A DNA stretch of 64,000 nucleotides from Antedon mediterranea (Eukaryota; Animalia; Echinodermata), in contig NC_092678.1 of assembly GCF_964355755.1 (NCBI RefSeq), positions 20,229,365-20,293,364 of the forward strand, in the 5' to 3' direction. The position numbers and the translations under genes are program-made. Below, one piece after another: positions 1 through 64,000 of the stretch (position 1 is the first letter of the stretch; the number at the start of each line of letters is the position of its first letter). The notes under the pieces were generated by a model that had not been told where the DNA came from, made no database searches, and saw only the letters and a program-made list of their open reading frames with translations.

Positions 1-82
1 TACTATACTACATCCTCTATTCACCAGCCCTTATGCCTCTTTTGTTTTATTTCTCCTTTGTATCTTGTCCAAATACATTCAC

Positions 83-124
83 TTGCACTGATGAAGGGCT
101 AGTGTTGCCCGAAAGCTCTGCTAA
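83..124 (+). ncRNA. Minimal hammerhead ribozyme motif, probably in a Penelope-like element terminal repeat fragment
   Basis: TTGCA-CTGATGA-(A)GGGC tagtgtt GCCC-GAAA-GC-TC-TGCTAA. Both core boxes are present, with stem II GGGC/GCCC, stem I TGCA/TGC and a palindromic AGCT in place of stem III, as described for Penelope-associated minimal hammerheads. Confidence 0.7.
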
Positions 125-770
125 CTTTTCTGGCTGTTTTACTTTATCGTTTTGATTTAGCTTTTCGCTTTTTTTTTTGTATCTTCATTGAGATCCAGCC
201 ACTGATACCAACAGCATTGTCATTTTTCAGTATTTTGCCTTTGGATTTATACATATGCTAGTAATATATAAATTGTTTAAAATATTATATGAAACATGAG
301 TGATCTATAAATGTATAAATTGAAAAATTAAAAAAACTTTTAATTAAAAAAGAATTTTTAACTTTTACACAATCAGATTGTTCAGATAGCAATTGCATTT
401 TTATTACACTTTTGTTAACATTTTATTATACCATATTTTTCTATGTATTTTTCTAAATTTGTTAAATGTCGGTTTTTGTATCGTTCAAGTTGACAGGGGC
501 TGGTCAAGCACATCACAAGATGACAGTTTTATACTTTTGCTTTTCCGCTACTCCCCTGTTATATGTTTGGTTTTTTTTGCTATGTAGAAAGATTGAAAAT
601 AAATAAATAAATAAATAGATATGTTATCATGAATTAGTATAAGGTGTATGTATAGATGTATGTTATATTGGTAAATACCGGTCGTTTTCTACATTCCTAC
701 CGCATGCAAATAGTTTAGTTTTACCAAATACTGTAATTAGGATTGATTAGATTAGATGTATGAAAGTAAA

Positions 771-1075
771 AATGATGATGATGATGATTACTGCCTTTCC
801 GCTGAAAAGTCTGCCGACATTTCCGCTTGGGCTGCTCCGTAAATCTCTTTTACCAGTTTCTTCCAGTCTGATCTTTCATTGGCTAGTTCTTCTAGTTGTT
901 CGATGTCTTTCTTGGTTTTCAATTTACTCAGGATACTTGATATTTGTGTTCTGCTTATAAAGGTTGAGTAGGTCGTTGCTGAGAGTTATTGGTAGGGTGG
1001 TTCTCGGTCTTTTTCGAAATTTTTTATTGGTAGTGTTGCTGAAATAATAGCTTATTGCTGTGTTGGCTGGTGTAA
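771..1075 (-). mobile_element. Degraded 3' end of a non-LTR retrotransposon (RTE-like)
   Basis: The minus strand reads FRKRPRTTLPITLSNDLL...LEELANERSDWK, resembling RTE C-termini, followed by a (CAT)n tail. Confidence 0.45.
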
Positions 1076-2050
1076 AAATCATAATAATAATAATATCCTG
1101 GATTTATATAGCGCCTAATGTAATGAAACAATGTTAATGATGATGAAATAAAAGTGGGAAACCCACAAAAGACAAAAAAAAATACCTTATAACCAAAAGG
1201 ATGAACTGGTCTATTGGGTCCTTTCGTTATTTGGACTTTGCTATTAAAAGTAAGAAATTTCGTAAAGCTTTTTCTATCTTTTTATAATCCTTTTTCTAGA
1301 CTAAATGTTCTCAAAAACGGATTTACTTGTAGATGATTTAATTCATATACATTTGACTCCACTATTGATATTTTCTGTAATTGTTTATCTTTATTTAAAT
1401 CCAAAATTATGAAATGTTTGTAATTGGTCCTTGTGGACCTTGAAGATGTTCTTTTTTTTTTAAACTTACATGGGTTCATCCCACTTTTATTTCCATACAT
1501 ATGTTCTCTTTACTTAATATTTTTCTCTAAACTTTTTCATTTCAATACACTATGCATTATTATAACAACAATGTTTGTATTCACCATCTGTTTACATACA
1601 CCTTTTTTAAAGAGTTTTGTTCATTTGTTTACATATTATCACATTGATTTTTGTTGTTATCTTTTCCCTTCATAGTTTCCTCTTTTTATACATATTATCT
1701 ATTATCTATAGGCCTAATACATTTTTATTAGCAAGCTTATTTTTTTTTTACATAGCCAATTTTTTTCATCTCCATGCATAGTTAATTCATACAAATATAA
1801 TATATTTTATGTTTAATAAATTCATGTAATTTAACATCTCATATGGATTGTTTATTTTATTTGTTTTTGGATTTATCTATGCAAACATATTTTCATTTAA
1901 CAATGCATATTCTTTCTTATACTAACTATTTACTGTAAAAATAATATGTATAAGATGTTCTTATTTTGGGTTTATGTATAATGTAAATGGCGGTTTCTCC
2001 GTTGAATTGAAATAAATAAATACAAAAATTGAAATAGATACTAGATTTAA

Positions 2051-2384
2051 AGATGTATTGTCCCCAAAAAACATGAAAATGAAGATTAATTAAATAAGAC
2101 TTTTGAATTTTTTATTTTGTAGTTTTATTAAAGTTAATCACTTCTATAGAAGAAAAACAATATTTTCATTTACAAAATGACAAAATAAATGGTTAAATTT
2201 AACCAAAACCCACTGGCTGGCAGCCAATTTGACCATTTGTTTCTTTAAATCACAGTTTTTATTCAGGTAAATAATTTTTTTAAGATCCAATTTGTTGTCA
2301 AAGTGGATAACTATTATGTTACATTAATGGCATATTCAACAAAAAATGTGTTAATAATTATATTTTCAGAGGGACAATGCATCT
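2051..2384. mobile_element. Non-autonomous DNA transposon (Kolobok-like MITE)
   Basis: TTAA|AGATGTATTGTCCC...GGGACAATGCATCT|TTAA gives TIRs plus a TTAA TSD. Related copies lie at ~22984-23336 and ~41593. Confidence 0.7.
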
Positions 2385-5300
2385 TTAAACTTCTTCGGTT
2401 TGTAATTGTGATACCTAAACAGTGTGTGATTTAAAAAAAATAACAATTAGGCCTATAGGCCTACTTATCCGGTTTACAGTAATTTAAATAAACTTTAAAT
2501 AGTTAAAAGCTGCATTTTTTTATTTAATAATTAAGAGTACGATATTTAATTTTTTAATATGTATATTGTGAATTGTGTTATGAACACACGTACATGTTTG
2601 TATTTTATGTGATAATTATTTTAAAAGAAATTTCGTATGACGTCGTGAGGTGGTTTCCCGAATGATCGTAAAATCAAAATGGTACTGGATATGACCAACT
2701 AGCGTTATTGTCACCAACTAGTCATCAATTCATAGAAGTACTGATGTAGTAGCCTATCTGTACGGTGACCATAGGATGTGACCCGAGACATGACTAACTA
2801 CGACTTTTAGTTGATAGAAGATTGAAAACATTTTGTTAAGAAGAGTTGTACTGTATGTGGATGTTTATTGAAATTGATGTCAATAATGTTTAAAGGATAG
2901 ATTTGTGTGTTTGTTTGTGTACTGAATGCAAGGCAAAGTGATTTTAAGAAGGAGAAATATTTATGACTATTAGTATTATGTTTGATACATCTGTAATAAA
3001 AAAAAAATAATAATACAAATTCATAAATAAAATTCATCATATTGTGATAAGTCAAGTTGTTATAACAAACACATTTTGTTAATGGAATTTTAAATATATT
3101 CATAATGTTTGATTTAAATGTTTTAGTTCAATGCTCATTAGGCCTATTTATAATTTATTGTGTTTAAGTAAGTTTATGTTTAAACGATTGTTAGGTCATA
3201 GACGAATAATGACTCATCCGTTTTCGGCGCCTGCGCACGTGCATATTTTTTTTTGAAACTGTAGACGGGACATTATTTAGATGTACGTCACTGTCCTCAT
3301 AAATTGAAAGCCACAAAATATTTCCATTTCGTAATATTCCTCTCTCGGCAAGTGGAATTGCATAATATAAATGCAACATTATCCGTCAGTTATTGTAATA
3401 AATTGTCACTCTGGTTATAAAGATATTTATTTAACAACATCTTTATCCAGGATGATTACACAATTGGGTAAATAGAAACCCGTTTTGCATTGTGGTAAGC
3501 CTACTGTCTTAAATAAAACAAAAAAAATAAAAAATCAGGAAAAAAAATAGTTTAGTAAAAAAAAAATGAGATTGATAAAAATTGTTGTGGAATGTTTAAT
3601 TTCAGTTGGTATAGGTTTTTTAAATATTTGTCAATGTTTATAAAAAATAAAAGTGATTGAATCTTCATTCTGATTCTATATCCGGATAAGATACCGTACG
3701 CCTACTCATTTGCGCTGTGCATTAATTTGGCGGTTCTATAACATCACACGACGACGAATTGGGTATGTTTATTACGTATGAGGCCTACATGATGGCAGCC
3801 GGCGTACGAGATATTGCGCAATATGGCCTGCGGGCGTCGATTATTGTGAAATGTTTTTCAATCAGCGTTCGTGCATGAAATACGTAGGAGGCCTACAATG
3901 TGACGTCGACAGTGAGCGCTAGTATCTATATATAAATTATGGTTAATTCTGACATAGGCGAGCACAATGCAAAAACTTCGGTACAAATCTCCGCCTTGGA
4001 TACCTACCTTATCTATCCGAGATGTACCGCGAAACGCAGATTTGATAACATTAGTGTTCACGCCGACGCTATTGTTCCATATTTATATCTTAGGAAGATA
4101 TTATAAAGAGTTTTTTAACAACAGTTATGATTTCAACATTAGATTTTCCTCTCAATTTCAATTCTTCCCGGTCAAAGTAATTTCCGTGTTTAAGATAAGT
4201 TCACCTTGCAACAACCTTAGTTTCAAATATTTTCTCTCTTTTAAACACAAGGGAGCAGTTAAAATAATAGATTTGACCCTAAAGGTGACTGGAAACAGGC
4301 ACTTCAATACAGTGTCCCTTTGGAAGACAAAAAAAAAATCAGATAGTAGGAGTGGTTGGCCATTAGTCATAGCCATTTCAGTTTTTTGTTTATTTTAAAA
4401 CATACCACGCGTGTGTGAAGGTACAGTAGTTAAATTATACTGCAAATTAATAAAGATCAAATTAAATATACGTCATAAAGAATCAGAATATATTGTGGGA
4501 AATAGTATTATAAAATTACATAGGGAGATTTGATGATAAGACATTTTTCGAGTGAAATCTCGATAGCTGAGTTTTATTGAGTAAGCTTGCAGGAATAACT
4601 GTAGGCTATCTTCATGTGTCCCGTTAGGACCGAGATGTCTGCCCATGTTGCAAGCCGTAATGTCTTCTTTCTTGGGCCCACTCTGTTACGGCAGTTTCAA
4701 AAGATGATTAAATTAAATAATGTATTAATAATTATTAGGATGGTATTCATTTGAATAAACGCCTCTCCAATAAAACATCACTTTGAATAATAAACCCAAC
4801 CCCCCCCCCCCCCAACCCAACTATCTAATAAACGTCCATCCACATATTTATAATAACAAAATTATACTATTTGTAGTAGAATTCACCGCACTGTTATCTA
4901 CAATTTACCAAGCATTTGTTATTCTTTTTTAGCACTTTTCATATCTATTAGAGGATTTCATTTGATTATAAATGTTACCATATTATTAAAACTAAAAAAT
5001 TTAACATATATCCCTCGAATAAGCACCTCTACTCCCTCAAATGACCTCCGCCTCCCCAAAGGGCCCGCTACCAAACAATAAAAACTATACTTTAAAATGT
5101 TATTAATCATCTAAAACACTGTGAAACAAAGTAGTTTAGTTTTACGAATGTCAAGCATTTTCAATAATGGTAACCGACAGAAAACGTATAAGGAGAACAT
5201 TATCATTCCGAGAACCATCGTCTACACATCCTAGAGGGGGAGCGAGCGAAGCGAGCTCACCCTCTAGTAATATTAATTACACATGATCTATGAGTCGAGT

Positions 5301-5459
5301 GAGTAAAATGAATAATAATATACGGCAAGTACAGGCCAGTATATTTATACTACTGTATTAAATATAGGGCTTAATTAATAATCATAATTCGTATTGCCTT
5401 GCTTTAGGCCTAGCAGACTATATAAACCGTTATTTCCAAGTTTGCGCGTTTGGTGAAGA

Positions 5460-6105
5460 CCACTGTCAATATAGAAAAGCTCAAAGAAATGAGCATTGTT
5501 GGGCCAATGACGTAAAACAAATAAATGGATTTGGTAACATATGGTACTTAAAACAGGTCAATAATATATATACTTTTATTTCAAATTTTAAACAAAGGTT
5601 TACATACATTGAACGACAGTAATTCTATGAAGATACTAGGCTACACTCTAAGCTCCAATATTACAAACACATTAAATATAATTTTGGAATTGAAGAATAT
5701 CTAAATAAAGTAACACATTACAAACATAGACAAATTATGAATAAGATAAGACTAGGAATATTAGAATTAGAAATTGAAAAAGGAAGATGGAATTGTATAG
5801 ATAGAAATGAAAGATTATGCAAATTATGTGCTTTACAAGCAGTTGAAGATGAATATCATTTCACTTGTGTCGGTCCATTTTATTCAGATATTAGAACTAA
5901 ATATATGTTTTCCTTTTATACAAACAACCCAACTAAATTAAAATATACTTATCTTATGTCTACTACAAATACTGATCTTATTTGGAAAATATTAATTGTT
6001 TTCATTTAAACGTAGAATAGAATTTTAAAGCGCACTCAAATCATATTTATTTAACTAATATTACATTGTATATTATTTGGGCCAAACGCCATATATAATA
6101 AATGT
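5460..6105 (+). mobile_element. Degraded LINE 3' fragment (C-terminal zinc-binding region)
   Basis: ORF 5737-6009 contains RLG..LEIEKGRW...RLCKLC...VEDEYHF..V...Y..IR, typical of the C-terminus of non-LTR ORF2 proteins. The upstream frame is broken. Confidence 0.7.
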
Positions 6106-6974
6106 TTCTTGGATTTCCAAGAAAAAAGAAGAAGAATAATAATTAAACATTTTAAATTAAAGTTAACACATTATTTCTTACGGATTTTTTTTTCCTAAGG
6201 AATAATAAATAATAATAAAGTATCATATTATGTATATATTATGCTGAATTATAAACATCATAGGCACGAAACAAAATTACCGACATCAACCTCGTCACTA
6301 TCATCATTAGCGACATAAACCTCGTCACTATCATCATTAAAGCCTGGTTTCCATAAAATCGCTACACGACAGAGATTCTATGGAAACACTGGAATTTATC
6401 GGCGGAGATCTAGTACGCGAGAGCGCTAAATATTTTTTGGTAGGCGCGGCCTACGCGTATACGATTCATCGCCGACAAAATCGGCAAAGTTGAACATGGT
6501 TGAACTTTGCCGATTTGACTGCGATGAATCGGAGAGCCTTCCCGATAGCGTCGGCGACATCTGCGAGTGTAGCGATTTTAATGGAAACGCTGTAACGATT
6601 TTAATGGAAACCATATTTTTAGTGACAGCATTTAATTATATTTTGGTACTTTAAAAGTTCCTGTGTCTGATTTAATATGAGGCTTAAATAGGCATTTATT
6701 TTTTTAATTGGTTTATACTTTCGGTATCTTTTATTCATCAAGTATATACATAAAACAATTCATGGCAGTATAAACTGAATTGCGAACTAAGTAGTTAAAT
6801 ACATTATACAAAATATACAGAATTAAACAAAATGAGCAAAATGAGGATTAATACAATAGTTAAGTCACGGTAAATATTATGTGTGTATTGTTTTGTTTGT
6901 GTTTTTCTGCCAAGAAAACAATTATCATTATATAGGCTCATTACGTATGAATGACTTAAATCGAATCTGAATCT

Positions 6975-7360
6975 ATTTGAACGAAGGCACACTGTAGAGT
7001 AGGCCTAATAGACAATATTTGAACGAAGGCCCACTGTAGAGTAGTAGGCCTAATAGACAATATTTGAACGAAGGCCCACTGTAGAGTAGGCCTAATAGAC
7101 AATATTTGAACGAAGGCCCACTGTAGAGTAGGCCTAATAGACAATATTTGAACGAAGGCCCACTGTAGAGTAGGCCTAATAGACAATATTTGAACGAAGG
7201 CCCACTGTAGAGTAGGCCTAATAGACAATATTTGAACGAAGGCCCACTGTAGAGTAGGCCTAATAGACAATGTTTGAACGAAGGCCCACTGTAGAGTAGG
7301 CCTAATAGACAATAATTTGAACGAAGGCCCACTGTAGAGTAGGCCTAATAGACAATATTT
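6975..7360. repeat. 42-bp minisatellite, about 9 copies
   Basis: Unit TATTTGAACGAAGGCCCACTGTAGAGTAGGCCTAATAGACAA. It explains the 14-aa repeat ORFs at 6956-7332. Confidence 0.95.
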
Positions 7361-7966
7361 CAGACTTAACAGTTATTTTTAGTTTTTATTTTGTTTTCCA
7401 TAATTTGAAGTTATGTGTAGGCCTACCGTTAAATTTCATTTTGAGAAACCAATGATGTGTACTCGACTTCTTCATTGTTATGTTTCAATAAAGAAGTGCC
7501 TCATCATCAGCCTCATGTTTACGGAATGTAGAATTCCCTCTTTTTATGAATTGTCAAGAATATCAATATATGGCCTGATGTGTAGACTTAAGCAAAAATA
7601 TTTTAATCTCAACGATTATAAGCAACGTCTTAGTTAAGTCGAAGATGCTCTCCAGATGGAATGCCATCCTGAGATGGTAGTAATTTTGTTTATTTTATTT
7701 ATTTCATTTATATGTAATTTACTTTCTATGGACCAGTCCGAAATAAAAGATTGAATGAATGAATGAATATTCTTATTAAATTCTAGCATTGATTAGTAGG
7801 TTTATTAAGGTTAATGTTTCATGGCTTTCACAAGCGCCTTGAGCACTTTAGTGGATATGTGCGCTGTATACATATCTTATTTCATTTATCTTTTTATTTC
7901 GGAATATCATGGTGACATAATAATTATATCCATAGCAAAAGAGAGAAAAAAAAATCTTAATCTAAC

Positions 7967-8026
<60 letters not shown>
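7967..8026. repeat. (TTA)n microsatellite
   Basis: About 20 perfect triplets. Confidence 0.95.
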
Positions 8027-8027
<1 letters not shown>

Positions 8028-8296
8028 GGCAATAAAATGAACGCATATATATCTGGTCAAAACTGAACATTGCGTGTAGGAGGCCTAGGCCTACTACTCA
8101 TCATACACCCACACGTCCACGTGACTATTCATACATCCATCCGCGTCCAATCTCGCTCGTTGGTGGACGTGCGTACATGTATGCACGGCCGGACGTACGA
8201 TCGAGTACACGACGTCACACCAGAATGTGGTGGCGCTATACGATGGCTCTGTTTATTAAAAGCTGCAGCAAATGTATCATCGAAAAGTGTGTAGCC

Positions 8297-10634
8297 CAAA
8301 GATCGTATAGCGCCACGTAGTGGCGCAAGATATGGAACTGACGCTCAAAAAATGATAATTCCATGGGCAGCCATTCCGGCAAGCGGATTACCCAGTAGGC
8401 AATGCGGCACGCCACCAAATCAATGAAAACAAATAGGATTTACATCTACGCGATAAACAGTACGACTTTATTTTATCTTTCGCGTCAAAATGAAAGAACA
8501 TCTATATAAAATTCGATTATATAAATTTACTCCATTTGATATTACACTTACATATGCGTATATCACTGTCCAACCTCAAACGGCTACAGAATAAACACTG
8601 ACTGTATGAAGGACGAATTTTGTAGGCAGTCGGTTGAGGCATAGTTATAAATAGTGTCGCGGGGCGCAGCGCGATGCTACGCACTTCACGCCCAAGGTCG
8701 GCCGCGTTTGGCCTAGGCTGGGATGATGGCTTAGTTTATGTGCGAGAGAAGCATTTTTTTGGAGATGAATTGTAATAATTGCCAAATATATTGTCCAAAA
8801 CTGTCTTTTTAATTTAAAAAAAAAAAAAAAATTAATGGGCAGGGGGATGTTCTTTCCCCTGTTCGGACCCTCTCTTTCTATTTTGTGTGCTTCAGGCCTA
8901 CAAAGTTATTTCATTGCAAGGGGAATTTTACTACGATCTGCCACAACTGTAGTATACTGTACAAACATTACTAGATACAAAAACAATTGTTACATTTTTT
9001 TAATTTCAAAAAAGTAAAAGTATTAAATATTAATTTTAAAAATTCATAATCATAATTTGTTCTTTTCAACCCACTTTTATTAGCTCAACTTTCAATATTA
9101 CAGACAGGATTAAAATGCAATAAAAATACTGAAAAATCTCACTTTATACAATATTAATAAATAATGATGGAATAATTAAATACACTCAATAAATAAATTA
9201 CGAATGTATGGTTTTAGCCTTCTTAAATACAAGGAAAATTCTATTATTTTGATTTCTTGTATTACAAAAGAAGCCAATAGGCCTAAACAACAGTACTGAT
9301 AATAACTGAATTCTGGTTATTTCCTTTCACTTAAAAGTATGAGGTGTGTGAAAATAGTGATTTTATTTGTAATCCCATAGGATACTGCTCCTTTTCAAGA
9401 ATCAAAAATATAAACTATTATTACTATTGAAATATAATTGTCCATCAGTTCTGGCCTTTGTATTTAATTCTTGTGTAAAATACCACTTTGCACTCAATCA
9501 TCTATCTTCTCAATTTTACAGTATGATGACAGACTTATATCTTTCTGAAATAGGGAAAAATATATCATTAAATTATTAGGTCACTTTTCGAACTGTTACA
9601 TAATCATTTGATTACTTATTATAGTATTTTAAAATACTATACATTTTTAAATTCAAAACAAAAGTCAATATACTATTTATTAATAATTGTAAGTATTCAA
9701 AAATGTTTACATTAATTAACTAAATAAATATGAGGATCAAATTTATAATTTAAATTTATTAAATAAAAAAAACAAACAATTCATTCATTCATAATAACAT
9801 TTATTTCTTATCATTTCAAAGTAAACAAAATAACAATTTAAATATAAATAATTAAGAGGCAACACCCAGAAAGTAATAACATTTGGAGGTTTCCCTCCAA
9901 AAAAACTTGTGACGGGTAGCCAGTTAAGAAATTGTAATCATATTGGAGTTTAAACAAACAGAAACAAAACAAGACAAACAAACATGTAAAGCAAGACAAC
10001 GACAAATTAACAACAATAACAACATCCTCACGATTTTTGATTTCATTACATTTAATTATTTCTGTTAATGTTATTATTAATAAAACGCTATATTGTCTTG
10101 TACATTTTTATTAAAAATTCCTAATTCCCGAACAGCTTCAGTTTTTTTCTTAATCTTCCATCCATCCAAGCCTTGTTTGATCCATCTATCATCAAGACGC
10201 CAATCAATATCATTCATCTCCCAGACTTTTTTTTATTAATCATACTAACTAAACTAGGCCTAGTATTCGGCATTAAATATGCCCAGGCCTACTACTACTA
10301 GTACTAGGCCCTAGATCGGATTGCGCAGAGAAACGCCTGCCTGAACTAAATTTAAACAACAATTTAATAATTTTGTTAATGTTTACTAACAAAAAAATAT
10401 ATATTCTAAAAACTTACCACTACAATTTACCCAATACAACACGAGAAAACTTCCCGAACAAACAATAACACGTCACACGTGGATGTGGTTCAATGGTTTA
10501 TTATACACTTCCGGGGTATGTGATCGCGTAACTTGCTTGCCGGAATGGCTGCCCATGGAATTTCACTCATGCGCAGTGTATAAGAGATAGGAGTTCCCTA
10601 TCTTGCGCCACTTCGTGGCGCTATAGTATCTTTG
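8297..10634. mobile_element. Non-autonomous P-element-like DNA transposon, 2338 bp
   Basis: Termini are CAAAGAT...ATCTTTG with imperfect ~90-bp TIRs (TATAGCGCCAC..AGTGGCGCAAGATA; AATTCCATGGGCAGCCATTCCGGCAAGC). A perfect 8-bp TSD GTGTAGCC lies at 8289-8296 and 10635-10642, and a single GTGTAGCC occurs at the equivalent site upstream of gene B. No transposase ORF. Confidence 0.85.
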
Positions 10635-10719
10635 GTGTAGCCGCGCCTAGGAGGAGAAAGACGTGCTTGTTGCAGAGAGAGTGCTATTTTAATTTAATGT
10701 AATGCTAGACTTATACTAA

Positions 10720-13700
10720 ATGGCATTGTCTTATTGCACTATTATATTTATATTTATCCAATCATCAATAATTATAGTCAATTCAAGTCCAGTTGTTCAA
10801 ATTAAGGTAGGTGTATAAAACCCACTATGACTCTAGGCCTAGCCTAGGCCTAGGCCTAGTAGCCTAGGCCTAGCCCTAGGCCTACTACACTACTACTACT
10901 CAGTCTAGGCCTACCTTACCTACTAATAAGTAGCTAGCTAGGCGTGGCTAGCGTACTGGAACGGAGTACAGTACAGTGTAACTGTAGGCTATAGGCTCAA
11001 GTTAGTGGCTAAAAAGGCCTAGCTAGCTAGGACTAGGTAGCTACCTACAGTAGGCCCCTAGATAGTAGTACTGTACTAGGTATGTGGGACTGAGTTGACT
11101 GTCGGTGTCACCAAGTTTGATATTGTTGTGATTTTAGGTCGGTGCTGGAATGGCCTGATAATGAAAGCTACTAGGCTTACCTTAGCAGTCCCGCTTGTCC
11201 TAAATCACACAAGTATCCGAAAGCAGTAAATCCAAATATCTTGGTCAATTCCGGTTGTGTCCGTTTCTCCTTGGTTCCTGCTTCGAATAGATCGGTTCGG
11301 CCGGCGTCGAGGCCTCACGTTAACATTTGCATACCCCCTGTATGCAAATCAAGGTATCGGGGCGACGCCCTCGTTCGGTCGGAGGGGTGGTCTGTTTACC
11401 CAGCGGGCGCCGTTCACAACACTCCTCCCGTGTTTGAAAAGCGGGCACCCCGTCCTGGGTCCACCTCGGGGGTAAACCAGGTGATTTTCGTACGTGAAAA
11501 AATACCCGATACCCGTAGCTATGTAGACTGCTCCCAACGATCTCTTCAGATAGTCAATGGCCGTGGGACATGCCGGTAGCACCGTCCCCTGCTTCCGTCA
11601 GCAAACGGCACCTGGTCCCTGTCTGAGAGAGAAGAGAAAATAAACGCGAGTACCTAATTGTTAACCGAGGACTTGCAGTCCGCACATCGATATAAGTCGA
11701 TGTCCAAGGCCTCAGATGGTGCAATATTCACACATGCACCATGGTACCACACCTCGCAATAATCACATTGTATCATAAATAAGCCGGCCCAGGGCTGGCG
11801 ACATAGACAATACAACGGTCCTGCATCCGGATCTGTAGGTGAAGAGAGAGGGGGTAAATGAAAATCAGCCAGCCATTTGGGAAGTTGTCGATCCCGACAG
11901 GGCTTCAGCTTATCATGATTTAACACCACCATCTTATTTCTCAGCTGCACCTGAAATAAACAAGAACTAATAACGTTAGTAATAATACCGGGCCCCTTCC
12001 AGGGGGGACACAATTTCTTGCACTTCCCCCGAGGGGTAGCGTTGTCAAGAACGTAGACCTTGTCCCCGCATTGGTATGGACGTTCCAGCACTCGAAGATC
12101 ATAGTCCCGTTTCATTCTCTTCTGAGTCTGCTTTAGCGTATCCCTAGCGATGCCATGGGCATCACGGGTCGCTTTCACCAAATCTGCAACGTAGATAGCG
12201 GCTTCCTGCTCATCAGTGGACCGGCATTCTCCGAACATGAGATCAGCTGGTAAATTAACCTCTCGGCCCAGCATCAGCATGTTTGGAGTAAAACCAGTCG
12301 AGCGGTTCACCGTGGCGCGTAGTGCACCAGCAATCTGCGGGAGATAGACATCCCAGTCTCGTTGTCTCTTCCCAACGAAGCATCGTACAGCATCCATAAG
12401 TGTTCGATTAAATCGCTCTACTTGACCATTAGCCGACGGTCGGTAGCTTGTCGTCCGGGTCTTGTGGATCTGTAAAACTTTACACAAAGATGCAAACAAT
12501 TCACTCTCAAAATTTCTCCCCTGGTCTGAGTGTAACTGAAAAGGTACACCGAATCTAGAGAAGAAGTCCCTTACTAGGGCTCTAGCGGTTACCTCCGCAA
12601 CCTGAGACGGGAGCGGGCTGATCTCAACCCATTTTGTGAATTGGTCGACCATCATAAGAACGTAAATATTCCCCTGTTCAGTTTTTGGTAACGGGCCGAG
12701 GAAATCGATATGTACGCGTTCCATGGGAACGCCGGCCTGGAATTCAGTCAACCGATGTCGACCTTGCCGAGTAGCCTTCTTGCTTCTATTACAAATATTG
12801 CAAGTCTGTACATACCTCTGTATATCCCCGCCCATACCGTACCAGAAAAACTTCTCCTTCAATCGGAACTTGGTCCGGGCGACCCCTTGATGACCCGCCG
12901 ACGGCAAATCATGATGTAACCTAAAAGCTACGGCGTGTAGCTCCTTGGGCAACACAAGTAGTCGTCCGGTACCCTCTGCTCGGTTGATGAACAGTATACC
13001 TGCTTCCGTGAGATGCAAGCGTTGCCTGTTCAGCCAGTAGTGTTTGGTGGCAGCGCTGGAGATAAACAGCTGATTCTCGGAGGGTTCCCCATTCCGCAAC
13101 CAGTCCAGAACAGGTGCCAAGTCAGGATCACTCGTTTGATGTTGCCGTAGCTCATCTAGTGAGTAACCCCAACACTCGGCTCCCTTCGGCCGTAGCTGTA
13201 CTGCAGCCACTCGTCCACCATCATCGTCCTGTAGGAAAGAAAACTGAATCGTACCGTTAGTAGCAGTCCGTGATACCTCTATACTTACTTGTCCACCGGG
13301 GTCCCAAGGAACATCGTCCCCTGGCAGAGTACCCTCCAGGTGGTCCACGGCTACCTGGTGTACGTGCGCGATGGGCACAACGTCGTCCACTTCATCCTGG
13401 AACGCTGACCATCTCGCATCCGCTCGTTGACAGTACGAACAGCCCCCACAGGGAAGCCCTTCAAGCGCAGGCCGTTCGTGGCTACTGTTATGAGTTTCGG
13501 GTCGGCGAGACAGAGCATCAGCGTTGCCATGGTGTTGCCCTCGGCGGTGTTCAATCAACAGGTGGTACTGGCTCAACTCCTCGATCCACCGAGCGAGTTG
13601 CCCCTGTGGCTGCTTGAAGTTGAGGAGCCAGGTCAGGCTGTTGTGATCAGTCCGCACTCTAAAAGGTCTGCCCAGAAGGTAGTGCCTAAAATGCCTTGTC

Positions 13701-16700
13701 ATGAACACAATTGCTAGCAACTCCTTGCGTGTAGTGCAATAGTTCCGTTGTTCATGAGTTAGACGAGCACTTGCGTATGCAATTACCTTCTCCTTACCTT
13801 CCTGCACCTGGAGCAGCTCGCCTCCTAGCGCTTGATCCGAAGCGTCGACATCCAGAATAAATTCATCAGTCCCGTTCGGCAAGGCGAGTAGAGGAGGTTT
13901 AACGAGAGCAGCTTTCAGGTCGGTGAACGCTTGTTGTTGTTCCTCATCCCAGTGAAACTTCACCTCTTTTTTAGTGAGTTCATATAGAGGTGCAGCTAAA
14001 CCAGCAAAGTTCTCAATGAACTCTCTATGGTAATTAGCCAACCCCAAGAACTGCTGTACTTCTCTCAGATTGGTAGGTGTCGGCCAGTCTTGAACAGCCT
14101 TTATATCCGAATCGGACACTGCCACCGTATCCTCCCCAACGATTCGCCCTAAAAATTCAACCTGTTTCTGAAAGAAAACACACTTTTTAGGTTTAAGTTT
14201 AAAGTTGTTAACACGAAATCGCTGCAGAACCTGAGAGAGGTTGCTGAGATGATCTTCAAACGTTTTACCTAGCACGACAATATCATCGAGAAATGCCAAT
14301 ACCGTATCCCACGCCAATCCCCGCAGCACCAAACCCATGGCACGGGAGAAGGTTGCAGGACAATTGGTAAGACCAAATGGCATTTTCACGAATTCATACA
14401 GGCCATGCTTGGTGATAAACGCTGTCTTCTTACGGTCTTCATCCTTCATCTTAATCTGCCAGTACCCCCAAATCGCGTCCAGTTTAGAAAACCAGATATT
14501 CCCCGACAGTGTGTCAAGGCAATCACGAATCAGAGGTAATGGATACGCATCTTTAGTCGTGATGTTGTTGAGAGCTCGATAGTCAATGCAAAAGCGCACA
14601 GAACCATCACGCTTCCGGACCAACACAGGCGGTGACGCCCATTCAGACATGGATGGTTGAATAACACCAGCCTCCAACATCTTCTTTATCTCCTTTTCCT
14701 CCTCCCCCACAAAGCGCAGAGGAGTATGGCGGAGCCGTTGCCTGATCGGTGAGGCATCTCCAGTGTCGATGCTGTGTTCAATATCACCAAAGGTGCCAAT
14801 GTCGAACTGATGAGCGGCGAAGACATCCTGGTAATCAACCAATAGTTTAGTGAGCGCGTCAGCCTCTTCACCTGAGAGATTAGATCTCGAAGAGTCCAAC
14901 ATGCCCACTAGGTGCGCCGGCACCCCCTCGGGTTGGTTACCGTCATCGTCCGCTTGATTCGACAAAGCATCCTCGGACGGAGTCACCCCCGTCTGGAACA
15001 CACTCACCCCTTCAGCTTCCCTGGCCGTACCTATCTGTCTACCCTTTTTCATAGTAAGATAGTGATCAGATGTGTTGATGACACAGATGCATGGCGCATC
15101 AGTGCGTAGATGTAAAGTTGCCGGTATCGCCACATCGTCAGTAGTTGGAACTGGCTCTATAAAGAAATCAGGCATAGATACATTGTTAGTCACAAGTTTA
15201 CATTTAACATGAGCGGCTGAGTGAGGAGGAATTACTCTCCGTTTAGCCACCGTTACCTGGGCAACCCTAGGTTCCACCGGTGAATCCCCTCTTAGAGATA
15301 TGGTACTGCCCCCAATTGCCAAAAGCAAATTTCCACAATCGATAACGGCTCCCTGTGGATGAAGAAAATCACCACCCAAGAGCATATCGTCATTGATGGG
15401 GGCAACATAAAAGAATTCATGGTACTCTTTGGTTCCCAATGTAAATTGTAGCGGCCCCACCTTCGACCCTGGCATAGATGTCCCCCTCCCTGCCAAAGTA
15501 AAGGACAGGGTGGACACCACAGGTGGTGCCGGATCTAGACTTTTATAAACCTTATCGGATAGTATGGTAAAATCCGCTGCAGTATCCACGACTGCGTCAA
15601 TTTTGGTACCATTGACAAAAGCAGTTGCATGCAACGCATTCAATGATTTTACCCTATTGATAACAATCCGGGTTTGAGTCTCTTCAGTTTTGGTTGTCGT
15701 CGGTGTAGATGATTCAATCAGCCCTGAGCTAATTGCAGACGGCTCAATGATCGTCACAGGATCCGGCGCTACCCCCTCTGTATTTACAGGCTTGGCCATC
15801 GGGCCTAGCTTGGGGATAGTCGACGAATCATCCTCTTTCTGGCCAGCTTCTGGAACCGGGTTAGGTCGTCGGCCCTCTGACCCAACCCTTACTCGTTTAA
15901 CGGATCCGGCTCATTGCCACTAACCTGACGCAAACGGCTCGCTAATCTCGGACACTCCCTGCGGAAGTGTCCCACCTCCTTACATTCAAAACAAGCCAGT
16001 TCGCCTGGTTTCAGGAAACGCATGAGCTGATCCAATTGATTCCGCATGGCGGCAATCCCCGTGTTCACGGTGTTCTCCACCCGTCCCAGATTGGTATTCA
16101 ACGTCTGGAAATTACCCTCCACAGTAGCCAAACGGGCTTCTGTAGTAGGAGTATTGTTGGTGGGTGGCACCGACGTCACAGTTCGAGGCTGGTTCTGGCC
16201 GTCAGTAGGTGCGGGTTCCGGAGGAACCCAAGCTGGTGCTGGCCTTTGAAACGTTACACGGTTTCCCCTCATAGGCCTCCCTCGCACCTGCTGAATGGAC
16301 ACCTCATCGCCAGTTTCACCCTCGGTATCGTCCTGGTCTTCTGAAGGTAGCTGAAAAGATAGTGGGGGTGCAAAAGAAGTACGGACCGTGGACCTAACAT
16401 GAGGTTTCACGGTATCCTTAACCTTACTCTTACGTTTACTATATAACCCCCTATAACTATCATATTTTTCAAACTCCCTAATAGCTCTGGGAATAGTTGA
16501 ACAGTGCTTGTGCATGACATGCCTACCTACTTCCGCATCCCTGCACCCAATGCAAAACCTAACTACGGCCTGCTCTTGGATCCACTCCTTGGGTAAATCC
16601 TTAAACGCCTTTCTAGTCAAGGTTAGCACTCTATCTCCCCATTCCTCTATAGTCTCTCCCTCATTTTGCGTAGCAGTCTCTAATTTAGCTTGGAGGACTG

Positions 16701-19700
16701 CGGGGAGCTCGTCCTCACTAAAACGTCGGTTGAAAGCTTTACTGATCTGCCTAAAGCCCAAATCAGCGTCCATTTCTATCAGATTCACATAGAACTCAGC
16801 CGCCGCCCCGTCTAAACACCAAGTAAGGACGTCCTTACTTTCACGGTTTGTGAGTTCCTGCTCCTCTATAAATGAAGCCAACCGCCGCTTAAAAAAGGAC
16901 CAGTTGTCTCCCCTCCCCCTAAACGTTAGAGACCTAGGTATATCTTTTTTACGCATCCTCCTACGTTCTAAAAAACCCTGCCGGCCTTCATAGTGCCTGA
17001 TTCTTGGGGTAGCCCTAAGACACTCCACTGCTGTCCTAGCCCCTGCACTATGTCTATCCGACTGTCTATCCGACTCTCTACTCCTGCTACTATCAGTATC
17101 AGCACCATCCCCACTAAGGTCACTATCGCTGGCTGATGGAGATCGCCGGCGAGCCCTAGTTTTAGACCTAGCGGTTTTAGATAGTCTCCTGGGGAGTCTT
17201 TCCTCCTCGTCCTCCCTAGAGCTAAAACACGAGTCTAAGGTTATCGGAGATGGCTTTTTGATGTAGCTCCTACGTTGTGTTGACCTATTCTTACTCCTAT
17301 CCTGGTCAGAACGGCCAGCGAAGGTGGATGGCGTATAAGCCCCAAGCCCACCTTCGAGATAACGAGGAACACTAACAGGTCCTGTAGTATAATACGTACC
17401 TGGTACGTCTAATAAAGGAGTAGCCTGGGGCGATGAGAGGACGTGGTATCGACCACTATGGCCCCCGTCATTTTTCCCCCGATATGCCCCTTCCATACCT
17501 ACAGATTGTGAGACCTGCGACCCCTTTCTGGCCGCTCTATTTTGCTTCTCCACTAGAGGTGACACATTATCAATCATCTGGCCTACGCCTCCCCCTAAAC
17601 TCGGATTCGGCTGAAAATCCAGGTAGTCCACCAACCTGGCAGTACCAGCTACTCCGTGTATCTGATTAATATTAGAGGGCGTAATGTTGCCATGGGTAGC
17701 CCGCCATTTAATTATTCTAGTTGCTCGTTTCTTCCCTACATTAGGGACTCCATGAAGATCTTGCACTGGGCAAAAGTTAACTAGAACCTTATTAGACGAC
17801 ATGATCTAAAAATCGTCTCTCTTCTATTGGGTTGTTATGCTCCTTAATCTAGTTACAGTGTATGGCAGATGTTATTAAGCAAAGAGTACGATACAAATTA
17901 AAATACCGCCAGACGTAATAAAAATTACAGGCCCAACAGTAGAATAAAATATCGTCAATGCAGTAACACACACACAATATTGCAAAATGGTTGTTGGAGA
18001 TGCAAATATAATAAAATATTTCACCAGCAAACCTGCAATGAGAAACAACTAGATTATTCAAAAAGACGTCAATACAGTTTAACAACACTTACCACTAAAC
18101 CTTCCCCCGATGCAAAGAAAGGAGAGCGATAATGCCACTGTGAGGTTAACACAATAATACGCACAGCCAATATAATTTCTCAAGATGAAAAACCTGACTG
18201 ACGGACGAAAAAGATGTTATCAATAAAAAACAATCAAATTTAAAATTAGTGGTGCCACTCAGTTCAACGGCCACGCCTAGTACCCTACCAGGTGATACGG
18301 CCTAATAAACTGTCCACTAATCCTTCAACTATAGCAAAATAAATACAACTCCCGGTACGCATCGACTACCCCGTCGATACGCTAATCAGCAAGTATCCAA
18401 ATGCCACAATACTGCGTGATTAACTTTACCGGTATGTTGTAATCTTCAATAAATATACCAACTTCAATAAACTAACAAATGCACCGTAAGTAAGTTAATA
18501 GTTTCAGCAGAGGACGAAATACCTCGCAATCAACCCGATCACGTTAAGAATGCCAGCTGGCAATCAAGGCACCCGCCTCCCCACCAAAAAAAAAGATTTC
18601 CGAGCTTTTGCTCGCAGCGCCAATGTTGTGATTTTAGGTCGGTGCTGGAATGGCCTGATAATGAAAGCTACTAGGCTTACCTTAGCAGTCCCGCTTGTCC
18701 TAAATCACACAAGTATCCGAAAGCAGTAAATCCAAATATCTTGGTCAATTCCGGTTGTGTCCGTTTCTCCTTGGTTCCTGCTTCGAATAGATCGGTTCGG
18801 CCGGCGTCGAGGCCTCACGTTAACATTTGCATACCCCCTGTATGCAAATCAAGGTATCGGGGCGACGCCCTCGTTCGGTCGGAGGGGTGGTCTGTTTACC
18901 CAGCGGGCGCCGTTCACAACAATATGGATGGACCATGGAGGTATACCTCCTTGTTGGATGGACCAAATTAACTATCTTCGATCTCTAGCTAGGCCTGGCT
19001 TTGTATTGTGAATTGTGTTGTTTGTAGCCTATCTACTGATATAAATTGTTCCTAATCTTTAATTTATTAACAGTCATAGTCATGCTAAATCTTCGCCCGG
19101 TATATACTGTAGGGCACTATTTAGTCTTATTCTAACCTTTTTATAGATATATTTTTCTTTTTTAAAATAAATTAAAATATTGTTAAACTTTTCATTCATC
19201 GCATCAACAACAAAACATAACAAAATACAAAATCATTATTTTCACATTTTTTTATTCAAAAAGTTTATAAAATACAATTAAAATAATTAAATGTCACAAT
19301 AACATTAAATATTATGTTAGCATATAATTGTACTTAATAACATTTTATATCATATACCGGGCAATACAGGGCAAGAATTAGCATGACCCAATTAATTAAA
19401 ATATTTATATTAAATTAAACCTACCTAGGGCCTTATTTATAGGTAATTATCATCATTAGATTAGATATTACAGTAATTTGCTGTTTTGGGTAGAACATAG
19501 AAATATTATAGTTTTCTATGAGTATACTATAACTAATAATACAAACGACTCATATGATGTACAATGATGTATACTGTAATCAACCAATCAAAGGGTGAAA
19601 ATTCAATGCTTGGTATCTTTGGTTTAATTGGCAGAAATGACATTACAAATACAAATTACACTATAAAAACCAGGGAGTTGTAAAATAACCAGGGAGTTGT

Positions 19701-22700
19701 AAAATAACCAGGGAGTTGTAAAATAACCAGGGAGTTGTAAAATAACCAGGGAGTTGTAAAATAATTTTATTTTACAACTCCCTGATAAAAACCATCGAAT
19801 AGGAAATGCACTCAGTTAAATAATAGGGTCATTCTTCAGCAAGTGTCTAAAATCGTGTCCCGATACTTTGGTGGGATAGAGACTGAAAATTCATCATTAA
19901 AAAATAAAAATTCTTGACTTAAATCATAATCAACAATATTGTAAATTATAATTAATTACATAAAACAAAGATAATTACATTGATATTGTTAATTTTTATA
20001 AAAATGTTTCAGGCAACCCCCTAAAATCCTATGTCCCGATCGTACATCTTCAATTTTATGATCGCCGTATATATTTGATAACAGAACTTTTGTAATATCG
20101 AAAATATTATAAAAAGTTAGTTAATCATGATATCATGCGATTATATTCTTTGAAATACATCTCTACATACATTAAATCTCAAACTTTAAAGTTTTTGTTT
20201 GGAAAAAGCTTGTCCCGCAGTTTTGTGTCATTTCCGTCACATAATTTAAATGTACCGTCTACAGTTTAATGAACGGCGGTGAACAAAATTGACTGTGCGT
20301 TGTAAACATACGAAGATATTGAAATTAAACTAGCCGCACATCATTTTCAATAAAAGAGGAAAAAAGCTAAAAAAAACGAGGTTTTAGAAAAATTACAGCT
20401 GCGTACCTTTATTGAATGTCATATCCGAACGGTATAGAACTCATTAAATAATTATAATTTCTGGTTTTTTTCAACTGGAAGTACAAGTTATTCACGGTAT
20501 CTAGAAGTATGCAATCCGTCTCCGCTGTCAGACATGCCTACGATGTGATCCTAGGCTGTCCAATGCTAAATACATCATCTCCGTCACGGTCAGCTCCGTC
20601 ACATTTCCCAATGTTTCGTTGTGACGGAGATGACGGCCCGTGACGGATATGACTTTTTGTTATTGCCAGGGCCTTTTTTTGTTGTACATTTTGTTTTGTA
20701 TATCTTTATTATGTTATTACATTGTATATCTATGTGACTCTGGTCAATAAACATAATCAAATCATATCTTAAAGTCATCTCCGTCACATGATTTTTTAGG
20801 TTCGTCATATCCGTCACGGTTTCATCTCCGTCACATGGATATTTTATCCTTTTAAATCCTAAAATATTTAAGTAATGAACGCAATTATGTGGTATATTGA
20901 AATATAAACAATATTCTTCTACTACTGTATGTCAATGGATAGTAATATTAGTTCAACAGAATTTTGTAAAACATCAGTGACAGTCATACTATTTTCTGAA
21001 AATTATTATTTTTTGGAACAGTAAATGGTTTTGAACGTATAACATCATAATAAATGTTAAAACAATCATTTTTTGATTAATAGAGACAAAAATAATATAT
21101 AGTATCAAAGAATAATGGAAACAATTTTATAATTCCTGAACCGTTATTTTTTCTACTGTATCTTTTTATATTCCATAAATGTGACGGAAATGACAGTAAC
21201 ATAGAACCATGTATTTATAAATACGAATAAAATACGAAATATATAATAAAGATTGTGCCAAACATACGCTTGCCATGTAATACATGTTCATTTATCTGAA
21301 TAAACTTTTAAAATTTTAAAAATGCAAATTTTAAAATTGATTTTTTTATAAACCTGAAATTAGACACTTACTGAAGAATGACCCAATAATTCACTGACAC
21401 AGGATTGATTGATTGATTGAATTGAAATTTATATTTATACTGGGTAACCTCTCTTCAGTCAAAGACTGGTCTCCCAGAGGGCCCAGTTGGTGATCAGTGG
21501 CTGTGATGTACTAATACACCGGGGTAACTCGTTCTACCACCAGAACCATGGAGTGAGTGAGCCTCGAACCCCTGCCGATGTTAAGGCTACTGTACGTAAT
21601 TACGGTTCCACTGTCTTAACCGCTCGGCCACTCACTCACTACCAAGATGTGCTTTACCAAAGTACTGTTTTAAGAAACATGAATGTATAAACAAATATGA
21701 CCTGTAGTTTGTAATTTTTTTTTTTAAATACACACCTGAGTGTATCATTTCTATTTAATTGGTTAATTGCATACTGTATCATGGGTTATTCAGTATTGGT
21801 TCTATTGAACGGAACAGTGATATTCAATCGTGAACGTGAATAATGAACGTTAATTGAACAAACCTTTAGTGTGTGCCACCTATAAAATGTTTTATTCCGT
21901 CGTGTTCAAAGTGTGACATTCATTCAAGGTAGAAATTAAATATTCTCTCTATTCACATTGAGATTTGAGAATTAAGATTATAATAAAATCAGACTTTGAA
22001 TAGGCCATTTTGCAGGTGAAATTTTTGTACTCCATGCCATTAGAAATAAAAACATAGAATAATGATTTCACTTTTTATACACTAAAAAGGAACAATTTGG
22101 TTAGATTTTAAAAACCCAACTCTAAAACAATTAGACTATTTTTTCTACAGTTTTAATTCAGGTAACTATTTTTTTTCCGATCTAATTTTTGGTCAATTTT
22201 TTTTAGTTATACAGTATGTGACATTAAAATTGCATATTTCAACCAAAAAAATGTTAAAATAAAAAAAAAATTGTTTAGCAATATTGGTAATCTAACTGAT
22301 TTTTTTGTCGAGAAACATAGTGTTGTATCATATTTTTTTATTTTAGAAATGTGTACAATAAGGTTGTTTTGTATAGCGTTTTGCTATGCAACACTGGTAA
22401 AATTATTGCCTGCGTTCAATATCATTTTTGTATAATGTAGACATAGCTAGTAGTCAATTAATGTTTAAATAATGAGTGGTTGACTTTTAATACTTAAATA
22501 AAATGTTCATGTTTAAAGTTATCTTTATGATTATCATTTCACAAACCTTGACATTATTGTGTGTGTCAAGTTTATAATAAAAGAAATTCTTTCTAATTGT
22601 TCGTTATGACCACAAGATACACAAGGGGTAGGAACGTGTATTGTTTAAGCTTCAACAGAAATCCCTAATATTGTATGCGAATGAACCCGTTAAATACGAT

Positions 22701-25700
22701 TTGATATGCAAATTTGAATGCAAAACAAAATATTTTTTGCTACAAAAATAGTTAATAATTATTACTAAACTTACCAGCGTTTGAAATTATAAAACTGGTC
22801 TGCCAGCCAATGGCCAGTTAATGCCTGGAAGACCAGCTATATACTAATAGTCAAATAACAAGTCCGCTTGGCCAGTTAAAATGTCAATTAAAATCTGATA
22901 AAATAACAATAGTTTTACTCAATTCACCTCTCACAATTTCAATTACAAAATTGTTCACTATGTATTAATTAAGATTTCTTAAATTCTGTATTGTCCCCCA
23001 AAAACATGAAAATGAAGATTAATTAAATCAAACATTGATTGGTTATTTTGTAGTTTTAATAAAGTTAATCACTTCCATAGAAAAAAAAAGAAAAAAATTT
23101 ATGTTTTAACTTATAAAATGAGAAAATAATGGTTAAATTCAACCAAAAATCCATTGGCTGGCAGCCAATTTGACTATATTTTTCTTTAAATTACAGTTTT
23201 TTCAGGTTTATTTAAATACATTTTTTTCGATCTAATTTTTGGTCAAAGTGGATAACTATTACATTGTATGTGACATTAAAATGGTATTCAAAAAAATAAT
23301 TTTTAATTAATTAATTTTTAAGGGGTCAATACATTTTTAAATTCTGTACAGGTCTCATTTTCATTTTTTTTAAAGGAATGTTCATTATTTTGGTTGTTAA
23401 TTGGAGGTCTCCCTAATGTATACGCCCTTATTCTGTAACCAGTAAAAGGAGACCCCTGTACAGTACAATGTTATACTGTTCTTATTATTTAAGTGTATTT
23501 GTTTGTTTTTTTTCATGCAAAACTAACATTTTTGCCTGAATAGTAGACTAGTAGTACTCCTCTTTATTTAGAGGACACTTTTCCATGAAATCAGTGAGGG
23601 TCAATATTCTGAATAATACTACAGCCAACCTCTATTCAAGGGACACCCTGATGAAAACGACATCTTAGAAGGTCCCGAAGGCGTCCCTTTTATACAATGT
23701 AGGGGTTTATTATTAAAACTTTCAGAGGAACAGGACTTTTTTTCGCCCAAGCTATCACATTTTTAACTTAAACTTGATTTATTGTATTCACAGACAGCAG
23801 ATTTTTTTCTGGTACAGTAATTAAAAAAAAGAAGAGAAACACTCTCTAAAGGTTTACATAACACTGTAATTAACAGCAACATTCCATGGGTATTTCCTAA
23901 TTGATGACTCATTCCAATCATAAAATCTGGTTCCAAAGGTCAGATAGTGGATTTCTACTGTACAGTAGGGTATGTTCAGACTCACGGCGTTAAGGTAGCG
24001 TAATGTAAGAGGCGTACATATTTTTGTGTCTGAATTACTGTAGGCCGCGGATTAGCGTTGGGGAGCTGGTACACCACGCCAGTGGCGTTAATAACCCTTG
24101 CAGGAGAGGGTAGATTTAATAACGCTAATCCAGTGATGCATCAGTGATTTTAACATTAACCAACGAAAAGACACGACCACGATTAGCAGGCATACCTGTA
24201 CAGCGCAATTTTAAAGTACAGTTCGCGTCAGCGATATGATATTTTCATAAATTAAATACAATACTGTGTAATAATCAGATAATTGTCCGTGTGCTAATTA
24301 TGTTTAAAATTATTTTGAATTAAAATGCAATTCTGCAAGTAGTAAGAACAAATCAGTATATTTTGAAGGTAACATTATACTGTATAAATAAAAATAACAA
24401 AAAACAACTTTACAATATAAACTGTAATCCATTTTTCATGAATGTATACATAGTTCAATTTTCAATCTGATTAGACCTAATGTTCAGAGTCTTTTAAATG
24501 CAAGGCATTGGAATTTTGATCGTTGTGTCTGAAAACCTTGACTTTTAACGCCAGGAATTACCGTACGCCTTGCGCTAGATAACAAACCTTACACCGTGTG
24601 TCTGAACATACCCTTAGTCTGCTATAAATAATAATCAAACTTTAATTGAATTTTAACAACATGAATATAAACAATTTTTTGCCTGTGTCAATTACATGTT
24701 TTTATTTTGGGTTACAGGTGAAAAGGTCAAACATCTGCGACAATGTTAAGTGCCTTCCTGGATACCAGTGTTGTGAGGAAGGTAGAGATGCTTGTGGTGG
24801 AAATGAGTGTGAACAATGTATAGGTAATTTAATATATTTTATAATCTAACATTTCATATGATTCCCTGGTGCCCTGAACTGAAAAAAGTATCATGGAAAT
24901 TGACTTCACACCAAATTTGTACGATTTTAATCCGTTTTTTTTTTCTTTACTGAAATCATACATTTGTATTCTTTTGACCTATCAACAGTGATTATGAATG
25001 ACCTCGCTTGACAACAGATAACCGTATTCATGTTCGATGTGAAAGCATGCACAACGCTCGCGATATTTCCTCAGGGTGCCAAACCGAATCCGGGCGCGAT
25101 GTGAAAGTAGCTTATAGTCTACAGGGCTATCCACAAATTATCTAAATTCAGGCTGCCTACTGGAATTTTACACTGGCATACACAGAAATAAATGTACCGA
25201 CCTATTTACAGCTATTTACCTACCTACTTAAGTGCCTATACCTTGTCATCTGCTATTTGGCAGGTCCATGAAAGTTTGCTTTCTCCACACTTCTCTATTT
25301 AGTGCTTCTTCTTTTAGTTCCATTTGTGTATTACTATTAGTAATAAGTAAGTAAGTGGTACTTTTATTTTTTAATCTATCAAGCATAGCTACTGTATCCT
25401 TGTTTTACTTTTGTATCTTCCTTCTGTCTACTGTATCACAATTTTCAATTATAATCAATCCTTCCTATCCTTTTCATTATCTGCCTCTCTACTCTCTATC
25501 AATTTGTCCTTATTTCTTCTGAGTATTTGTATTTTCCTCCAGCACCACATCTCAAAGGCTTCAATACTAAATATTTCCTGCGTAAAAGAATATTCATTAA
25601 AATGTGTTCGATATTATTGAGTTTAATCACTGTCCTTCTCAAAGATAGAAACCCTATTCTCAAGGCAAACATACTGTAAGCCATACACAATGATGTACAC

Positions 25701-28700
25701 ATCATCTTCTATCATTTTTTTGCCATGACCTCTGACATGATTTGAACCCAAGAATCTGCCAATCATCAACCCCAATTACATTTCTATTTAAATTATTGTC
25801 TTAACTCAATAGATGGAACATTCTCATCTGGTGAAGTTGGAGAATATTGTGAAAATTGTCACAATTGTCTCCATGGCGAAGACAAGATTAAGGACTGTAC
25901 TCGTGAAAAAGACACGGTTTGTGAATGTCCATATGGTAAATATATCACCAGCTTTAGCACATGCGTACCGTGTGATGAATGCAATGAAAAAGATTGTAAA
26001 ATAGTATGTAACACAACGACACCAAAATCAACGGCAACACCGCTAAAACAGTCCACAACACCTGGTAAGTTTCAATCGATTAGGAAATCATTCTCAATTT
26101 GGCAACCAAAACTAATTATATGATGATCAGGAAAACATTGTGGTTGTTTAGAAAATTGAGAAATATACCTCAAATGTAGTTTAACAAATACAACTTAAAT
26201 TTATGTTAATTTGAACAACACAACAACTCTGATCTTTACTACACTACCTGGATTTGTGAAAACATAATTTTTAATTAATCGATCATTATTTGGACTATGT
26301 AACTTTTAATTTATTTTTATTTACTACTTTTCACAGCTAGAACCATTGTAATGACAACACCAAGTCAAAAGACAACAACATCCACATCTATACCGCCTAC
26401 CACCAATAACCAAGAAGAGGGTTCATCGTGGAAGGATATATACCTTGTACCAATTATTTCCTCTTCAGGTAAGGCTCCCCTTAAAGGAAAAATGTTATGT
26501 CGATTTGTACTTGTATCAATTATCTAGTGGCATGACATGAATGAAAAAGACATGACACCTGTTACTATCAGTGAATTACACCCACCTCTTGTATTGTGCA
26601 CAGGTAGAGTATTGTATATTACAGCTCATTCATGAATAATTTGATAATTTAAATAAGGACCAAAATTTAGTGCATGAGAATTACTCCAAGCTAGTCACCT
26701 GTAGCCCATACAAGCTTTCGTGGTCATTCCTTGTTGCCATAGTCTTTGCCTACTACTACTACTACTAAAAATCAATAAAACAGCATGTAGTACATTCTGT
26801 TTTATTGATTTTTTTTTTCAGTTTTATTTTTGGTTTTCTATTGGGAGAATGATTTTCTTTGTTGTCTTTACAAAACTAACCCAGATAACTACATATTGAA
26901 ATTACACATATAAAATAAGAACATTCAGTTTCTGAATTTGTTATTCTTGTTATATTTTAGTGTTTGTTATCTTTGTTATTGGTGGTTTATGCATCTGTGC
27001 TAGAAGGAGTTTGTGCTGCTGGACTAGGGAGTCTCGAGAATTTTGGAGAAATTATTGTCCCTGGTGCTGTAAGTTTCTTATGTATAGATTTACCGAAGAT
27101 TGTTTATGAAGTATTACGGCCCTGATTTTTAGAACCATTAACAGGTTATATAATGCCTAACGAATTTAAGGAGTATTTTTTCTAAAAGCACTAAATTCTT
27201 CAGCCAATAAATGTTTATAATCTTTGCTTCAATAAACAGTTTGTGAACATAAATTTGAAAACATTGGTTTGATCATACTAAAATGTTATTCTTCTGTATT
27301 TATTAGAAGAACCAACAAGTTGTATACAGTATAATTATCAATATATTTTGATTTTAGGCAAAACAACTGGAATTGAAGGTGGAAATGAAGGAATTGCTGT
27401 CTCCCAGGGTAATAAGAAATCTACCATGTGTAATATCCTAGCAGGTAAAAATATAACTGATTTTATTAGTTTTACCAAACAAGTTTTTTACTAGTTTGAA
27501 CAAATGTCTGTTTCAAATGCAATTTGTATTTTTGTTCTTCCTTTCTTGGAAAATGTGTGACTAGATTCGATAATAAACATTTTTATGTTGTTTCTATAGT
27601 AAAGCAGCTCAACAACTTTGTTTGTTTATTTTTATTATAGGGTGTTGTATAACAGTCCAACAAACGGGTAAATATATAATTTTTTAGTTGTAGTTACATA
27701 CACTATTAATCATTTTCACTGTGTGTGGGAGAGATGAAAAATAATGTCACAGTTTGATACAGAGTAGGGGCTATCAGTGAAAAATCTACAAGGCAGTACT
27801 GTACTGTAAGTAAGAATAACAATGTATTAGAAGACTGGAAATGAGCAAGATATACGGATTCAGGACTACTGTAAAGGTCAAAGATACTTTATACTGTACT
27901 TGATTGCTTGATTGAGATTATGCTGTTATTTACAAGACTGGTAAAATGTGTAGGCTAGTCATTTCATTGATACATAGTCATAGACTGAGATTGTGGTGAT
28001 ACCTGAAATATTGCAGAACATATCACAAAGCGTAATAATGAATAGGAAATAGTGTGGAGGAGGGAAGAAAATGTGGAGTATGGCATCATACTTAAAACCA
28101 ATTTAAAATTCCTTCTTTAAATTAATCTATGTGGGTGTGTGTTGGTAGTGGTGGAGTACATGGTCAATAAGATAAGGAATAAATATATATATATATATGG
28201 TGTTTATTTTATTGTATTGTATCTTCGCTGAAGCCTATGTAAAATGGCATTATGCATAAATATACATTTCCTAATAGTAAATTTGGTTTAAAAAAACATC
28301 ATAATTTTCATTTTTTTTTAAGGGGCTGGAGACAATGCAGGTATTATTTCTAGATTTTAATGTCACATTTTCTCATCTTTATTCTTCACTATTCATTTTC
28401 TCCCTACTTGCAACATCTTTTAATCAAACAAAATTTTAAAAAAGATGTAGTTTGGGCCCAGCGAAAAATCATATTCTGCTACTGCATCTATCAAAATTAT
28501 ATAATATGATTATCAATATTTTTATTTGAAGGCAAACAAAACGAAAGTGATAATGTAGAAAGAAATAAGAAAACTACTGCTACTGCTAACATACAGTTAA
28601 AACATGTAAAAATAAAAGGTAAATATTTTGTAAATACCTGTTACTGAAGTTGAAGAGACAATTTTACTAGTGGAAATGTGTTCTTCACATGCAAGTTAAA

Positions 28701-31700
28701 AGTTACACACACTGACCATAATCATTTCCATTAGGACATTAAATATTGAATTCTGTACACTACTCATATATTTGTTATTTTATTATAGGTTCTTCCGTAC
28801 ATATACATGGTACATCAGCTACAGGTAAAATTATAATGACTTGTGTTTATAGTTTTTTTTAGTACATTTGTAAAAGATGCATTGTTCACATACTTGGTTG
28901 CACTGTGTGAGAGAGATGAATAATAATGTACAGCAGAACAATTTTAGGTGTATAAATGAAACTATGGGAGTGTACTGTAGAGTAGGACACTCATATTAGA
29001 GTAGGAGGTGTTTTTAAAGTTCTTGAAAAGATCCTCTAAAGATGATGAAACTTGTCGTAGAGTTAACAAAAATGTGAACAAGGTAGACATTTTAGGCCAG
29101 ACATGTGTAGAGTTTCCATCAGACCTCCCAACCCCAGGATAAGTCAGGAGTCTCCTGATATATCAAGTCATCTTCTACTAATCTCCTGCTAAAATAGAAT
29201 TTCTCCCAATTTGTTTATGCAAAAAAACATCCTTATGGATAAATGTATTACTTTAGGCTCTACTACAAGGCAAGGCAAAAATGTATTGCTCTAAAGCATT
29301 TACATCTGCCATACCCATTGTTTACTAGAATTATTAGTGATAGCACCTCTATAGTTTTTATTGCACCTTCTCTTGTTTTAAATGCTATCATAAACAATTA
29401 TTCTAATATTTCATTTATTTAACTTGGGGCCTCTGTCTTTTCTGAAGATAGTATTGCATGACAATAGAAGTAAGACAATAAATAGCAGACTTGAATTGGG
29501 GTGTGAGAAGGTATGGAGATAGGAATGGATCAGGGAAGGTGTTGCTGAGGATATCAAAAGAATTTGTGCAAAAAAAGCAGTAGAAAAAGCTATAGAAATT
29601 CAAATTCTATTCATTTCCGCAGTTTTCCTGAATTCAATCTTTATTAACATATGATGCAGTGAAATGTATATAAATGTAAAGTTTTATATCAATATGGCAA
29701 TACTTAATTTTTTCTGAATGTTTGTTTATTCAGGTAATGATAATGTACAAAATACTACTACTCCTGCACAAGGTATGTGTACTCTTTGTTTATTTTCATC
29801 ATTATATAATATCATAATTACATATATATTGTATACAATATAATACTGTATTTATTTTTTTTAAGGAGCTGGAGACTGTGTATCAACAGGTACTGTTCAT
29901 TATTGTCTTTTTAGATGTTAATTTCTTAATTGCTCACTATTCACTTTTCATTCTGAATAGACAAAATGATATAAATTAAAACTAATTATTTTTTTTTTTT
30001 AAATCAGATAGTGTATTTGAAGAGGAAAATGACAAGACTGAAGGTAAGTTGGATAGTCAAAAATGGACACAAATTCTCTGTGGGAGGGGGTTTTAGACGT
30101 TTTATAGACCATAGATATTAAGAAATCAGTTATTTCTTGCCAATAGTCTATTACAAGTGTTATATGGTAGAAAGAAATTAGGGCCCTACTTGTTAATTTA
30201 TGTATCAAATTTAATGCTCGGACAGAAAGGTCTAATATTAGTTAACTTACAACATAAATTAATCAACTAGCGTTCACACAATCGTTTTATGGGAATTTTC
30301 CAATGAACAAACTAAGTCATCACAACGCTATCCCTGGGACGATTCGTCCCAGGGATTCTTTTTGTGCTTCACGAAAATTGTACATAATTTTTGCCCTAAA
30401 TTCACCCATGAATAGGAGAGTCATTGAACAAGAGTACAAATACTGAAATGTTATTACTGTTGTTTTAGGAACTGACAATCCTGAGAAAAAGCCTCTTATG
30501 AATCCTAATGGAAGTTCTGTGAAACAAACTAATGGAAGTTCAAGGAAGGGTAAAAGAAGTCTTATGAGCCAACGTTTATCCATCTCCAGTCTTCCTGATT
30601 TACCTGAAGATGGACCTCTAAGTCTACCTAGCTGGTGTTACCGTAAGATAAAGATATTTAAACCTACCTTATTATTGAAATGATATCTGTCAACATCAAG
30701 TATGCCATCTTCTTTCTAAGAAGCATACAAGATTGTTTTCATTCATAAGTTTTCTTTTTTATAGAGGACAATGCAAGAGTTCAAAAGGAACACATATTAA
30801 ACATCGCACCACACATTGGGAAAGAAGTAACAAGGATGGGTTTAAAACTTAACTTTACAAATGGTGAAATGGAAACTATTGAGCATAAGCACGATTCAGA
30901 TCTATTGAAACAAAATTTAGTGGTATTACAGCAGTGGGTGGAAAAAACAGGTGTTCATGCTAAGAAGGGTGTTCTTGCACAGGCTCTTGATGATGTTGGA
31001 AAAGCAGAGTTTGCGATGAAACATTTGTGGTCTGATCAAGAATGGAAACAAGGTATTTAATTGAGTTAAACATTTTCAAAAACTTTTTTTTCATAATATT
31101 GTATTGTTTTTAATATTTTGTTTACCATATTTATATTTAAAGAGAAATCTAGTCTTATTGCTGTTTAATATTTTGTTTAGGGATGTCAAAGATCACTAAA
31201 AAACCAACATTTTGGGGAAGAAGAAAAAGTCAGGAATTGGAGGTCAAACTTGATTCTGGTTAGTATTCTCTGATGAAATATGGTCAAATGATTAAATTCG
31301 AAATCAAAGACCCTAGACCTATATTTTTTACCTATTTTAAGGTCACACACTACATTTATGTAAAATAAATACTATATTGACCTATTGCGATAATTTCTTT
31401 CTTTCTAATTTTTTAAATGGTTAAAGTGTAAAAAAATAAGTCATTTCTAATAATTTAGGCAGCCCGCTCTAATTCCCAACATGCATCGCGCACGGATTGT
31501 TATTTTCATATTGTGAGGTTATGCATCAATCGCGTGAAAGGGTAAACAAATAAAATAACCGTAACTTTTCAGTGAAAATACAGTACCAGGAAAAAGGGAA
31601 AAAATTAATTCAGCAATGACACAAAGTTACCACTCTTTGGTAGGCCTAGAAACGTCTATGAGAGATCTTTCAACACAAGTTACTTGCTATTAAGGAGAGG

Positions 31701-32777
31701 AAATTGTTTTCATATGTGAACAAGGAGCATTGTATGTTTTGCTACAGCAAACCACTATTCATGGGATTTCCTTAATAATGGGACATTTTGTTTATTTGGT
31801 AAATTAATTGTATTTGATGATATTTCTATTGGTTTCTTCTTATTTTTGCAAAAAAAACCCCAAAAAACAGGATTATGTTTAATCATAATCACCAATAAAT
31901 TAATATTTTTAAGCTTCTCTGTTCCTTCTTATTTTGTCCCAAATAGCGATGACATATTCCTCGTTTATAATGAATGATATATTCACAATGTTTATAATTT
32001 ATAAATTATTTTATAGGTTATTTTCGTGGCAAGGACTGGACAAAGCAAAGCACATGGCAAGGGATCTGGGATATTATGTTAGAAAACGACTATGGAAGTT
32101 TTAGACAACTAAAATTAGCTTGCGGCACTGTAGAGCTACAACAACCTCGTCTTGATGGTGTACAAAGATGTCCGTATTTTAACCCTTCAAGTCATAGTTT
32201 GGATCAAGATTCAGTACCACGGATGAATTCACAGTGCGAAAATCGAAAACCTGTTAGTGTTCCTCATGGGGTTAATTGTTTATTTTCTGCCGCATCTATT
32301 ATTTATTCTGGTTCAGAAGATCATTTCCTTGAGTTAAAACTACGAACTGTTATTGAGTTGACCTATCATAAAGATTATTATTTGAATCAAGAAACACTTA
32401 TCCATTGTATAAAAGCGGAGTATGCACTGAGTCCAGAAGAGAACATTAAATTAACCAAACCCAAACATATAGAAGCACATTTTGAAAGTTTAGTTCGGAA
32501 AACATTAGGCAACCAAAGCGATTTCAGCCTACTGGGAAACTCCATCCATTTGTTCGGCCTTGCCTCAGTTCTAAACTGTAACATTCAGTCCATTTACCCT
32601 ACGATGCGTGCATCACAACAAAGCCCTTTAAATGTACTTATTACTCCACGTAAAAAGGAGATAGAAGATCCAACAACTGTTTTCATTATGTGGTCTAGGC
32701 ACACACCATTGCCTGAAGATGGACAGTTTGTTCCTAACCACTTTGTCCCTCTTCTTCAAATACCAACCACACATTAG
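10720..32777 (+). CDS. Gene A: TNF-receptor-superfamily death receptor with C-terminal vertnin-like OTU domain (17 coding exons, ~779 aa)
   Basis: Hand-built model, all introns GT-AG and frame-consistent. Exons: 10720-10806 (signal MALSYCTIIFIFIQSSIIIVNS), 24718-24823 and 25813-26064 (Cys-rich, C.DGTFS...C..C..C......DCTREKDTVCEC), 26337-26468 (Thr/Pro stalk), 26961-27068 (TM), linker exons 27358-27444, 27641-27667, 28323-28340, 28532-28618, 28789-28824, 29734-29772, 29866-29889, 30008-30043, 30469-30642, then 30765-31052 (death domain), 31181-31258 and 32017-32777 (OTU-like). Micro-exon use is inferred. Confidence 0.85.
11124..11421 (-). repeat. 3' LTR of Gypsy element 1
   Basis: Direct repeat of 18624-18921. 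On the minus strand it is preceded by the polypurine tract ACGGGAGGAG (11422-11431). Confidence 0.97.
11654..15901 (-). CDS. pol: Gypsy Pol: aspartic protease, RT, RNase H, integrase and C-terminal PHD finger
   Basis: Motifs: AVVDTAADFT (PR); WASPPVLV, RFCIDYRALN, MPFGL, AFLDD (RT); DASD, KELLA, TDH, NADALSR (RH); HH..H..C..C, HIDFLGP, SDQGRNFES, NGQVERFNRT (IN); WKGP; then a C4HC3 PHD. The frame stays open upstream of ATG 15799 as far as the slippery site at 15895-15901. Confidence 0.97.
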   Translation of the reverse strand, partial: VKRVRVGSEGRRPNPVPEAGQKEDDSSTIPKLGPMAKPVNTEGVAPDPVTIIEPSAISSGLIESSTPTTTKTEETQTRIVINRVKSLNALHATAFVNGTKIDAVVDTAADFTILSDKVYKSLDPAPPVVSTLSFTLAGRGTSMPGSKVGPLQFTLGTKEYHEFFYVAPINDDMLLGGDFLHPQGAVIDCGNLLLAIGGSTISLRGDSPVEPRVAQVTVAKRRVIPPHSAAHVKCKLVTNNVSMPDFFIEPVPTTDDVAIPATLHLRTDAPCICVINTSDHYLTMKKGRQIGTAREAEGVSVFQTGVTPSEDALSNQADDDGNQPEGVPAHLVGMLDSSRSNLSGEEADALTKLLVDYQDVFAAHQFDIGTFGDIEHSIDTGDASPIRQRLRHTPLRFVGEEEKEIKKMLEAGVIQPSMSEWASPPVLVRKRDGSVRFCIDYRALNNITTKDAYPLPLIRDCLDTLSGNIWFSKLDAIWGYWQIKMKDEDRKKTAFITKHGLYEFVKMPFGLTNCPATFSRAMGLVLRGLAWDTVLAFLDDIVVLGKTFEDHLSNLSQVLQRFRVNNFKLKPKKCVFFQKQVEFLGRIVGEDTVAVSDSDIKAVQDWPTPTNLREVQQFLGLANYHREFIENFAGLAAPLYELTKKEVKFHWDEEQQQAFTDLKAALVKPPLLALPNGTDEFILDVDASDQALGGELLQVQEGKEKVIAYASARLTHEQRNYCTTRKELLAIVFMTRHFRHYLLGRPFRVRTDHNSLTWLLNFKQPQGQLARWIEELSQYHLLIEHRRGQHHGNADALSRRPETHNSSHERPALEGLPCGGCSYCQRADARWSAFQDEVDDVVPIAHVHQVAVDHLEGTLPGDDVPWDPGGQVSIEVSRTATNGTIQFSFLQDDDGGRVAAVQLRPKGAECWGYSLDELRQHQTSDPDLAPVLDWLRNGEPSENQLFISSAATKHYWLNRQRLHLTEAGILFINRAEGTGRLLVLPKELHAVAFRLHHDLPSAGHQGVARTKFRLKEKFFWYGMGGDIQRYVQTCNICNRSKKATRQGRHRLTEFQAGVPMERVHIDFLGPLPKTEQGNIYVLMMVDQFTKWVEISPLPSQVAEVTARALVRDFFSRFGVPFQLHSDQGRNFESELFASLCKVLQIHKTRTTSYRPSANGQVERFNRTLMDAVRCFVGKRQRDWDVYLPQIAGALRATVNRSTGFTPNMLMLGREVNLPADLMFGECRSTDEQEAAIYVADLVKATRDAHGIARDTLKQTQKRMKRDYDLRVLERPYQCGDKVYVLDNATPRGKCKKLCPPWKGPGIITNVISSCLFQVQLRNKMVVLNHDKLKPCRDRQLPKWLADFHLPPLSSPTDPDAGPLYCLCRQPWAGLFMIQCDYCEVWYHGACVNIAPSEALDIDLYRCADCKSSVNN
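15858..15901 (-). promoter_or_regulatory. Predicted -1 ribosomal frameshift signal between gag and pol
   Basis: The minus strand has G_TTA_AAC, a 6-nt spacer GAGTAA, then a 10-bp stem GGGTTGGGTC/GACCTAACCC. The -1 frame reads RVRVGSEGRRPNP...LGPMAKPV directly into Pol. Confidence 0.85.
15889..17802 (-). CDS. gag: Gypsy Gag with N-terminal helix-hairpin-helix motif and C-terminal CCHC knuckle
   Basis: 637 aa. N-terminal VNFCPVQDLHGVPNVGKKRATRIIKWR, an Arg/Ser-rich linker, a capsid-like region (TFRGRGDNWSFF...ATQNEGETIEEWGDRV) and CFECKEVGHFRREC. Confidence 0.95.
   Translation of the reverse strand: MSSNKVLVNFCPVQDLHGVPNVGKKRATRIIKWRATHGNITPSNINQIHGVAGTARLVDYLDFQPNPSLGGGVGQMIDNVSPLVEKQNRAARKGSQVSQSVGMEGAYRGKNDGGHSGRYHVLSSPQATPLLDVPGTYYTTGPVSVPRYLEGGLGAYTPSTFAGRSDQDRSKNRSTQRRSYIKKPSPITLDSCFSSREDEEERLPRRLSKTARSKTRARRRSPSASDSDLSGDGADTDSSRSRESDRQSDRHSAGARTAVECLRATPRIRHYEGRQGFLERRRMRKKDIPRSLTFRGRGDNWSFFKRRLASFIEEQELTNRESKDVLTWCLDGAAAEFYVNLIEMDADLGFRQISKAFNRRFSEDELPAVLQAKLETATQNEGETIEEWGDRVLTLTRKAFKDLPKEWIQEQAVVRFCIGCRDAEVGRHVMHKHCSTIPRAIREFEKYDSYRGLYSKRKSKVKDTVKPHVRSTVRTSFAPPLSFQLPSEDQDDTEGETGDEVSIQQVRGRPMRGNRVTFQRPAPAWVPPEPAPTDGQNQPRTVTSVPPTNNTPTTEARLATVEGNFQTLNTNLGRVENTVNTGIAAMRNQLDQLMRFLKPGELACFECKEVGHFRRECPRLASRLRQVSGNEPDPLNE
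18606..18622 (-). promoter_or_regulatory. Primer-binding site of Gypsy element 1 (probably tRNA-Ser)
   Basis: TGGCGCTGCGAGCA begins 1 nt after the 5' LTR. It is complementary to a tRNA 3' end ...TGCTCGCAGCGCCA, which resembles metazoan tRNA-Ser. Confidence 0.8.
18624..18921 (-). repeat. 5' LTR of Gypsy element 1
   Basis: Direct repeat of 11124-11421 at an offset of exactly 7500 bp. Confidence 0.97.
19670..19785. repeat. 19-bp tandem repeat x5 plus one inverted unit
   Basis: CCAGGGAGTTGTAAAATAA five times, then TTATTTTACAACTCCCTG. Confidence 0.9.
19826..21384. mobile_element. Non-autonomous DNA transposon, 4-bp TSD (Sola2-like)
   Basis: TIR GGGTCATTCTTCAG.AAGTGTCTAA / TTAGACACTT.CTGAAGAATGACCC with AATA on both flanks and internal TCCGTCAC repeats. 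It is absent at the homologous site of gene B intron 1 (~41420). A partial inverted copy lies at ~38890-39280. Superfamily call is tentative. Confidence 0.8.
21403..21640 (-). mobile_element. tRNA-derived SINE
   Basis: The minus-strand head GAGTGAGTGGCCGAGCGGTTAAGAC...GGGTTCGAGGCTCACTCACTCCA carries Pol III A and B boxes, followed by a body and a (CAAT)n tail. It is absent from gene B intron 1. Confidence 0.8.
23968..24613. mobile_element. MITE (PIF/Harbinger-like)
   Basis: TIR GGGTATGTTCAGAC.CACGG.GT / AC.CCGTGTGTCTGAACATACCC; flanks GTA and TTA. Confidence 0.65.
25813..26064 (+). CDS. Gene A exon 3: TNFR cysteine-rich repeats
   Basis: Phase-1 reading (D)GTFSSGEVGEYCENCHNCLHGEDKIKDCTREKDTVCECPYGKYITSFSTCVPCDECNEKDCKIVC, with AG/GTAAGT borders. 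The ORF track shows the wrong frame here. Confidence 0.9.
30765..31052 (+). CDS. Gene A exon 15: death domain
   Basis: HILNIAPHIGKEVTRMGLKLNFTNGEMETIEHKHDSDLLKQNLVVLQQWVEKTGVHAKKGVLAQALDDVGKAEFA fits the death-domain helical pattern (L..W...G..A....L..AL...G). Confidence 0.88.
32017..32777 (+). CDS. Gene A last exon: vertnin-like OTU cysteine-protease domain
   Basis: PVSVPHGVNCLFSAAS....GSE....ELKLRTVIEL......Y, then HLFGLASVLNCNIQSIYP, IMWS and PNHFVPL. Confidence 0.88.
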
Positions 32778-35700
32778 GCCGTTTTTTTCCCACACAGAAT
32801 AATTGTCCCTTGTTAGTTTTATCGAGAATGTAATGAAATCAACTGTTGAGGGCGCTATGTTGTGACTTCCTCTTCCTCGGCGTTTTTTATTACCTTGTTC
32901 TCATTTGACTTTGTCCTTGACTGGTTATTTTTTCGGGGCGAATTTAGAGTTGTTCAAACATTATTTGCTTTGAACTTTTTAAAATTAGTTTTACTGAAAA
33001 AAAATATTTTGTGATCGGGGTTTAAGATAAAAACTAATTCTTTCTGCATTGACAAATTTCAAACCCATCTTAATTTTTATTTGATCCGTCTACAAACAAG
33101 TGCCCTTTAAAATTTTATTTTGGCAAGAATATTCCAATATTCAACTTTCTATGCAAGAAAATATGATAAGGGTGGTTAAAAGATTGAATGCAAAACCTTG
33201 AAGTAGTTTTAAATTTGAATACTGTTATTGTAAAAAGTAATCGTGTTATTTTTTATTTTAACAAATCCTTACTACAGTACTATAACTACTACTGTTTGGG
33301 ACAACAGAAGGTAAAGGCTGATTTTAACCTCAAAATAAAAAATTATATTAACAATTTTTAGAATTAATTAAGGTTTATAATTGGTATAATTAGTCGAGGT
33401 AAATGTAATATATTCATTACAATGGCTGATATATATTATGCATATTTGTGAAAAAGGAAAGTATTTTTAGATATATTTTCAATTACAATATGATAGTAGA
33501 TACAAGTTTACTTATAATTTGTAAATCAATATAATTGAACAAATTTTATATTTCTTTGAGTTAAACTAAACATTTTAAATGTAAAAAGCAAAAGTGAGCT
33601 TATGTTAAAATGGGAGTGAAAGAAACTTTGTTGACCGAGTGATCCGAGAAACTGACCTCAACTGACCGCACAGCTACGCAAAATAGGTCGACAAAAGCTG
33701 AGTTGATTAGTGGAAATAATAGGGAAAAAAAACTGTGGTTCATGTTGACATGACCACGACCAGTTGTAATGTCAACATGGATCTTGTGCACATTGGTTCC
33801 ACTCCCTCAATTACAGATTACGTCGCGTAATTAGGGCTTGTACACTACTAGTTACTTTCATTTAAGTTTTAATGTTCATGTCGGCGTATATATTAACTTA
33901 ATACTGATGTTTTTTATCAAAGTCTGTATAACAGGTGATATTGAACAAATTCCAATATCAATCATTCCTAATGAAAATCTGTGTTTGTGTGTTTAAAAAA
34001 CAAATTAGAAATAGTTTTATTTTAAAAATATAAGTATTTGGATGTTACTTTTAGTAAAAAAGAATCACTCAACTCATCATTGTATCTCTGTACATATATA
34101 TTACTGTATCATAGGCAATTCTTTGATACAGCATAACATGTTCATCACATGTCGTACAGTACCTGTATCATGGAATGTTAGGTTAAGATTACAAAATGAT
34201 GCATGTGACATACATGTTACACTGTTTCACAGAATCTACCTTTGATACTGGACAAAGTACAGATACAGTACTGAGAATTAAGTGTGTAACTTAACTACTA
34301 CACACATCTTTCATTTGTAGCTGCTTGTATATTATTATGGGTACTTGAACAAAATAGCTATACATATCAATATATTTTATATTTAATATATTATGTGGAT
34401 TGTGATTTTTGTGTGTTATAAGCGTCAATATTGAAACAGAAATATTAATTCTGTATTCTTGTAGTTTAATAACAAATGTATAACCAAAGTAGATAAGTAT
34501 TATATTTTTAATGACAAAACCAATTGTAACTAATTAAATATATAGCAATTGTATTTATGTATTGTAATAATTAAGTGTCTTTCCACATCATTATGTATGG
34601 TAGATGGGAAAGAAGACATTTTTAAATTGTATTGTAAAGAAAGTTTTTTATACGAATAATACCATACATATCAATTTTATAAAATACATTTTTTTTAACT
34701 TTAAAAATAGTTTAAATTTGCATATTTTCACATGCAGATAAATAAGATGTATGCAAATTCAATTGTTTGTTTGTCTTTTCACTATAAATCCCACCTGAAT
34801 GATTGACCCCACACTTGACCCAATGTTGATTCCCACTGAGGCCACCTTTATTTCACCTTTATATATAGAGGGTAACAGAGTCTTTAGCACAACAAGTATA
34901 TTTTTTTTTTAAATATGAACAATTTCTGTAAATCTATAGATTGTGATTGGTCAATTATGTCCTTGCGTCCTATGGCAACCATGCTTTGTGATAATTCAAT
35001 GTATTTGGTGCTAATAGTTAGATAAATTGTTTTAATATTTTATTATTCATCATTTTACTAATGTATTTGCACTGCCCGGCTATAATATTTTGCCATTATT
35101 ATAATTATGTCTTCAATTAATGTATGGCGATGCTGTCTTGTAAATAACTTACTAAGTGTCGGTTGAAAAGAGGTTGGGGGGTGGGTGTGTAGAGGTGAGG
35201 GTGAGGGAGATATCATTACTAATTCCATGTGATATACTTTAGTACTATTCCACTGTACATGTTCATAGTGTTTTTGTCCTATTAGATTATTTGGACATAT
35301 GAAAATACAGATAATAGGATGTCTTATATCAAAGTAACAAAATGTGGTAATTTTGAACTCGCATATCTTCTCATAAACCCCTATAAAGGGGACACTTTTT
35401 TGGGTTTAAATGGTGTCCCCTTAATAGGTGTTATAGTTGTATTTTCTTTGGCCATTAAGAGTTATGTTTCTGTATATAAATTATGCTTCATTCTGAAATA
35501 TAAGTGGACACAATACAAGGTTTGAAGATACTGGTTTGTTTGATATAATGGTTTCATAAACAACTATTATAATGCCATGCTTTGAAGTATTTACTTTTGT
35601 TAACTGCCTGCTAAAAAAACAATTTAATTTGGTTTTAGTTTTTTATGTAATTAATAAAAAGAGAAATAATGTATACTAGAGTTATAGAACTCCTACTGTT

Positions 35701-36978
35701 GGACTCTATTAAAGGGAACAATTGGTTGGTGTCCATTTTTTTATGTGTATATGTAATTCCACAGTTAAACTGAACTTTTTTTATATGATTATTAAATTAT
35801 ATTAAAATAAATTGTGTTAGACGAAATGTATGCGTTAATGTTATAATGGGTAATTATGACTGTTCATAATTTAAGATTTTACTTTAAAAAAGTTGCCATT
35901 GACACTTTTTTTTTTTAATTCATTACGCTAAAAGCAAAGTAGTTTTATCCCAAGAATATCCACAAAAGTATATTATAGAAATAGTTTAGCTATTAGACTG
36001 GTTGAAAAAGATTATTGATTTTAGAAAATATACCCATTGACATTCCAACTGTGTGGGTTATTGAAGGTGGTATTTTGTAAAAACCGTAACAATTTTGGCG
36101 ACACCTGCACCCCATACACGATCAGTTCTGATAAACCGAACGGTATAAAATGTTAAGTACCTTGATATTCATGTAAACATTAATTTTAATTCATTTCCTT
36201 CAGAACACATACTTAATTATTATTAATCTGGTATGGCCGTCGGGCTACATTTATTTTATGATCTTTGCAATTATGTACACTGTATTCTAAAATGTTATGG
36301 TATTTTTATGTTACTAAATTTGTATTGCGAAGTTTTACTCATCAATGTATGATATGTAATTGCAATAATTTTCTATGCATATAACTATATTAAATATTTG
36401 TTTCTTTATAAGTGTTGTGTAGTTATTTCAATTAGCCTACAGTATAATCCCTCCTTTTGGAAACCACTATTTAGGGAACACGCCAATTAATAATTCCTGA
36501 AACAACAAGAGGAAATACTATGTTATAACACTTCGTATAACACTAACACTACTATAGGGAACACTTGTGTTGGGTCCCAACGGTTTTTCTTAATAAAGAC
36601 CAATGGATAAAATTGCTAAATATAATGTATTACTTATATACGGTAATTTTGATTTCGAGTAAAGTTCTCTTCTATGCATCGATGGAGTTTTCGTGTCTCA
36701 CCTGCAGCGACAGAGATGTAAATACAACAATTTGATTGGCTGTATAGGAGTAACGAATAATAATAAAGCGAGTTACAGGTGCAAGAGTATAGCGTGACGG
36801 AAAATGGATACCAAATGTATCTTAAAGGTTATTGAAATATATCGTAATGGAATCATAATATCTTTTTGGAATATATGCCTACTTCCAATAGCAAGACAAG
36901 AGGACAGTTTAATGTAGATGTAGGCCTACTAAATGCTGGTTCTTAATTTAAGGTAAAATTAACCGATATTTTGCAATA

Positions 36979-38229
36979 GGGTTGGTGAAATTCAGTCCAA
37001 AATACGCAGAATTTTTTCCAAAATACGTCAAGTTGAGGGCGCTATACTAATCCAAAATACGCGAGTCTTTCCAAAATACGTCGACTTGGGGGCGCTATTC
37101 ATTTCCAAAATACGCGAATTGTCCAAAATACGTCAAGTTGAAGGCGCTAGTCATTTTCCAAAATACGCAATTTGTCCAAAATACGTCAATTTGGAACCGC
37201 TTGTAATTTTCCAAAATACGTCAACTTGAGAGCGCTATTCATTTTCCAAAATACGCAATTTAAATAACTCCTTTACTTCTTCTAACCAATTAATTATTGC
37301 TATTATTTTAATCACAATACCATATGCTTTTTATTATTATATATTATATGAAATAATTATTATGTTAGATTTCAGATTAGGTAACTTATGAGACCATAAG
37401 TACTGTACATTAAATTGAAAGCGATGTTGGTCTGTCGAGCTCGGGAAAAATACCGATTTTGTAGATCACCAAATATATAACACATACCTATCACTATACT
37501 TAAATACTATATACGTACATGCTGGTTTTGTAGCCGGTTTATGCCGCATTTAAACTAGCTACGTCTGGCAATGCAATCGTACATCGTTCAGACATTATTA
37601 ACGTATATTATAGGCACTGTCTATTGACTGATGTTGGCACATATTTGTTGTTTTTCAGTAATAAATGATTACATTGAAAAATAATAATTGGCTACTCTAT
37701 GACATTTTATTTACAAAAAATTCTGCCTTCTAATACTTTCATTTATAACTAAAATGTACTTGTTTGTTTTATTCCAAGAAACTTTTTTTGAATACATTAA
37801 ACTGTAATTTTACCTTACACTCTCAATATGATACATTTGGAATTGGAAAGGCTCTCGTATTTTGGAAAAAAAAGTTTGCCGCCCTCAAGTTGACGTATTT
37901 TGGAAAATTACTAGCGGTCCCAAATTGCAAATTGACGTATTTTGGACAAATCGCGTATTTTGGAAATAAATAGCGCCCTCAATTTGACGTATTTTGGACA
38001 ATTCATGTATTTGGGACAGAGCCATATATATATATGGCTCTGATTTGGGATAATTTATAGCGCCCTCAACTTGACGTATTTTGGACAATTCACGTATTTT
38101 GGAAAATGAATAGCGCCCTCAAGTCGACGTATTTTGGAAAGACTCGCGTATTTTGGATTAGTATAGCGCCCTCAACTTGACGTATTTTGGAAAAAAATCT
38201 GCGTATTTTGGACTGATGTTCACCAACCC
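36979..38229. mobile_element. Foldback-type element with long, internally repetitive TIRs
   Basis: GGGTTGGTGAA.TCAGTCCAAAATACGCAG at the left end and its reverse complement at the right. The arms (~280 and ~375 bp) are built from CCAAAATACG / TCAAGTTGAGGGCGCTAT subrepeats. No clear TSD. Confidence 0.8.
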
Positions 38230-38271
38230 GATTCATATTTTGTTGATGTGTGAAATGAATTGAAATTATAA

Positions 38272-38620
38272 CTGGACTTGAACTCGTGATTTAAAACGAG
38301 TTCACCACGCAAACGCAACATGCACAGAAAATGCGTACACAGAAAATGCGTACACAGGAATTGATTACGCCATCCTCATGACCAGAAATAAATACATGTG
38401 TACTTTAGTTCCGTCTATGTTGAATCTTTATACTACATACAGTGTAGCATTGTTGAAATTACAAACTAACCATCAATTATTCTAATTTTTTACATAATGA
38501 GGTCATCAAAATGAAACATAAAAACCAAAATAAAGGAAAACAAAGATAATTGTCTGAGCAAGAACATATTAAAAACTTGGAAGAAAATCGGGCACATGTA
38601 GGTGATGACTATTACTTACA
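38272..38620 (-). mobile_element. Partial Helentron/DINE-like element (3' end)
   Basis: Similar to the start of the 59102 copy (GAACTCGT...ACGAGTTC hairpin, CGCAAACGCAACATGCAC). Confidence 0.6.
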
Positions 38621-39739
38621 TTATTACTACACATCAAGAACTCGATAAGTTTAACTTAGAAATAGAAGATAAACTGAGGTTCATAAAGTATAGGCCTACC
38701 TGTGGTTCTTATTATGACATTACATTTAGTTTAATTAGTTTATGTAAAAATATTGAAATTATTATTCCCTGACAACAGTATTGTTAAAAAAGTGGTTTAT
38801 CAGACGACGTCCTTCCGACCCAAGTCTTCCTATCCTCCACTATCATGTGTGCTGATTGTAGGCCTATTTCCATGTCTTTGCATTCAATTTGTTTTCCCCG
38901 TCGTTTCTTAAACGGCAAATCTAAATGATGTGACGGAATTTGACACAAAAACTGCGGGGACAAGCTTTTTCCATAAAAAAAAACTTTACAGTTCGGGATT
39001 TATTGTATGTAGGCTTTAATGATGGTTTTTGAATAATAAAATCGCATGAAATCACAATTAAAGTACTTTTAAGAAATATTTTATGAACAAAAGTGCAGTT
39101 ATCAAAAATATATACGGCGATCATAAAATTGAAAATGTACGATAGGGGGTTGCCTGAAACATTTTTATACAAAACTAACAATATCAATGTTATTATCTTT
39201 GGTTTATGTATTTATGCTTAATTAATTTTTACAATAATGTTGATTATATTATATTTTTTAATGATGAATTTTCAGTTTGTATCTCGAGTTGCTACTAATT
39301 ATTACTCTAACTGCATGGACCATGGAGGTATAAAATGGACTAACTCAAATAGGATTGATAGAAATTTAGTTTTGTTTTGACAATCCGGTGGTTCCAAAGT
39401 TCAGCTGCAGTTGATTACTTACTGCCCCTAATAATCAAGCTATATTATAATTGTGACAACATGAATCACTTGTAATCTAGCAAATGTTGGGTAACACCGG
39501 TGTTTTGGCCGCAAATTTGTAAAAAAATTAATATCTGATTCAGATAACATGTTTCTAACTACACCGCTCGAGTCTTCTGAACAGGTGTGGAGTTGTTGAG
39601 TCGGTTGTCATGTAAATTACGAGACGTTTACTATATAATTTTTTAATTAAATTTAATGGCTATTTAATTATGTCTAAGCTAAAATATAATATATAATATA
39701 ACAAATTGTCAATGATCTATTACGTTACAGGGTTTACAG

Positions 39740-39849
39740 GCGAAAAGACCGATATCTGTAAACATATTGAGTGCTCTCCTGGGTAGGCATACCAGTTGCG
39801 AGGGAGGTAGAGACGCTTGTGCTGGAAAATGAGTGTGAACCATGCATAG
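39740..39849 (+). pseudogene. Decayed copy of receptor exon 2 (relic third paralog)
   Basis: Aligns to 42798-42906 and 24718-24823 but has frameshifts and an in-frame TAG. Flanking sequence out to ~40150 matches intron 2 of genes A and B. Confidence 0.85.
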
Positions 39850-40441
39850 GTAAAGATGATGGTTCCTCTGTAATCAATATTGTTTGTAGTAGCCTATGAA
39901 GATGGTATAGTCTGGAATTAATCATATTCTTTCAGTCAACAGATCGAGACGATGATCAAATCCGGGGTACCTGGGAATTTAGGTAATTGATTCGCTCATA
40001 CATTCACAAAAATGAAAAAATCTTTAAAATATTGTGTTTTTTACTGACGTCCTTTTTAAGTGGAAACCCAACTCACAAGACACAAATATGCTATACTCAA
40101 ACATATCTTTTTTTGCCATGATCTCTGACAGGATTTGAACCTAGAACCTGGGTAGCTATAGGCATCTTGCTAAAACTTTTTACATACGTTCTATTTGAGA
40201 GTCAAACCTCTCTTTCAAACACGTGTTGTCCTCCTCTGTTGTGGGAAAACCCCTGACCATAGAGTGCGCGATGCATGTTATCCATCACTGCACTGTCATA
40301 TCATGGAACTTATTATTATAGTTCCATGCATGCTGAACTCAAGGACATTTAAAAAATGATCGAAGATATGAGCTAGTATTAAGGTGTGTGTAGCCGTTCT
40401 TGTTTATGGTGATGAAATCCTAAGCCTTTAAGTCGTATTAA

Positions 40442-43400
40442 ATGGAATTGTCACATTTCACTATCCCTATTATATTTGTATTTATTCAATATTCTATCAT
40501 TTTAGCGAGTCCAGTTCAAATTAAGGTAGGTGTAAATAATCATATCCGACCAAACTAGAGGCTAGGCTAGGCCTAGCTAGGCCCTAGCCTTTATTAAGAA
40601 GGCTCGTATAGGGCTTAAAGTATTAGGACTAGGGCCTAGGTAGCGTACCCAGGACTAGTCTTTGGCCAATTGGAATACAGTACTAGGCCTAGGCCTACTG
40701 CTAGCCTACTGTAGGTTTAGATTGGATACTGTGGTATAGGGCCTACTGTAGATAGCTAGGCCTAGGCCGTGGCATGATTTTAGGTTGACTTGACTGACTG
40801 GCAAATTTAGATGGTTTTGGTTGGGATGGAACTTATTATGTGTTCATTCGAATAAAATACAAATAGTTAGTAGGACTAGACTGTGGGCCCTAGCCTAGCC
40901 TAGTGTATTAGTTTTATTTCATGATTTATATTGTATTATTTATCATGACTGTAATTAAAAACAAATGTTTTTACTGTATGTAACAACAAAAAGAAAACAA
41001 TTTTATCGCATTACACTAACAGTAAAAAAAAACTTTGCCAATCCATCCCCAACATCATAATGCTTTGTAATTATAGTACAGTACTTCAAAATACAAATTC
41101 CATGAAATAAACAGAGTTTTGTACAAATCTACTTTTAAAAAACCAGTTGCACTAATATAAAACTATTGTTTTTTTTATTTTTTATTTTGTACACTATTAT
41201 TAAGTCAGAGAATAGTGATACTGTATTAAATATCACCTCCGATATATTAATTACATTTCCATGACACAATTAAATTATGTATTATGTGTGGTAATGTTTG
41301 AACATTTTTTCATTATTAAAACCACATATGCTGATGTTATGATTTAATTTGATTGACAGACCTCGAAACAAAACAAAAATACACATTAGAAAAACCACCT
41401 GGAAAGGAAACGCCCACAGTACATTGCTCACTGACAGGATAATATGCTTTAACTTAAGTACTGTTTTAAGAAACGTGAATGTTTAAACAACAAACAATAA
41501 ATATTTGATAGGCTAGTTATTTTTCAAAGCATCAATCAAATAATTAAAAAAAAACATCGTAGATAACAGTTATTTACAACACTTATAATTAAAGATGTAT
41601 TGTCCCCCTGAAAAATGTTTGACTTTTCTTTTGTTGAATATGCCATTAGATGTCACATAATAGTTATCCACTTTGACCATACAATGAATGATAAATGATT
41701 AAATGTTCAGCTGTTTGGAAACTTTCTGATTGACTGATCAGAGTTTGAAAACCCAACATGAGTGTGCGTTGTATAAAAATGTTCTACTTTGCTACCAAAA
41801 TTGAAGCGCTTTTTTCAAGCCTATATCCTCATCCTAACAGATTATTAAAATTTAATTTTAAAAATATTTGACATTTTAGAACAGTAAAAAATAATTAAAT
41901 AAATAAATGTTTTGTTGTTGGAAAGAATATTTCATTTGTTGAACAATTGTTATGATTGCCTTCTAAATTTGTTTCTGTTTAAGTTTTCTTTATGATTATC
42001 ATTTCACAAACCTTGACCTCATTTTTGTGTGTCAAAAGTTATAATAAAAGAAATTTCTTCTAATTGTTCGTTATGACCACAAGAATACACAAGGGAAGAT
42101 CGTGTATTGTTTAAGCTTCAATAAAATTCCCTACTCTGTTATTGTTAAATGAACCTGTAGCAGGTTTACAAAGTTACTCTAAAAGTACTGATACACAGTG
42201 ATAATAATAATTGGGAAGTATAAAAATTTTAAATTTTATTTAATATAAATGTTGCTAAAAATGGTTAATTATACTGCAAAGTTTAAAGTCTGGTTCTTAT
42301 TCTCTTCCTTCTGAATAAGTTGTAGTTGACACGCAGAGCTACAGTATACATTTCATAAAATATTTTCCACCAAATTGGGCGTGTTCCACAGGGTCAATTT
42401 CAAGGTCAAAATATCGCTCAGTTTCATCCAACACAAGAGTACACAATACTATACAAAAATACCTCAAAATCGGACATGTATTTCCAGAGATATAACTATT
42501 TAAAATGTGGCAGCCACGCCATTTTTCAAAAATAAAGAAGAAAATTTAAACTTTAATATCTTGAAACCACTAGTCCGATGAAGTAAGCTTTACTCGGTAA
42601 GGTAAGATTTAAAATGTATTTTTTGTGTGAACTGAGTTTAAATGACCCAACTTCTATTTTTTTTTTAACACACGCTTCACATTATAATATACAGTACTTA
42701 ACTGTAAAAATAATGCTTTTAATTTGAATATTTAAAAGAGAACATTGTAAATTAATTTTTTTTACTTTAGGCCTACCTGTATCTTTTTGGTTTATAGGTG
42801 AAAAGATCAGTAGATATCTGCAGAGACGTTGAGTGCCCTCCTGGGTACCAGTGTTGCGAGGGAGATAGAGACGCTTGTGGTGGAAAAGCGTGTGAGCCAT
42901 GTATAGGTAATGCTATATTTGTAATAAAATTGTTATTCTTTAAAAAAAAATGCAAACATTCTCATGGTCAATAGAATATTTGAAAAGCTTAAATGATTGT
43001 AATTTATAGTAAAAACAAATGTGTATAAAATGATATGTCTGGAATTATTACTGCCTTCTCTGATTCAACAGATTGAGAAATTATCAAATCCAGGATGCCT
43101 ACTGGAATTGGGGTAATTTTGCTCTAACTAACATAGACTAGTTGTTTGGCAGATTGTTTTTCACTGTCCAGCAAAAAGGAGGCAACCATTGTTTACAAGA
43201 CATACAGTCTTTTTGTCAATGATAAACAGTCTTTCCTCTCGGACAATACATGATGTGAACCTAGGTCCCTCTTAACTTTAATTATAATAGAAATTATTTA
43301 TTGTTTTAAGATGAGGAAATCTGTGAGATATTATTATTATTATTTATGGTATCTGTTATTTCATAGAGATCTATGGTTATTTCCATATTATTAAAATACA

Positions 43401-46400
43401 GTGACAGCCAAAAGCTGAAATAAAGTATCTTTTAACAATTAAAAATTGGATAAATAAACAGCAATAGTATTCTGGCGCTTACTAAATACTAAAAACAATA
43501 TAAAAAACTCAACAATGACATTCACTAATACAAAAATATCAATATCTATGTAAAATATCATTATCATACAATATTCACATTATCACAATTTATGAATTAA
43601 AAATGGGTAACATTATTATTGTATTCATATTATCATTGTTATTTTAAAAATCAATTCTATAAGTCTATATTGCATTCATTTCATTTCTTAGCTATATTTT
43701 ATGGTCGCATTTGGTTTGTTAATAATAATTAATAAAACTTTATTTAATCACGGTAACACTTGTTCACCTCAATGGTGTTTTTCGACAAGGCTGTAAAACA
43801 TTATACACAAATCAAATTTAACAATTAAACAATTAACAGCAAGAGTTTATCTTTAATGATTTACACTTAAATTAGAATGACTTAGAATTTAACAATAGAT
43901 TGTAAAAGCCAATTTTACAAAAGAATAAACATCAAAATGAACAGAGCATATTTTTACTTAAATAATTAAACTTAATACTAAAGATATTAAATAAATTATT
44001 AATAAGAATTTAACTATAAAAAAACTGTTTTGAACCTCCAGCGCAGTGGGAGGAGAAAACGGAGGGAATGCCAGGGTTAGTAACACCATTGATAATCAAC
44101 CCTGTCATTCAAAAGACGGGTGAGATAAGGTATTGGACTGTTAAAATAAGGTATTGGACTGTTAAAATAACGTGTTGTTTTGCATTTATATTCCTGATAA
44201 TTGCTTTCTGAACGCCACTGCGCTGGAGGCCCGCTTAAAAAAATTTTCAAACATGGTTGTTTTTTTTTACATTAGACACAAACGATCGATCATGGTACGG
44301 TGGAACAACACTAGTTCTGTAGAGAGATCAAATTGAAAAGACCTCACATTTCAATTCATCAATTCATGAATATAATAAAACCACCAAGTACAATTGTTAA
44401 GATGCCCTTATGTTCTTTTTTATAAGATAATATGGTTACACTTTTACATTCCTAATTTAATTAATTGTTTTGTCTCAACAGATGGAACATTCTCTTCAGG
44501 TGAAGTTGGAGGAATCTGTCAGAATTGTCACCATTGTCTCCATGGCGAAAACAAGATTGAAGAGTGTACTCGTGAAAAAGACACGGTTTGTGAATGTCCA
44601 TATGGTAAATATATTACTAGCTCTCGCGTATGCTTATCGTGTGAAAAATGCGGTGAAGAGGACTGTAAAAAAGTGTGTAATGTAACGACAACACCAAAAC
44701 CGCCAGCACGAACAACAACGCAAAAAACAACAATACCTGGTAAGTTTCAATTTATCATAAACTCATGATCTATCCGATTTAAGCAAAACATCTTTGGTTT
44801 TTTTTAAATATTTTTCTGCTATTTAATGTTTATATTTCGTTGTTTCTTTATTTATTATTCCTTATTTGTCCTTTTTTACAGCCGAAACCACAGAACATCC
44901 TACCGACCCAGAGAAGAAGAGTTCTCCGTGGAAAAATATATACCTTCTGCCGATTCTATGTAATAAACTTAATATAGTTTCTGATAATTTCACATGTAGA
45001 ATAATAACTACTAGTTTACTGTAGTGTTACTTAAATAACTACACATTTTTTTATTTTTTTTTTAACCAATCTCTTTGTCTATGTGTACATACAGACACAA
45101 TATAAAAACAAAAATCTAGTTAAATTACTCCATAAAATTTACTGCAGAACTTCACATTTTTCTTGCAGAAGTCCTAACTCCTTGTAACTGTATGAAATCA
45201 TCTTTTTAGTTATCCGCATTGAGCGGATAACTCCTTGTAACTGTCCTGTTTCATCATCTTTTTTTTTTTTTTCTGTATTCTTCTTTCTTTCTGTCTTTTT
45301 TGTGTCTCGCGTAACTCAAAAACGTGTAAACATAACATTTCATAACTTTGTCAACATGTGGGCATTTACGTGAAATTGTGCACCTCCTATTTTTGAATGA
45401 CGTCAGAGTTGCGCAACATGACTTACGCGCGTTTTTCCGAATTTCGCGTATTTAACATAGATCGAAAACCATATAACAATTTAATATGAAACTTGACAAA
45501 AGTTTAAGTTATATCTTGCGCTAACTGACTATGGGGAAAAAATGGCATGTTTCACACGAAGTTACGCGCGCACGCGTGTTTAAAATTTCAAAATGCGAAA
45601 AATCAATTTCTAATCAACTTTCTACGCGTTTCATGTAATTTTAAGCATGTACAAAATTCCCACGCGCGCGCCTTTTTTTACGCGCATGGTGCGAACGTAG
45701 CGTTGAAAACACTTTTTTTTGTGTGATTTATGTTTTTTCAGCCTTTTCTAGTAATTTTACCAACTTTTAAACAATTTCGATTTAAAATTACGTCATACGG
45801 GCACGTTGAATTGAATAATTTACGTGCGTTTTTTATGAAAAAGTTAAAAAATTTGTCAAAATTCGTCAAAATTATGCCTTTTTTTAAACAGTCTAAACAA
45901 CGAGGTGAAATTTTTTTAAATTACAAATTCTTGAAGTTGATGAGTTGTAGATATGGGATCATGAATCAATATGGCTAACCGGACATTGTGACGTCATCAT
46001 ATGGCCACACGAATGAAAAATATAGGATTTTTGTCTCTTTCGTTATTGCTCATCATATTCAATGGAGCGCATCACGCCTATCTGTATTCCTTTTTCTCCG
46101 AGATTTTAATATTGTCTAGGTCAATCAACTATCTTTCGCATGAGTTAAAAATATTTTAATTTTTATGACGTCATCATGCCTAAAAATTATAATTAACAGG
46201 GTTATTAATTTCATCTTTACAGTAAATTTTAATCTGTTATAGCTCGTAAGAATAAAAAGTGATAATTATGATAAAAACGTTTTCTGGAAGCTATTGGACT
46301 GTAGATACGAATTAATGTGAACATTTTGCCAATCGGATGTTGTGAAGTCATCCTATGGCCAGTTGAATAAAAAAAGTCGTATTTTCATATTTTGCGTCAT

Positions 46401-49400
46401 GGTTCATCATATTTAATCGAGCACGCATCCATATTCTACGTATTCAAATTTCTTATACACGTTAATATGTTGTTGGTGAGATAATGTCCTTCCGAAATTG
46501 CTATCTTAGTGTTTAATTTTAATACCATGTTAAAAATTGGAATAAACGGTGGGTCCCGTAATTTCACCTATTCTACACTGTATGTAATATGTATACAGAT
46601 TATACTGCATATACTATATGACACAAAATAGACAGAATTCAGCACTAACAAGATATGATATTCTTCAGTTCAGGTCATAATGCCATAATCTTTTTCTGTG
46701 TGCAATATTCCAACGTATGACGTGCACGTGGCGTTTGTCGTGCGGATAACTAACTCGTCAAAGTGACGAGTTTCATGTCTAGTTTTTTTTTTTTTCTGTA
46801 TTATTGTGTCTCGCGTATCTCAAAAACTTGTAAACAAAACATTTTATAACTTTGTCAACATGTGGGCATTCACGTGAAATTGTGCACCTCCTATTGTGAA
46901 TGACGTCAGAATTGCGCAACGTGATTTACGCGCGTTTTAACGAATTTCGCGTATTTAACATAGATCGAAAACCATATAGCAATTTAAATTGAAACTTAAC
47001 AAAAGTTTAATTTATATCTTGCGCTAACTGACTGTGGAAAAAAAATGGCATGTTTCACAAGAAGTTACGCGCGCACGGGCGTTTAAAATTTCAAAATGCG
47101 AAAAATCAATTTCTAATCAACTTTCTACGCGTTTCATGTCATTTTGAGCATGTCAAAAATTCCCACGCGCGTGCATATTTTTACTCGAACGGTGCGCACG
47201 TAGCGTTGAAAATAAATTGTTTTCGCGTGATTCATGTTTTTCCAGCCTTTTCTGGTAATTTTACCAACTTTTGAACAATTTTGACCTAAAATTACGTCAT
47301 ACGGGCACATCCAATTGGATAATTTACGTGCGTTTTTGATGAAAAAGTTCAAAAATGTGTCAAAATTCGTCAAAATTATGCCTTTTTTTAAACATTCATA
47401 GATTCTAAACTACGAGGTGAACTTTTTTTAAATTATATATTCTGGAAGTTGATGAGTTGTAGATATGGAATCATGCATTAATATAGCTAATCGGACATTA
47501 TAACGTCATCGTATGGCCACGCGAATATAAAATATAGGATCTTTATATCTTTCGTCATAGCGCATCACATTTAATAGAGCGCATCTCCACTTATCCGTTT
47601 TTTATTTTCACCCCGATTTTGATATTGTCTAGGTGAATGAACTATCTTTCGCATGAGTTAAAAATATTTTAATTTTTATGACGTCATCATGTCGAAAATT
47701 GTAAATAACGTGGGTCACTTATTTTCATCTTTACAGTAAATTTCAATCTGTTATAGCTCATCAGAATAAAAAGTGATAATCATGATTAAAACGTTTTCTG
47801 GAAGCTATTGAATTGTAGATATGAAATCATGTAAACATTTTGCCAATCGGATGTTGTGACGTCATCATATGGCCAGTTGAATAAAAAAAATTGTATTTTC
47901 ATATTTTGCGTAATAGTTCATCACATTTAAAAGGGTGCGCATCTATATTTTACGTATTCAAATTTCTTCTACACGTTAATATGTTGTTCCTAAGATAATT
48001 TCCTTCTGAAATTGCTATCTATGTGTTTCATTTTGATACCGTCGCCATGTTAAAAATTGGAATAAATGGCGGGTCCCGTAATTTCACCTATTCTACACTG
48101 TATGTAATATGTATGCAGATTATACTGTAGTGTTTGCATGTATACTATATGACACAAAATTGACAGAATTCAGCACTAACAGCATATTATATTCTTCAGT
48201 TCTTGTCATAATGCCAAAATATTTATCTGTGTGCAATATTCCAACGTATGACGTGCACGTGGCGTTTGTCGTGGTGCGGATAACTAACTCGTCAAAGTGA
48301 CGAGTTTCATGTCTAGTTATAATTTATTTGGAACAACAGCACTCTACAGAGAACTTAATTAAAATAAAATACACCTTCAATATTTATAGAAATATCAAGT
48401 ACAGGTGCAAGAACATACATTGTTTTTTGGTTCCAAACATCAATTGCAATCGACAGAATTTGCTCAAGCATTGCCAATTCCTTCAGTCTAATATTCTGGA
48501 GGTCAGGTCATGAGGAAAGGATCTTCAGTAGTAGAATTATATAGGTTACATAAGCTGTCTTTATTGTTATCATCCGACCAGCTTAATATACATTGTAATG
48601 TATTGGACTGCAATTTTAATTTTAAACTTGCACTTTCGAACCCTATACATTGTGGTGCAACTATGTTCTTCTCCTGACATGCATAAACAGTGATACTTAT
48701 TGTGGTCTATGGTACTTGATAATCAAGAGAATTCAGTGTATTTTAAACTTTCTTATATTTTTAGTATTTTTACTCATCATCGGCATAATCGTTCTTTGTT
48801 GCAAGTTTAATGAGAAGTTTCGGAAATTTTTGGAAAATCTCTTTCCTGGCTATTCCTTTGGTAAGCTGTTTTTTCTATTACTTTAAAAAAAAGATTATAT
48901 GAAGAATTTTCCCCATCATTCTCTTTGCTCCAACCCATACACGGAAGATAAATGCAAGCAATGCGTCTACAATAAGCACTGCTCTTTTCCAATAGTGTAC
49001 CAAGTTTTTTATTGTACATGGTAGACCAACGGCTTAACAACAACCTGAAGGATGAGGCAATAAGGGAACTGTACCTTTTCACATGCCAGTCCAATTCATG
49101 AATACACCATTGTGATTTTTGGCCACTTCCCCTCTCGCTAGAGATTTAAAGGATTATCTTTGTATCATGCCGACGTTTTTATCTGTGTTTATTATTACAA
49201 TTGTATAGTAATGAAATAAATAAAATATAATTCTGTTAACAAACTCAACATTTTTCTTACCTGCAATCAAAAAGCCTAGCTGAAAAAATTATTTATTTTG
49301 TTATATGTTTTTTGGAAAACTGAAGTGTTAATTTTTTTCTTTTAGGCATAATACATAAAAAATTTGCAGAGGGTGATAATAAAATCCAGGATGAGAAATC

Positions 49401-52400
49401 TGATATCACACTGGTTAATATGGCAGGTAAACATTTACTTAATAAAATGTATTAAATAACAACATAATAAACAATGACACTACAGAACAGATGACTTGTA
49501 TTGTCCAAATAAACTGGAAATATTGAATATCGAAACGTGGCAGGCTCTAGTTAGAATTTATAATTTAAACTTACGATACTTTTATAGTATTGTATATATT
49601 CGGGAGTAGCCGCTGCATACTCTCTTTGCTTTTCTTCCTTATATGTATCTATACTCTTCATGTTCAATTATTTATACTAACATATAATTATTATATTGAT
49701 ACGTATAACATAACAGTTAAATATGTAAATGTAACAATTAATGAATAACCAATCTACTACACGATAATTTAATCTATACACAAGATCATTATTCCAAACT
49801 ATTTACACTAATAAAGTTAAATATCTTATTTCGATTTCTGAAAAAACATTTCAATCTTCTAGCTACTAAAGCTGAAGTATAGTCATATCTTGGGACCATT
49901 CTATAGTTAACACCAGATAGGTTTTCTTCATCAGTGCTTCTTCTGTTGAGCGCAGGAACGCTAGTTGACAATACCCAATTTAAAAACTCCTACAAAATGT
50001 AAAGTACAGTGATCTCTGGAAAGGTGCCATAATATAGTTGTTAATGTAATGTTATTTAAAGAATAAATTACATGCACACCTCTGTCCGTTTTTCTTCATC
50101 TGAGAAGGAAAATGCATTAGTAAATTGATTTTAATATTTTTTTGTTTCATTTTAAACATTTTTTCCCCAAATTGATGATTAAATAATGATTTTATTGTTT
50201 TTTAAAGGTGGTGAGGACAGTGTACCAAGTGACGAAAAAAAATCACAAGGTATAATGTTTTGTAATTTTTACAATTATAACCCACATGATTCCTTCATGT
50301 TCATTCATCTAAAACCTCCAATACCATAGGCCTACTGTAATCTCAATTCCTGCCAAGCAAACATTATAAAGTTTTGTTTCCACACAAGTGATTTCAATAT
50401 AATAGGGTTTTAGCTAAAATAGATAATAGACTGTACAAAAGCCATTATGTATTTTCCTAGATTTTCCATCAATTGACTATTCTTTTCACAAAAAAAATAA
50501 ATAAAAATAGTTTTTGTCCAGGTTTTTTCTTAAAACTTATCACTTGACATTATTTGGGTTCCACATACAGTAGAGACTTATACGCTCGTATTCCTAAACC
50601 AAACTTTAGTCGTAGTTCGAAGTTCGACTTGAAAAAGTCCTAGTTCGAGCTATTACTTCAATTTTGATTCATAAACGAAGTAATCAAAGTTTGCAGTTCG
50701 ACTTAATGAAGTCGAGCTTTTAGTCGAGTTGCACACATCTGGGTAACAAAGGCTATACATTGGCCAATGACAAGAGAGTATTTGAGGAGGCAGACGAAAT
50801 TTTGCTCATTGATATAACTTTCCATTTTCTTACAAAACGTTTTACGCATCAGGACTATAATACATGAAAAATAATTTTAATTGTTAATTATTAGAACAAG
50901 ATCAGTATTAATTAATAACAGTGAAGTACTTTTGATTAACAACAAACAAAATCTTCAAAATATATTTAGGAACCATGGCTTATTTTCTAGGCCTCCAACA
51001 AAGTATGATCGCGACGAACCACGTACTTCATAGTGTGACAAGAAAGCGCTAGGCCCCCTAAACATTCCATCGCGTGGTGAGTTTCCGCATCTCCCATTGT
51101 CGCTATGGCGTGACGTAGTTCAAAAATAATAATGTAATTTGTATAATATGGTTGTAAATAAACATGATTTAAGCATAAACATATACCAATGTATATTTAA
51201 GTAAGCTAATATAAAAATATTTCATTCTTCAATATCTGGCCAATATTACAACTCAATGACTGTTTAACCTTGTTTAAATACCATTTATTTGGTGATTTAG
51301 CCTGCCCCCTCGAGGACTAAAAAAATCGATCAAAATCCGTCTCGATTTAAGTCCGGTTTAAGAAGACGGGCGATAGAGTCTAATCAGACTATGGTTTCTG
51401 CAAAATAAATTTCACATTGTGCACAGGTTCAACTTGGAAATATGAAATATCGTGGCCAAACATACTGTATGTAATCAATATTGGGCATCAGCATCTAAAC
51501 AAGGTGTGGCCTATTCTGACGTGTATTGTGGAAAGTGCATCACCAAAAAATTATTTTAGGTAACCAAAAGGAGTGTAGAGAGACTATGAGGATACTTGTA
51601 ATATAATTCAATACAATCAGGAGAAACAATAAATGTGGAAACTCCCGCGATTAACGCGAGACTTGATTGTGCTACACACCTACTAACTATATATAATACT
51701 GTATTCGAAGTGTTAAGAAGTGTCCAAAATGGCTTTTGTCAGATATCCCATGTTTATTTGCAATTCTTTATATAGATTACAGTATACAATTTTGACTCTA
51801 GTAATGAATATGAATAAAATTAAATCAATTTTTCATTTGTTTATTATACAGAAACTATGAGTGCATCATGTAAAAATGATGTTGACAAGCCTAAAGGTTA
51901 GTTTAAACTCTTACCTTTTATAAAAAGAGTATAATATGCAAAGATTTATTTAAATAAAACTAATTACCTAATGATAGTTTTTCTTAGTTAGACAATAACT
52001 ATTTTAATCTAACTGGTTACTGAAAAAGGGAGAGGATTGGGGGAGGTAGAGAGAGGATTGGGGGAGGTAGAGAGAGAGGATTGGGGGAGGTAGAGAGAGG
52101 GAGAGGAACTCTAACATCTCTAATATGTAAAGATGGATAAAGGTAAATGCAAGAAAACTGAAAAAGTTTCATTAACCAAGACCCAAATTCTTTTTGTTTT
52201 TGTAATTAAAACGCTTTTATATGGCCCTTTGTCAAAAAAAATGTAATCAATCATTTTGACAATTCAAAAGATATGTGTAATATTGAAATTATATTATTAT
52301 TATTTAGCGATTGAGGAACAAGAGCCACTTATGAAGTCTGATGACGTTTTCGTCAAAAAAGGTAGTGGAAATTTAGGGAAATCTGCTGCTTTAAAAAAGA

Positions 52401-54734
52401 GGTTTCCAAGACGACGTTCCTCGACCTCCAGCCTTCCTGATGTACCAGAAAACCGTCAATTATCAGTGGTTCTACGAAAATGGTGCTATCGTAAGAATTA
52501 AGATCATTCAATATTCTTCTGATTTGCGTTCTTTAAAAAATTAAACATAATGTGTTTTAACTTCTATGAATGATTGCTTAAAACACTTTTTTGTTTTCAT
52601 ATAGTGTACCTATACTTTGTTTTTATGGTATACAGTAATGCCTAAATAGATTTCTGTCATTTGATGATAAAAAATAAGCACCCTATTTTTGTCGGCGGAA
52701 GATAAATAAAAAAATAAAATAATAGATCCTTAAATTTTATGGCCTGTCACTTTCACTTTCATTTTTAATTACTCTTTTTATTTTATTTATTTCTTGGATT
52801 ACTTTTTTTATGTGAAGCGCATTTATGACATTAAAAGTCCAAATTTATTATTATTATTGAATAAAAACAGATATTTTATATTCATAGAGGATAGGGCAAG
52901 AGTTGAACCGGAACATGTTTCTGAAATCTCAAAACACATTGGGAAAGAAGTAGCAAGGATTGGTTTCATGCTTGGCTTAACAAATGGGGAAGTGGAAACT
53001 ATTGAGCATAACCACAAGTCAGATCTTTCTAGACAGAATTTAGTAGTTTTGCAGATATGGTTGGAAAAGAGAGGTGTTTCTGCTACGAAAAGTGTTCTTG
53101 CACGTGCTCTTAACAGTATTGGAAGACCCGAACTTGCATTAAAACATTTATGGACTGACCAAGAATGGAAACAAGGTAATTCCTTTAGTTCGAATGTTTG
53201 TTTTCATGAAAAAGATGTATATTTAAAGCCATGACCATAGAGATAATATTGAATAACTAGACAGTCAACTCTAACACAATCACATCTCTTTTTAACATGG
53301 AGAGGAACCATCAAAATATTGCAGTATCGCATTAGCTGTGCCGTGCCTACTACTTGGCCATTCACCACTATATCTCTGTTGTAGTATGTTAACTGTATCA
53401 AATGTATTCTTAATAGTTAATTTTATAAAAAGTGTACTGTATTTAAAACAAATATGTTGCCATTTCGGGGAGTCCTTGCCCTGTCAAATTACTAATTGTC
53501 TCTTAGGTAACTCTTGAGTAGATTAGTATATATCTCTAAATAGCCATGACAGATTTTTTTTTTTTTCGACTGTCAGAATATTTAAGTTTTTTTTATATGT
53601 TCACCTATATTTAACATTAATTTAATTTAGGGATGCAAGCAGTCAATAAAGAATCAACGTTTTGGAAAAGAAGAAAAAGTCGGGAATTGGTGATCAAACT
53701 TGATTCTGGTTAGTACTTGTTCAACTTCATTGACCAATTATAATTTTCAAGCCCTACTCCTCCAAACCTACAGTACTGTACCTTTCTATAAAACTTTATA
53801 TAAGAAATTGTAATCAGACCTAAGCCATATTAAAATTGACCATTCTACTGTATTCTCTCCAGTGTCTGTCTGTAAGTTTTTAGGTTTTTTAAGTCTTTTA
53901 GTGTGTTAATTTTAGATGGACAGATAAATTACAATCTGTTTTTTATTTCTTTATTTAAAATTGTATTTTATAGATTATTTTGATGGCAAGGATTGGGAAA
54001 TGCAAAGCACATGGCAAGGTATCTGGGAAATTATGTTAGAAAATGACTTTGGGAATTTCAGACAACTCAAATTAGCTTGCGGTGCCGTAGAATTACAACA
54101 GCCACCCCTTGAAGGTGCAGAAAGCTGTCCATATTTTAAGGGGAATCTTTGCTTGGATCAAAATGCTGAACAATTGATTGATTCAGAGTTTATACATCTG
54201 AAGCCAGTTTGTGTATCAGATGGCGTTAACTGTTTATTCTCTGCTGCATCTGTTATCTACTATGGTTCAGAAGATAATTTTCTTGAGTTAAAACTACGTA
54301 CAGTTATTGAGTTGGCCTATCATAAAGATCACTATATGAGACAAAAAGCACTTATCAAGTGTATAAAAGCGGAGTACGCACTGACCAAGTTAGAAGAGAA
54401 TGATGTATTAACCAAACCTAAAGATGTAGAAGCAAACTTTGAAAATTCTATCCGGCAAACATTAAGTGAACAAAACCTCTTCAGCCTGCAGGGAAACTCC
54501 ATCCAGCTGTTCGGCCTTGCATCAGTTTTAAACTGCAATATTCAGTCCGTCTTTCCTACGATGGGTGCATCGGAAACAAGCCCTTTGAATGTACTTATCA
54601 CTCCACGTAAGGAACAAGAAAATCCAGCAACAGTTTTCATTATGTGGTCTAGGCACACACCATTACCTGAAGATGGACAGTTTGTTCCTAATCACTTTGT
54701 CCCTCTTCTTCAAGAACCACCAACCATAAATTAG
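40442..54734 (+). CDS. Gene B: paralogous TNFR death receptor with C-terminal vertnin-like OTU domain (12 coding exons, ~700 aa)
   Basis: GT-AG, frame-consistent exons: 40442-40525 (signal MELSHFTIPIIFVFIQYSIILA), 42798-42906 and 44482-44739 (Cys-rich), 44882-44959, 48765-48860 (TM), 49346-49426, 50208-50249, 51852-51896, 52308-52490, 52888-53175 (death domain), 53631-53708 and 53974-54734 (OTU-like). The last three exons match gene A in length (288, 78, 761 nt). Confidence 0.87.
44482..44739 (+). CDS. Gene B exon 3: TNFR cysteine-rich repeats
   Basis: DGTFSSGEVGGICQNCHHCLHGENKIEECTREKDTVCECPYGKYITSSRVCLSCEKCGEEDCKKVC, inside ORF 44394-44768. Confidence 0.9.
45203..48316 (+). mobile_element. 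Head-to-tail dimer of a ~1.55-kb Helentron/DINE-like non-autonomous element
   Basis: 5' subterminal TTAGTTATCCGCA with adjacent inverted GCGGATAACT and a T/C-rich tract. Both units end TGCGGATAACTAA-CTCGTC aaagt GACGAG-TTTCATGTCTAG|TT (46782 and 48316). Confidence 0.8.
50574..51381. mobile_element. MITE with imperfect TIRs
   Basis: AGACTTATACGCTCGTATTCCTAAACC ... GGTTTAAGAAGACGGGCGATAGAGTCT. Confidence 0.55.
52027..52105. repeat. Purine-rich tandem repeat, about 3 copies
   Basis: GAGAGGATTGGGGGAGGTA repeated. Confidence 0.85.
52888..53175 (+). CDS. Gene B death-domain exon
   Basis: HVSEISKHIGKEVARIGFMLGLTNGEVETIEHNHKSDLSRQNLVVLQIWLEKRGVSATKSVLARALNSIGRPELA. Confidence 0.88.
53974..54734 (+). 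CDS. Gene B last exon: vertnin-like OTU domain
   Basis: PVCVSDGVNCLFSAAS....GSE....ELKLRTVIEL...IMWS...PNHFVPL. Confidence 0.88.
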
Positions 54735-56661
54735 TCTTCTGGTTATTCACACACAGAATAATTGTCCCTAGTTAGTTTTATTGAAATCAACTGTTGAGGG
54801 CGCTATGTTTTTTTTTTACCTTGGTCGCATTTTGCCCTTGCATGGTCTTTTTTCGGAGAAAATTTATAGTTTTTGAGTAGTAGTTAACTGAGTTTAAGTA
54901 GTTTGACTGAAAAAAAAAATCTTTTGCGATCGAGGTTTAAGATAAAAAAAAAACTAATTCTTTCCTTGTTGAAAAATTTCAAACCCACCTTAATTTTTAT
55001 TTGATCCGTCTACAAACAAGTGTCCTTTAAAATTTTATTTTGGCCAGAATTTTCTGATATTCAACTTTCTATGCAAGAAAATATGGTAAGGGTGGTTAAA
55101 AGATTGAATGCAAAACCTTGAAGTAGTTTTTCATTTGAATACTGTTAACAATTTTTAGAATTAATTAAGGTTTTATAAATGGTATTAGTAGAAGTATATA
55201 ATATATTCATTACAATGGCTGATTTATTGATATTTTTGAAAAAGTAAAGTATTTTTGAAATATATTTTCAATTACTATATGACAGTAGATAAAAGTTTAC
55301 AATATAATTGGAAAAATTTTATATTCCTTTGAGTTGAACTAAACATTTTAAATGTAAAAAGCAAAAGTGGGCTTATGTTAAAATGGAACTGAAAGAAACT
55401 TTGTTGACATAAGTGATCCGAGAAACTGACTTCAACTGACCACAAAGCTACGCAAACTATGTCGACATAAGCTGAGTTGAGTTGCGGATCTGATAGGAAC
55501 AAAAAAAAAACTGTGGTTCATGTTGACATGGTATTTGTAATCACGACCAGTTGTAATGTCAGCAAGGATTGTGTGCCCATTGGTTCCACTCCTCAATTAC
55601 AGATTGCGTCGCGTATGCAGTATGGGTAACCATGACTAGATAGAATCCGTTCCATACTTGGTACACTAGATATTTTGCTTCTCCAATGGCGACACGTGTC
55701 CTATTGTTACTTTCCATACATAAGAGCTTGTATACTACTAGTTACTTTCAGATAAGTTTTACTGTTTATGTCGGTGTATATATTAACTTAATACTGAAGT
55801 CTGTATAACAGGTGATATTGAACAAATTCCAATATCAATCATTCCTAATGAAAATCTGTGTTTTGTGTGTTTAAAAAACAAATTAGAAATAGTTTTTAAA
55901 ATGACAATGTGTACAGTATTTGTAATGTTACTTATGTATGTGTTACTTAAAAATATAAGTATTTGGATGTTACTTTTAGCATGGAGTACTTTTAGTAAAC
56001 AAGAGTCACTCAACGCATCAGTGTATCTCTACATACATTTATTACTGTATCATGTTCATCACATGTGCCACCTACAGTATATCATGGTTAGATCAAGGTT
56101 AGATCAAGATTACAAAACGATGCATGTGATACATATGTGACACTGTATCACAGAATTTGCCTATGATACTGGACAAGGTACAGATACAGTACTGAGAATT
56201 AAGTATATAACTTTACTACACATATCTTTCATTTATAGCTGCTTTTATATTATTGGCAACAAAATAGCTATACATATCAATATATTTTATTTTCAATATA
56301 TTATGTGGATTGTGATTTTTTAAAAATTGTGTGTTATAAGTGTTAATGTGGAAACAGAAATATTAATTTTGTATTCTTGTAGTTTAAAGTAGATAAGTAT
56401 TATATTTTAATTGACAAAACCAATTGTAACTAATTAAATATATAGCAATTATATTTATGCATTGTATTAATTAGCTGTCTTTCTTACATCATGGGTAACA
56501 CACCTTATTTATGGTAGATGGGAAAGAAGATATTTTTTAATTGTATTGTAAAGAAATTTTAAATAATTTATGATCGCATACATTAATATCAATTTTATAA
56601 TTTTTTATTTTTTAAATATTTAAAATTTGCATATTTTCACATGTAGATAAGTTATATGCAA

Positions 56662-56945
56662 CACCGGCGCAGATCCTTGGGGGTTGAGGGACATGTCCCC
56701 TCACATATTATTTAGTGGGCCCCCCTCACTTTTCAACAGCAAAATCATTAAATTATTGATGAAATAGAAAGTAAGACTTCTATGACACGCATGACGTATT
56801 TGTATGTAATTCCAGAAAATACAGTACCTAAGAAGAATAGATTTTGCGTGAATATAACTAGTGGTGCATCGGCCACCTGGCCCCCAGCCTAAAGTATTTC
56901 ATTTTTTTACATCCCCCCAATATTTAAAACGGATCTGCGTCGTTG
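56662..56945. mobile_element. Small MITE in the gene B 3' region
   Basis: CACCGGCGCAGATCC ... GGATCTGCGTCGTTG inverted ends. It is absent from the homologous gene A 3' region (~34755). Confidence 0.6.
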
Positions 56946-57462
56946 GTTATATGTACACAGATTAGAATATGTTTGTCTTGTCACTAAATCCCACCTGAAT
57001 GATTGACCCCAAACTTGACCCAATGTTGATTTCCAATGAGGCCACTTTTATATATAGAGGATAACATTACATGCTATTCTAAGTCTTTAGCGCAACAAAA
57101 GTATTTCAGAAAAATATTTAAAAACAACATTTCTGGTAATCTATAGCTTGTGATTGGTCAGTTATTGCGTCATTGTGTTGCCTCCTATGGAAACCATTGC
57201 TTTATAATAATTCAATGCAATTTGTGCTAAATAATAGTTAGATAAATTGTTTTGATGTTTTATTATTCATCATTTTAATAATATATTTGCACTGCCCAGC
57301 TATAATATTTTGCCATTATTATTATAATTAATGTATGGTGATGCTGTCTTGTAAATAACTTACTAAAGAAGTGTCGATTGTTTTTGGGGGTGGCGAGGGG
57401 GATATAATTACTCGTTCCATGTGTTTTCCACTTTACATATTCATAGAGTTTTTGTCCTATAT

Positions 57463-59043
57463 TAGTCATAGTCATAGTCATATATACTTTATTGTCCATT
57501 TAAAAAACAGAAATGTGATTTGAAAACTGGCAAAATACAAAAATATAAAATACAATTTACAAGAACACACACAAAAAGTTAAGAGGCTAAAAATTGTTAA
57601 AATTAGATAAAAATTATCGGTTACATTTTACCTTTGTACTCTGGAGTTATATAAGTGTATAGCATTAGGTACAAACGAGCACCTAAACCGTTTTGTTTTG
57701 GTATTAAGTGCACGTAGTCTTATGCCAGAATTCATGAGAGCAAATTGTTTGTGAAGAGGATGTGTTTCATCATCAATGATACTTTTTACTTTTTTTAACA
57801 CATTTTCTTTATACAAGGATTCAACATCAGGTAAGTGCTCTCCTACTAGTCTAATTGCTCTATTTCCTATTCGATTAAGTTTAATTTTATCTTTTTGCAT
57901 TGTATTACCATAAAAACAAACATTACAAAAAAGTATTACACTGAGAATTACAGAGTTATAAAACAATTTAAGTATAGTTTTGTCAATTTGTAGGTACTTC
58001 ATTTTTCTTAAAATAAACATCCTTTGGTTGGCTTTGCATGTGGCTTTATTTACATTATTTATCCAATTTAGCTTATTGTCAATTATACAACCCAGATATT
58101 TGTACTCATTTACTACTTCAATCTCATTTTCATTTATAATCAGAGGTTCTAAGGGTTCTTTAATTTTCCTAAAATCAATTTGCATTTCTTTTGTTTTCTT
58201 TATGTTTAGTTTCAGGTTGTTATTGCAGAACCAGTGATAAAAATCACATCCTAGTTGTCTATAGCTTGTTTCATCATTGCCAGTAATGTATCCAGTGATG
58301 ACTGTGTCATCTGCATATTTTACTATACAACATTCATTTGAATTGGCTCTGAAACTGCTGGTGAACAGTGAAAACAACATTGGGGAGATAACAGACCCTT
58401 GTGGCGTGCCAATGCTAACAGTTCTTTTATCAGATAAAATACCGTTTAGTTTAACATACTGGAACCTTTTTGTTAAGAAATTATATATCCATGAAGTCAA
58501 TGTGTCGTTTACGTTCATTTCTTTAAGTTTGCGTACTAATGAACCAGGTTCAACGGTATTAAAAGCACTAGAAAAATCTATATACAAACATCTTACATAT
58601 GATTTAGGCACATCTAAATGTTGGTAAATATTATGTAAGTGGAAGAGCACAGCATCTTCAACACTTCTATTACTCTGATAGGCAAATTGGAGAGGATCGA
58701 GAAACAATTTGGTCTGATCAAGCAACTGCCTAAGTACAATCTTTTCTAGGCACTTACCAACATTGGATGTGATAGCTATTGGCCTATAGTCATTAAGTTC
58801 CTTGGGATTTTTTATCTTAGGAATAGGTGAGATACAGGCCGTTTTCCATTGATTGGGCACTGTACCACTTGCTAAACTCTCATTAAAAAGTTTGGTATAT
58901 ATCGGTGCCAACTCTTGGTTGCAGTATTTAATAACACGATTTCCAATTCCATCAGGGCCAGTACTTTTACCAGGCTTTACTTTGGCGAATACATTACGCA
59001 CATCAACTACATTTATGACTGCATTGTTTACTAATGAAGTCTC
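57463..59043 (-). mobile_element. 5'-truncated Rex1/Babar-type LINE
   Basis: RT ORF, then a 3' UTR with AATAAA and an (ATGACT)3 tail. The insertion interrupts sequence that is contiguous in the gene A 3' region (~35284). Confidence 0.9.
57628..59001 (-). CDS. Reverse transcriptase domain of the truncated LINE
   Basis: KSTGPDGI, LNDYRPIA, DPLQFAY, DFSSAFNT, GTPQGS, KYADD, and a C-terminal TKRFRCSFVPNAI motif typical of Rex1/Babar. The endonuclease is missing. Confidence 0.92.
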   Translation of the reverse strand: MRNVFAKVKPGKSTGPDGIGNRVIKYCNQELAPIYTKLFNESLASGTVPNQWKTACISPIPKIKNPKELNDYRPIAITSNVGKCLEKIVLRQLLDQTKLFLDPLQFAYQSNRSVEDAVLFHLHNIYQHLDVPKSYVRCLYIDFSSAFNTVEPGSLVRKLKEMNVNDTLTSWIYNFLTKRFQYVKLNGILSDKRTVSIGTPQGSVISPMLFSLFTSSFRANSNECCIVKYADDTVITGYITGNDETSYRQLGCDFYHWFCNNNLKLNIKKTKEMQIDFRKIKEPLEPLIINENEIEVVNEYKYLGCIIDNKLNWINNVNKATCKANQRMFILRKMKYLQIDKTILKLFYNSVILSVILFCNVCFYGNTMQKDKIKLNRIGNRAIRLVGEHLPDVESLYKENVLKKVKSIIDDETHPLHKQFALMNSGIRLRALNTKTKRFRCSFVPNAIHLYNSRVQR

Positions 59044-59101
59044 ATTTTATTTGAACATATTATGAAATAATAGAATGTCTTATATCAAAAGTAAAAAATA
59101 A

Positions 59102-60650
59102 CTAGATTTGAACTCGTCACTTTGACGAGTTCGGGTTATCCGCGCAAACGCAACATGCACATACTTTAAACTATATGAACCTCGACAATTATTATGCCAT
59201 CCTATGACATGAAATAAACGTGTTTACAGTGCTGAATTGTACCTATTTTGTAGCATACAGCATAGTACAGTGTTTACAGAATACACTGTATGTTATATAC
59301 AGTGTAGCATAGACGAAATTACGAGACCCATCTTTTAAATCCAATTATTAACACGATGACGTCATCAAATTGACATATAAAAATAACAATTTTAGAAGAT
59401 AATTATCTAAATAATTACATTAAAACAAATTTGAAGAATTTTGGGAACGTAAAAGTGAGATGCGCTCTCGTTTAAACGCAATGAACTTTTACCCAAGAGA
59501 TGAAAATATGACTTTTTGAATTCAACTGGCCATATGATGACATCACAACATCTGATTGGCAAAATATTCACATCAATTCGTATCTACAATCCAATATCTT
59601 CCAGAAAACGTTTTAATAATGATTATCACTTTTTAATCTGACGAGCTATAACAGATTGAAATTTACTGTAAAGATGAAAATAAGTGACCCAAGTTATTTA
59701 CGTTTTTAGACATGATGACGTCATAAAAATTAAAATATTTTTAATTCATGCGAAAGATAGTTGATTGACGTAGACAATATTACAATTGCGGGGGGAAATG
59801 GAATACGTATAAGCGAGATGCGCTTTGTTGAATGTGATGAGCAATAACGAAAGAGTAAAAAATCCTATATTTTATATTCGGGTGGCCATACGATGACGTC
59901 ACAATATCCGGTTAGCCATATCAATGCCTGATTTGAGAAATAAAACTCATCTACTTCCAGAATATGTAATTTAAAAAAAGTTCACCATGTAGTTTAGAAT
60001 TTATGACTGTTTAAAAAAAGGTCTAATTTTGACGAATTTTTAAAGTTTTTCATCAAAAACGCGCGCAAATTATCCAATTCTACGTGCTCGTGTGACGTGA
60101 TTTTAAGTCGAAATTGATTGAAAATTGATAAATTTACTAGAAAAGGCTGAAAAAACAAAAATCAAGCAAAAAAAAGATGTTTTTGCGCTACGTGCGCACG
60201 CGCGCGTACAAAATTTGCGCACGCGTGGGAAATTTTGAAATGCTCAAAATGACATGAAACGCGTAGAAAGTTGATTAGAAATGAATTTTGCGCATTTTGA
60301 AATTTTGAACGCGCGTGCGCGCGTAACTTTATGTACAACATGCCATTTTTAATCCATAGAAAGTTTGCGCATGATATGACTTAAATTTTTACCAAGTTTC
60401 AATACAAAATGACTATTGGTTTTTAATCTATGATCAATCATTGAAATTCATAAAATCGCGCGTAACTTACGCTGCGCAACTCCGAAATCGCCGAAAAGCT
60501 TGGCTGCACATCTACAGTTATAGGTCAACCTTATGACAAAGTTATACAATCTTATGTTGGCCAGAAGATAGAGATATGCTGCGAACAAAATTCGGCTCTT
60601 TCGTCAAATTTATACAAATTTCAAAGAGTGCGCAGTGCGCTCCTAGATAA
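59102..60650 (-). mobile_element. Third, more divergent Helentron/DINE-like copy
   Basis: Reverse complement of the 45203-48316 units, with CTAG, the CTCGTC/GACGAG hairpin and GTTATCCGC at 59102-59143. The far end is approximate. Confidence 0.75.
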
Positions 60651-61217
60651 AAAGAAAATTACAGTATTTAATAAGATATAATATAGTAATAATATTCTGT
60701 ATACCTATAAACTATATTTAATAAAGGCAACTTAACAACAGGATGCTGAATGAGCTCCTCCAGAGATCAATGGGTTTATCTGTGGCTGTGATCAAAGGAC
60801 TGTTACGAATTCCTATCTTTGCAAGGCGATCTTGGTGTCCTGCTGTTGATAGATTGTCTACAGAGTGGGGCCGGGAGGGCCTTTTTTATTCTGACCACAT
60901 TAAGTCCCAACCCACCAAGAAGAAGAGTTTTCTTAACTAAATTGTTTGCATACTATTTCCCCATATAAAATAGGCCTAGGCCCCTATGTACGCTCTTAGG
61001 CCAATTGGCAAAAAAGGTAGGACCTAAGCTACTAGTAGGGCTAGGGCCTATGTCTATACTTCTAACTACTGACATCTTAGTCATCATTAATATAGGTTAG
61101 ATAGTATAGGCCTAGCTCTGAATGCCAAACCTAGCTAACTAGGCCCTAGGCCTACTACTGTACTATTACTAGCCTAGCCTAGTAGTTGTGGCATAATAGG
61201 CCTAGTTAGGACTAGGG

Positions 61218-61749
61218 TGTGTGACCGAAACGGCCGCCAACATTTTCTATGGGACGCCAATACAGTATTATAAACGTACAGTAAAGCCTATGAAACCATG
61301 ATGGAGGAACAAATAAATGAAACCAACCAATATATGTTTAAGAATAAAATCAAAGAATAAACGTATTTTTTAGTTAAGTTTTTATTAAAATAATGTTTAT
61401 TATAATAATTCACCATTCTGAATTTATTTAACGTATTCAAACAAATACTGTATCAATTATTGAAGTTGAAATAGGCAAAACAGTCGGCGGCCGTTTTTAA
61501 TAATATTATAATATTTAATGTAATGTAAAATTAAAATAATGATAATTAAAAACATCTATCTGTTAATATTTATTAAGTCACATACGTCTAAAGTCAGTTC
61601 AATCTGAAAAAAAAAGTAAAACAATTGTATTAAACCACACGTCGTTTTGATTACACGTTGTTGACAAACGGCACACGCGGCGTTTCATACATTCAATTGT
61701 GTTTTAATTGGCGGCCGTTTCAGTCGGCGGCCGTTTCGGCAGTAAACCA
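61218..61749. mobile_element. Degenerate TIR element with GGCGGCCGTTTC subrepeats
   Basis: CCGAAACGGCCGCC at the left and GGCGGCCGTTTCAGTCGGCGGCCGTTTCGG at the right. Confidence 0.45.
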
Positions 61750-61948
61750 TCAGGGCTAGGCCTAGTAGGCTAGCCTAGGCCTATAGTCAGAATAAATTGC
61801 GCGCCGCCTGGCGATTTCAATTAAAAATTTCACAAACACAACCACAACAGGCTTACAAAGTTTATCCGTGACAGATCATACAAAACTAGGCCTATGTTGT
61901 AAAACAAATTGTATTTGTACCCTCCCTCCAACTATGCTGCTATGCTAT

Positions 61949-64000
61949 TGTTGTGAAAGGGGTCTCGCGCTTGAATACCCGGTCCAGTTTGCTCATTTGC
62001 ATGTAAATCAGCTGGTTGAAATGCATGGTTGACCCCACCAGGATAGGCTAGTTAGCTCACTTGATGTCTGGACCCCATGTAGGAAACATGCTTGATGCAT
62101 AAGAGTACCCTGTACTATAAACAGTATTTACCCTAGAGTGGTACTGGACATTGAGTCTCTGTAGTGGTTTAGGTACTGCGGGACTGAATAAGGTGAGTGT
62201 ATTTGCTTGCTTTAGTAGGCCATTTCAGTGCTAGCCTAAAATCACAACATTGGCGCTGCGAGCAAAAGCTCGGAAATCTTTTTTTTTGGTGGGGAGGCGG
62301 GTGCCTTGATTGCCAGCTGGCATTCTTAACGTGATCGGGTTGATTGCGAGGTATTTCGTCCTCTGCTGAAACTATTAACTTATTGTACTTACGGTGCATT
62401 TGTTAGTTTATTGAAGTCGATATCTTTATTGAAGATTACAACATACCGGTAAAGTTAATCACGCAGTATTGTGGCATTTGGATACTTGCTGATTAGCGTA
62501 TCGACGGGGTAGTCGATGCGTACCGGGAGTTGTATTTATTTTGCTGTAGTTGAAGGATTAGTGGGCAGTTTACTAGGCCGTATCACCTGGTGGGATACTA
62601 GGCGTGGCCGTTGAACTGAGTGGCACCACTAATTTTAACTTTGATTATATACTGGCTGTGCGTAATATATTGTGTTAACTTCACAGTGGCATTACCGCTT
62701 TCCTTTCTTTGCATCGGGGGAAGGTTTAGTGGTAAGTGTTGTTAAACTGTATCGACGTCTTTTTAATAATCTAGTTGCTTGTTATTGCAGGTTTGCTGGT
62801 GCAATATTTTAACTGTATTTGTATCGCCAGCTGCCATTTTGCAATATTTGTGTGCGGGTTATTGCATTGAAGATATTTTATTATACTGGTGTGCTTGTAT
62901 TTATTACTACGTCTATCAGTATTTTAATCCATATTGTATTCTATGCTAAATAACATCTGTTATCTCACACTGCAGCTAGTTTTACCACACTGAAGATCGT
63001 AAAGTGTTACTACAACTTTTATTCCGGGCCAGTCTGTTTTCTTCTGGAAAGCTTGAAGACTGTTCACGTGATTTGTGACTTCAACTTCACACGCTGATTA
63101 TCACTGCCTTTCTGTGGAGGGGAGTGGTCTGGTGATCAGTGTTCGTTGAGCATTACCAAGATCTGGATTTGAAGTATCGTCATCATTTGAATGCTGTGCA
63201 ATTGGTGAATGTATCACAAATGTTTTAATAGTTTTATGTCCATTTTAATAGTACAGGCATTGGTATTTTATGGCATTTTACATTCCTAGTTTATACACAG
63301 TATTCATCTTAAACCGGATAAGTACTAGTGGCAGAACATACATTTAGATACATTTTAATGAAAGTCTTTGACCTCTGGCAATACTTTTATATCGTATGTT
63401 TTAAAGGATGCCTCATGTTGCAATAAATTTCTGGACAGAGCCGGAGCTCGTCCATCTACTAGGAAAGAGAGCTAGGAAAATTACTGATTGGAGGTCCAAA
63501 TTTGGAAATATTAGAGCCTGTGACTTAGAATATTTAACTGGAATCAAGTGCTTGTCATCCAAAACGACTCGCTGGGATTTCACACCGAATCCTCAATTAG
63601 TGAGTAGTTGGGTTCAGAACACTAGCACTCCTCAGTTGTTCCATGCAGCACAAGTTCCATTTGGAACTTATTCTGGTGATTTACCTGGTGGTAGTTTCTC
63701 ATGGAGACACACCAGTACCAACCAACCTAGTTCTGACCACAGAGAAAAGACGGATTCAGGTTGTAGGAATACTCACTATAGGTATGCAACCAAAGCAGAA
63801 TGTCAACCAATATCTGAACTGTTAGCTTTAGACTCTAGTCTTAATGTACGGGGTCACCATTGCACTAAAGGTAGTAAAACCTCAAAAACTAGATCTGTGT
63901 CTAAGCTTTGTAGATTACTGACAGAGGATTGTTTCAGTGACTCTTCTAGTAGCTCTAGTCTTATGGACTCCAGCTCTAGTAATGATGAGAGTTGTACAAG
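61949..64000 (+). mobile_element. Second Ty3/Gypsy element (5' part; runs off the window)
   Basis: A 301-bp LTR TGTTGTGAA...CCTAAAATCACAACA (61949-62249), the same PBS TGGCGCTGCGAGC, a leader near-identical to element 1, and a gag-like ORF from 63408. Confidence 0.9.
63408..64000 (+). CDS. gag: N-terminus of a divergent HhH-Gag (open to window end, missing from the ORF track)
   Basis: Hand translation MPHVAINFWTEPELVHLLGKRARKITDWRSKFGNIRACDLEYLTGIK...WDFTPNPQL has no stop for 197 codons. It aligns with element-1 Gag at NF, GK.RA..I..WR...GNI and DF.PNP.L, then enters a Ser-rich linker. Confidence 0.85.
   Translation, partial: MPHVAINFWTEPELVHLLGKRARKITDWRSKFGNIRACDLEYLTGIKCLSSKTTRWDFTPNPQLVSSWVQNTSTPQLFHAAQVPFGTYSGDLPGGSFSWRHTSTNQPSSDHREKTDSGCRNTHYRYATKAECQPISELLALDSSLNVRGHHCTKGSKTSKTRSVSKLCRLLTEDCFSDSSSSSSLMDSSSSNDESCT

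Follow-up and report, generated by a model that had tools for sequence, protein, structure and literature searches.

Can a death receptor carry its own ubiquitin-removing domain? In vertebrates, the death receptor and the ubiquitin-removing brake are separate proteins, and the relative share of cutting and binding in the action of A20 is debated. The question is raised by a locus of the feather star Antedon mediterranea, and the window analysed here is the whole stretch of 64,000 nucleotides (GCF_964355755.1, NC_092678.1:20229365-20293364; positions are counted from its first letter). A preliminary description had claimed two paralogs in this window, each running in one frame through a 78-nt phase-1 linker exon into a terminal exon of 761 nt, and our exon models confirm this. 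The two genes lie in tandem, with 17 (A) and 12 (B) exons, GT-AG borders at every intron, phase 1 at all introns 3' of exon 2 and frames devoid of stops, and the RefSeq proteins of A. mediterranea match the exons of the window letter for letter. Both genes encode, in this order, a signal peptide, a TNFR Cys-rich region, a transmembrane (TM) helix and a death domain, followed by the linker exon and the last exon.

Gene A (10720-32777, plus strand) encodes 779 aa with no internal stops, and its C-terminal 714 aa equal XP_071961266.1. Its first exon (10720..10806), which corresponds to the start of XP_071961070.1, contains the ATG, a hydrophobic peak at aa 2-20 and a GT donor; exons 2 and 3 (24718-24823 and 25813-26064) encode the Cys-rich ectodomain, with 18 Cys positioned as in gene B; and exons 4 and 5 (26337-26468 and 26961-27068) are modelled as a Ser/Thr stalk and the TM helix (hydrophobic peak at aa 188-206, 2.53). 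Exons 6-14 (27358..30642), small, of phase 1 and identical in our model and in RefSeq, form a low-complexity cytoplasmic tail in which a motif scan located E-x-x-x-L-M and SSLP motifs. The 288-nt death-domain exon (30765..31052) ends in a GT donor, and is followed by the linker exon (31181..31258), with the motif FWGRRKS, and by the last exon (32017..32777), with Asp589 (32202), Cys614 (32277) and His768 (32739).

Gene B (40442-54734, plus strand; 700 aa) equals XP_071961069.1 throughout. The exon model places the signal peptide, also called by hydropathy, in exon 1 (40442..40525), the Cys-rich ectodomain in exons 2 and 3 (42798-42906 and 44482-44739), the stalk and TM helix in exons 4 and 5 (44882-44959 and 48765-48860; hydrophobic peak at aa 170-188, 3.15, with a helix at 172-190 in the structural model), and a predicted disordered cytoplasmic tail in exons 6-9 (49346..52490; pLDDT <50 at aa 209-314). 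The death-domain exon, again of 288 nt (52888..53175), the linker exon (53631..53708), with the motif FWKRRKS, and the last exon (53974..54734), with Asp509 (54156), Cys534 (54231) and His688 (54693), complete the gene.

At the four junctions that had been claimed, 31052/31181, 31258/32017, 53175/53631 and 53708/53974, GT donors and AG acceptors are indeed present. The linker and last exons align between the paralogs, whereas the introns between them do not, and none of 2497 other AG sites (outside a retrotransposon and both last exons) opens 250 codons in the same phase; the last-exon frame is therefore not due to chance. The same join occurs in six RefSeq models from two feather-star families, including a third Antedon paralog and Anneissia japonica. 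With regard to RNA, none of the runs is recorded as such: the RNA nature of run X1, which represents a single study, is a guess, and the RefSeq models may themselves rest on it. Contig 4 of this run, RNA-like for gene A only, spans the death and linker exons without the intron 30643-30764, and the depth of 17.2 at 31182-31205, in the linker exon, is that of contig 4; judged by its length, this contig should end at 32135, which gives exactly the 30-base overlap with contigs from three DNA runs that start at 32106. This one probable-RNA contig indirectly backs the splice of gene A into its last exon. Overall, the death-domain exon is likely spliced in frame to the OTU-fold exon in both genes.

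The receptor half resembles known death receptors. TNFR_c6 passed the Pfam cut-off in exon 3 of A (E 6e-7) and of B (E 4.5e-8), with no TNFR_c6 match in exon 2 of either, and PDB profile matches included the ectodomains of p75NTR, TNFR1, DR5 and CD27 and the death domain of RIPK1. Hydropathy alone, from which the signal peptide and TM helix were called, points to a type I topology for both genes and the Anneissia protein, each with two hydrophobic peaks; the third Antedon model has none. The death domain (Pfam Death E 2.9e-9 in A and 3.1e-9 in B), helical in the model with pLDDT ~90, would lie in the cytoplasm. An acidic dileucine-type motif, [DE]xxxL[LM], occupies an aligned position of the otherwise variable tail in all four full-length proteins, and the linker motif FW-x-[RT]-R-[KS]-S is conserved in a segment predicted to be flexible. 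The full-length model is unreliable across the ectodomain.

In sequence profiles and predicted structure, the last exon is an OTU fold of the vertnin-like class, the domain covering aa 527-779 in A, aa 448-700 in B and aa ~530-778 in the Anneissia protein. The AlphaFold model of the gene B exon reached pLDDT 93 and pTM 0.91, and its best structural matches in VIA-align, VCPIP1 (Z 13.7, 191 aligned, rmsd 3.7) and A20 (Z 12.7, 190, 3.5), followed by TRABID (Z 12.0) and Cezanne (Z 11.5), span nearly the whole exon, all top matches being deubiquitinases. A family profile search retrieved OTUD1, Cezanne and A20; the best non-crinoid sequence match was vertnin (E 1.9e-17, 36%), and hhalign aligned the whole last exon to vertnin 7-245 with probability 99.9. 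These results bear out the OTU fold, vertnin likeness and A20-like His motif of the preliminary description. Of the Pfam domains that it expected, TNFR_c6 and Death were recovered, and OTU appeared only weakly (E 0.081 and 0.0072 in the two last exons), under the curated cut-off. The viral structure library yielded nothing beyond generic OTU matches of low strength (E no better than 5e-4, identity 8-17%), and no viral donor is indicated. An atlas search with the death-plus-OTU part returned no usable match, and when parts of the Anneissia protein were used in two word-indexed searches, the protein itself was the sole match, a weak test that says nothing on absence outside crinoids. Complex prediction for the death and OTU domains, with alignments left out, scored 0.00, which bears neither way on contact.

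The catalytic residues give a mixed picture. The motifs NCLF.AAS, ELKLRTVIEL and HFVPL lie where they had been claimed, at 32274, 32331 and 32739 in gene A and at 54228, 54285 and 54693 in gene B, and Cys, His and the Phe at His+1 are kept in all four full-length crinoid proteins. All four also have Asp at Cys-25, a column that is Asp in 114/120 relatives and a candidate equivalent of A20 Asp70; in A20-type triads the acid is described as supplied from upstream of the Cys (PMC10133868). A 477-fold enrichment of His followed by an aromatic residue is reported for deubiquitinases and UbL proteases (PMC7391069). The preliminary description had missed that the Cys loop of Antedon is altered: the Gly at Cys-2 (132/134 relatives) is Val, and the Asp at Cys-3 (119/134) is Gly, in 3/3 Antedon copies, giving x-G-V-N-C in place of the canonical G-D-G-N-C, so that the D-G-N-C oxyanion loop is absent. 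Pairwise alignments drew this as a one-residue insertion; we read it as substitutions instead, because the profile alignment is gapless there. Replacement of the near-invariant Gly by Val places catalysis in the Antedon copies in question, and oxyanion-loop changes are reported to have abolished the activity of LotA OTU1 (PMC10133868). The G-I-W-Q motif (Gly in 99/140 and Trp in 105/140 relatives) reads N-S-I-Q or similar in 6/6 crinoid rows, and at just 28 of 55 conserved columns do all four full-length crinoid proteins hold the family residue. Anneissia XP_033123451 has the loop N-G-N-C, as do 10 of 133 Cys-bearing relatives; of two further Anneissia models, one is without the His region and the other diverges before it. 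In vertnins, the catalytic Cys is lost in 6/6 rows. Judging from these residues, the Anneissia protein, with its N-G-N-C loop, is the better candidate for an active enzyme; the Antedon copies, with G-V-N-C, are less likely to be active and may be slow or chain-selective.

The last exon is under purifying selection, with a dN/dS of 0.32 (0.22-0.46) between A and B, below that of the death (0.51) and TNFR (0.44) exons (Fisher p 2.5e-9), and with 33/55 family-conserved columns invariant, against 45/127 of the others (p 0.003). Such selection indicates that the fold is kept and does not speak for catalysis. The linker exon, with its 25 codons, gave an uninformative value of 1.71 (0.42-5.85). In the tree, the Antedon OTU clade has a long stem (0.56), and a single clade of crinoid and vertnin domains was neither clearly supported nor rejected (p-AU 0.28; support 43/71). 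Among the relatives listed are a Helitron protein of 3220 aa and two further proteins, of the DDE_1 and FLYWCH types; by sequence, the vertnin-class OTU domain occurs also in transposon proteins, and a transposon origin of the crinoid exon is likely. OTU domains in Helitrons and Ginger1 have been described (PMC9741609, PMC2836005), the former text giving their activity as not yet assayed. No transposase- or helicase-type ORF was found adjoining either last exon, nor convincing terminal inverted repeats flanking them, and the exon as an active transposon was ruled out on these grounds. The architecture first described is supported, and both its sharing with another feather-star family and the presence of this domain class in transposons had escaped that description.

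Our preferred reading, to which we give slightly less than an even chance, is a death receptor carrying its own putative A20-type OTU brake, which would trim ubiquitin in its own complex, weakening the signal or limiting how long it lasts. An intronless vertnin-class OTU frame, likely transposon-derived, would have been acquired a single time, as an additional terminal exon, by phase-1 splicing in a feather-star ancestor, and the receptor gene would then have been duplicated in tandem. Ligand would cluster the receptor, whose death domains would attract adaptors that bear death domains, as happens with the death receptors of vertebrates, and ubiquitin chains on the complex would reach the tethered OTU domain; this domain may use Cys, His and the upstream Asp, with the Phe as gatekeeper for Gly-Gly ends, and would then match in cis the action of A20 and CYLD once TNFR1 has recruited them. 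Somewhat more tentatively, the locus may encode a receptor deubiquitinase in the full sense, in which a captured transposon OTU edits the ubiquitin of its own complex in cis upon ligand clustering, with its paralogs adjusted for roles from active enzyme to mere binder.

The main rival accepts the fusion and takes the OTU domain, at least in Antedon, as a pseudo-enzyme that binds to chains, or to a partner, and serves as a shield or scaffold for the complex without cutting. The altered Cys loop and G-I-W-Q motif argue for it, the purifying selection speaks for a kept fold and not for catalysis, vertnin and OTULINL are described as inactive OTU homologs (PMC10318531), and A20 is reported to shield M1 chains by binding (PMC4688036); yet Cys, His, Phe and upstream Asp persist across two families where vertnins lost the Cys, and the Anneissia protein retains N-G-N-C. 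We rate this rival as rather unlikely. It is improbable, in turn, that an active OTU chiefly steers traffic, deubiquitinating the receptor, opposing its endocytic or lysosomal removal and raising the signal: acidic dileucine-type motifs have a sorting role and the domain is membrane-tethered, but the motif is short and the death domain points to signalling.

Two further readings are very improbable. According to one, the receptor is a ligand-gated protease that cuts something other than ubiquitin, be it another modifier, an adaptor or, at the basic linker, the receptor itself, by analogy with a TNFR-caspase of amphioxus; this cDNA-backed precedent for a TNFR-protease shortcut (PMC2575513), the diverged substrate-side loops and the conserved, flexible linker would fit, but the His+1 Phe gatekeeper suggests Gly-Gly-ended modifiers, and every top structural match is a deubiquitinase. 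The other takes the join as a minor or mispredicted isoform; in this case the main transcript stops once the death domain is encoded, and the OTU exon belongs to a neighbour gene or is a transposon remnant. Translation running on past the death exon would meet a stop after 2 aa in gene A and after 19 aa in gene B, the last intron of gene A contains three copies of AATAAA, and the RefSeq models at the locus include at least one doubtful join. Against this stand the linker and last exons, kept with their splice sites in both paralogs amid diverged introns, homology that extends upstream of the first Met of the last exon, the recurrence of the join in six models of two families, the contig arithmetic, and the lack of terminal inverted repeats around the exon.

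A receptor-OTU fusion maintained by selection in two feather-star families offers a natural test of tethering an OTU domain to a receptor, with a built-in comparison between the intact-loop copy of Anneissia and the altered-loop copies of Antedon. Transposon-borne OTU domains would be a source on which innate-immune signalling has drawn, apparently twice, in this crinoid receptor and in a coral OTU-death protein. Should the reading as a receptor deubiquitinase prove true, the vertnin/transposon OTU class would gain its first activity.

Compared with known systems, the crinoid proteins share with vertebrate death receptors (TNFR1, DR4/DR5, p75NTR) the signal peptide, TNFR Cys-rich region, single TM helix and death domain, and differ in the 250-aa OTU-fold domain added after the latter. 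A20-type OTU deubiquitinases are soluble enzymes with other accessory domains; the crinoid domain matches A20/TNFAIP3, Cezanne/OTUD7B, TRABID and VCPIP1 in structure (Z 11.5-13.7), in the HFVPL His motif, where no acid stands at His+2, and in the candidate upstream Asp, but with 11-20% identity, rmsd of 3.3-5.4 and, in Antedon, the altered Cys loop. TNFR1 is described as recruiting A20 and CYLD as separate proteins that limit its signalling, A20 binding protecting M1 chains (PMC4688036). The whole crinoid exon aligns to the N-terminal OTU-like domain of vertnin (VRTN), described as a DNA-binding transcription factor (PMC6001657) and as lacking the catalytic Cys (PMC10318531); vertnin has HTH repeats, whereas the crinoid protein keeps Cys and His and ends after the OTU domain with no HTH region, and orthology was rejected on these differences despite the common class. 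Transposon OTUs (Helitron, Ginger1 and other DNA transposons) are alike in that the crinoid search matches include transposon proteins, and unlike in that the crinoid domain sits in a fixed exon of the host, adjoined by neither transposase nor inverted repeats; no particular transposon donor of the exon was found. Our literature search found no TNFR-death-OTU protein, the nearest precedent being the amphioxus TNFR-caspase hybrid, described as a cDNA-validated fusion of a TNFR ectodomain with a cysteine protease inside the cell (PMC2575513); that protease is a caspase, i.e., an activator, with no OTU fold, whereas the crinoid receptors keep the death domain and bear a putative protease of deubiquitinase class. 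Finally, an uncharacterised prediction from the coral Montipora foliosa (XP_068700045/046; OTU-death-death) also combines a vertnin-class OTU with death domains, but in reversed order and with no hydrophobic segment or TNFR region; its OTU falls outside the crinoid clade (AU p 0.0006), and thus the coral fusion is independent.

The tandem paralogs gene A (10720-32777, plus strand; 17 exons, 779 aa) and gene B (40442-54734, plus strand; 12 exons, 700 aa) each splice in a single frame, as the preliminary description had proposed; neither has an internal stop, every intron is GT-AG, and all introns downstream of exon 2 are in phase 1. GT/AG is present at all four junctions that had been predicted to join the death exon, through a 78-nt linker exon, to the 761-nt last exon (31052/31181 and 31258/32017 in gene A, 53175/53631 and 53708/53974 in gene B), and the three proposed OTU-fold motifs lie at their predicted positions. 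None of the 2497 other AG sites (retrotransposon and last exons left out) is followed by a 250-codon opening in that phase. The expected domains were recovered unevenly by Pfam: Death in both death exons (E 3e-9) and TNFR_c6 above the cut-off in exon 3, with exon 2 giving no Pfam match, TNFR_c6 included, and OTU only weakly in the last exons (E 0.081 and 0.0072). Two hydrophobic peaks per protein correspond to the signal peptide and the transmembrane helix. RefSeq XP_071961069.1 of Antedon mediterranea is gene B letter for letter and XP_071961266.1 is the C-terminal 714 aa of gene A, both named 'uncharacterized protein'. The latter begins inside a gene A intron, and isoform XP_071961070.1 splices gene A exons 1-2 (10720-24823) to gene B exon 3 (44482); these oddities come either from faulty annotation or from genuine read-through splicing, by which ectodomains would be exchanged.

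Several other elements occupy the window. Intron 1 of gene A holds a full-length Gypsy/Ty3-type LTR retrotransposon (11124-18921, minus strand), a very recent insertion with two 298-bp LTRs 100% identical, an ATAT target duplication, and stop-free gag (17805-15892, minus) and pol (15910-11657, minus; protease, RT, RNase H, integrase and a C-terminal PHD finger). An additional, frameshifted copy of TNFR exon 2 5' of gene B exon 1 (39731-39853) is the remnant of another duplication. A 1.5-kb element is present as two tandem copies, 88% alike, in gene B intron 4 (45278-48329) and as an inverted third copy downstream (59089-60558); a 1.26-kb stretch at 36975-38233 has inverted ends, and a 472-codon reverse-transcriptase ORF at 57631-59046 (minus; RVT_1 E 6e-32) is likely a fragment of a non-LTR element.

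AlphaFold on the last-exon domain, with 90 sequences, gave pLDDT 93 and pTM 0.91; Foldseek returned VCPIP1, A20, OTUD3 and Cezanne as best matches, and VIA-align scored VCPIP1 (Z 13.7), A20 (12.7), TRABID (12.0), OTUD3 (12.0) and Cezanne (11.5), the A20-type matches covering almost the whole exon at rmsd 3.3-5.4. At the sequence level the family profile retrieved OTUD1, Cezanne and A20 and aligned vertnin 7-245 with probability 99.9, and the first Atlas cluster was OTU-like (0.95), with OTU in 44% of its members. In the full-length model, death and OTU domains are confident, with a short low-confidence linker between them.

The death-linker-OTU order recurs in a third Antedon protein, XP_071959969.1, with two death domains, and in Anneissia japonica, which belongs to a separate family of Comatulida: XP_033123450/451 is a complete receptor (51% across the last exon), and the same contig bears two further, partial models. 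In XP_071959969.1 the tail-plus-death-domain unit is duplicated, and the model has no signal peptide, transmembrane or any hydrophobic segment. The last exon has a dN/dS of 0.32 (0.22-0.46) between genes A and B by a pairwise counting method; the death exon gives 0.51 (0.28-1.03) and the TNFR region 0.44 (0.23-0.90). Among the four full-length crinoid proteins, 33/55 family-conserved columns are invariant vs 45/127 others (p 0.003). The introns flanking the linker exon do not align between the genes. The 3' flanks (32777-35300 and 54734-57460) remain 75-83% alike across roughly 2.5 kb, single blocks reaching 94%; either a conserved 3' UTR or gene conversion may lie behind this, and the latter may therefore have had a part. 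The linker exon encodes an FW-x-RRKS-like motif, and acidic dileucine-type and Arg-rich SSLP motifs (aa 352 in gene A, aa 268 and 299-310 in gene B) are kept in 4/4 full-length proteins, the rest of the tail being variable.

With the last exon as query, a full HMMER scan matched 543 proteins at E <=0.001, the best non-crinoid match being frog vertnin (E 1.9e-17). Among 147 of the 150 matches listed, which were scanned with Pfam (E 0.01 for 90 of them, E 1e-4 for 57), none carried a TNFR domain and three carried a death domain, namely two Anneissia models and one coral protein. Transposon-type domains (Helitron, DDE_1, FLYWCH) occur in 3/147, and several Pfam-less matches of 1000-1350 aa may be transposases, judging from a motif. 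Because of these domains, the HTH_Tnp_1-type repeats of vertnins among the matches and the published OTU domains of Helitrons and Ginger1 transposons (PMC9741609, PMC2836005), the exon likely derives from a transposon, an origin that its lack of introns would fit; no donor transposon was found among the relatives. In domain trees (a quick one of 81 rows and careful ones of 37 and 34 rows, drawn from 145 rows that span 170 aa or more), crinoid sequences form a single clade (100/99), with a long-stemmed Antedon clade (100/100), and the OTU frame would have been captured once as a last exon. Vertnin as crinoid sister was neither supported nor rejected; the coral OTU-death-death protein in that position was rejected (AU p 0.0006). 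Montipora foliosa XP_068700046/045, a vertnin-class OTU with intact motif followed by two death domains, is an independent OTU-death fusion.

Five read runs cover the stretch, with RNA status on record for none; four were compared over 24000-34000, and one, X1, is taken as RNA by guess. Its contig 4 (886 nt, depth 17.2) runs from 30467-30642 directly into 30765-31050 and therefore lacks the intervening intron, this piece ending at the donor of the gene A death exon. Linker positions 31182-31205 have the same depth, 17.2, and were hence assigned to contig 4, whose remaining 199 nt would end at 32135 if both joints are spliced; three DNA runs have a contig start at 32106 which, with the 30-base overlaps seen among several neighbouring contigs of that table, places a branch point at exactly 32135. 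Such RNA support for splicing of the death exon via the linker into the last exon is indirect, covers gene A only and comes from one study, X1 being possibly the same data as those behind the RefSeq models. A further X1 contig over 25826-25914 (gene A exon 3) shows many differences and points to a further, related TNFR transcript or to a paralog. Reading through the death exon meets a stop after 2 aa (gene A) or 19 aa (gene B), and the last intron of gene A contains three AATAAA, so a shorter isoform may end before the last exon; that the death-to-OTU join is minor or false seems to us very improbable.

Given the observed gene structure, domain identity, selection and conservation in two families, we consider it plausible, stopping short of probable, that the OTU domain is a built-in brake: ligand would cluster the receptor, a death-domain complex would form, and the tethered domain would trim ubiquitin chains on it. 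Cys, His and the Phe after His are kept in 4/4 full-length crinoid proteins, and their Asp at Cys-25 matches a column with Asp in 114/120 relatives; this Asp may correspond to A20 Asp70. The triad acid of A20-type OTUs comes from upstream of Cys (PMC10133868), and an aromatic after His marks Gly-Gly-cleaving enzymes (PMC7391069); a protease with a non-ubiquitin target is a reading to which we give little credence. Binding alone, by a pseudo-enzyme, is rather unlikely. At Cys-2, Gly in 132/134 relatives is Val in 3/3 Antedon copies, and at Cys-3, Asp in 119/134 is Gly (3/3), N-G before Cys being kept in the full Anneissia receptor; the G-I-W-Q motif is altered in 6/6 crinoid rows, and all four crinoid proteins retain the family residue at only 28/55 family-conserved columns. 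These substitutions count against activity; changing the Cys loop abolished that of LotA OTU1 (PMC10133868). Vertnin, lacking the Cys in 6/6 rows, is an inactive OTU homolog (PMC10318531) described as a transcription factor (PMC6001657). Control of the receptor's own traffic, favoured by the acidic dileucine-type motif kept in all four proteins, appears unlikely. Returning to the brake, PMC4688036 reports that human TNFR1 recruits CYLD and A20, not OTULIN, to limit gene activation, and that A20 acts through chain binding too.

The death-receptor variant is real and apparently undescribed: no TNFR-death-OTU protein was found in full-text literature outside most subscription journals, and CDD/InterPro may list it automatically. 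The main pages of a review of invertebrate TNFRs (PMC4979521) mention neither OTU nor protease; its supplementary table may list architectures. The receptor is so far seen in feather stars only, and its nearest precedent is the cDNA-validated TNFR-caspase of amphioxus (PMC2575513; its additional files may list architectures as well).

Follow-up and report, generated by a model that had tools for sequence, protein, structure and literature searches.

A PHD finger predicted to read H3K4me3 at the end of a Ty3/Gypsy integrase in the echinoderm Antedon mediterranea, with a possible role in promoter-proximal insertion

Integrases tipped with a chromatin reader have been described in several kinds of mobile element. 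Chromoviruses, Gypsy elements such as MAGGY, carry a chromodomain, associated with H3K9 methylation, after the GPY/F-containing C-terminal domain (CTD) of the integrase (bioRxiv 10.1101/2021.11.30.470311, PMC6673714), and the CopiaMBD elements of arthropods bear a host-derived methyl-CpG reader on a Copia integrase, the associated DNA being repressed and both binding and site bias having been tested (PMC6673714). Reader-guided LTR integration has been documented for repressed chromatin, through the chromodomain and the MBD. Active chromatin has been reached with readers that are engineered or supplied by the host in trans: the ING2 PHD finger fused to the integrase-binding domain of LEDGF moved HIV-1 integration to start sites, and in the MLV-BET system an active-chromatin reader is likewise held on the intasome, with start-site integration (PMC8149907). 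Grau-Bove et al. (bioRxiv 10.1101/2021.11.30.470311) report that, of the readers that occur in fusion with transposon domains, PHD and Chromo are the most frequent, and that cnidarian retrotransposons exist with PYGO-like, H3K4me-reading PHDs. Furthermore, Ginger1 DNA transposons combine a Gypsy-like integrase with C-terminal extras, which in one family are Ulp1 and PHD (PMC2836005). The PHD finger is a widespread accessory domain of transposons, for which a targeting role is suggested and none shown (PMC6673714, PMC8557442).

The element considered here lies in a stretch of 64,000 nucleotides of the A. mediterranea contig NC_092678.1 (positions 20,229,365 to 20,293,364, forward strand), hereafter the window. 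Its features are as follows.

11124-18921, minus strand: intact Ty3/Gypsy element, recognised by its LTRs, target duplication and open gag and pol frames
18624..18921, minus strand: 5' LTR, 298 nt, TG...CA, its 3' part containing a splice-donor-like site
11124..11421, minus strand: 3' LTR, identical in sequence to the 5' LTR
11120..11123, plus strand: target-site duplication ATAT, second copy at 18922-18925
18610..18623, minus strand: primer-binding-site-like (PBS) stretch starting with TGG and adjoining the 5' LTR
15889..17805, minus strand: gag ORF, 638 aa, with Retrotrans_gag, zf-CCHC and an N-terminal helix-hairpin-helix whose match scores under the Pfam cut-off
15858..15901, minus strand: likely -1 frameshift site, a slippery heptamer followed by a hairpin, pol lying in the -1 frame to gag
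11654..15910, minus strand: pol ORF, 1418 aa, uninterrupted, PR-RT-RNaseH-IN-PHD
11876..12949, minus strand: integrase, residues 988-1345, with H2C2 zinc finger, DDE core, GPY/F motif and beta-barrel CTD
11675..11815, minus strand: C4HC3 PHD finger at the Pol C-terminus, residues 1366-1412, from Pfam, phmmer, family alignment and AlphaFold
11422..11429, minus strand: polypurine tract

The Ty3/Gypsy assignment rests on the TG...CA LTRs, target duplication, PBS, polypurine tract, gag, PR-RT-RH-IN order and GPY/F motif, all of which are present. As in chromoviruses a histone reader follows the CTD of a Gypsy integrase, but here it is a PHD zinc finger with methylated H3K4 as its predicted ligand; the same combination of Gypsy and PHD separates the element from CopiaMBD. 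Unlike the ING2-PHD/LEDGF and MLV-BET readers, the finger is encoded in cis on the integrase. Compared with the cnidarian PYGO-like fusions, it ranks with PHF2, BPTF, CFP1 and DIDO, and no PYGO chain is found among the best 60 PDB matches. Ginger1 elements have terminal inverted repeats and neither RT nor LTRs, whereas the window element has direct LTRs, an RT and a PHD directly after the CTD; a Ginger1 identity was ruled out by the LTRs and RT.

The hairpin of the frameshift site is no stronger than in shuffled sequences (z -1.2), and no tRNA gene matching the PBS lies within the window. Contigs of run X1 have a depth of 23 over the unique right flank and of 384-537 over near-identical internal pieces, which suggests a family of some tens of copies, contig depth not being equal to copy number. 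Moreover, the contigs of runs X1 and X5 that span the right flank from 18922 continue with 77 and 94 letters, respectively, of non-LTR DNA, a pattern that fits an empty allele. Given this pattern and the identical LTRs, the insertion is probably very recent. Other LTR junctions are visible in the contigs only as mixed loose ends, no relative was found among viral contigs, and the search for an RNA record containing the sequence gave none.

Pol had been said to end in a complete C4HC3 finger at the position where chromoviruses carry a chromodomain, and both statements hold. Indeed, the 47 residues of the finger are followed by six more before the stop and lie in frame after the integrase zinc finger, DDE core and GPY/F-CTD, with a linker of about 20 residues between CTD and PHD; no Chromo match was obtained in the window Pol at E 0.01, the PHD being in place. 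The Pfam PHD match (E 2e-7) is better than the curated cut-off, and phmmer against the PDB places PHF8 first (E 1e-16), then PHF2, KDM7A, BPTF, CFP1 and DIDO, down to 1e-11. An AlphaFold model of the integrase, built with 66 sequences, gives the finger a pLDDT of 90-96 and the linker one below 50 (pTM 0.46), and in overall fold the model is matched best by the foamy-virus (PFV) and Ty3 integrases. When the PDB was searched with the family profile, PHF2, BPTF, CFP1, PHF8, KDM7A and DIDO came on top, with six host families within 7 bits. The earlier label of PHF8/BPTF-type is thus adequate for a class (PHF2/8-BPTF-CFP1-DIDO) and not for a single type, no one donor being singled out. Likewise, a PHD phylogeny, which had been proposed as a route to the host donor, points to no single family, the 53-column tree being unresolved and including few named hosts. 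A protein search with the PHD alone returned three matches, retroelement-like or unnamed, and zero host proteins.

The residues expected to form the ligand pocket were located by alignment to PHF8, PHF2 and KDM7A.

Y1367, W1374, M1379 and W1388, within the PHD finger: cage residues
D1383, within the PHD finger: acidic residue

All four cage residues named by the sequence-only reading are found in the window copy, as are all eight C4HC3 zinc ligands, each of these positions being kept in 74-76 of 76 family PHDs. H3K4me3 readers are described as having a Tyr-Met-Trp cage and an acidic Arg2 pocket, and the PHDs of PHF2/PHF8/KDM7A, BPTF, CFP1/Spp1, DIDO/PPS and TAF3 have them in common with the window finger, together with the C4HC3 spacing (PMC3241642, PMC8246079), BPTF having a Tyr where the window finger has Met. 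Across the 76 family PHDs, whose counts are inflated because they were chosen by similarity to the query finger, M1379 and W1388 are each kept in 76/76, Y1367 is aromatic in 75/76 and D/E1383 is found in 73/76; the corresponding figures for 34 divergent representatives are M1379 30/34, W1388 32/34, Y1367 aromatic 30/34 and D/E1383 28/34. By alignment and family counts the H3K4me3-reader layout (invariant Trp, Met, N-terminal Tyr and acidic Arg2 pocket) is therefore present, and we predict with good confidence, from these residues, that the window finger binds H3K4me2/3. The second aromatic, W1374, is on the other hand no family trait: this fourth cage position, Trp in the window finger, is Asp in 32, Trp in 20, Tyr in 11 and another residue in 13 of the 76, Asp being the residue found in TAF3 (PMC3241642, PMC8246079).

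This variation bears on an explanation that we consider quite improbable, according to which the choice of gene starts is real but is set by open chromatin or by a host protein on AGGCCT-rich tracts, the PHD recognising a different ligand or a lower degree of methylation. An Asp in the fourth cage position (32/76) could favour H3K4me2, as in PYGO1, and some PHDs bind non-histone proteins (PMC3241642); against another ligand stands the conservation across the clade of the Tyr-Met-Trp cage and acidic Arg2 pocket, the layout that defines H3K4me3 readers.

Loss of the finger from most relatives, a prospect raised by the sequence-only reading, is not what the relatives display. With the end of Pol as query, 50 matches were obtained, of which 38 are retroelement proteins that include a PHD and 12 are proteins of host type. 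An independent RT-RNaseH search, of which the best 120 of 2478 proteins were taken, comprised 98 relatives at >=60% identity and 22 below. Of the former, 33 are cut short before the integrase CTD is complete and 65 extend to its end, and the PHD is kept in 61 of these 65, at 60-70% RT identity; the other four end 7-35 residues past the CTD, two of them within the first PHD residues. None of the 22 relatives below 60% identity, within the same best 120 of 2478, has the PHD. Among the best 150 cluster representatives (50% identity), 74 have CTD and PHD, in 12 the match is confined to the PHD, 28 continue in a long tail that contains no PHD, and 36 do not extend far enough for a decision. Gastropods, bivalves and a sea urchin make up the named hosts of the matches, among them Nucella, Haliotis, Ostrea, Saccostrea, Pinctada and Diadema. 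The PHD is a clade-wide conserved trait and a real in-frame fusion. Elements of the clade also occur in records labelled as bacterial MAGs (L018, L019; P0011, P0086), most likely as host contamination.

These counts weigh on the notion that the PHD is a captured host fragment riding along without function. The existence of PHD-less relatives speaks for such a passenger; against it, besides the in-frame retention in 61/65 relatives, conservation of the finger is on a par with that of the CTD, the linker being far more variable (majority-residue fraction over 65 PHD-bearing rows: PHD 0.68, CTD 0.66, linker 0.28). Furthermore, 23 of the 40 variants listed, out of 803 in all, fall in pol, and 18 of the 23 are synonymous, including both in the PHD. 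Conservation of the residues largely refutes a functionless passenger, which we regard as hardly credible.

The relationship between PHD-bearing and PHD-less elements was examined with an integrase tree of 65 rows (43 with PHD, 12 without and 10 outgroup), for which one in four of the close rows was taken. Rows with and without PHD fall together in a single group with an SH-aLRT of 100, and this branch splits them from the 10 outgroup rows, which include the chromodomain-bearing Pol P0067, in a tree built without curated reference elements. The PHD label changes four times on the tree versus 18.3 in shuffles. In an RT tree the 105 close rows form one group versus the 22 far rows with a support of 0.26, the far rows not being the nearest relatives. 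Given the four label changes and the occurrence of this CTD in relatives that lack the PHD, which make up at least 28 clusters, the PHD is not essential for the wider lineage. At the end of 18 of the 28 long-tailed PHD-less representatives there is an Arg-rich motif, which is found in 0/150 PHD bearers. An acidic stretch together with the Arg-rich motif terminates PHD-less sister integrases such as P0214, P0227, P0231, P0254, P0263, P0284 and others.

The Arg-rich tail resembles an unspecific signal for chromatin association or nuclear import, and the alternation of PHD and tail lends some weight to a reading in which the PHD does bind methylated H3K4 but serves as a general grip on chromatin, with little effect on where copies finally lie; nuclear retention, capture of accessible nucleosomes or action on the element's own LTR promoter after insertion would be variants of it. 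PHD binding has consequences that differ with the host complex (PMC3241642), and non-targeting roles of a captured reader were raised by de Mendoza 2019 (PMC6673714). However, the engineered H3K4me3-PHD tether of the intasome did shift sites (PMC8149907), and both LTR insertion sites in the window adjoin tracts of the kind that follow first exons. On balance we judge a general grip possible but unlikely.

The reading that we prefer is that the finger guides tethering of the integrase to H3K4-methylated promoter nucleosomes, to which, as the whole explanation, we give a probability of roughly 45%. Pol would be made by a -1 frameshift and then processed by the protease in such a way that the integrase retains the PHD; the finger would hold the intasome on H3K4-methylated, promoter-proximal nucleosomes, and such tethering would shift insertion toward start sites and first introns. 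If H3K4me2/3 is bound, we put such a bias, by analogy with the HIV-1 tether, at slightly better than even odds, and promoter targeting is on the same analogy plausible. The engineered ING2-PHD tether is its strongest support from outside, whereas the frequency of PHD fingers on transposons for which only a suggested targeting role exists, and the PHD-less members of the wider lineage, speak against it. Tf1 targets promoters. To call the mechanism the opposite of heterochromatin-seeking chromoviruses, as the sequence-only reading did, is too simple, since Tf elements sit in euchromatin (PMC8912903).

The insertion site itself is defined by two neighbouring features.

10720..10806, plus strand: coding part of exon 1 of gene A, signal-peptide-like, 29 aa, of a TNFR/death-domain gene
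8297..10634: separate DNA transposon, 2.3 kb, flanked by an 8-bp duplication and with terminal inverted repeats of about 44 nt

Intron 1 of gene A contains the element in antisense orientation, and the distance of 317 bp from exon 1 that had been given is exact, the exon ending at 10806 and the LTR starting at 11124. The exon also proves to be real, as a paralogous signal-peptide exon at 40442-40525 has the same donor and exon 2 (24718) is in phase; later exons of gene A match TNFR_c6 and Death. CpG observed/expected is 0.31 beside this insertion versus 0.78 in host DNA, a low value that counts against promoter-guided insertion. The DNA transposon, which is multi-copy and lacks any ORF of 150 aa, reaches to within 85 bp of the gene A ATG on its upstream side, so that the true start of gene A may be about 2.8 kb from the element. 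As this transposon without a long ORF lies in the same promoter region, the region accepts insertions anyway, and a single insertion is weak support for promoter targeting; the transposon also favours a site determinant other than the PHD. The target word of the DNA transposon is also present upstream of the gene B start. Two tandem TNF-receptor-like genes occupy 10720-33000 and 40442-55000, with signal peptide, cysteine-rich repeats, Ser/Thr stalk, a likely membrane segment and a Death domain, and each is followed by a long open frame (31998-32777 and 53928-54734), the second with a weak OTU protease match (E 0.008).

A second, related element enters the window at its far end.

61949..62249, plus strand: 5' LTR of the second element, with the same LTR ends, PBS and leader

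Over 874 nt, with LTR ends, PBS and leader in common, it is 83.5% identical to the first element; a diverged HhH-type gag begins at about 63405 and is cut by the window end, pol, and with it any PHD, lying beyond it. A splice-donor-like site is found in both LTR types of the window. The U3 region of the second element (61949-64000) differs from that of the first, and it is possibly a recombinant or a partner family.

Tracts rich in AGGCCT/TAGGCCTA are found at 10820-11080, 40560-40900 and 60980-61900, that is, after exon 1 of both genes and flanking both LTR insertions. Such DNA beside both LTR sites is what a host protein on these tracts would predict, and counts in favour of a determinant other than the PHD; the occurrence of these tracts after first exons also agrees with the PHD-guided reading. 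In 500 bp, 22 and 8 motif matches were counted, values that are reached at 0.5% and 3.5% of positions, in a comparison of two sites only and with a motif chosen after viewing both. No title among the literature matches listed for TAGGCCTA concerned the motif at animal promoters.

Relatives of the element differ from the window copy downstream of pol. By tblastn, a third ORF behind a splice-acceptor-like site is found in 14 of the 15 distinct related loci in which pol is followed by more than 1.3 kb. The features concerned are these.

L002:2051-4432, L003:8558-10993, L004:4063-6318 and 11 more: third-ORF loci
11623..11644, minus strand: splice-acceptor-like tract after the pol stop in the window copy

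The three intact third ORFs tested are 751-811 aa long and have a TatD domain at their end (E 1e-31 to 1e-36). There is no third ORF at 11422-11644 in the window copy, only 232 nt separating the pol stop from the 3' LTR. Since the acceptor is kept without the ORF, and contigs of runs X5 and X9 diverge from the window at 11592, the window copy has probably lost the TatD ORF. No usable flank pairs or target duplications were obtained from the 19 related loci (L017 and L019 being the same DNA). Judging by title and start of abstract, no paper among the matches listed for TatD with retrotransposons deals with such an ORF.

PHD-transposon fusions have already been published, and the present case is a further variant of reader-tipped integrases. 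No description of a Gypsy integrase with the C-terminal PHD of this clade was found in a literature search that lay outside Repbase, GyDB and most subscription journals, although Supplementary Table 6 of Grau-Bove et al. may list the clade. Term look-ups in PMC13524379, PMC8556966, PMC5408684, PMC2997562, PMC5890265 and bioRxiv 10.64898/2026.05.21.726589 gave no description either, and the term PHD is absent from the main text of PMC8556966, consulted in connection with the named animal Gypsy clades Mag, A/B/C, MolGy and PolGy, and of PMC5890265. Taken as a whole, the picture of a Gypsy clade, old and active to this day in molluscs, echinoderms and related animals, that has its own H3K4me3 reader, inserts beside active promoters and has a spliced TatD-nuclease gene as its third is tentative and falls somewhat short of even odds. 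If true, nature would have arrived, with a reader encoded in cis, at what was engineered when HIV-1 was retargeted by a PHD. For marine invertebrates, a clade with an active-mark reader would be a continuing source of variants in promoters and first introns, the gene affected here being a receptor of immune type. Since PHD-bearing and PHD-less lineages share the integrase, the targeting question is directly testable in genomes with H3K4me3 maps, the PHD-less sister lineage being a built-in control.

Two further repeats lie in the window. A 472-aa reverse transcriptase frame of a non-LTR-type element is found at 57628-59046 on the minus strand, and a 1.5-kb CpG-rich repeat is present in three copies that are 78-88% alike (45278-48329 and 59089-60558), two in tandem and one inverted.

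Follow-up and report, generated by a model that had tools for sequence, protein, structure and literature searches.

Retrotransposon partners such as mouse ETn/MusD and yeast Ty1/Ty2 share priming, packaging or integration signals through recombination, and LTR swapping within an autonomous/non-autonomous pair of soybean was reportedly described by Du et al. in 2010. The soybean, mouse and yeast pairs share or swap their LTRs. In contrast, the two Gypsy-type elements examined here, E1 and E2, which lie in one 64,000-nucleotide stretch of DNA (the window), share the leader and not the U3 region of the LTR. Recombination between Gypsy families or subfamilies has been reported for Athila, where exchange between distant families made mosaic lineages and many non-autonomous families keep intact ORFs (PMC2410132), and for the grass CR/CRM elements, where LTR, UTR and polyprotein parts of different subfamilies are combined in mosaics for which co-packaging and template switching were proposed (PMC4079200). 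The Gag-only TR-GAG elements (PMC4350172) and the modular, non-autonomous LTR families of sugar beet (PMC13570524), plant elements that are Gag-only or non-coding, are considered to depend on autonomous partners, and modules are reshuffled across families; a further paper (PMC2836005) concerns DNA transposons.

The locus differs from each of these Gypsy cases. The four events described in the accessible part of the Athila report exchange portions of gag, pol or env (PMC2410132), whereas E1 and E2 share just a primer-binding site (PBS) plus the non-coding leader, which sits between different LTRs and different gag genes. In the text available for CR/CRM, the recombining parents have 71 to 89% DNA identity and the UTRs are more divergent than the coding sequence (PMC4079200), whereas E1 and E2 have no DNA similarity in gag and share a leader in spite of their distant Gags. 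Their Gag distance exceeds that in the recombinants compared here. TR-GAG elements consist of gag without pol and the TR-GAG1 leader has no significant structure in the part of that report consulted (PMC4350172); E2 is seen here by its 5' part alone, and the E1/E2 leader is predicted to be strongly folded. A literature search by title and start of abstract, with subscription journals and Repbase outside its coverage, gave no description of leader-only sharing or of a clade with helix-hairpin-helix (HhH) Gag and PHD finger. Inter-family recombination is already known, and exchanging nothing but the leader between elements with Gags this distant is one variant of that process. Because the process is known, the finding is only moderately surprising, unless E2 turns out to be without pol.

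Table 1. Features of the E1 and E2 elements in window coordinates (X5 and X7, public sequencing runs).
Feature	Position	Strand	Remarks
E1, whole element	11124-18921	-	intact Ty3/Gypsy LTR retrotransposon
E1 3' LTR, 298 nt, then ATAT target-site duplication	11124..11421	-	self-BLAST, flank letters
E1 polypurine tract	11422..11432	-	purine run adjoining 3' LTR
E1 pol (1418-codon frame with protease, RT, RNase H, integrase and, at its C-terminus, a PHD finger)	11654..15910	-	
E1 gag: N-terminal helix-hairpin-helix, capsid, CCHC knuckle	15889..17802	-	domain search
E1 leader	17803..18623	-	PBS 18605-18622; predicted acceptor AG ending 18033
E1 5' LTR, ATAT ahead	18624..18921	-	predicted splice donor GT at 18680
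CTAT, candidate 4-nt E2 target site	61945..61948	+	one copy in window, second would lie beyond
E2, Gypsy-type	61949 to window end	+	5' part within window
E2 5' LTR, 301 nt	61949..62249	+	predicted splice donor GT at 62193
Shared block, step 1	62250..62417	+	no substitution relative to E1; one 5-nt indel
Contents of step 1		+	PBS 62251-62268, T10 run, G-rich motif 62288-62295, 10-nt palindrome 62312-62321
Shared block, step 2	62418..62777	+	16 substitutions; 55-nt deletion relative to E1
Older homology, step 3	62778..62982	+	37 substitutions/205 nt; predicted acceptor AG 62789-62790
E2-specific leader, without E1 counterpart	62983..63407	+	joined to step 3 and ORF in X5 and X7 contigs
E2 Gag-like ORF	63408..64000	+	open to window end; HhH-like N-terminus, then Ser/Thr-rich

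The direct LTRs of E1, which begin with TG and end with CA, were identical in the self-BLAST of the window (298/298) and are flanked by ATAT on both sides. The gag gene is followed by protease, RT, RNase H and integrase in that order, and the gag and pol frames are both open. A purine tract is present, and the PBS, which we take to correspond to tRNA-Ser, starts with TGG 1 nt past the LTR. The HHH_3 match of E1 gag sits under the cut-off of Pfam. Among the 21 related loci, the nearest showed 39 to 70% identity to E1 in the best segment, and a protein search with E1 Gag matched none of 7994 candidates.

E2 showed a 5' LTR, a PBS and a Gag-like ORF, the likeness to Gag residing in the HhH-like N-terminus alone, and its leader measured 1158 nt between the LTR and the ORF. 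The first 198 codons of the ORF lie within the window, where 197 open codons would arise by chance with a probability of 3e-6; this part gave no Pfam match and no capsid domain. Protein searches with the ORF matched 0/234 and 0/26 candidates, with no full-length relative found there. A search against 1.84 billion representatives gave three matches, all in multiple stretches, and the two inspected were unrelated repetitive proteins; the Atlas search gave no usable match.

In the self-BLAST of the window, 17846-18708 and 62982-62164 aligned as an inverted match with 83.5% identity (874 columns, E=0). The initial annotation had described 62250-62646 as the reverse complement of about 18233-18623 with scattered differences, followed by similarity that passes an indel of about 55 bp and fades by about 62980, and the alignment confirmed this description. 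Identity was 162/162 over 62250-62416, outside the 5-nt indel, 221/230 over 62417-62646, 133/143 over 62647-62791 and 152/186 (approximately 82%) over 62792-62982, and nothing aligned beyond 62982. The 55-nt segment falls between 62646 and 62647 and is present in E1 only, and an exact run of 146 nt spans 62235-62380. The identity profile along the leader, proposed earlier as a check, fell in steps. One change point was placed at about 62417, a step reached by 10/1000 permutations, and the other at about 62777, reached by 0/500. The step at 62417 is the weaker one, and part of it may reflect private changes of the window copies. These change points, together with a 5' edge at the U5/PBS border, delimit segments of discordant similarity, as in a recombinant.

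Outside the leader, the two elements were much less alike, as had been noted before for the LTRs and the Gag N-termini. In the LTRs (298 and 301 nt), the first 9 nt and the last 15 nt are exact matches and 76 nt on the U5 side are about 75% identical; the remainder requires numerous gaps to be aligned, and there is no alignment in U3. Over a 76-aa stretch, the E2 ORF and E1 Gag were 33% identical (E=1e-7). In a seven-sequence alignment it was 32% identical to E1 and 26 to 44% identical to five elements of other sources; thus, by its HhH domain, E2 is not closer to E1 than to these five.

The 21 loci related to E1, five of them with leader sequence, were used as a control set. Only 1 of 10 pairs of the relatives' leaders gave a match, 70% over 131 nt, and the integrase DNA of that pair was 77% identical. 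Leaders of this clade normally diverge faster than pol, and the shared leader of E1 and E2 is therefore an exception. None of the 21 loci (0/21) gave a DNA match to the E1/E2 leader and LTRs. The Gag N-terminal region is very variable within the clade, and the relatives carry Ser/Arg-rich, low-complexity linkers of hundreds of residues ahead of the capsid. The initial annotation had regarded a leader more conserved than Gag as the reverse of the normal pattern; part of the pattern is ordinary, given a predicted structured leader and a variable Gag N-terminus. Of the 10 stretches scanned from nine loci, a PBS was placed in four, those of L006, L007, L011 and L012, with none placed in L001 and L002. 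L006 and L007 also carry the G-rich 8-mer that follows the PBS, and the U3 terminus is nearly alike also in the unrelated L006.

The relatives had further features of their own. A third ORF after pol, of 700 to 815 codons with a TatD DNase domain at its end, was found in 4/4 relatives tested (E 1e-31 to 1e-37), at 2164-4284 in L003, 2051-4429 in L006, 8546-10990 in L007 and 4051-6315 in L011. E1 has no such ORF, and a search by title or abstract start gave no literature on TatD in retrotransposons. L011 (1-6604, with overlapping contig ends) contains an LTR, a PBS, an intact 699-aa gag, protease, the integrase tail with PHD finger and an intact TatD ORF. It has no RT, RNase H or integrase core, the protease directly adjoining the integrase tail, and represents either a natural pol-deleted derivative or an assembly collapse. 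L001 (943-4952) has an HhH-like start, a capsid match, integrase and a PHD finger, with no match for protease, RT or RNase H and with broken frames.

Contigs of public runs were compared with both elements, and 12 runs from five studies contained part of E2. X3 may be the source sample, and three other studies, on organisms A, B and C, supplied X5, X6/X7 and X9, respectively; contig depth is no copy number, and the figures below refer to pieces among those listed. The start of the ORF is joined to the homologous and E2-specific parts of the leader by X5 record 15 (62950-63442) and likewise by X7 records 20 and 21 (62890-63171 and 63173-63456). Among the contigs listed, none spans all of E2; one X5 contig runs about 2.1 kb beyond the window end. 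An X7 contig on the U5 end of E1 has a loose end at 18638 and continues as E2 U5, and in an X5 contig the start of LTR2 is preceded by a purine tract unlike that of E1. The E2 LTR also occurred in other forms. In a shorter one, seen in X3, X5 and X7, about 160 nt of 61965-62141 are replaced by about 35 other letters, loose contig ends at 62054 and 62219 indicate additional ones, and the 3' half of the E2 LTR is a minor form in the organism A runs.

In X3, a window-identical piece covering 62311-62417 had a depth of 4152, compared with 2228 for the E2 ORF and 3097 for the main E1-type downstream piece. In X5, one piece accounted for 76.8 of the 80.7 depth over 18461-18594 among the pieces listed, and one piece covering 18079-18404 had E2 letters at four sites, yet kept the 55-nt segment. 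Downstream, X5 showed three types with 0, 13 and 9 differences from E1, at depths of 67.7, 28.8 and 17.9, respectively. Judging from these contigs, many of the step-2 positions at which E1 and E2 differ appear to be private or polymorphic, and there are indications of a third downstream type besides E1 and E2. There are likewise indications that leader sharing is a feature of families, involving three or more types of downstream sequence together with several types of LTR, and not of one event between two copies.

The main form in organism B (X6 record 16; 1639 of 2188 depth in X7) carried nine substitutions and five gap letters over 18510-18639, about 7% plus indels, and the nine substitutions fall within a stretch of about 125 nt that is the same in E1 and E2. 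Another form in X7, at a depth of 413, is near that of organism A, and further forms are at least 10% different in the middle, one of them with 420 non-aligning nt. Because the identical tract blocks contig phasing of LTR, leader and gag, the at least four leader forms of organism B were assigned to families by depth. By this measure the minor forms could belong to E2-type elements, in which case swaps would have occurred in both directions. Should the change have taken place in the main form of organism B, the identity of E1 and E2 in organism A could have a greater age than proposed here. The exact PBS-leader pattern gave 0 matches in metagenome contigs.

Folding of the shared leader, which the initial annotation had suggested, gave a strong predicted structure with z scores of -3.7 to -5.2. 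For 62250-62790 the score was -5.16, and none of 100 shuffles was as good. With 20 shuffles each, the scores were -3.7 for E2, -4.2 for E1 and -5.6, -3.5 and -2.3 for three relatives, compared with -1.0 to -1.4 for three coding controls and -1.1 to +1.1 for four host controls. The downstream leader of E2 scored -2.2, the antisense strand of the block also folds well (-3.2), and 100-nt windows were weak (lowest z -2.9), placing the folding signal at the scale of the whole block. Of the listed organism B differences, with indels left out, 19/22 fit the predicted structure versus 14.3 expected (P ~0.014); between E1 and E2 the count was 15/17, which was not significant (P ~0.11). Rfam gave no match above threshold and one chance-level hit.

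The best donor-like site lies in U5, 58 nt ahead of the PBS, in both LTRs (62190-62198 and 18675-18683), as scored with an approximate matrix. In the four relatives with a placed PBS, the corresponding site lies 55, 59, 37 and 39 nt upstream (shuffle P of 0.0085, 0.015, 0.045 and 0.11, respectively). A leader intron is possibly present throughout the clade, judging from sequence motifs. Such a donor-like motif was observed 37 to 59 nt upstream of the PBS in 6/6 elements with a placed PBS. A top-ranked predicted acceptor, at 62790 in E2 and 18033 in E1, lies 13 nt past the main change point, so that the closely shared block nearly coincides with the predicted intron. In this model, splicing would leave the gag mRNA without the PBS and without the folded region; a second donor-like site at 62732 permits other splice patterns. 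X5 contigs, which may be DNA, cross the predicted acceptor unbroken, with no splice joint among those listed. Retroviral leaders have a packaging role, and by analogy the shared block is predicted to be a dimerisation and packaging region, its position between donor and acceptor fitting a packaging signal.

Taken together, two Gypsy families with distant Gags share a PBS-leader block that was likely exchanged recently, and probably repeatedly, by template switching among RNAs packaged together. According to PMC6894440, the PBS is where minus-strand synthesis ends, its copies are paired in second-strand transfer, and template switching during extension needs homology. In the course that we propose, reverse transcriptase on E2 RNA would switch to an E1-type RNA within the leader, the direction of transfer being either way, and the older leader homology of about 80% (the 82% step) would permit the switch. 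Minus-strand copying would then run on to the PBS and second-strand transfer would pair identical PBS copies. A single late switch would thereby give an element with an E2 LTR, a foreign PBS-near leader and an E2 gag, its 5' edge fixed at the PBS and its 3' edge marking the switch point. If switches recurred, the part next to the PBS would be homogenised more often than the rest and identity would fall in steps away from the PBS, which matches the steps observed; a shared packaging block would favour more co-packaging. Such switching needs a putative co-packaging of two RNAs with distant Gags. Structural constraint probably slows leader divergence, but alone it cannot give identity at positions where host organisms differ by about 7%. 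The recent recombination or leader exchange proposed in the initial annotation is thus supported by the PBS edge, the steps and the host-organism differences, but a single event between two copies is not, as sharing occurs at the level of families.

Exchange would be unnecessary if a leader from a common ancestor had been maintained by purifying selection for its RNA structure, with gag and U3 diverging in the meantime. The strong predicted folding of E1, E2 and three relatives and the organism B differences tolerated by the structure are consistent with such inheritance, which we nevertheless consider improbable: the segment is not the same in organisms A and B, leader identity among related families does not exceed 70%, step 1 is identical in its T10 run and predicted loops as well, and the structure test between E1 and E2 was not significant. 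Selection on structure alone was rejected, since host organisms differ where E1 and E2 are the same. Local gene conversion could be considered for neighbouring inverted copies 44 kb apart with a short shared tract. However, the shared leader form is the main one in other samples, and in the 5-nt indel, as well as at four sites in the middle part, X5 pieces match E2 and not the neighbouring E1; on these grounds gene conversion was rejected as very improbable. The initial annotation had itself raised an assembly chimera, or a nested element as the source of the ORF at 63408. An exact repeat of 146 nt can mis-join short-read assemblies, and E2 is covered by contigs in parts; yet X5 record 15 and X7 records 20 and 21 join leader parts and ORF, the X7 loose end reads as E2 U5, LTR2 in X5 follows its own purine tract, and E1 is self-consistent in its LTRs and target duplication. 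Because these contigs derive from independent studies and organisms, a chimera or a nested ORF is very unlikely.

Exchange by template switching is also compatible with a helper-parasite relationship, in which E2 lacks a working pol, retains its divergent Gag-like ORF, uses the enzymes of E1 and is selected to keep the PBS, packaging leader and integrase attachment ends of E1. This is a tenable reading to which we give somewhat less than even weight. The LTR ends are identical over 9 and 15 nt, the E2 ORF is lower in GC (41.5%, GC3 0.33) than E1 gag/pol (50%, GC3 0.47-0.50), its HhH hairpin is three residues short, and pol-deleted forms such as L011 and L001 occur in the clade. In addition, 5/6 B/C-specific differences in the E2 ORF are non-synonymous among 40 of 112 rows, but this is near the neutral share, and the U3 terminus is nearly alike in the unrelated L006 too. 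Moreover, the window view of E2 ends at 64000, ahead of any pol, and the ORF remains open over all 198 codons; considering also the long pre-capsid linkers of the relatives, an ordinary gag-pol may lie downstream.

Recombination by template switching would mean that one particle contains RNAs of two families whose Gag N-termini are approximately 32% identical. In an invertebrate Gypsy clade, a candidate packaging signal is delimited by the ends of the exchanged block, and families sorted by LTR, leader or gag alone would be mis-sorted here. A broader proposal, which we regard as doubtful, is that the block is a portable, intron-enclosed packaging cassette kept in step, by repeated switching in several hosts, within a guild of three or more families that differ in their LTRs and very strongly in their Gags, with E2 as a pol-less passenger on E1 particles that makes its own divergent Gag-like protein.

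Elsewhere in the window, duplicated pieces of host genes were found at 25746-26123, 44379-44768, 52734-53234, 53928-54734 and 31998-32777, comprising two TNF-receptor cysteine-rich exons, one death-domain exon and two OTU-like exons, which suggests a tandem TNFR-like cluster. A 471-codon RT frame at 57628-59046 on the minus strand, with no LTR match nearby in the self-BLAST, is likely a LINE fragment. A 1.5-kb repeat occurs in three copies (45278-48329 and 59089-60558), two in tandem at 88% and one inverted at 78%, and short tandem arrays lie at 6974-7360 and about 19668-19775, with units of about 84 to 87 nt and 21 nt, respectively.
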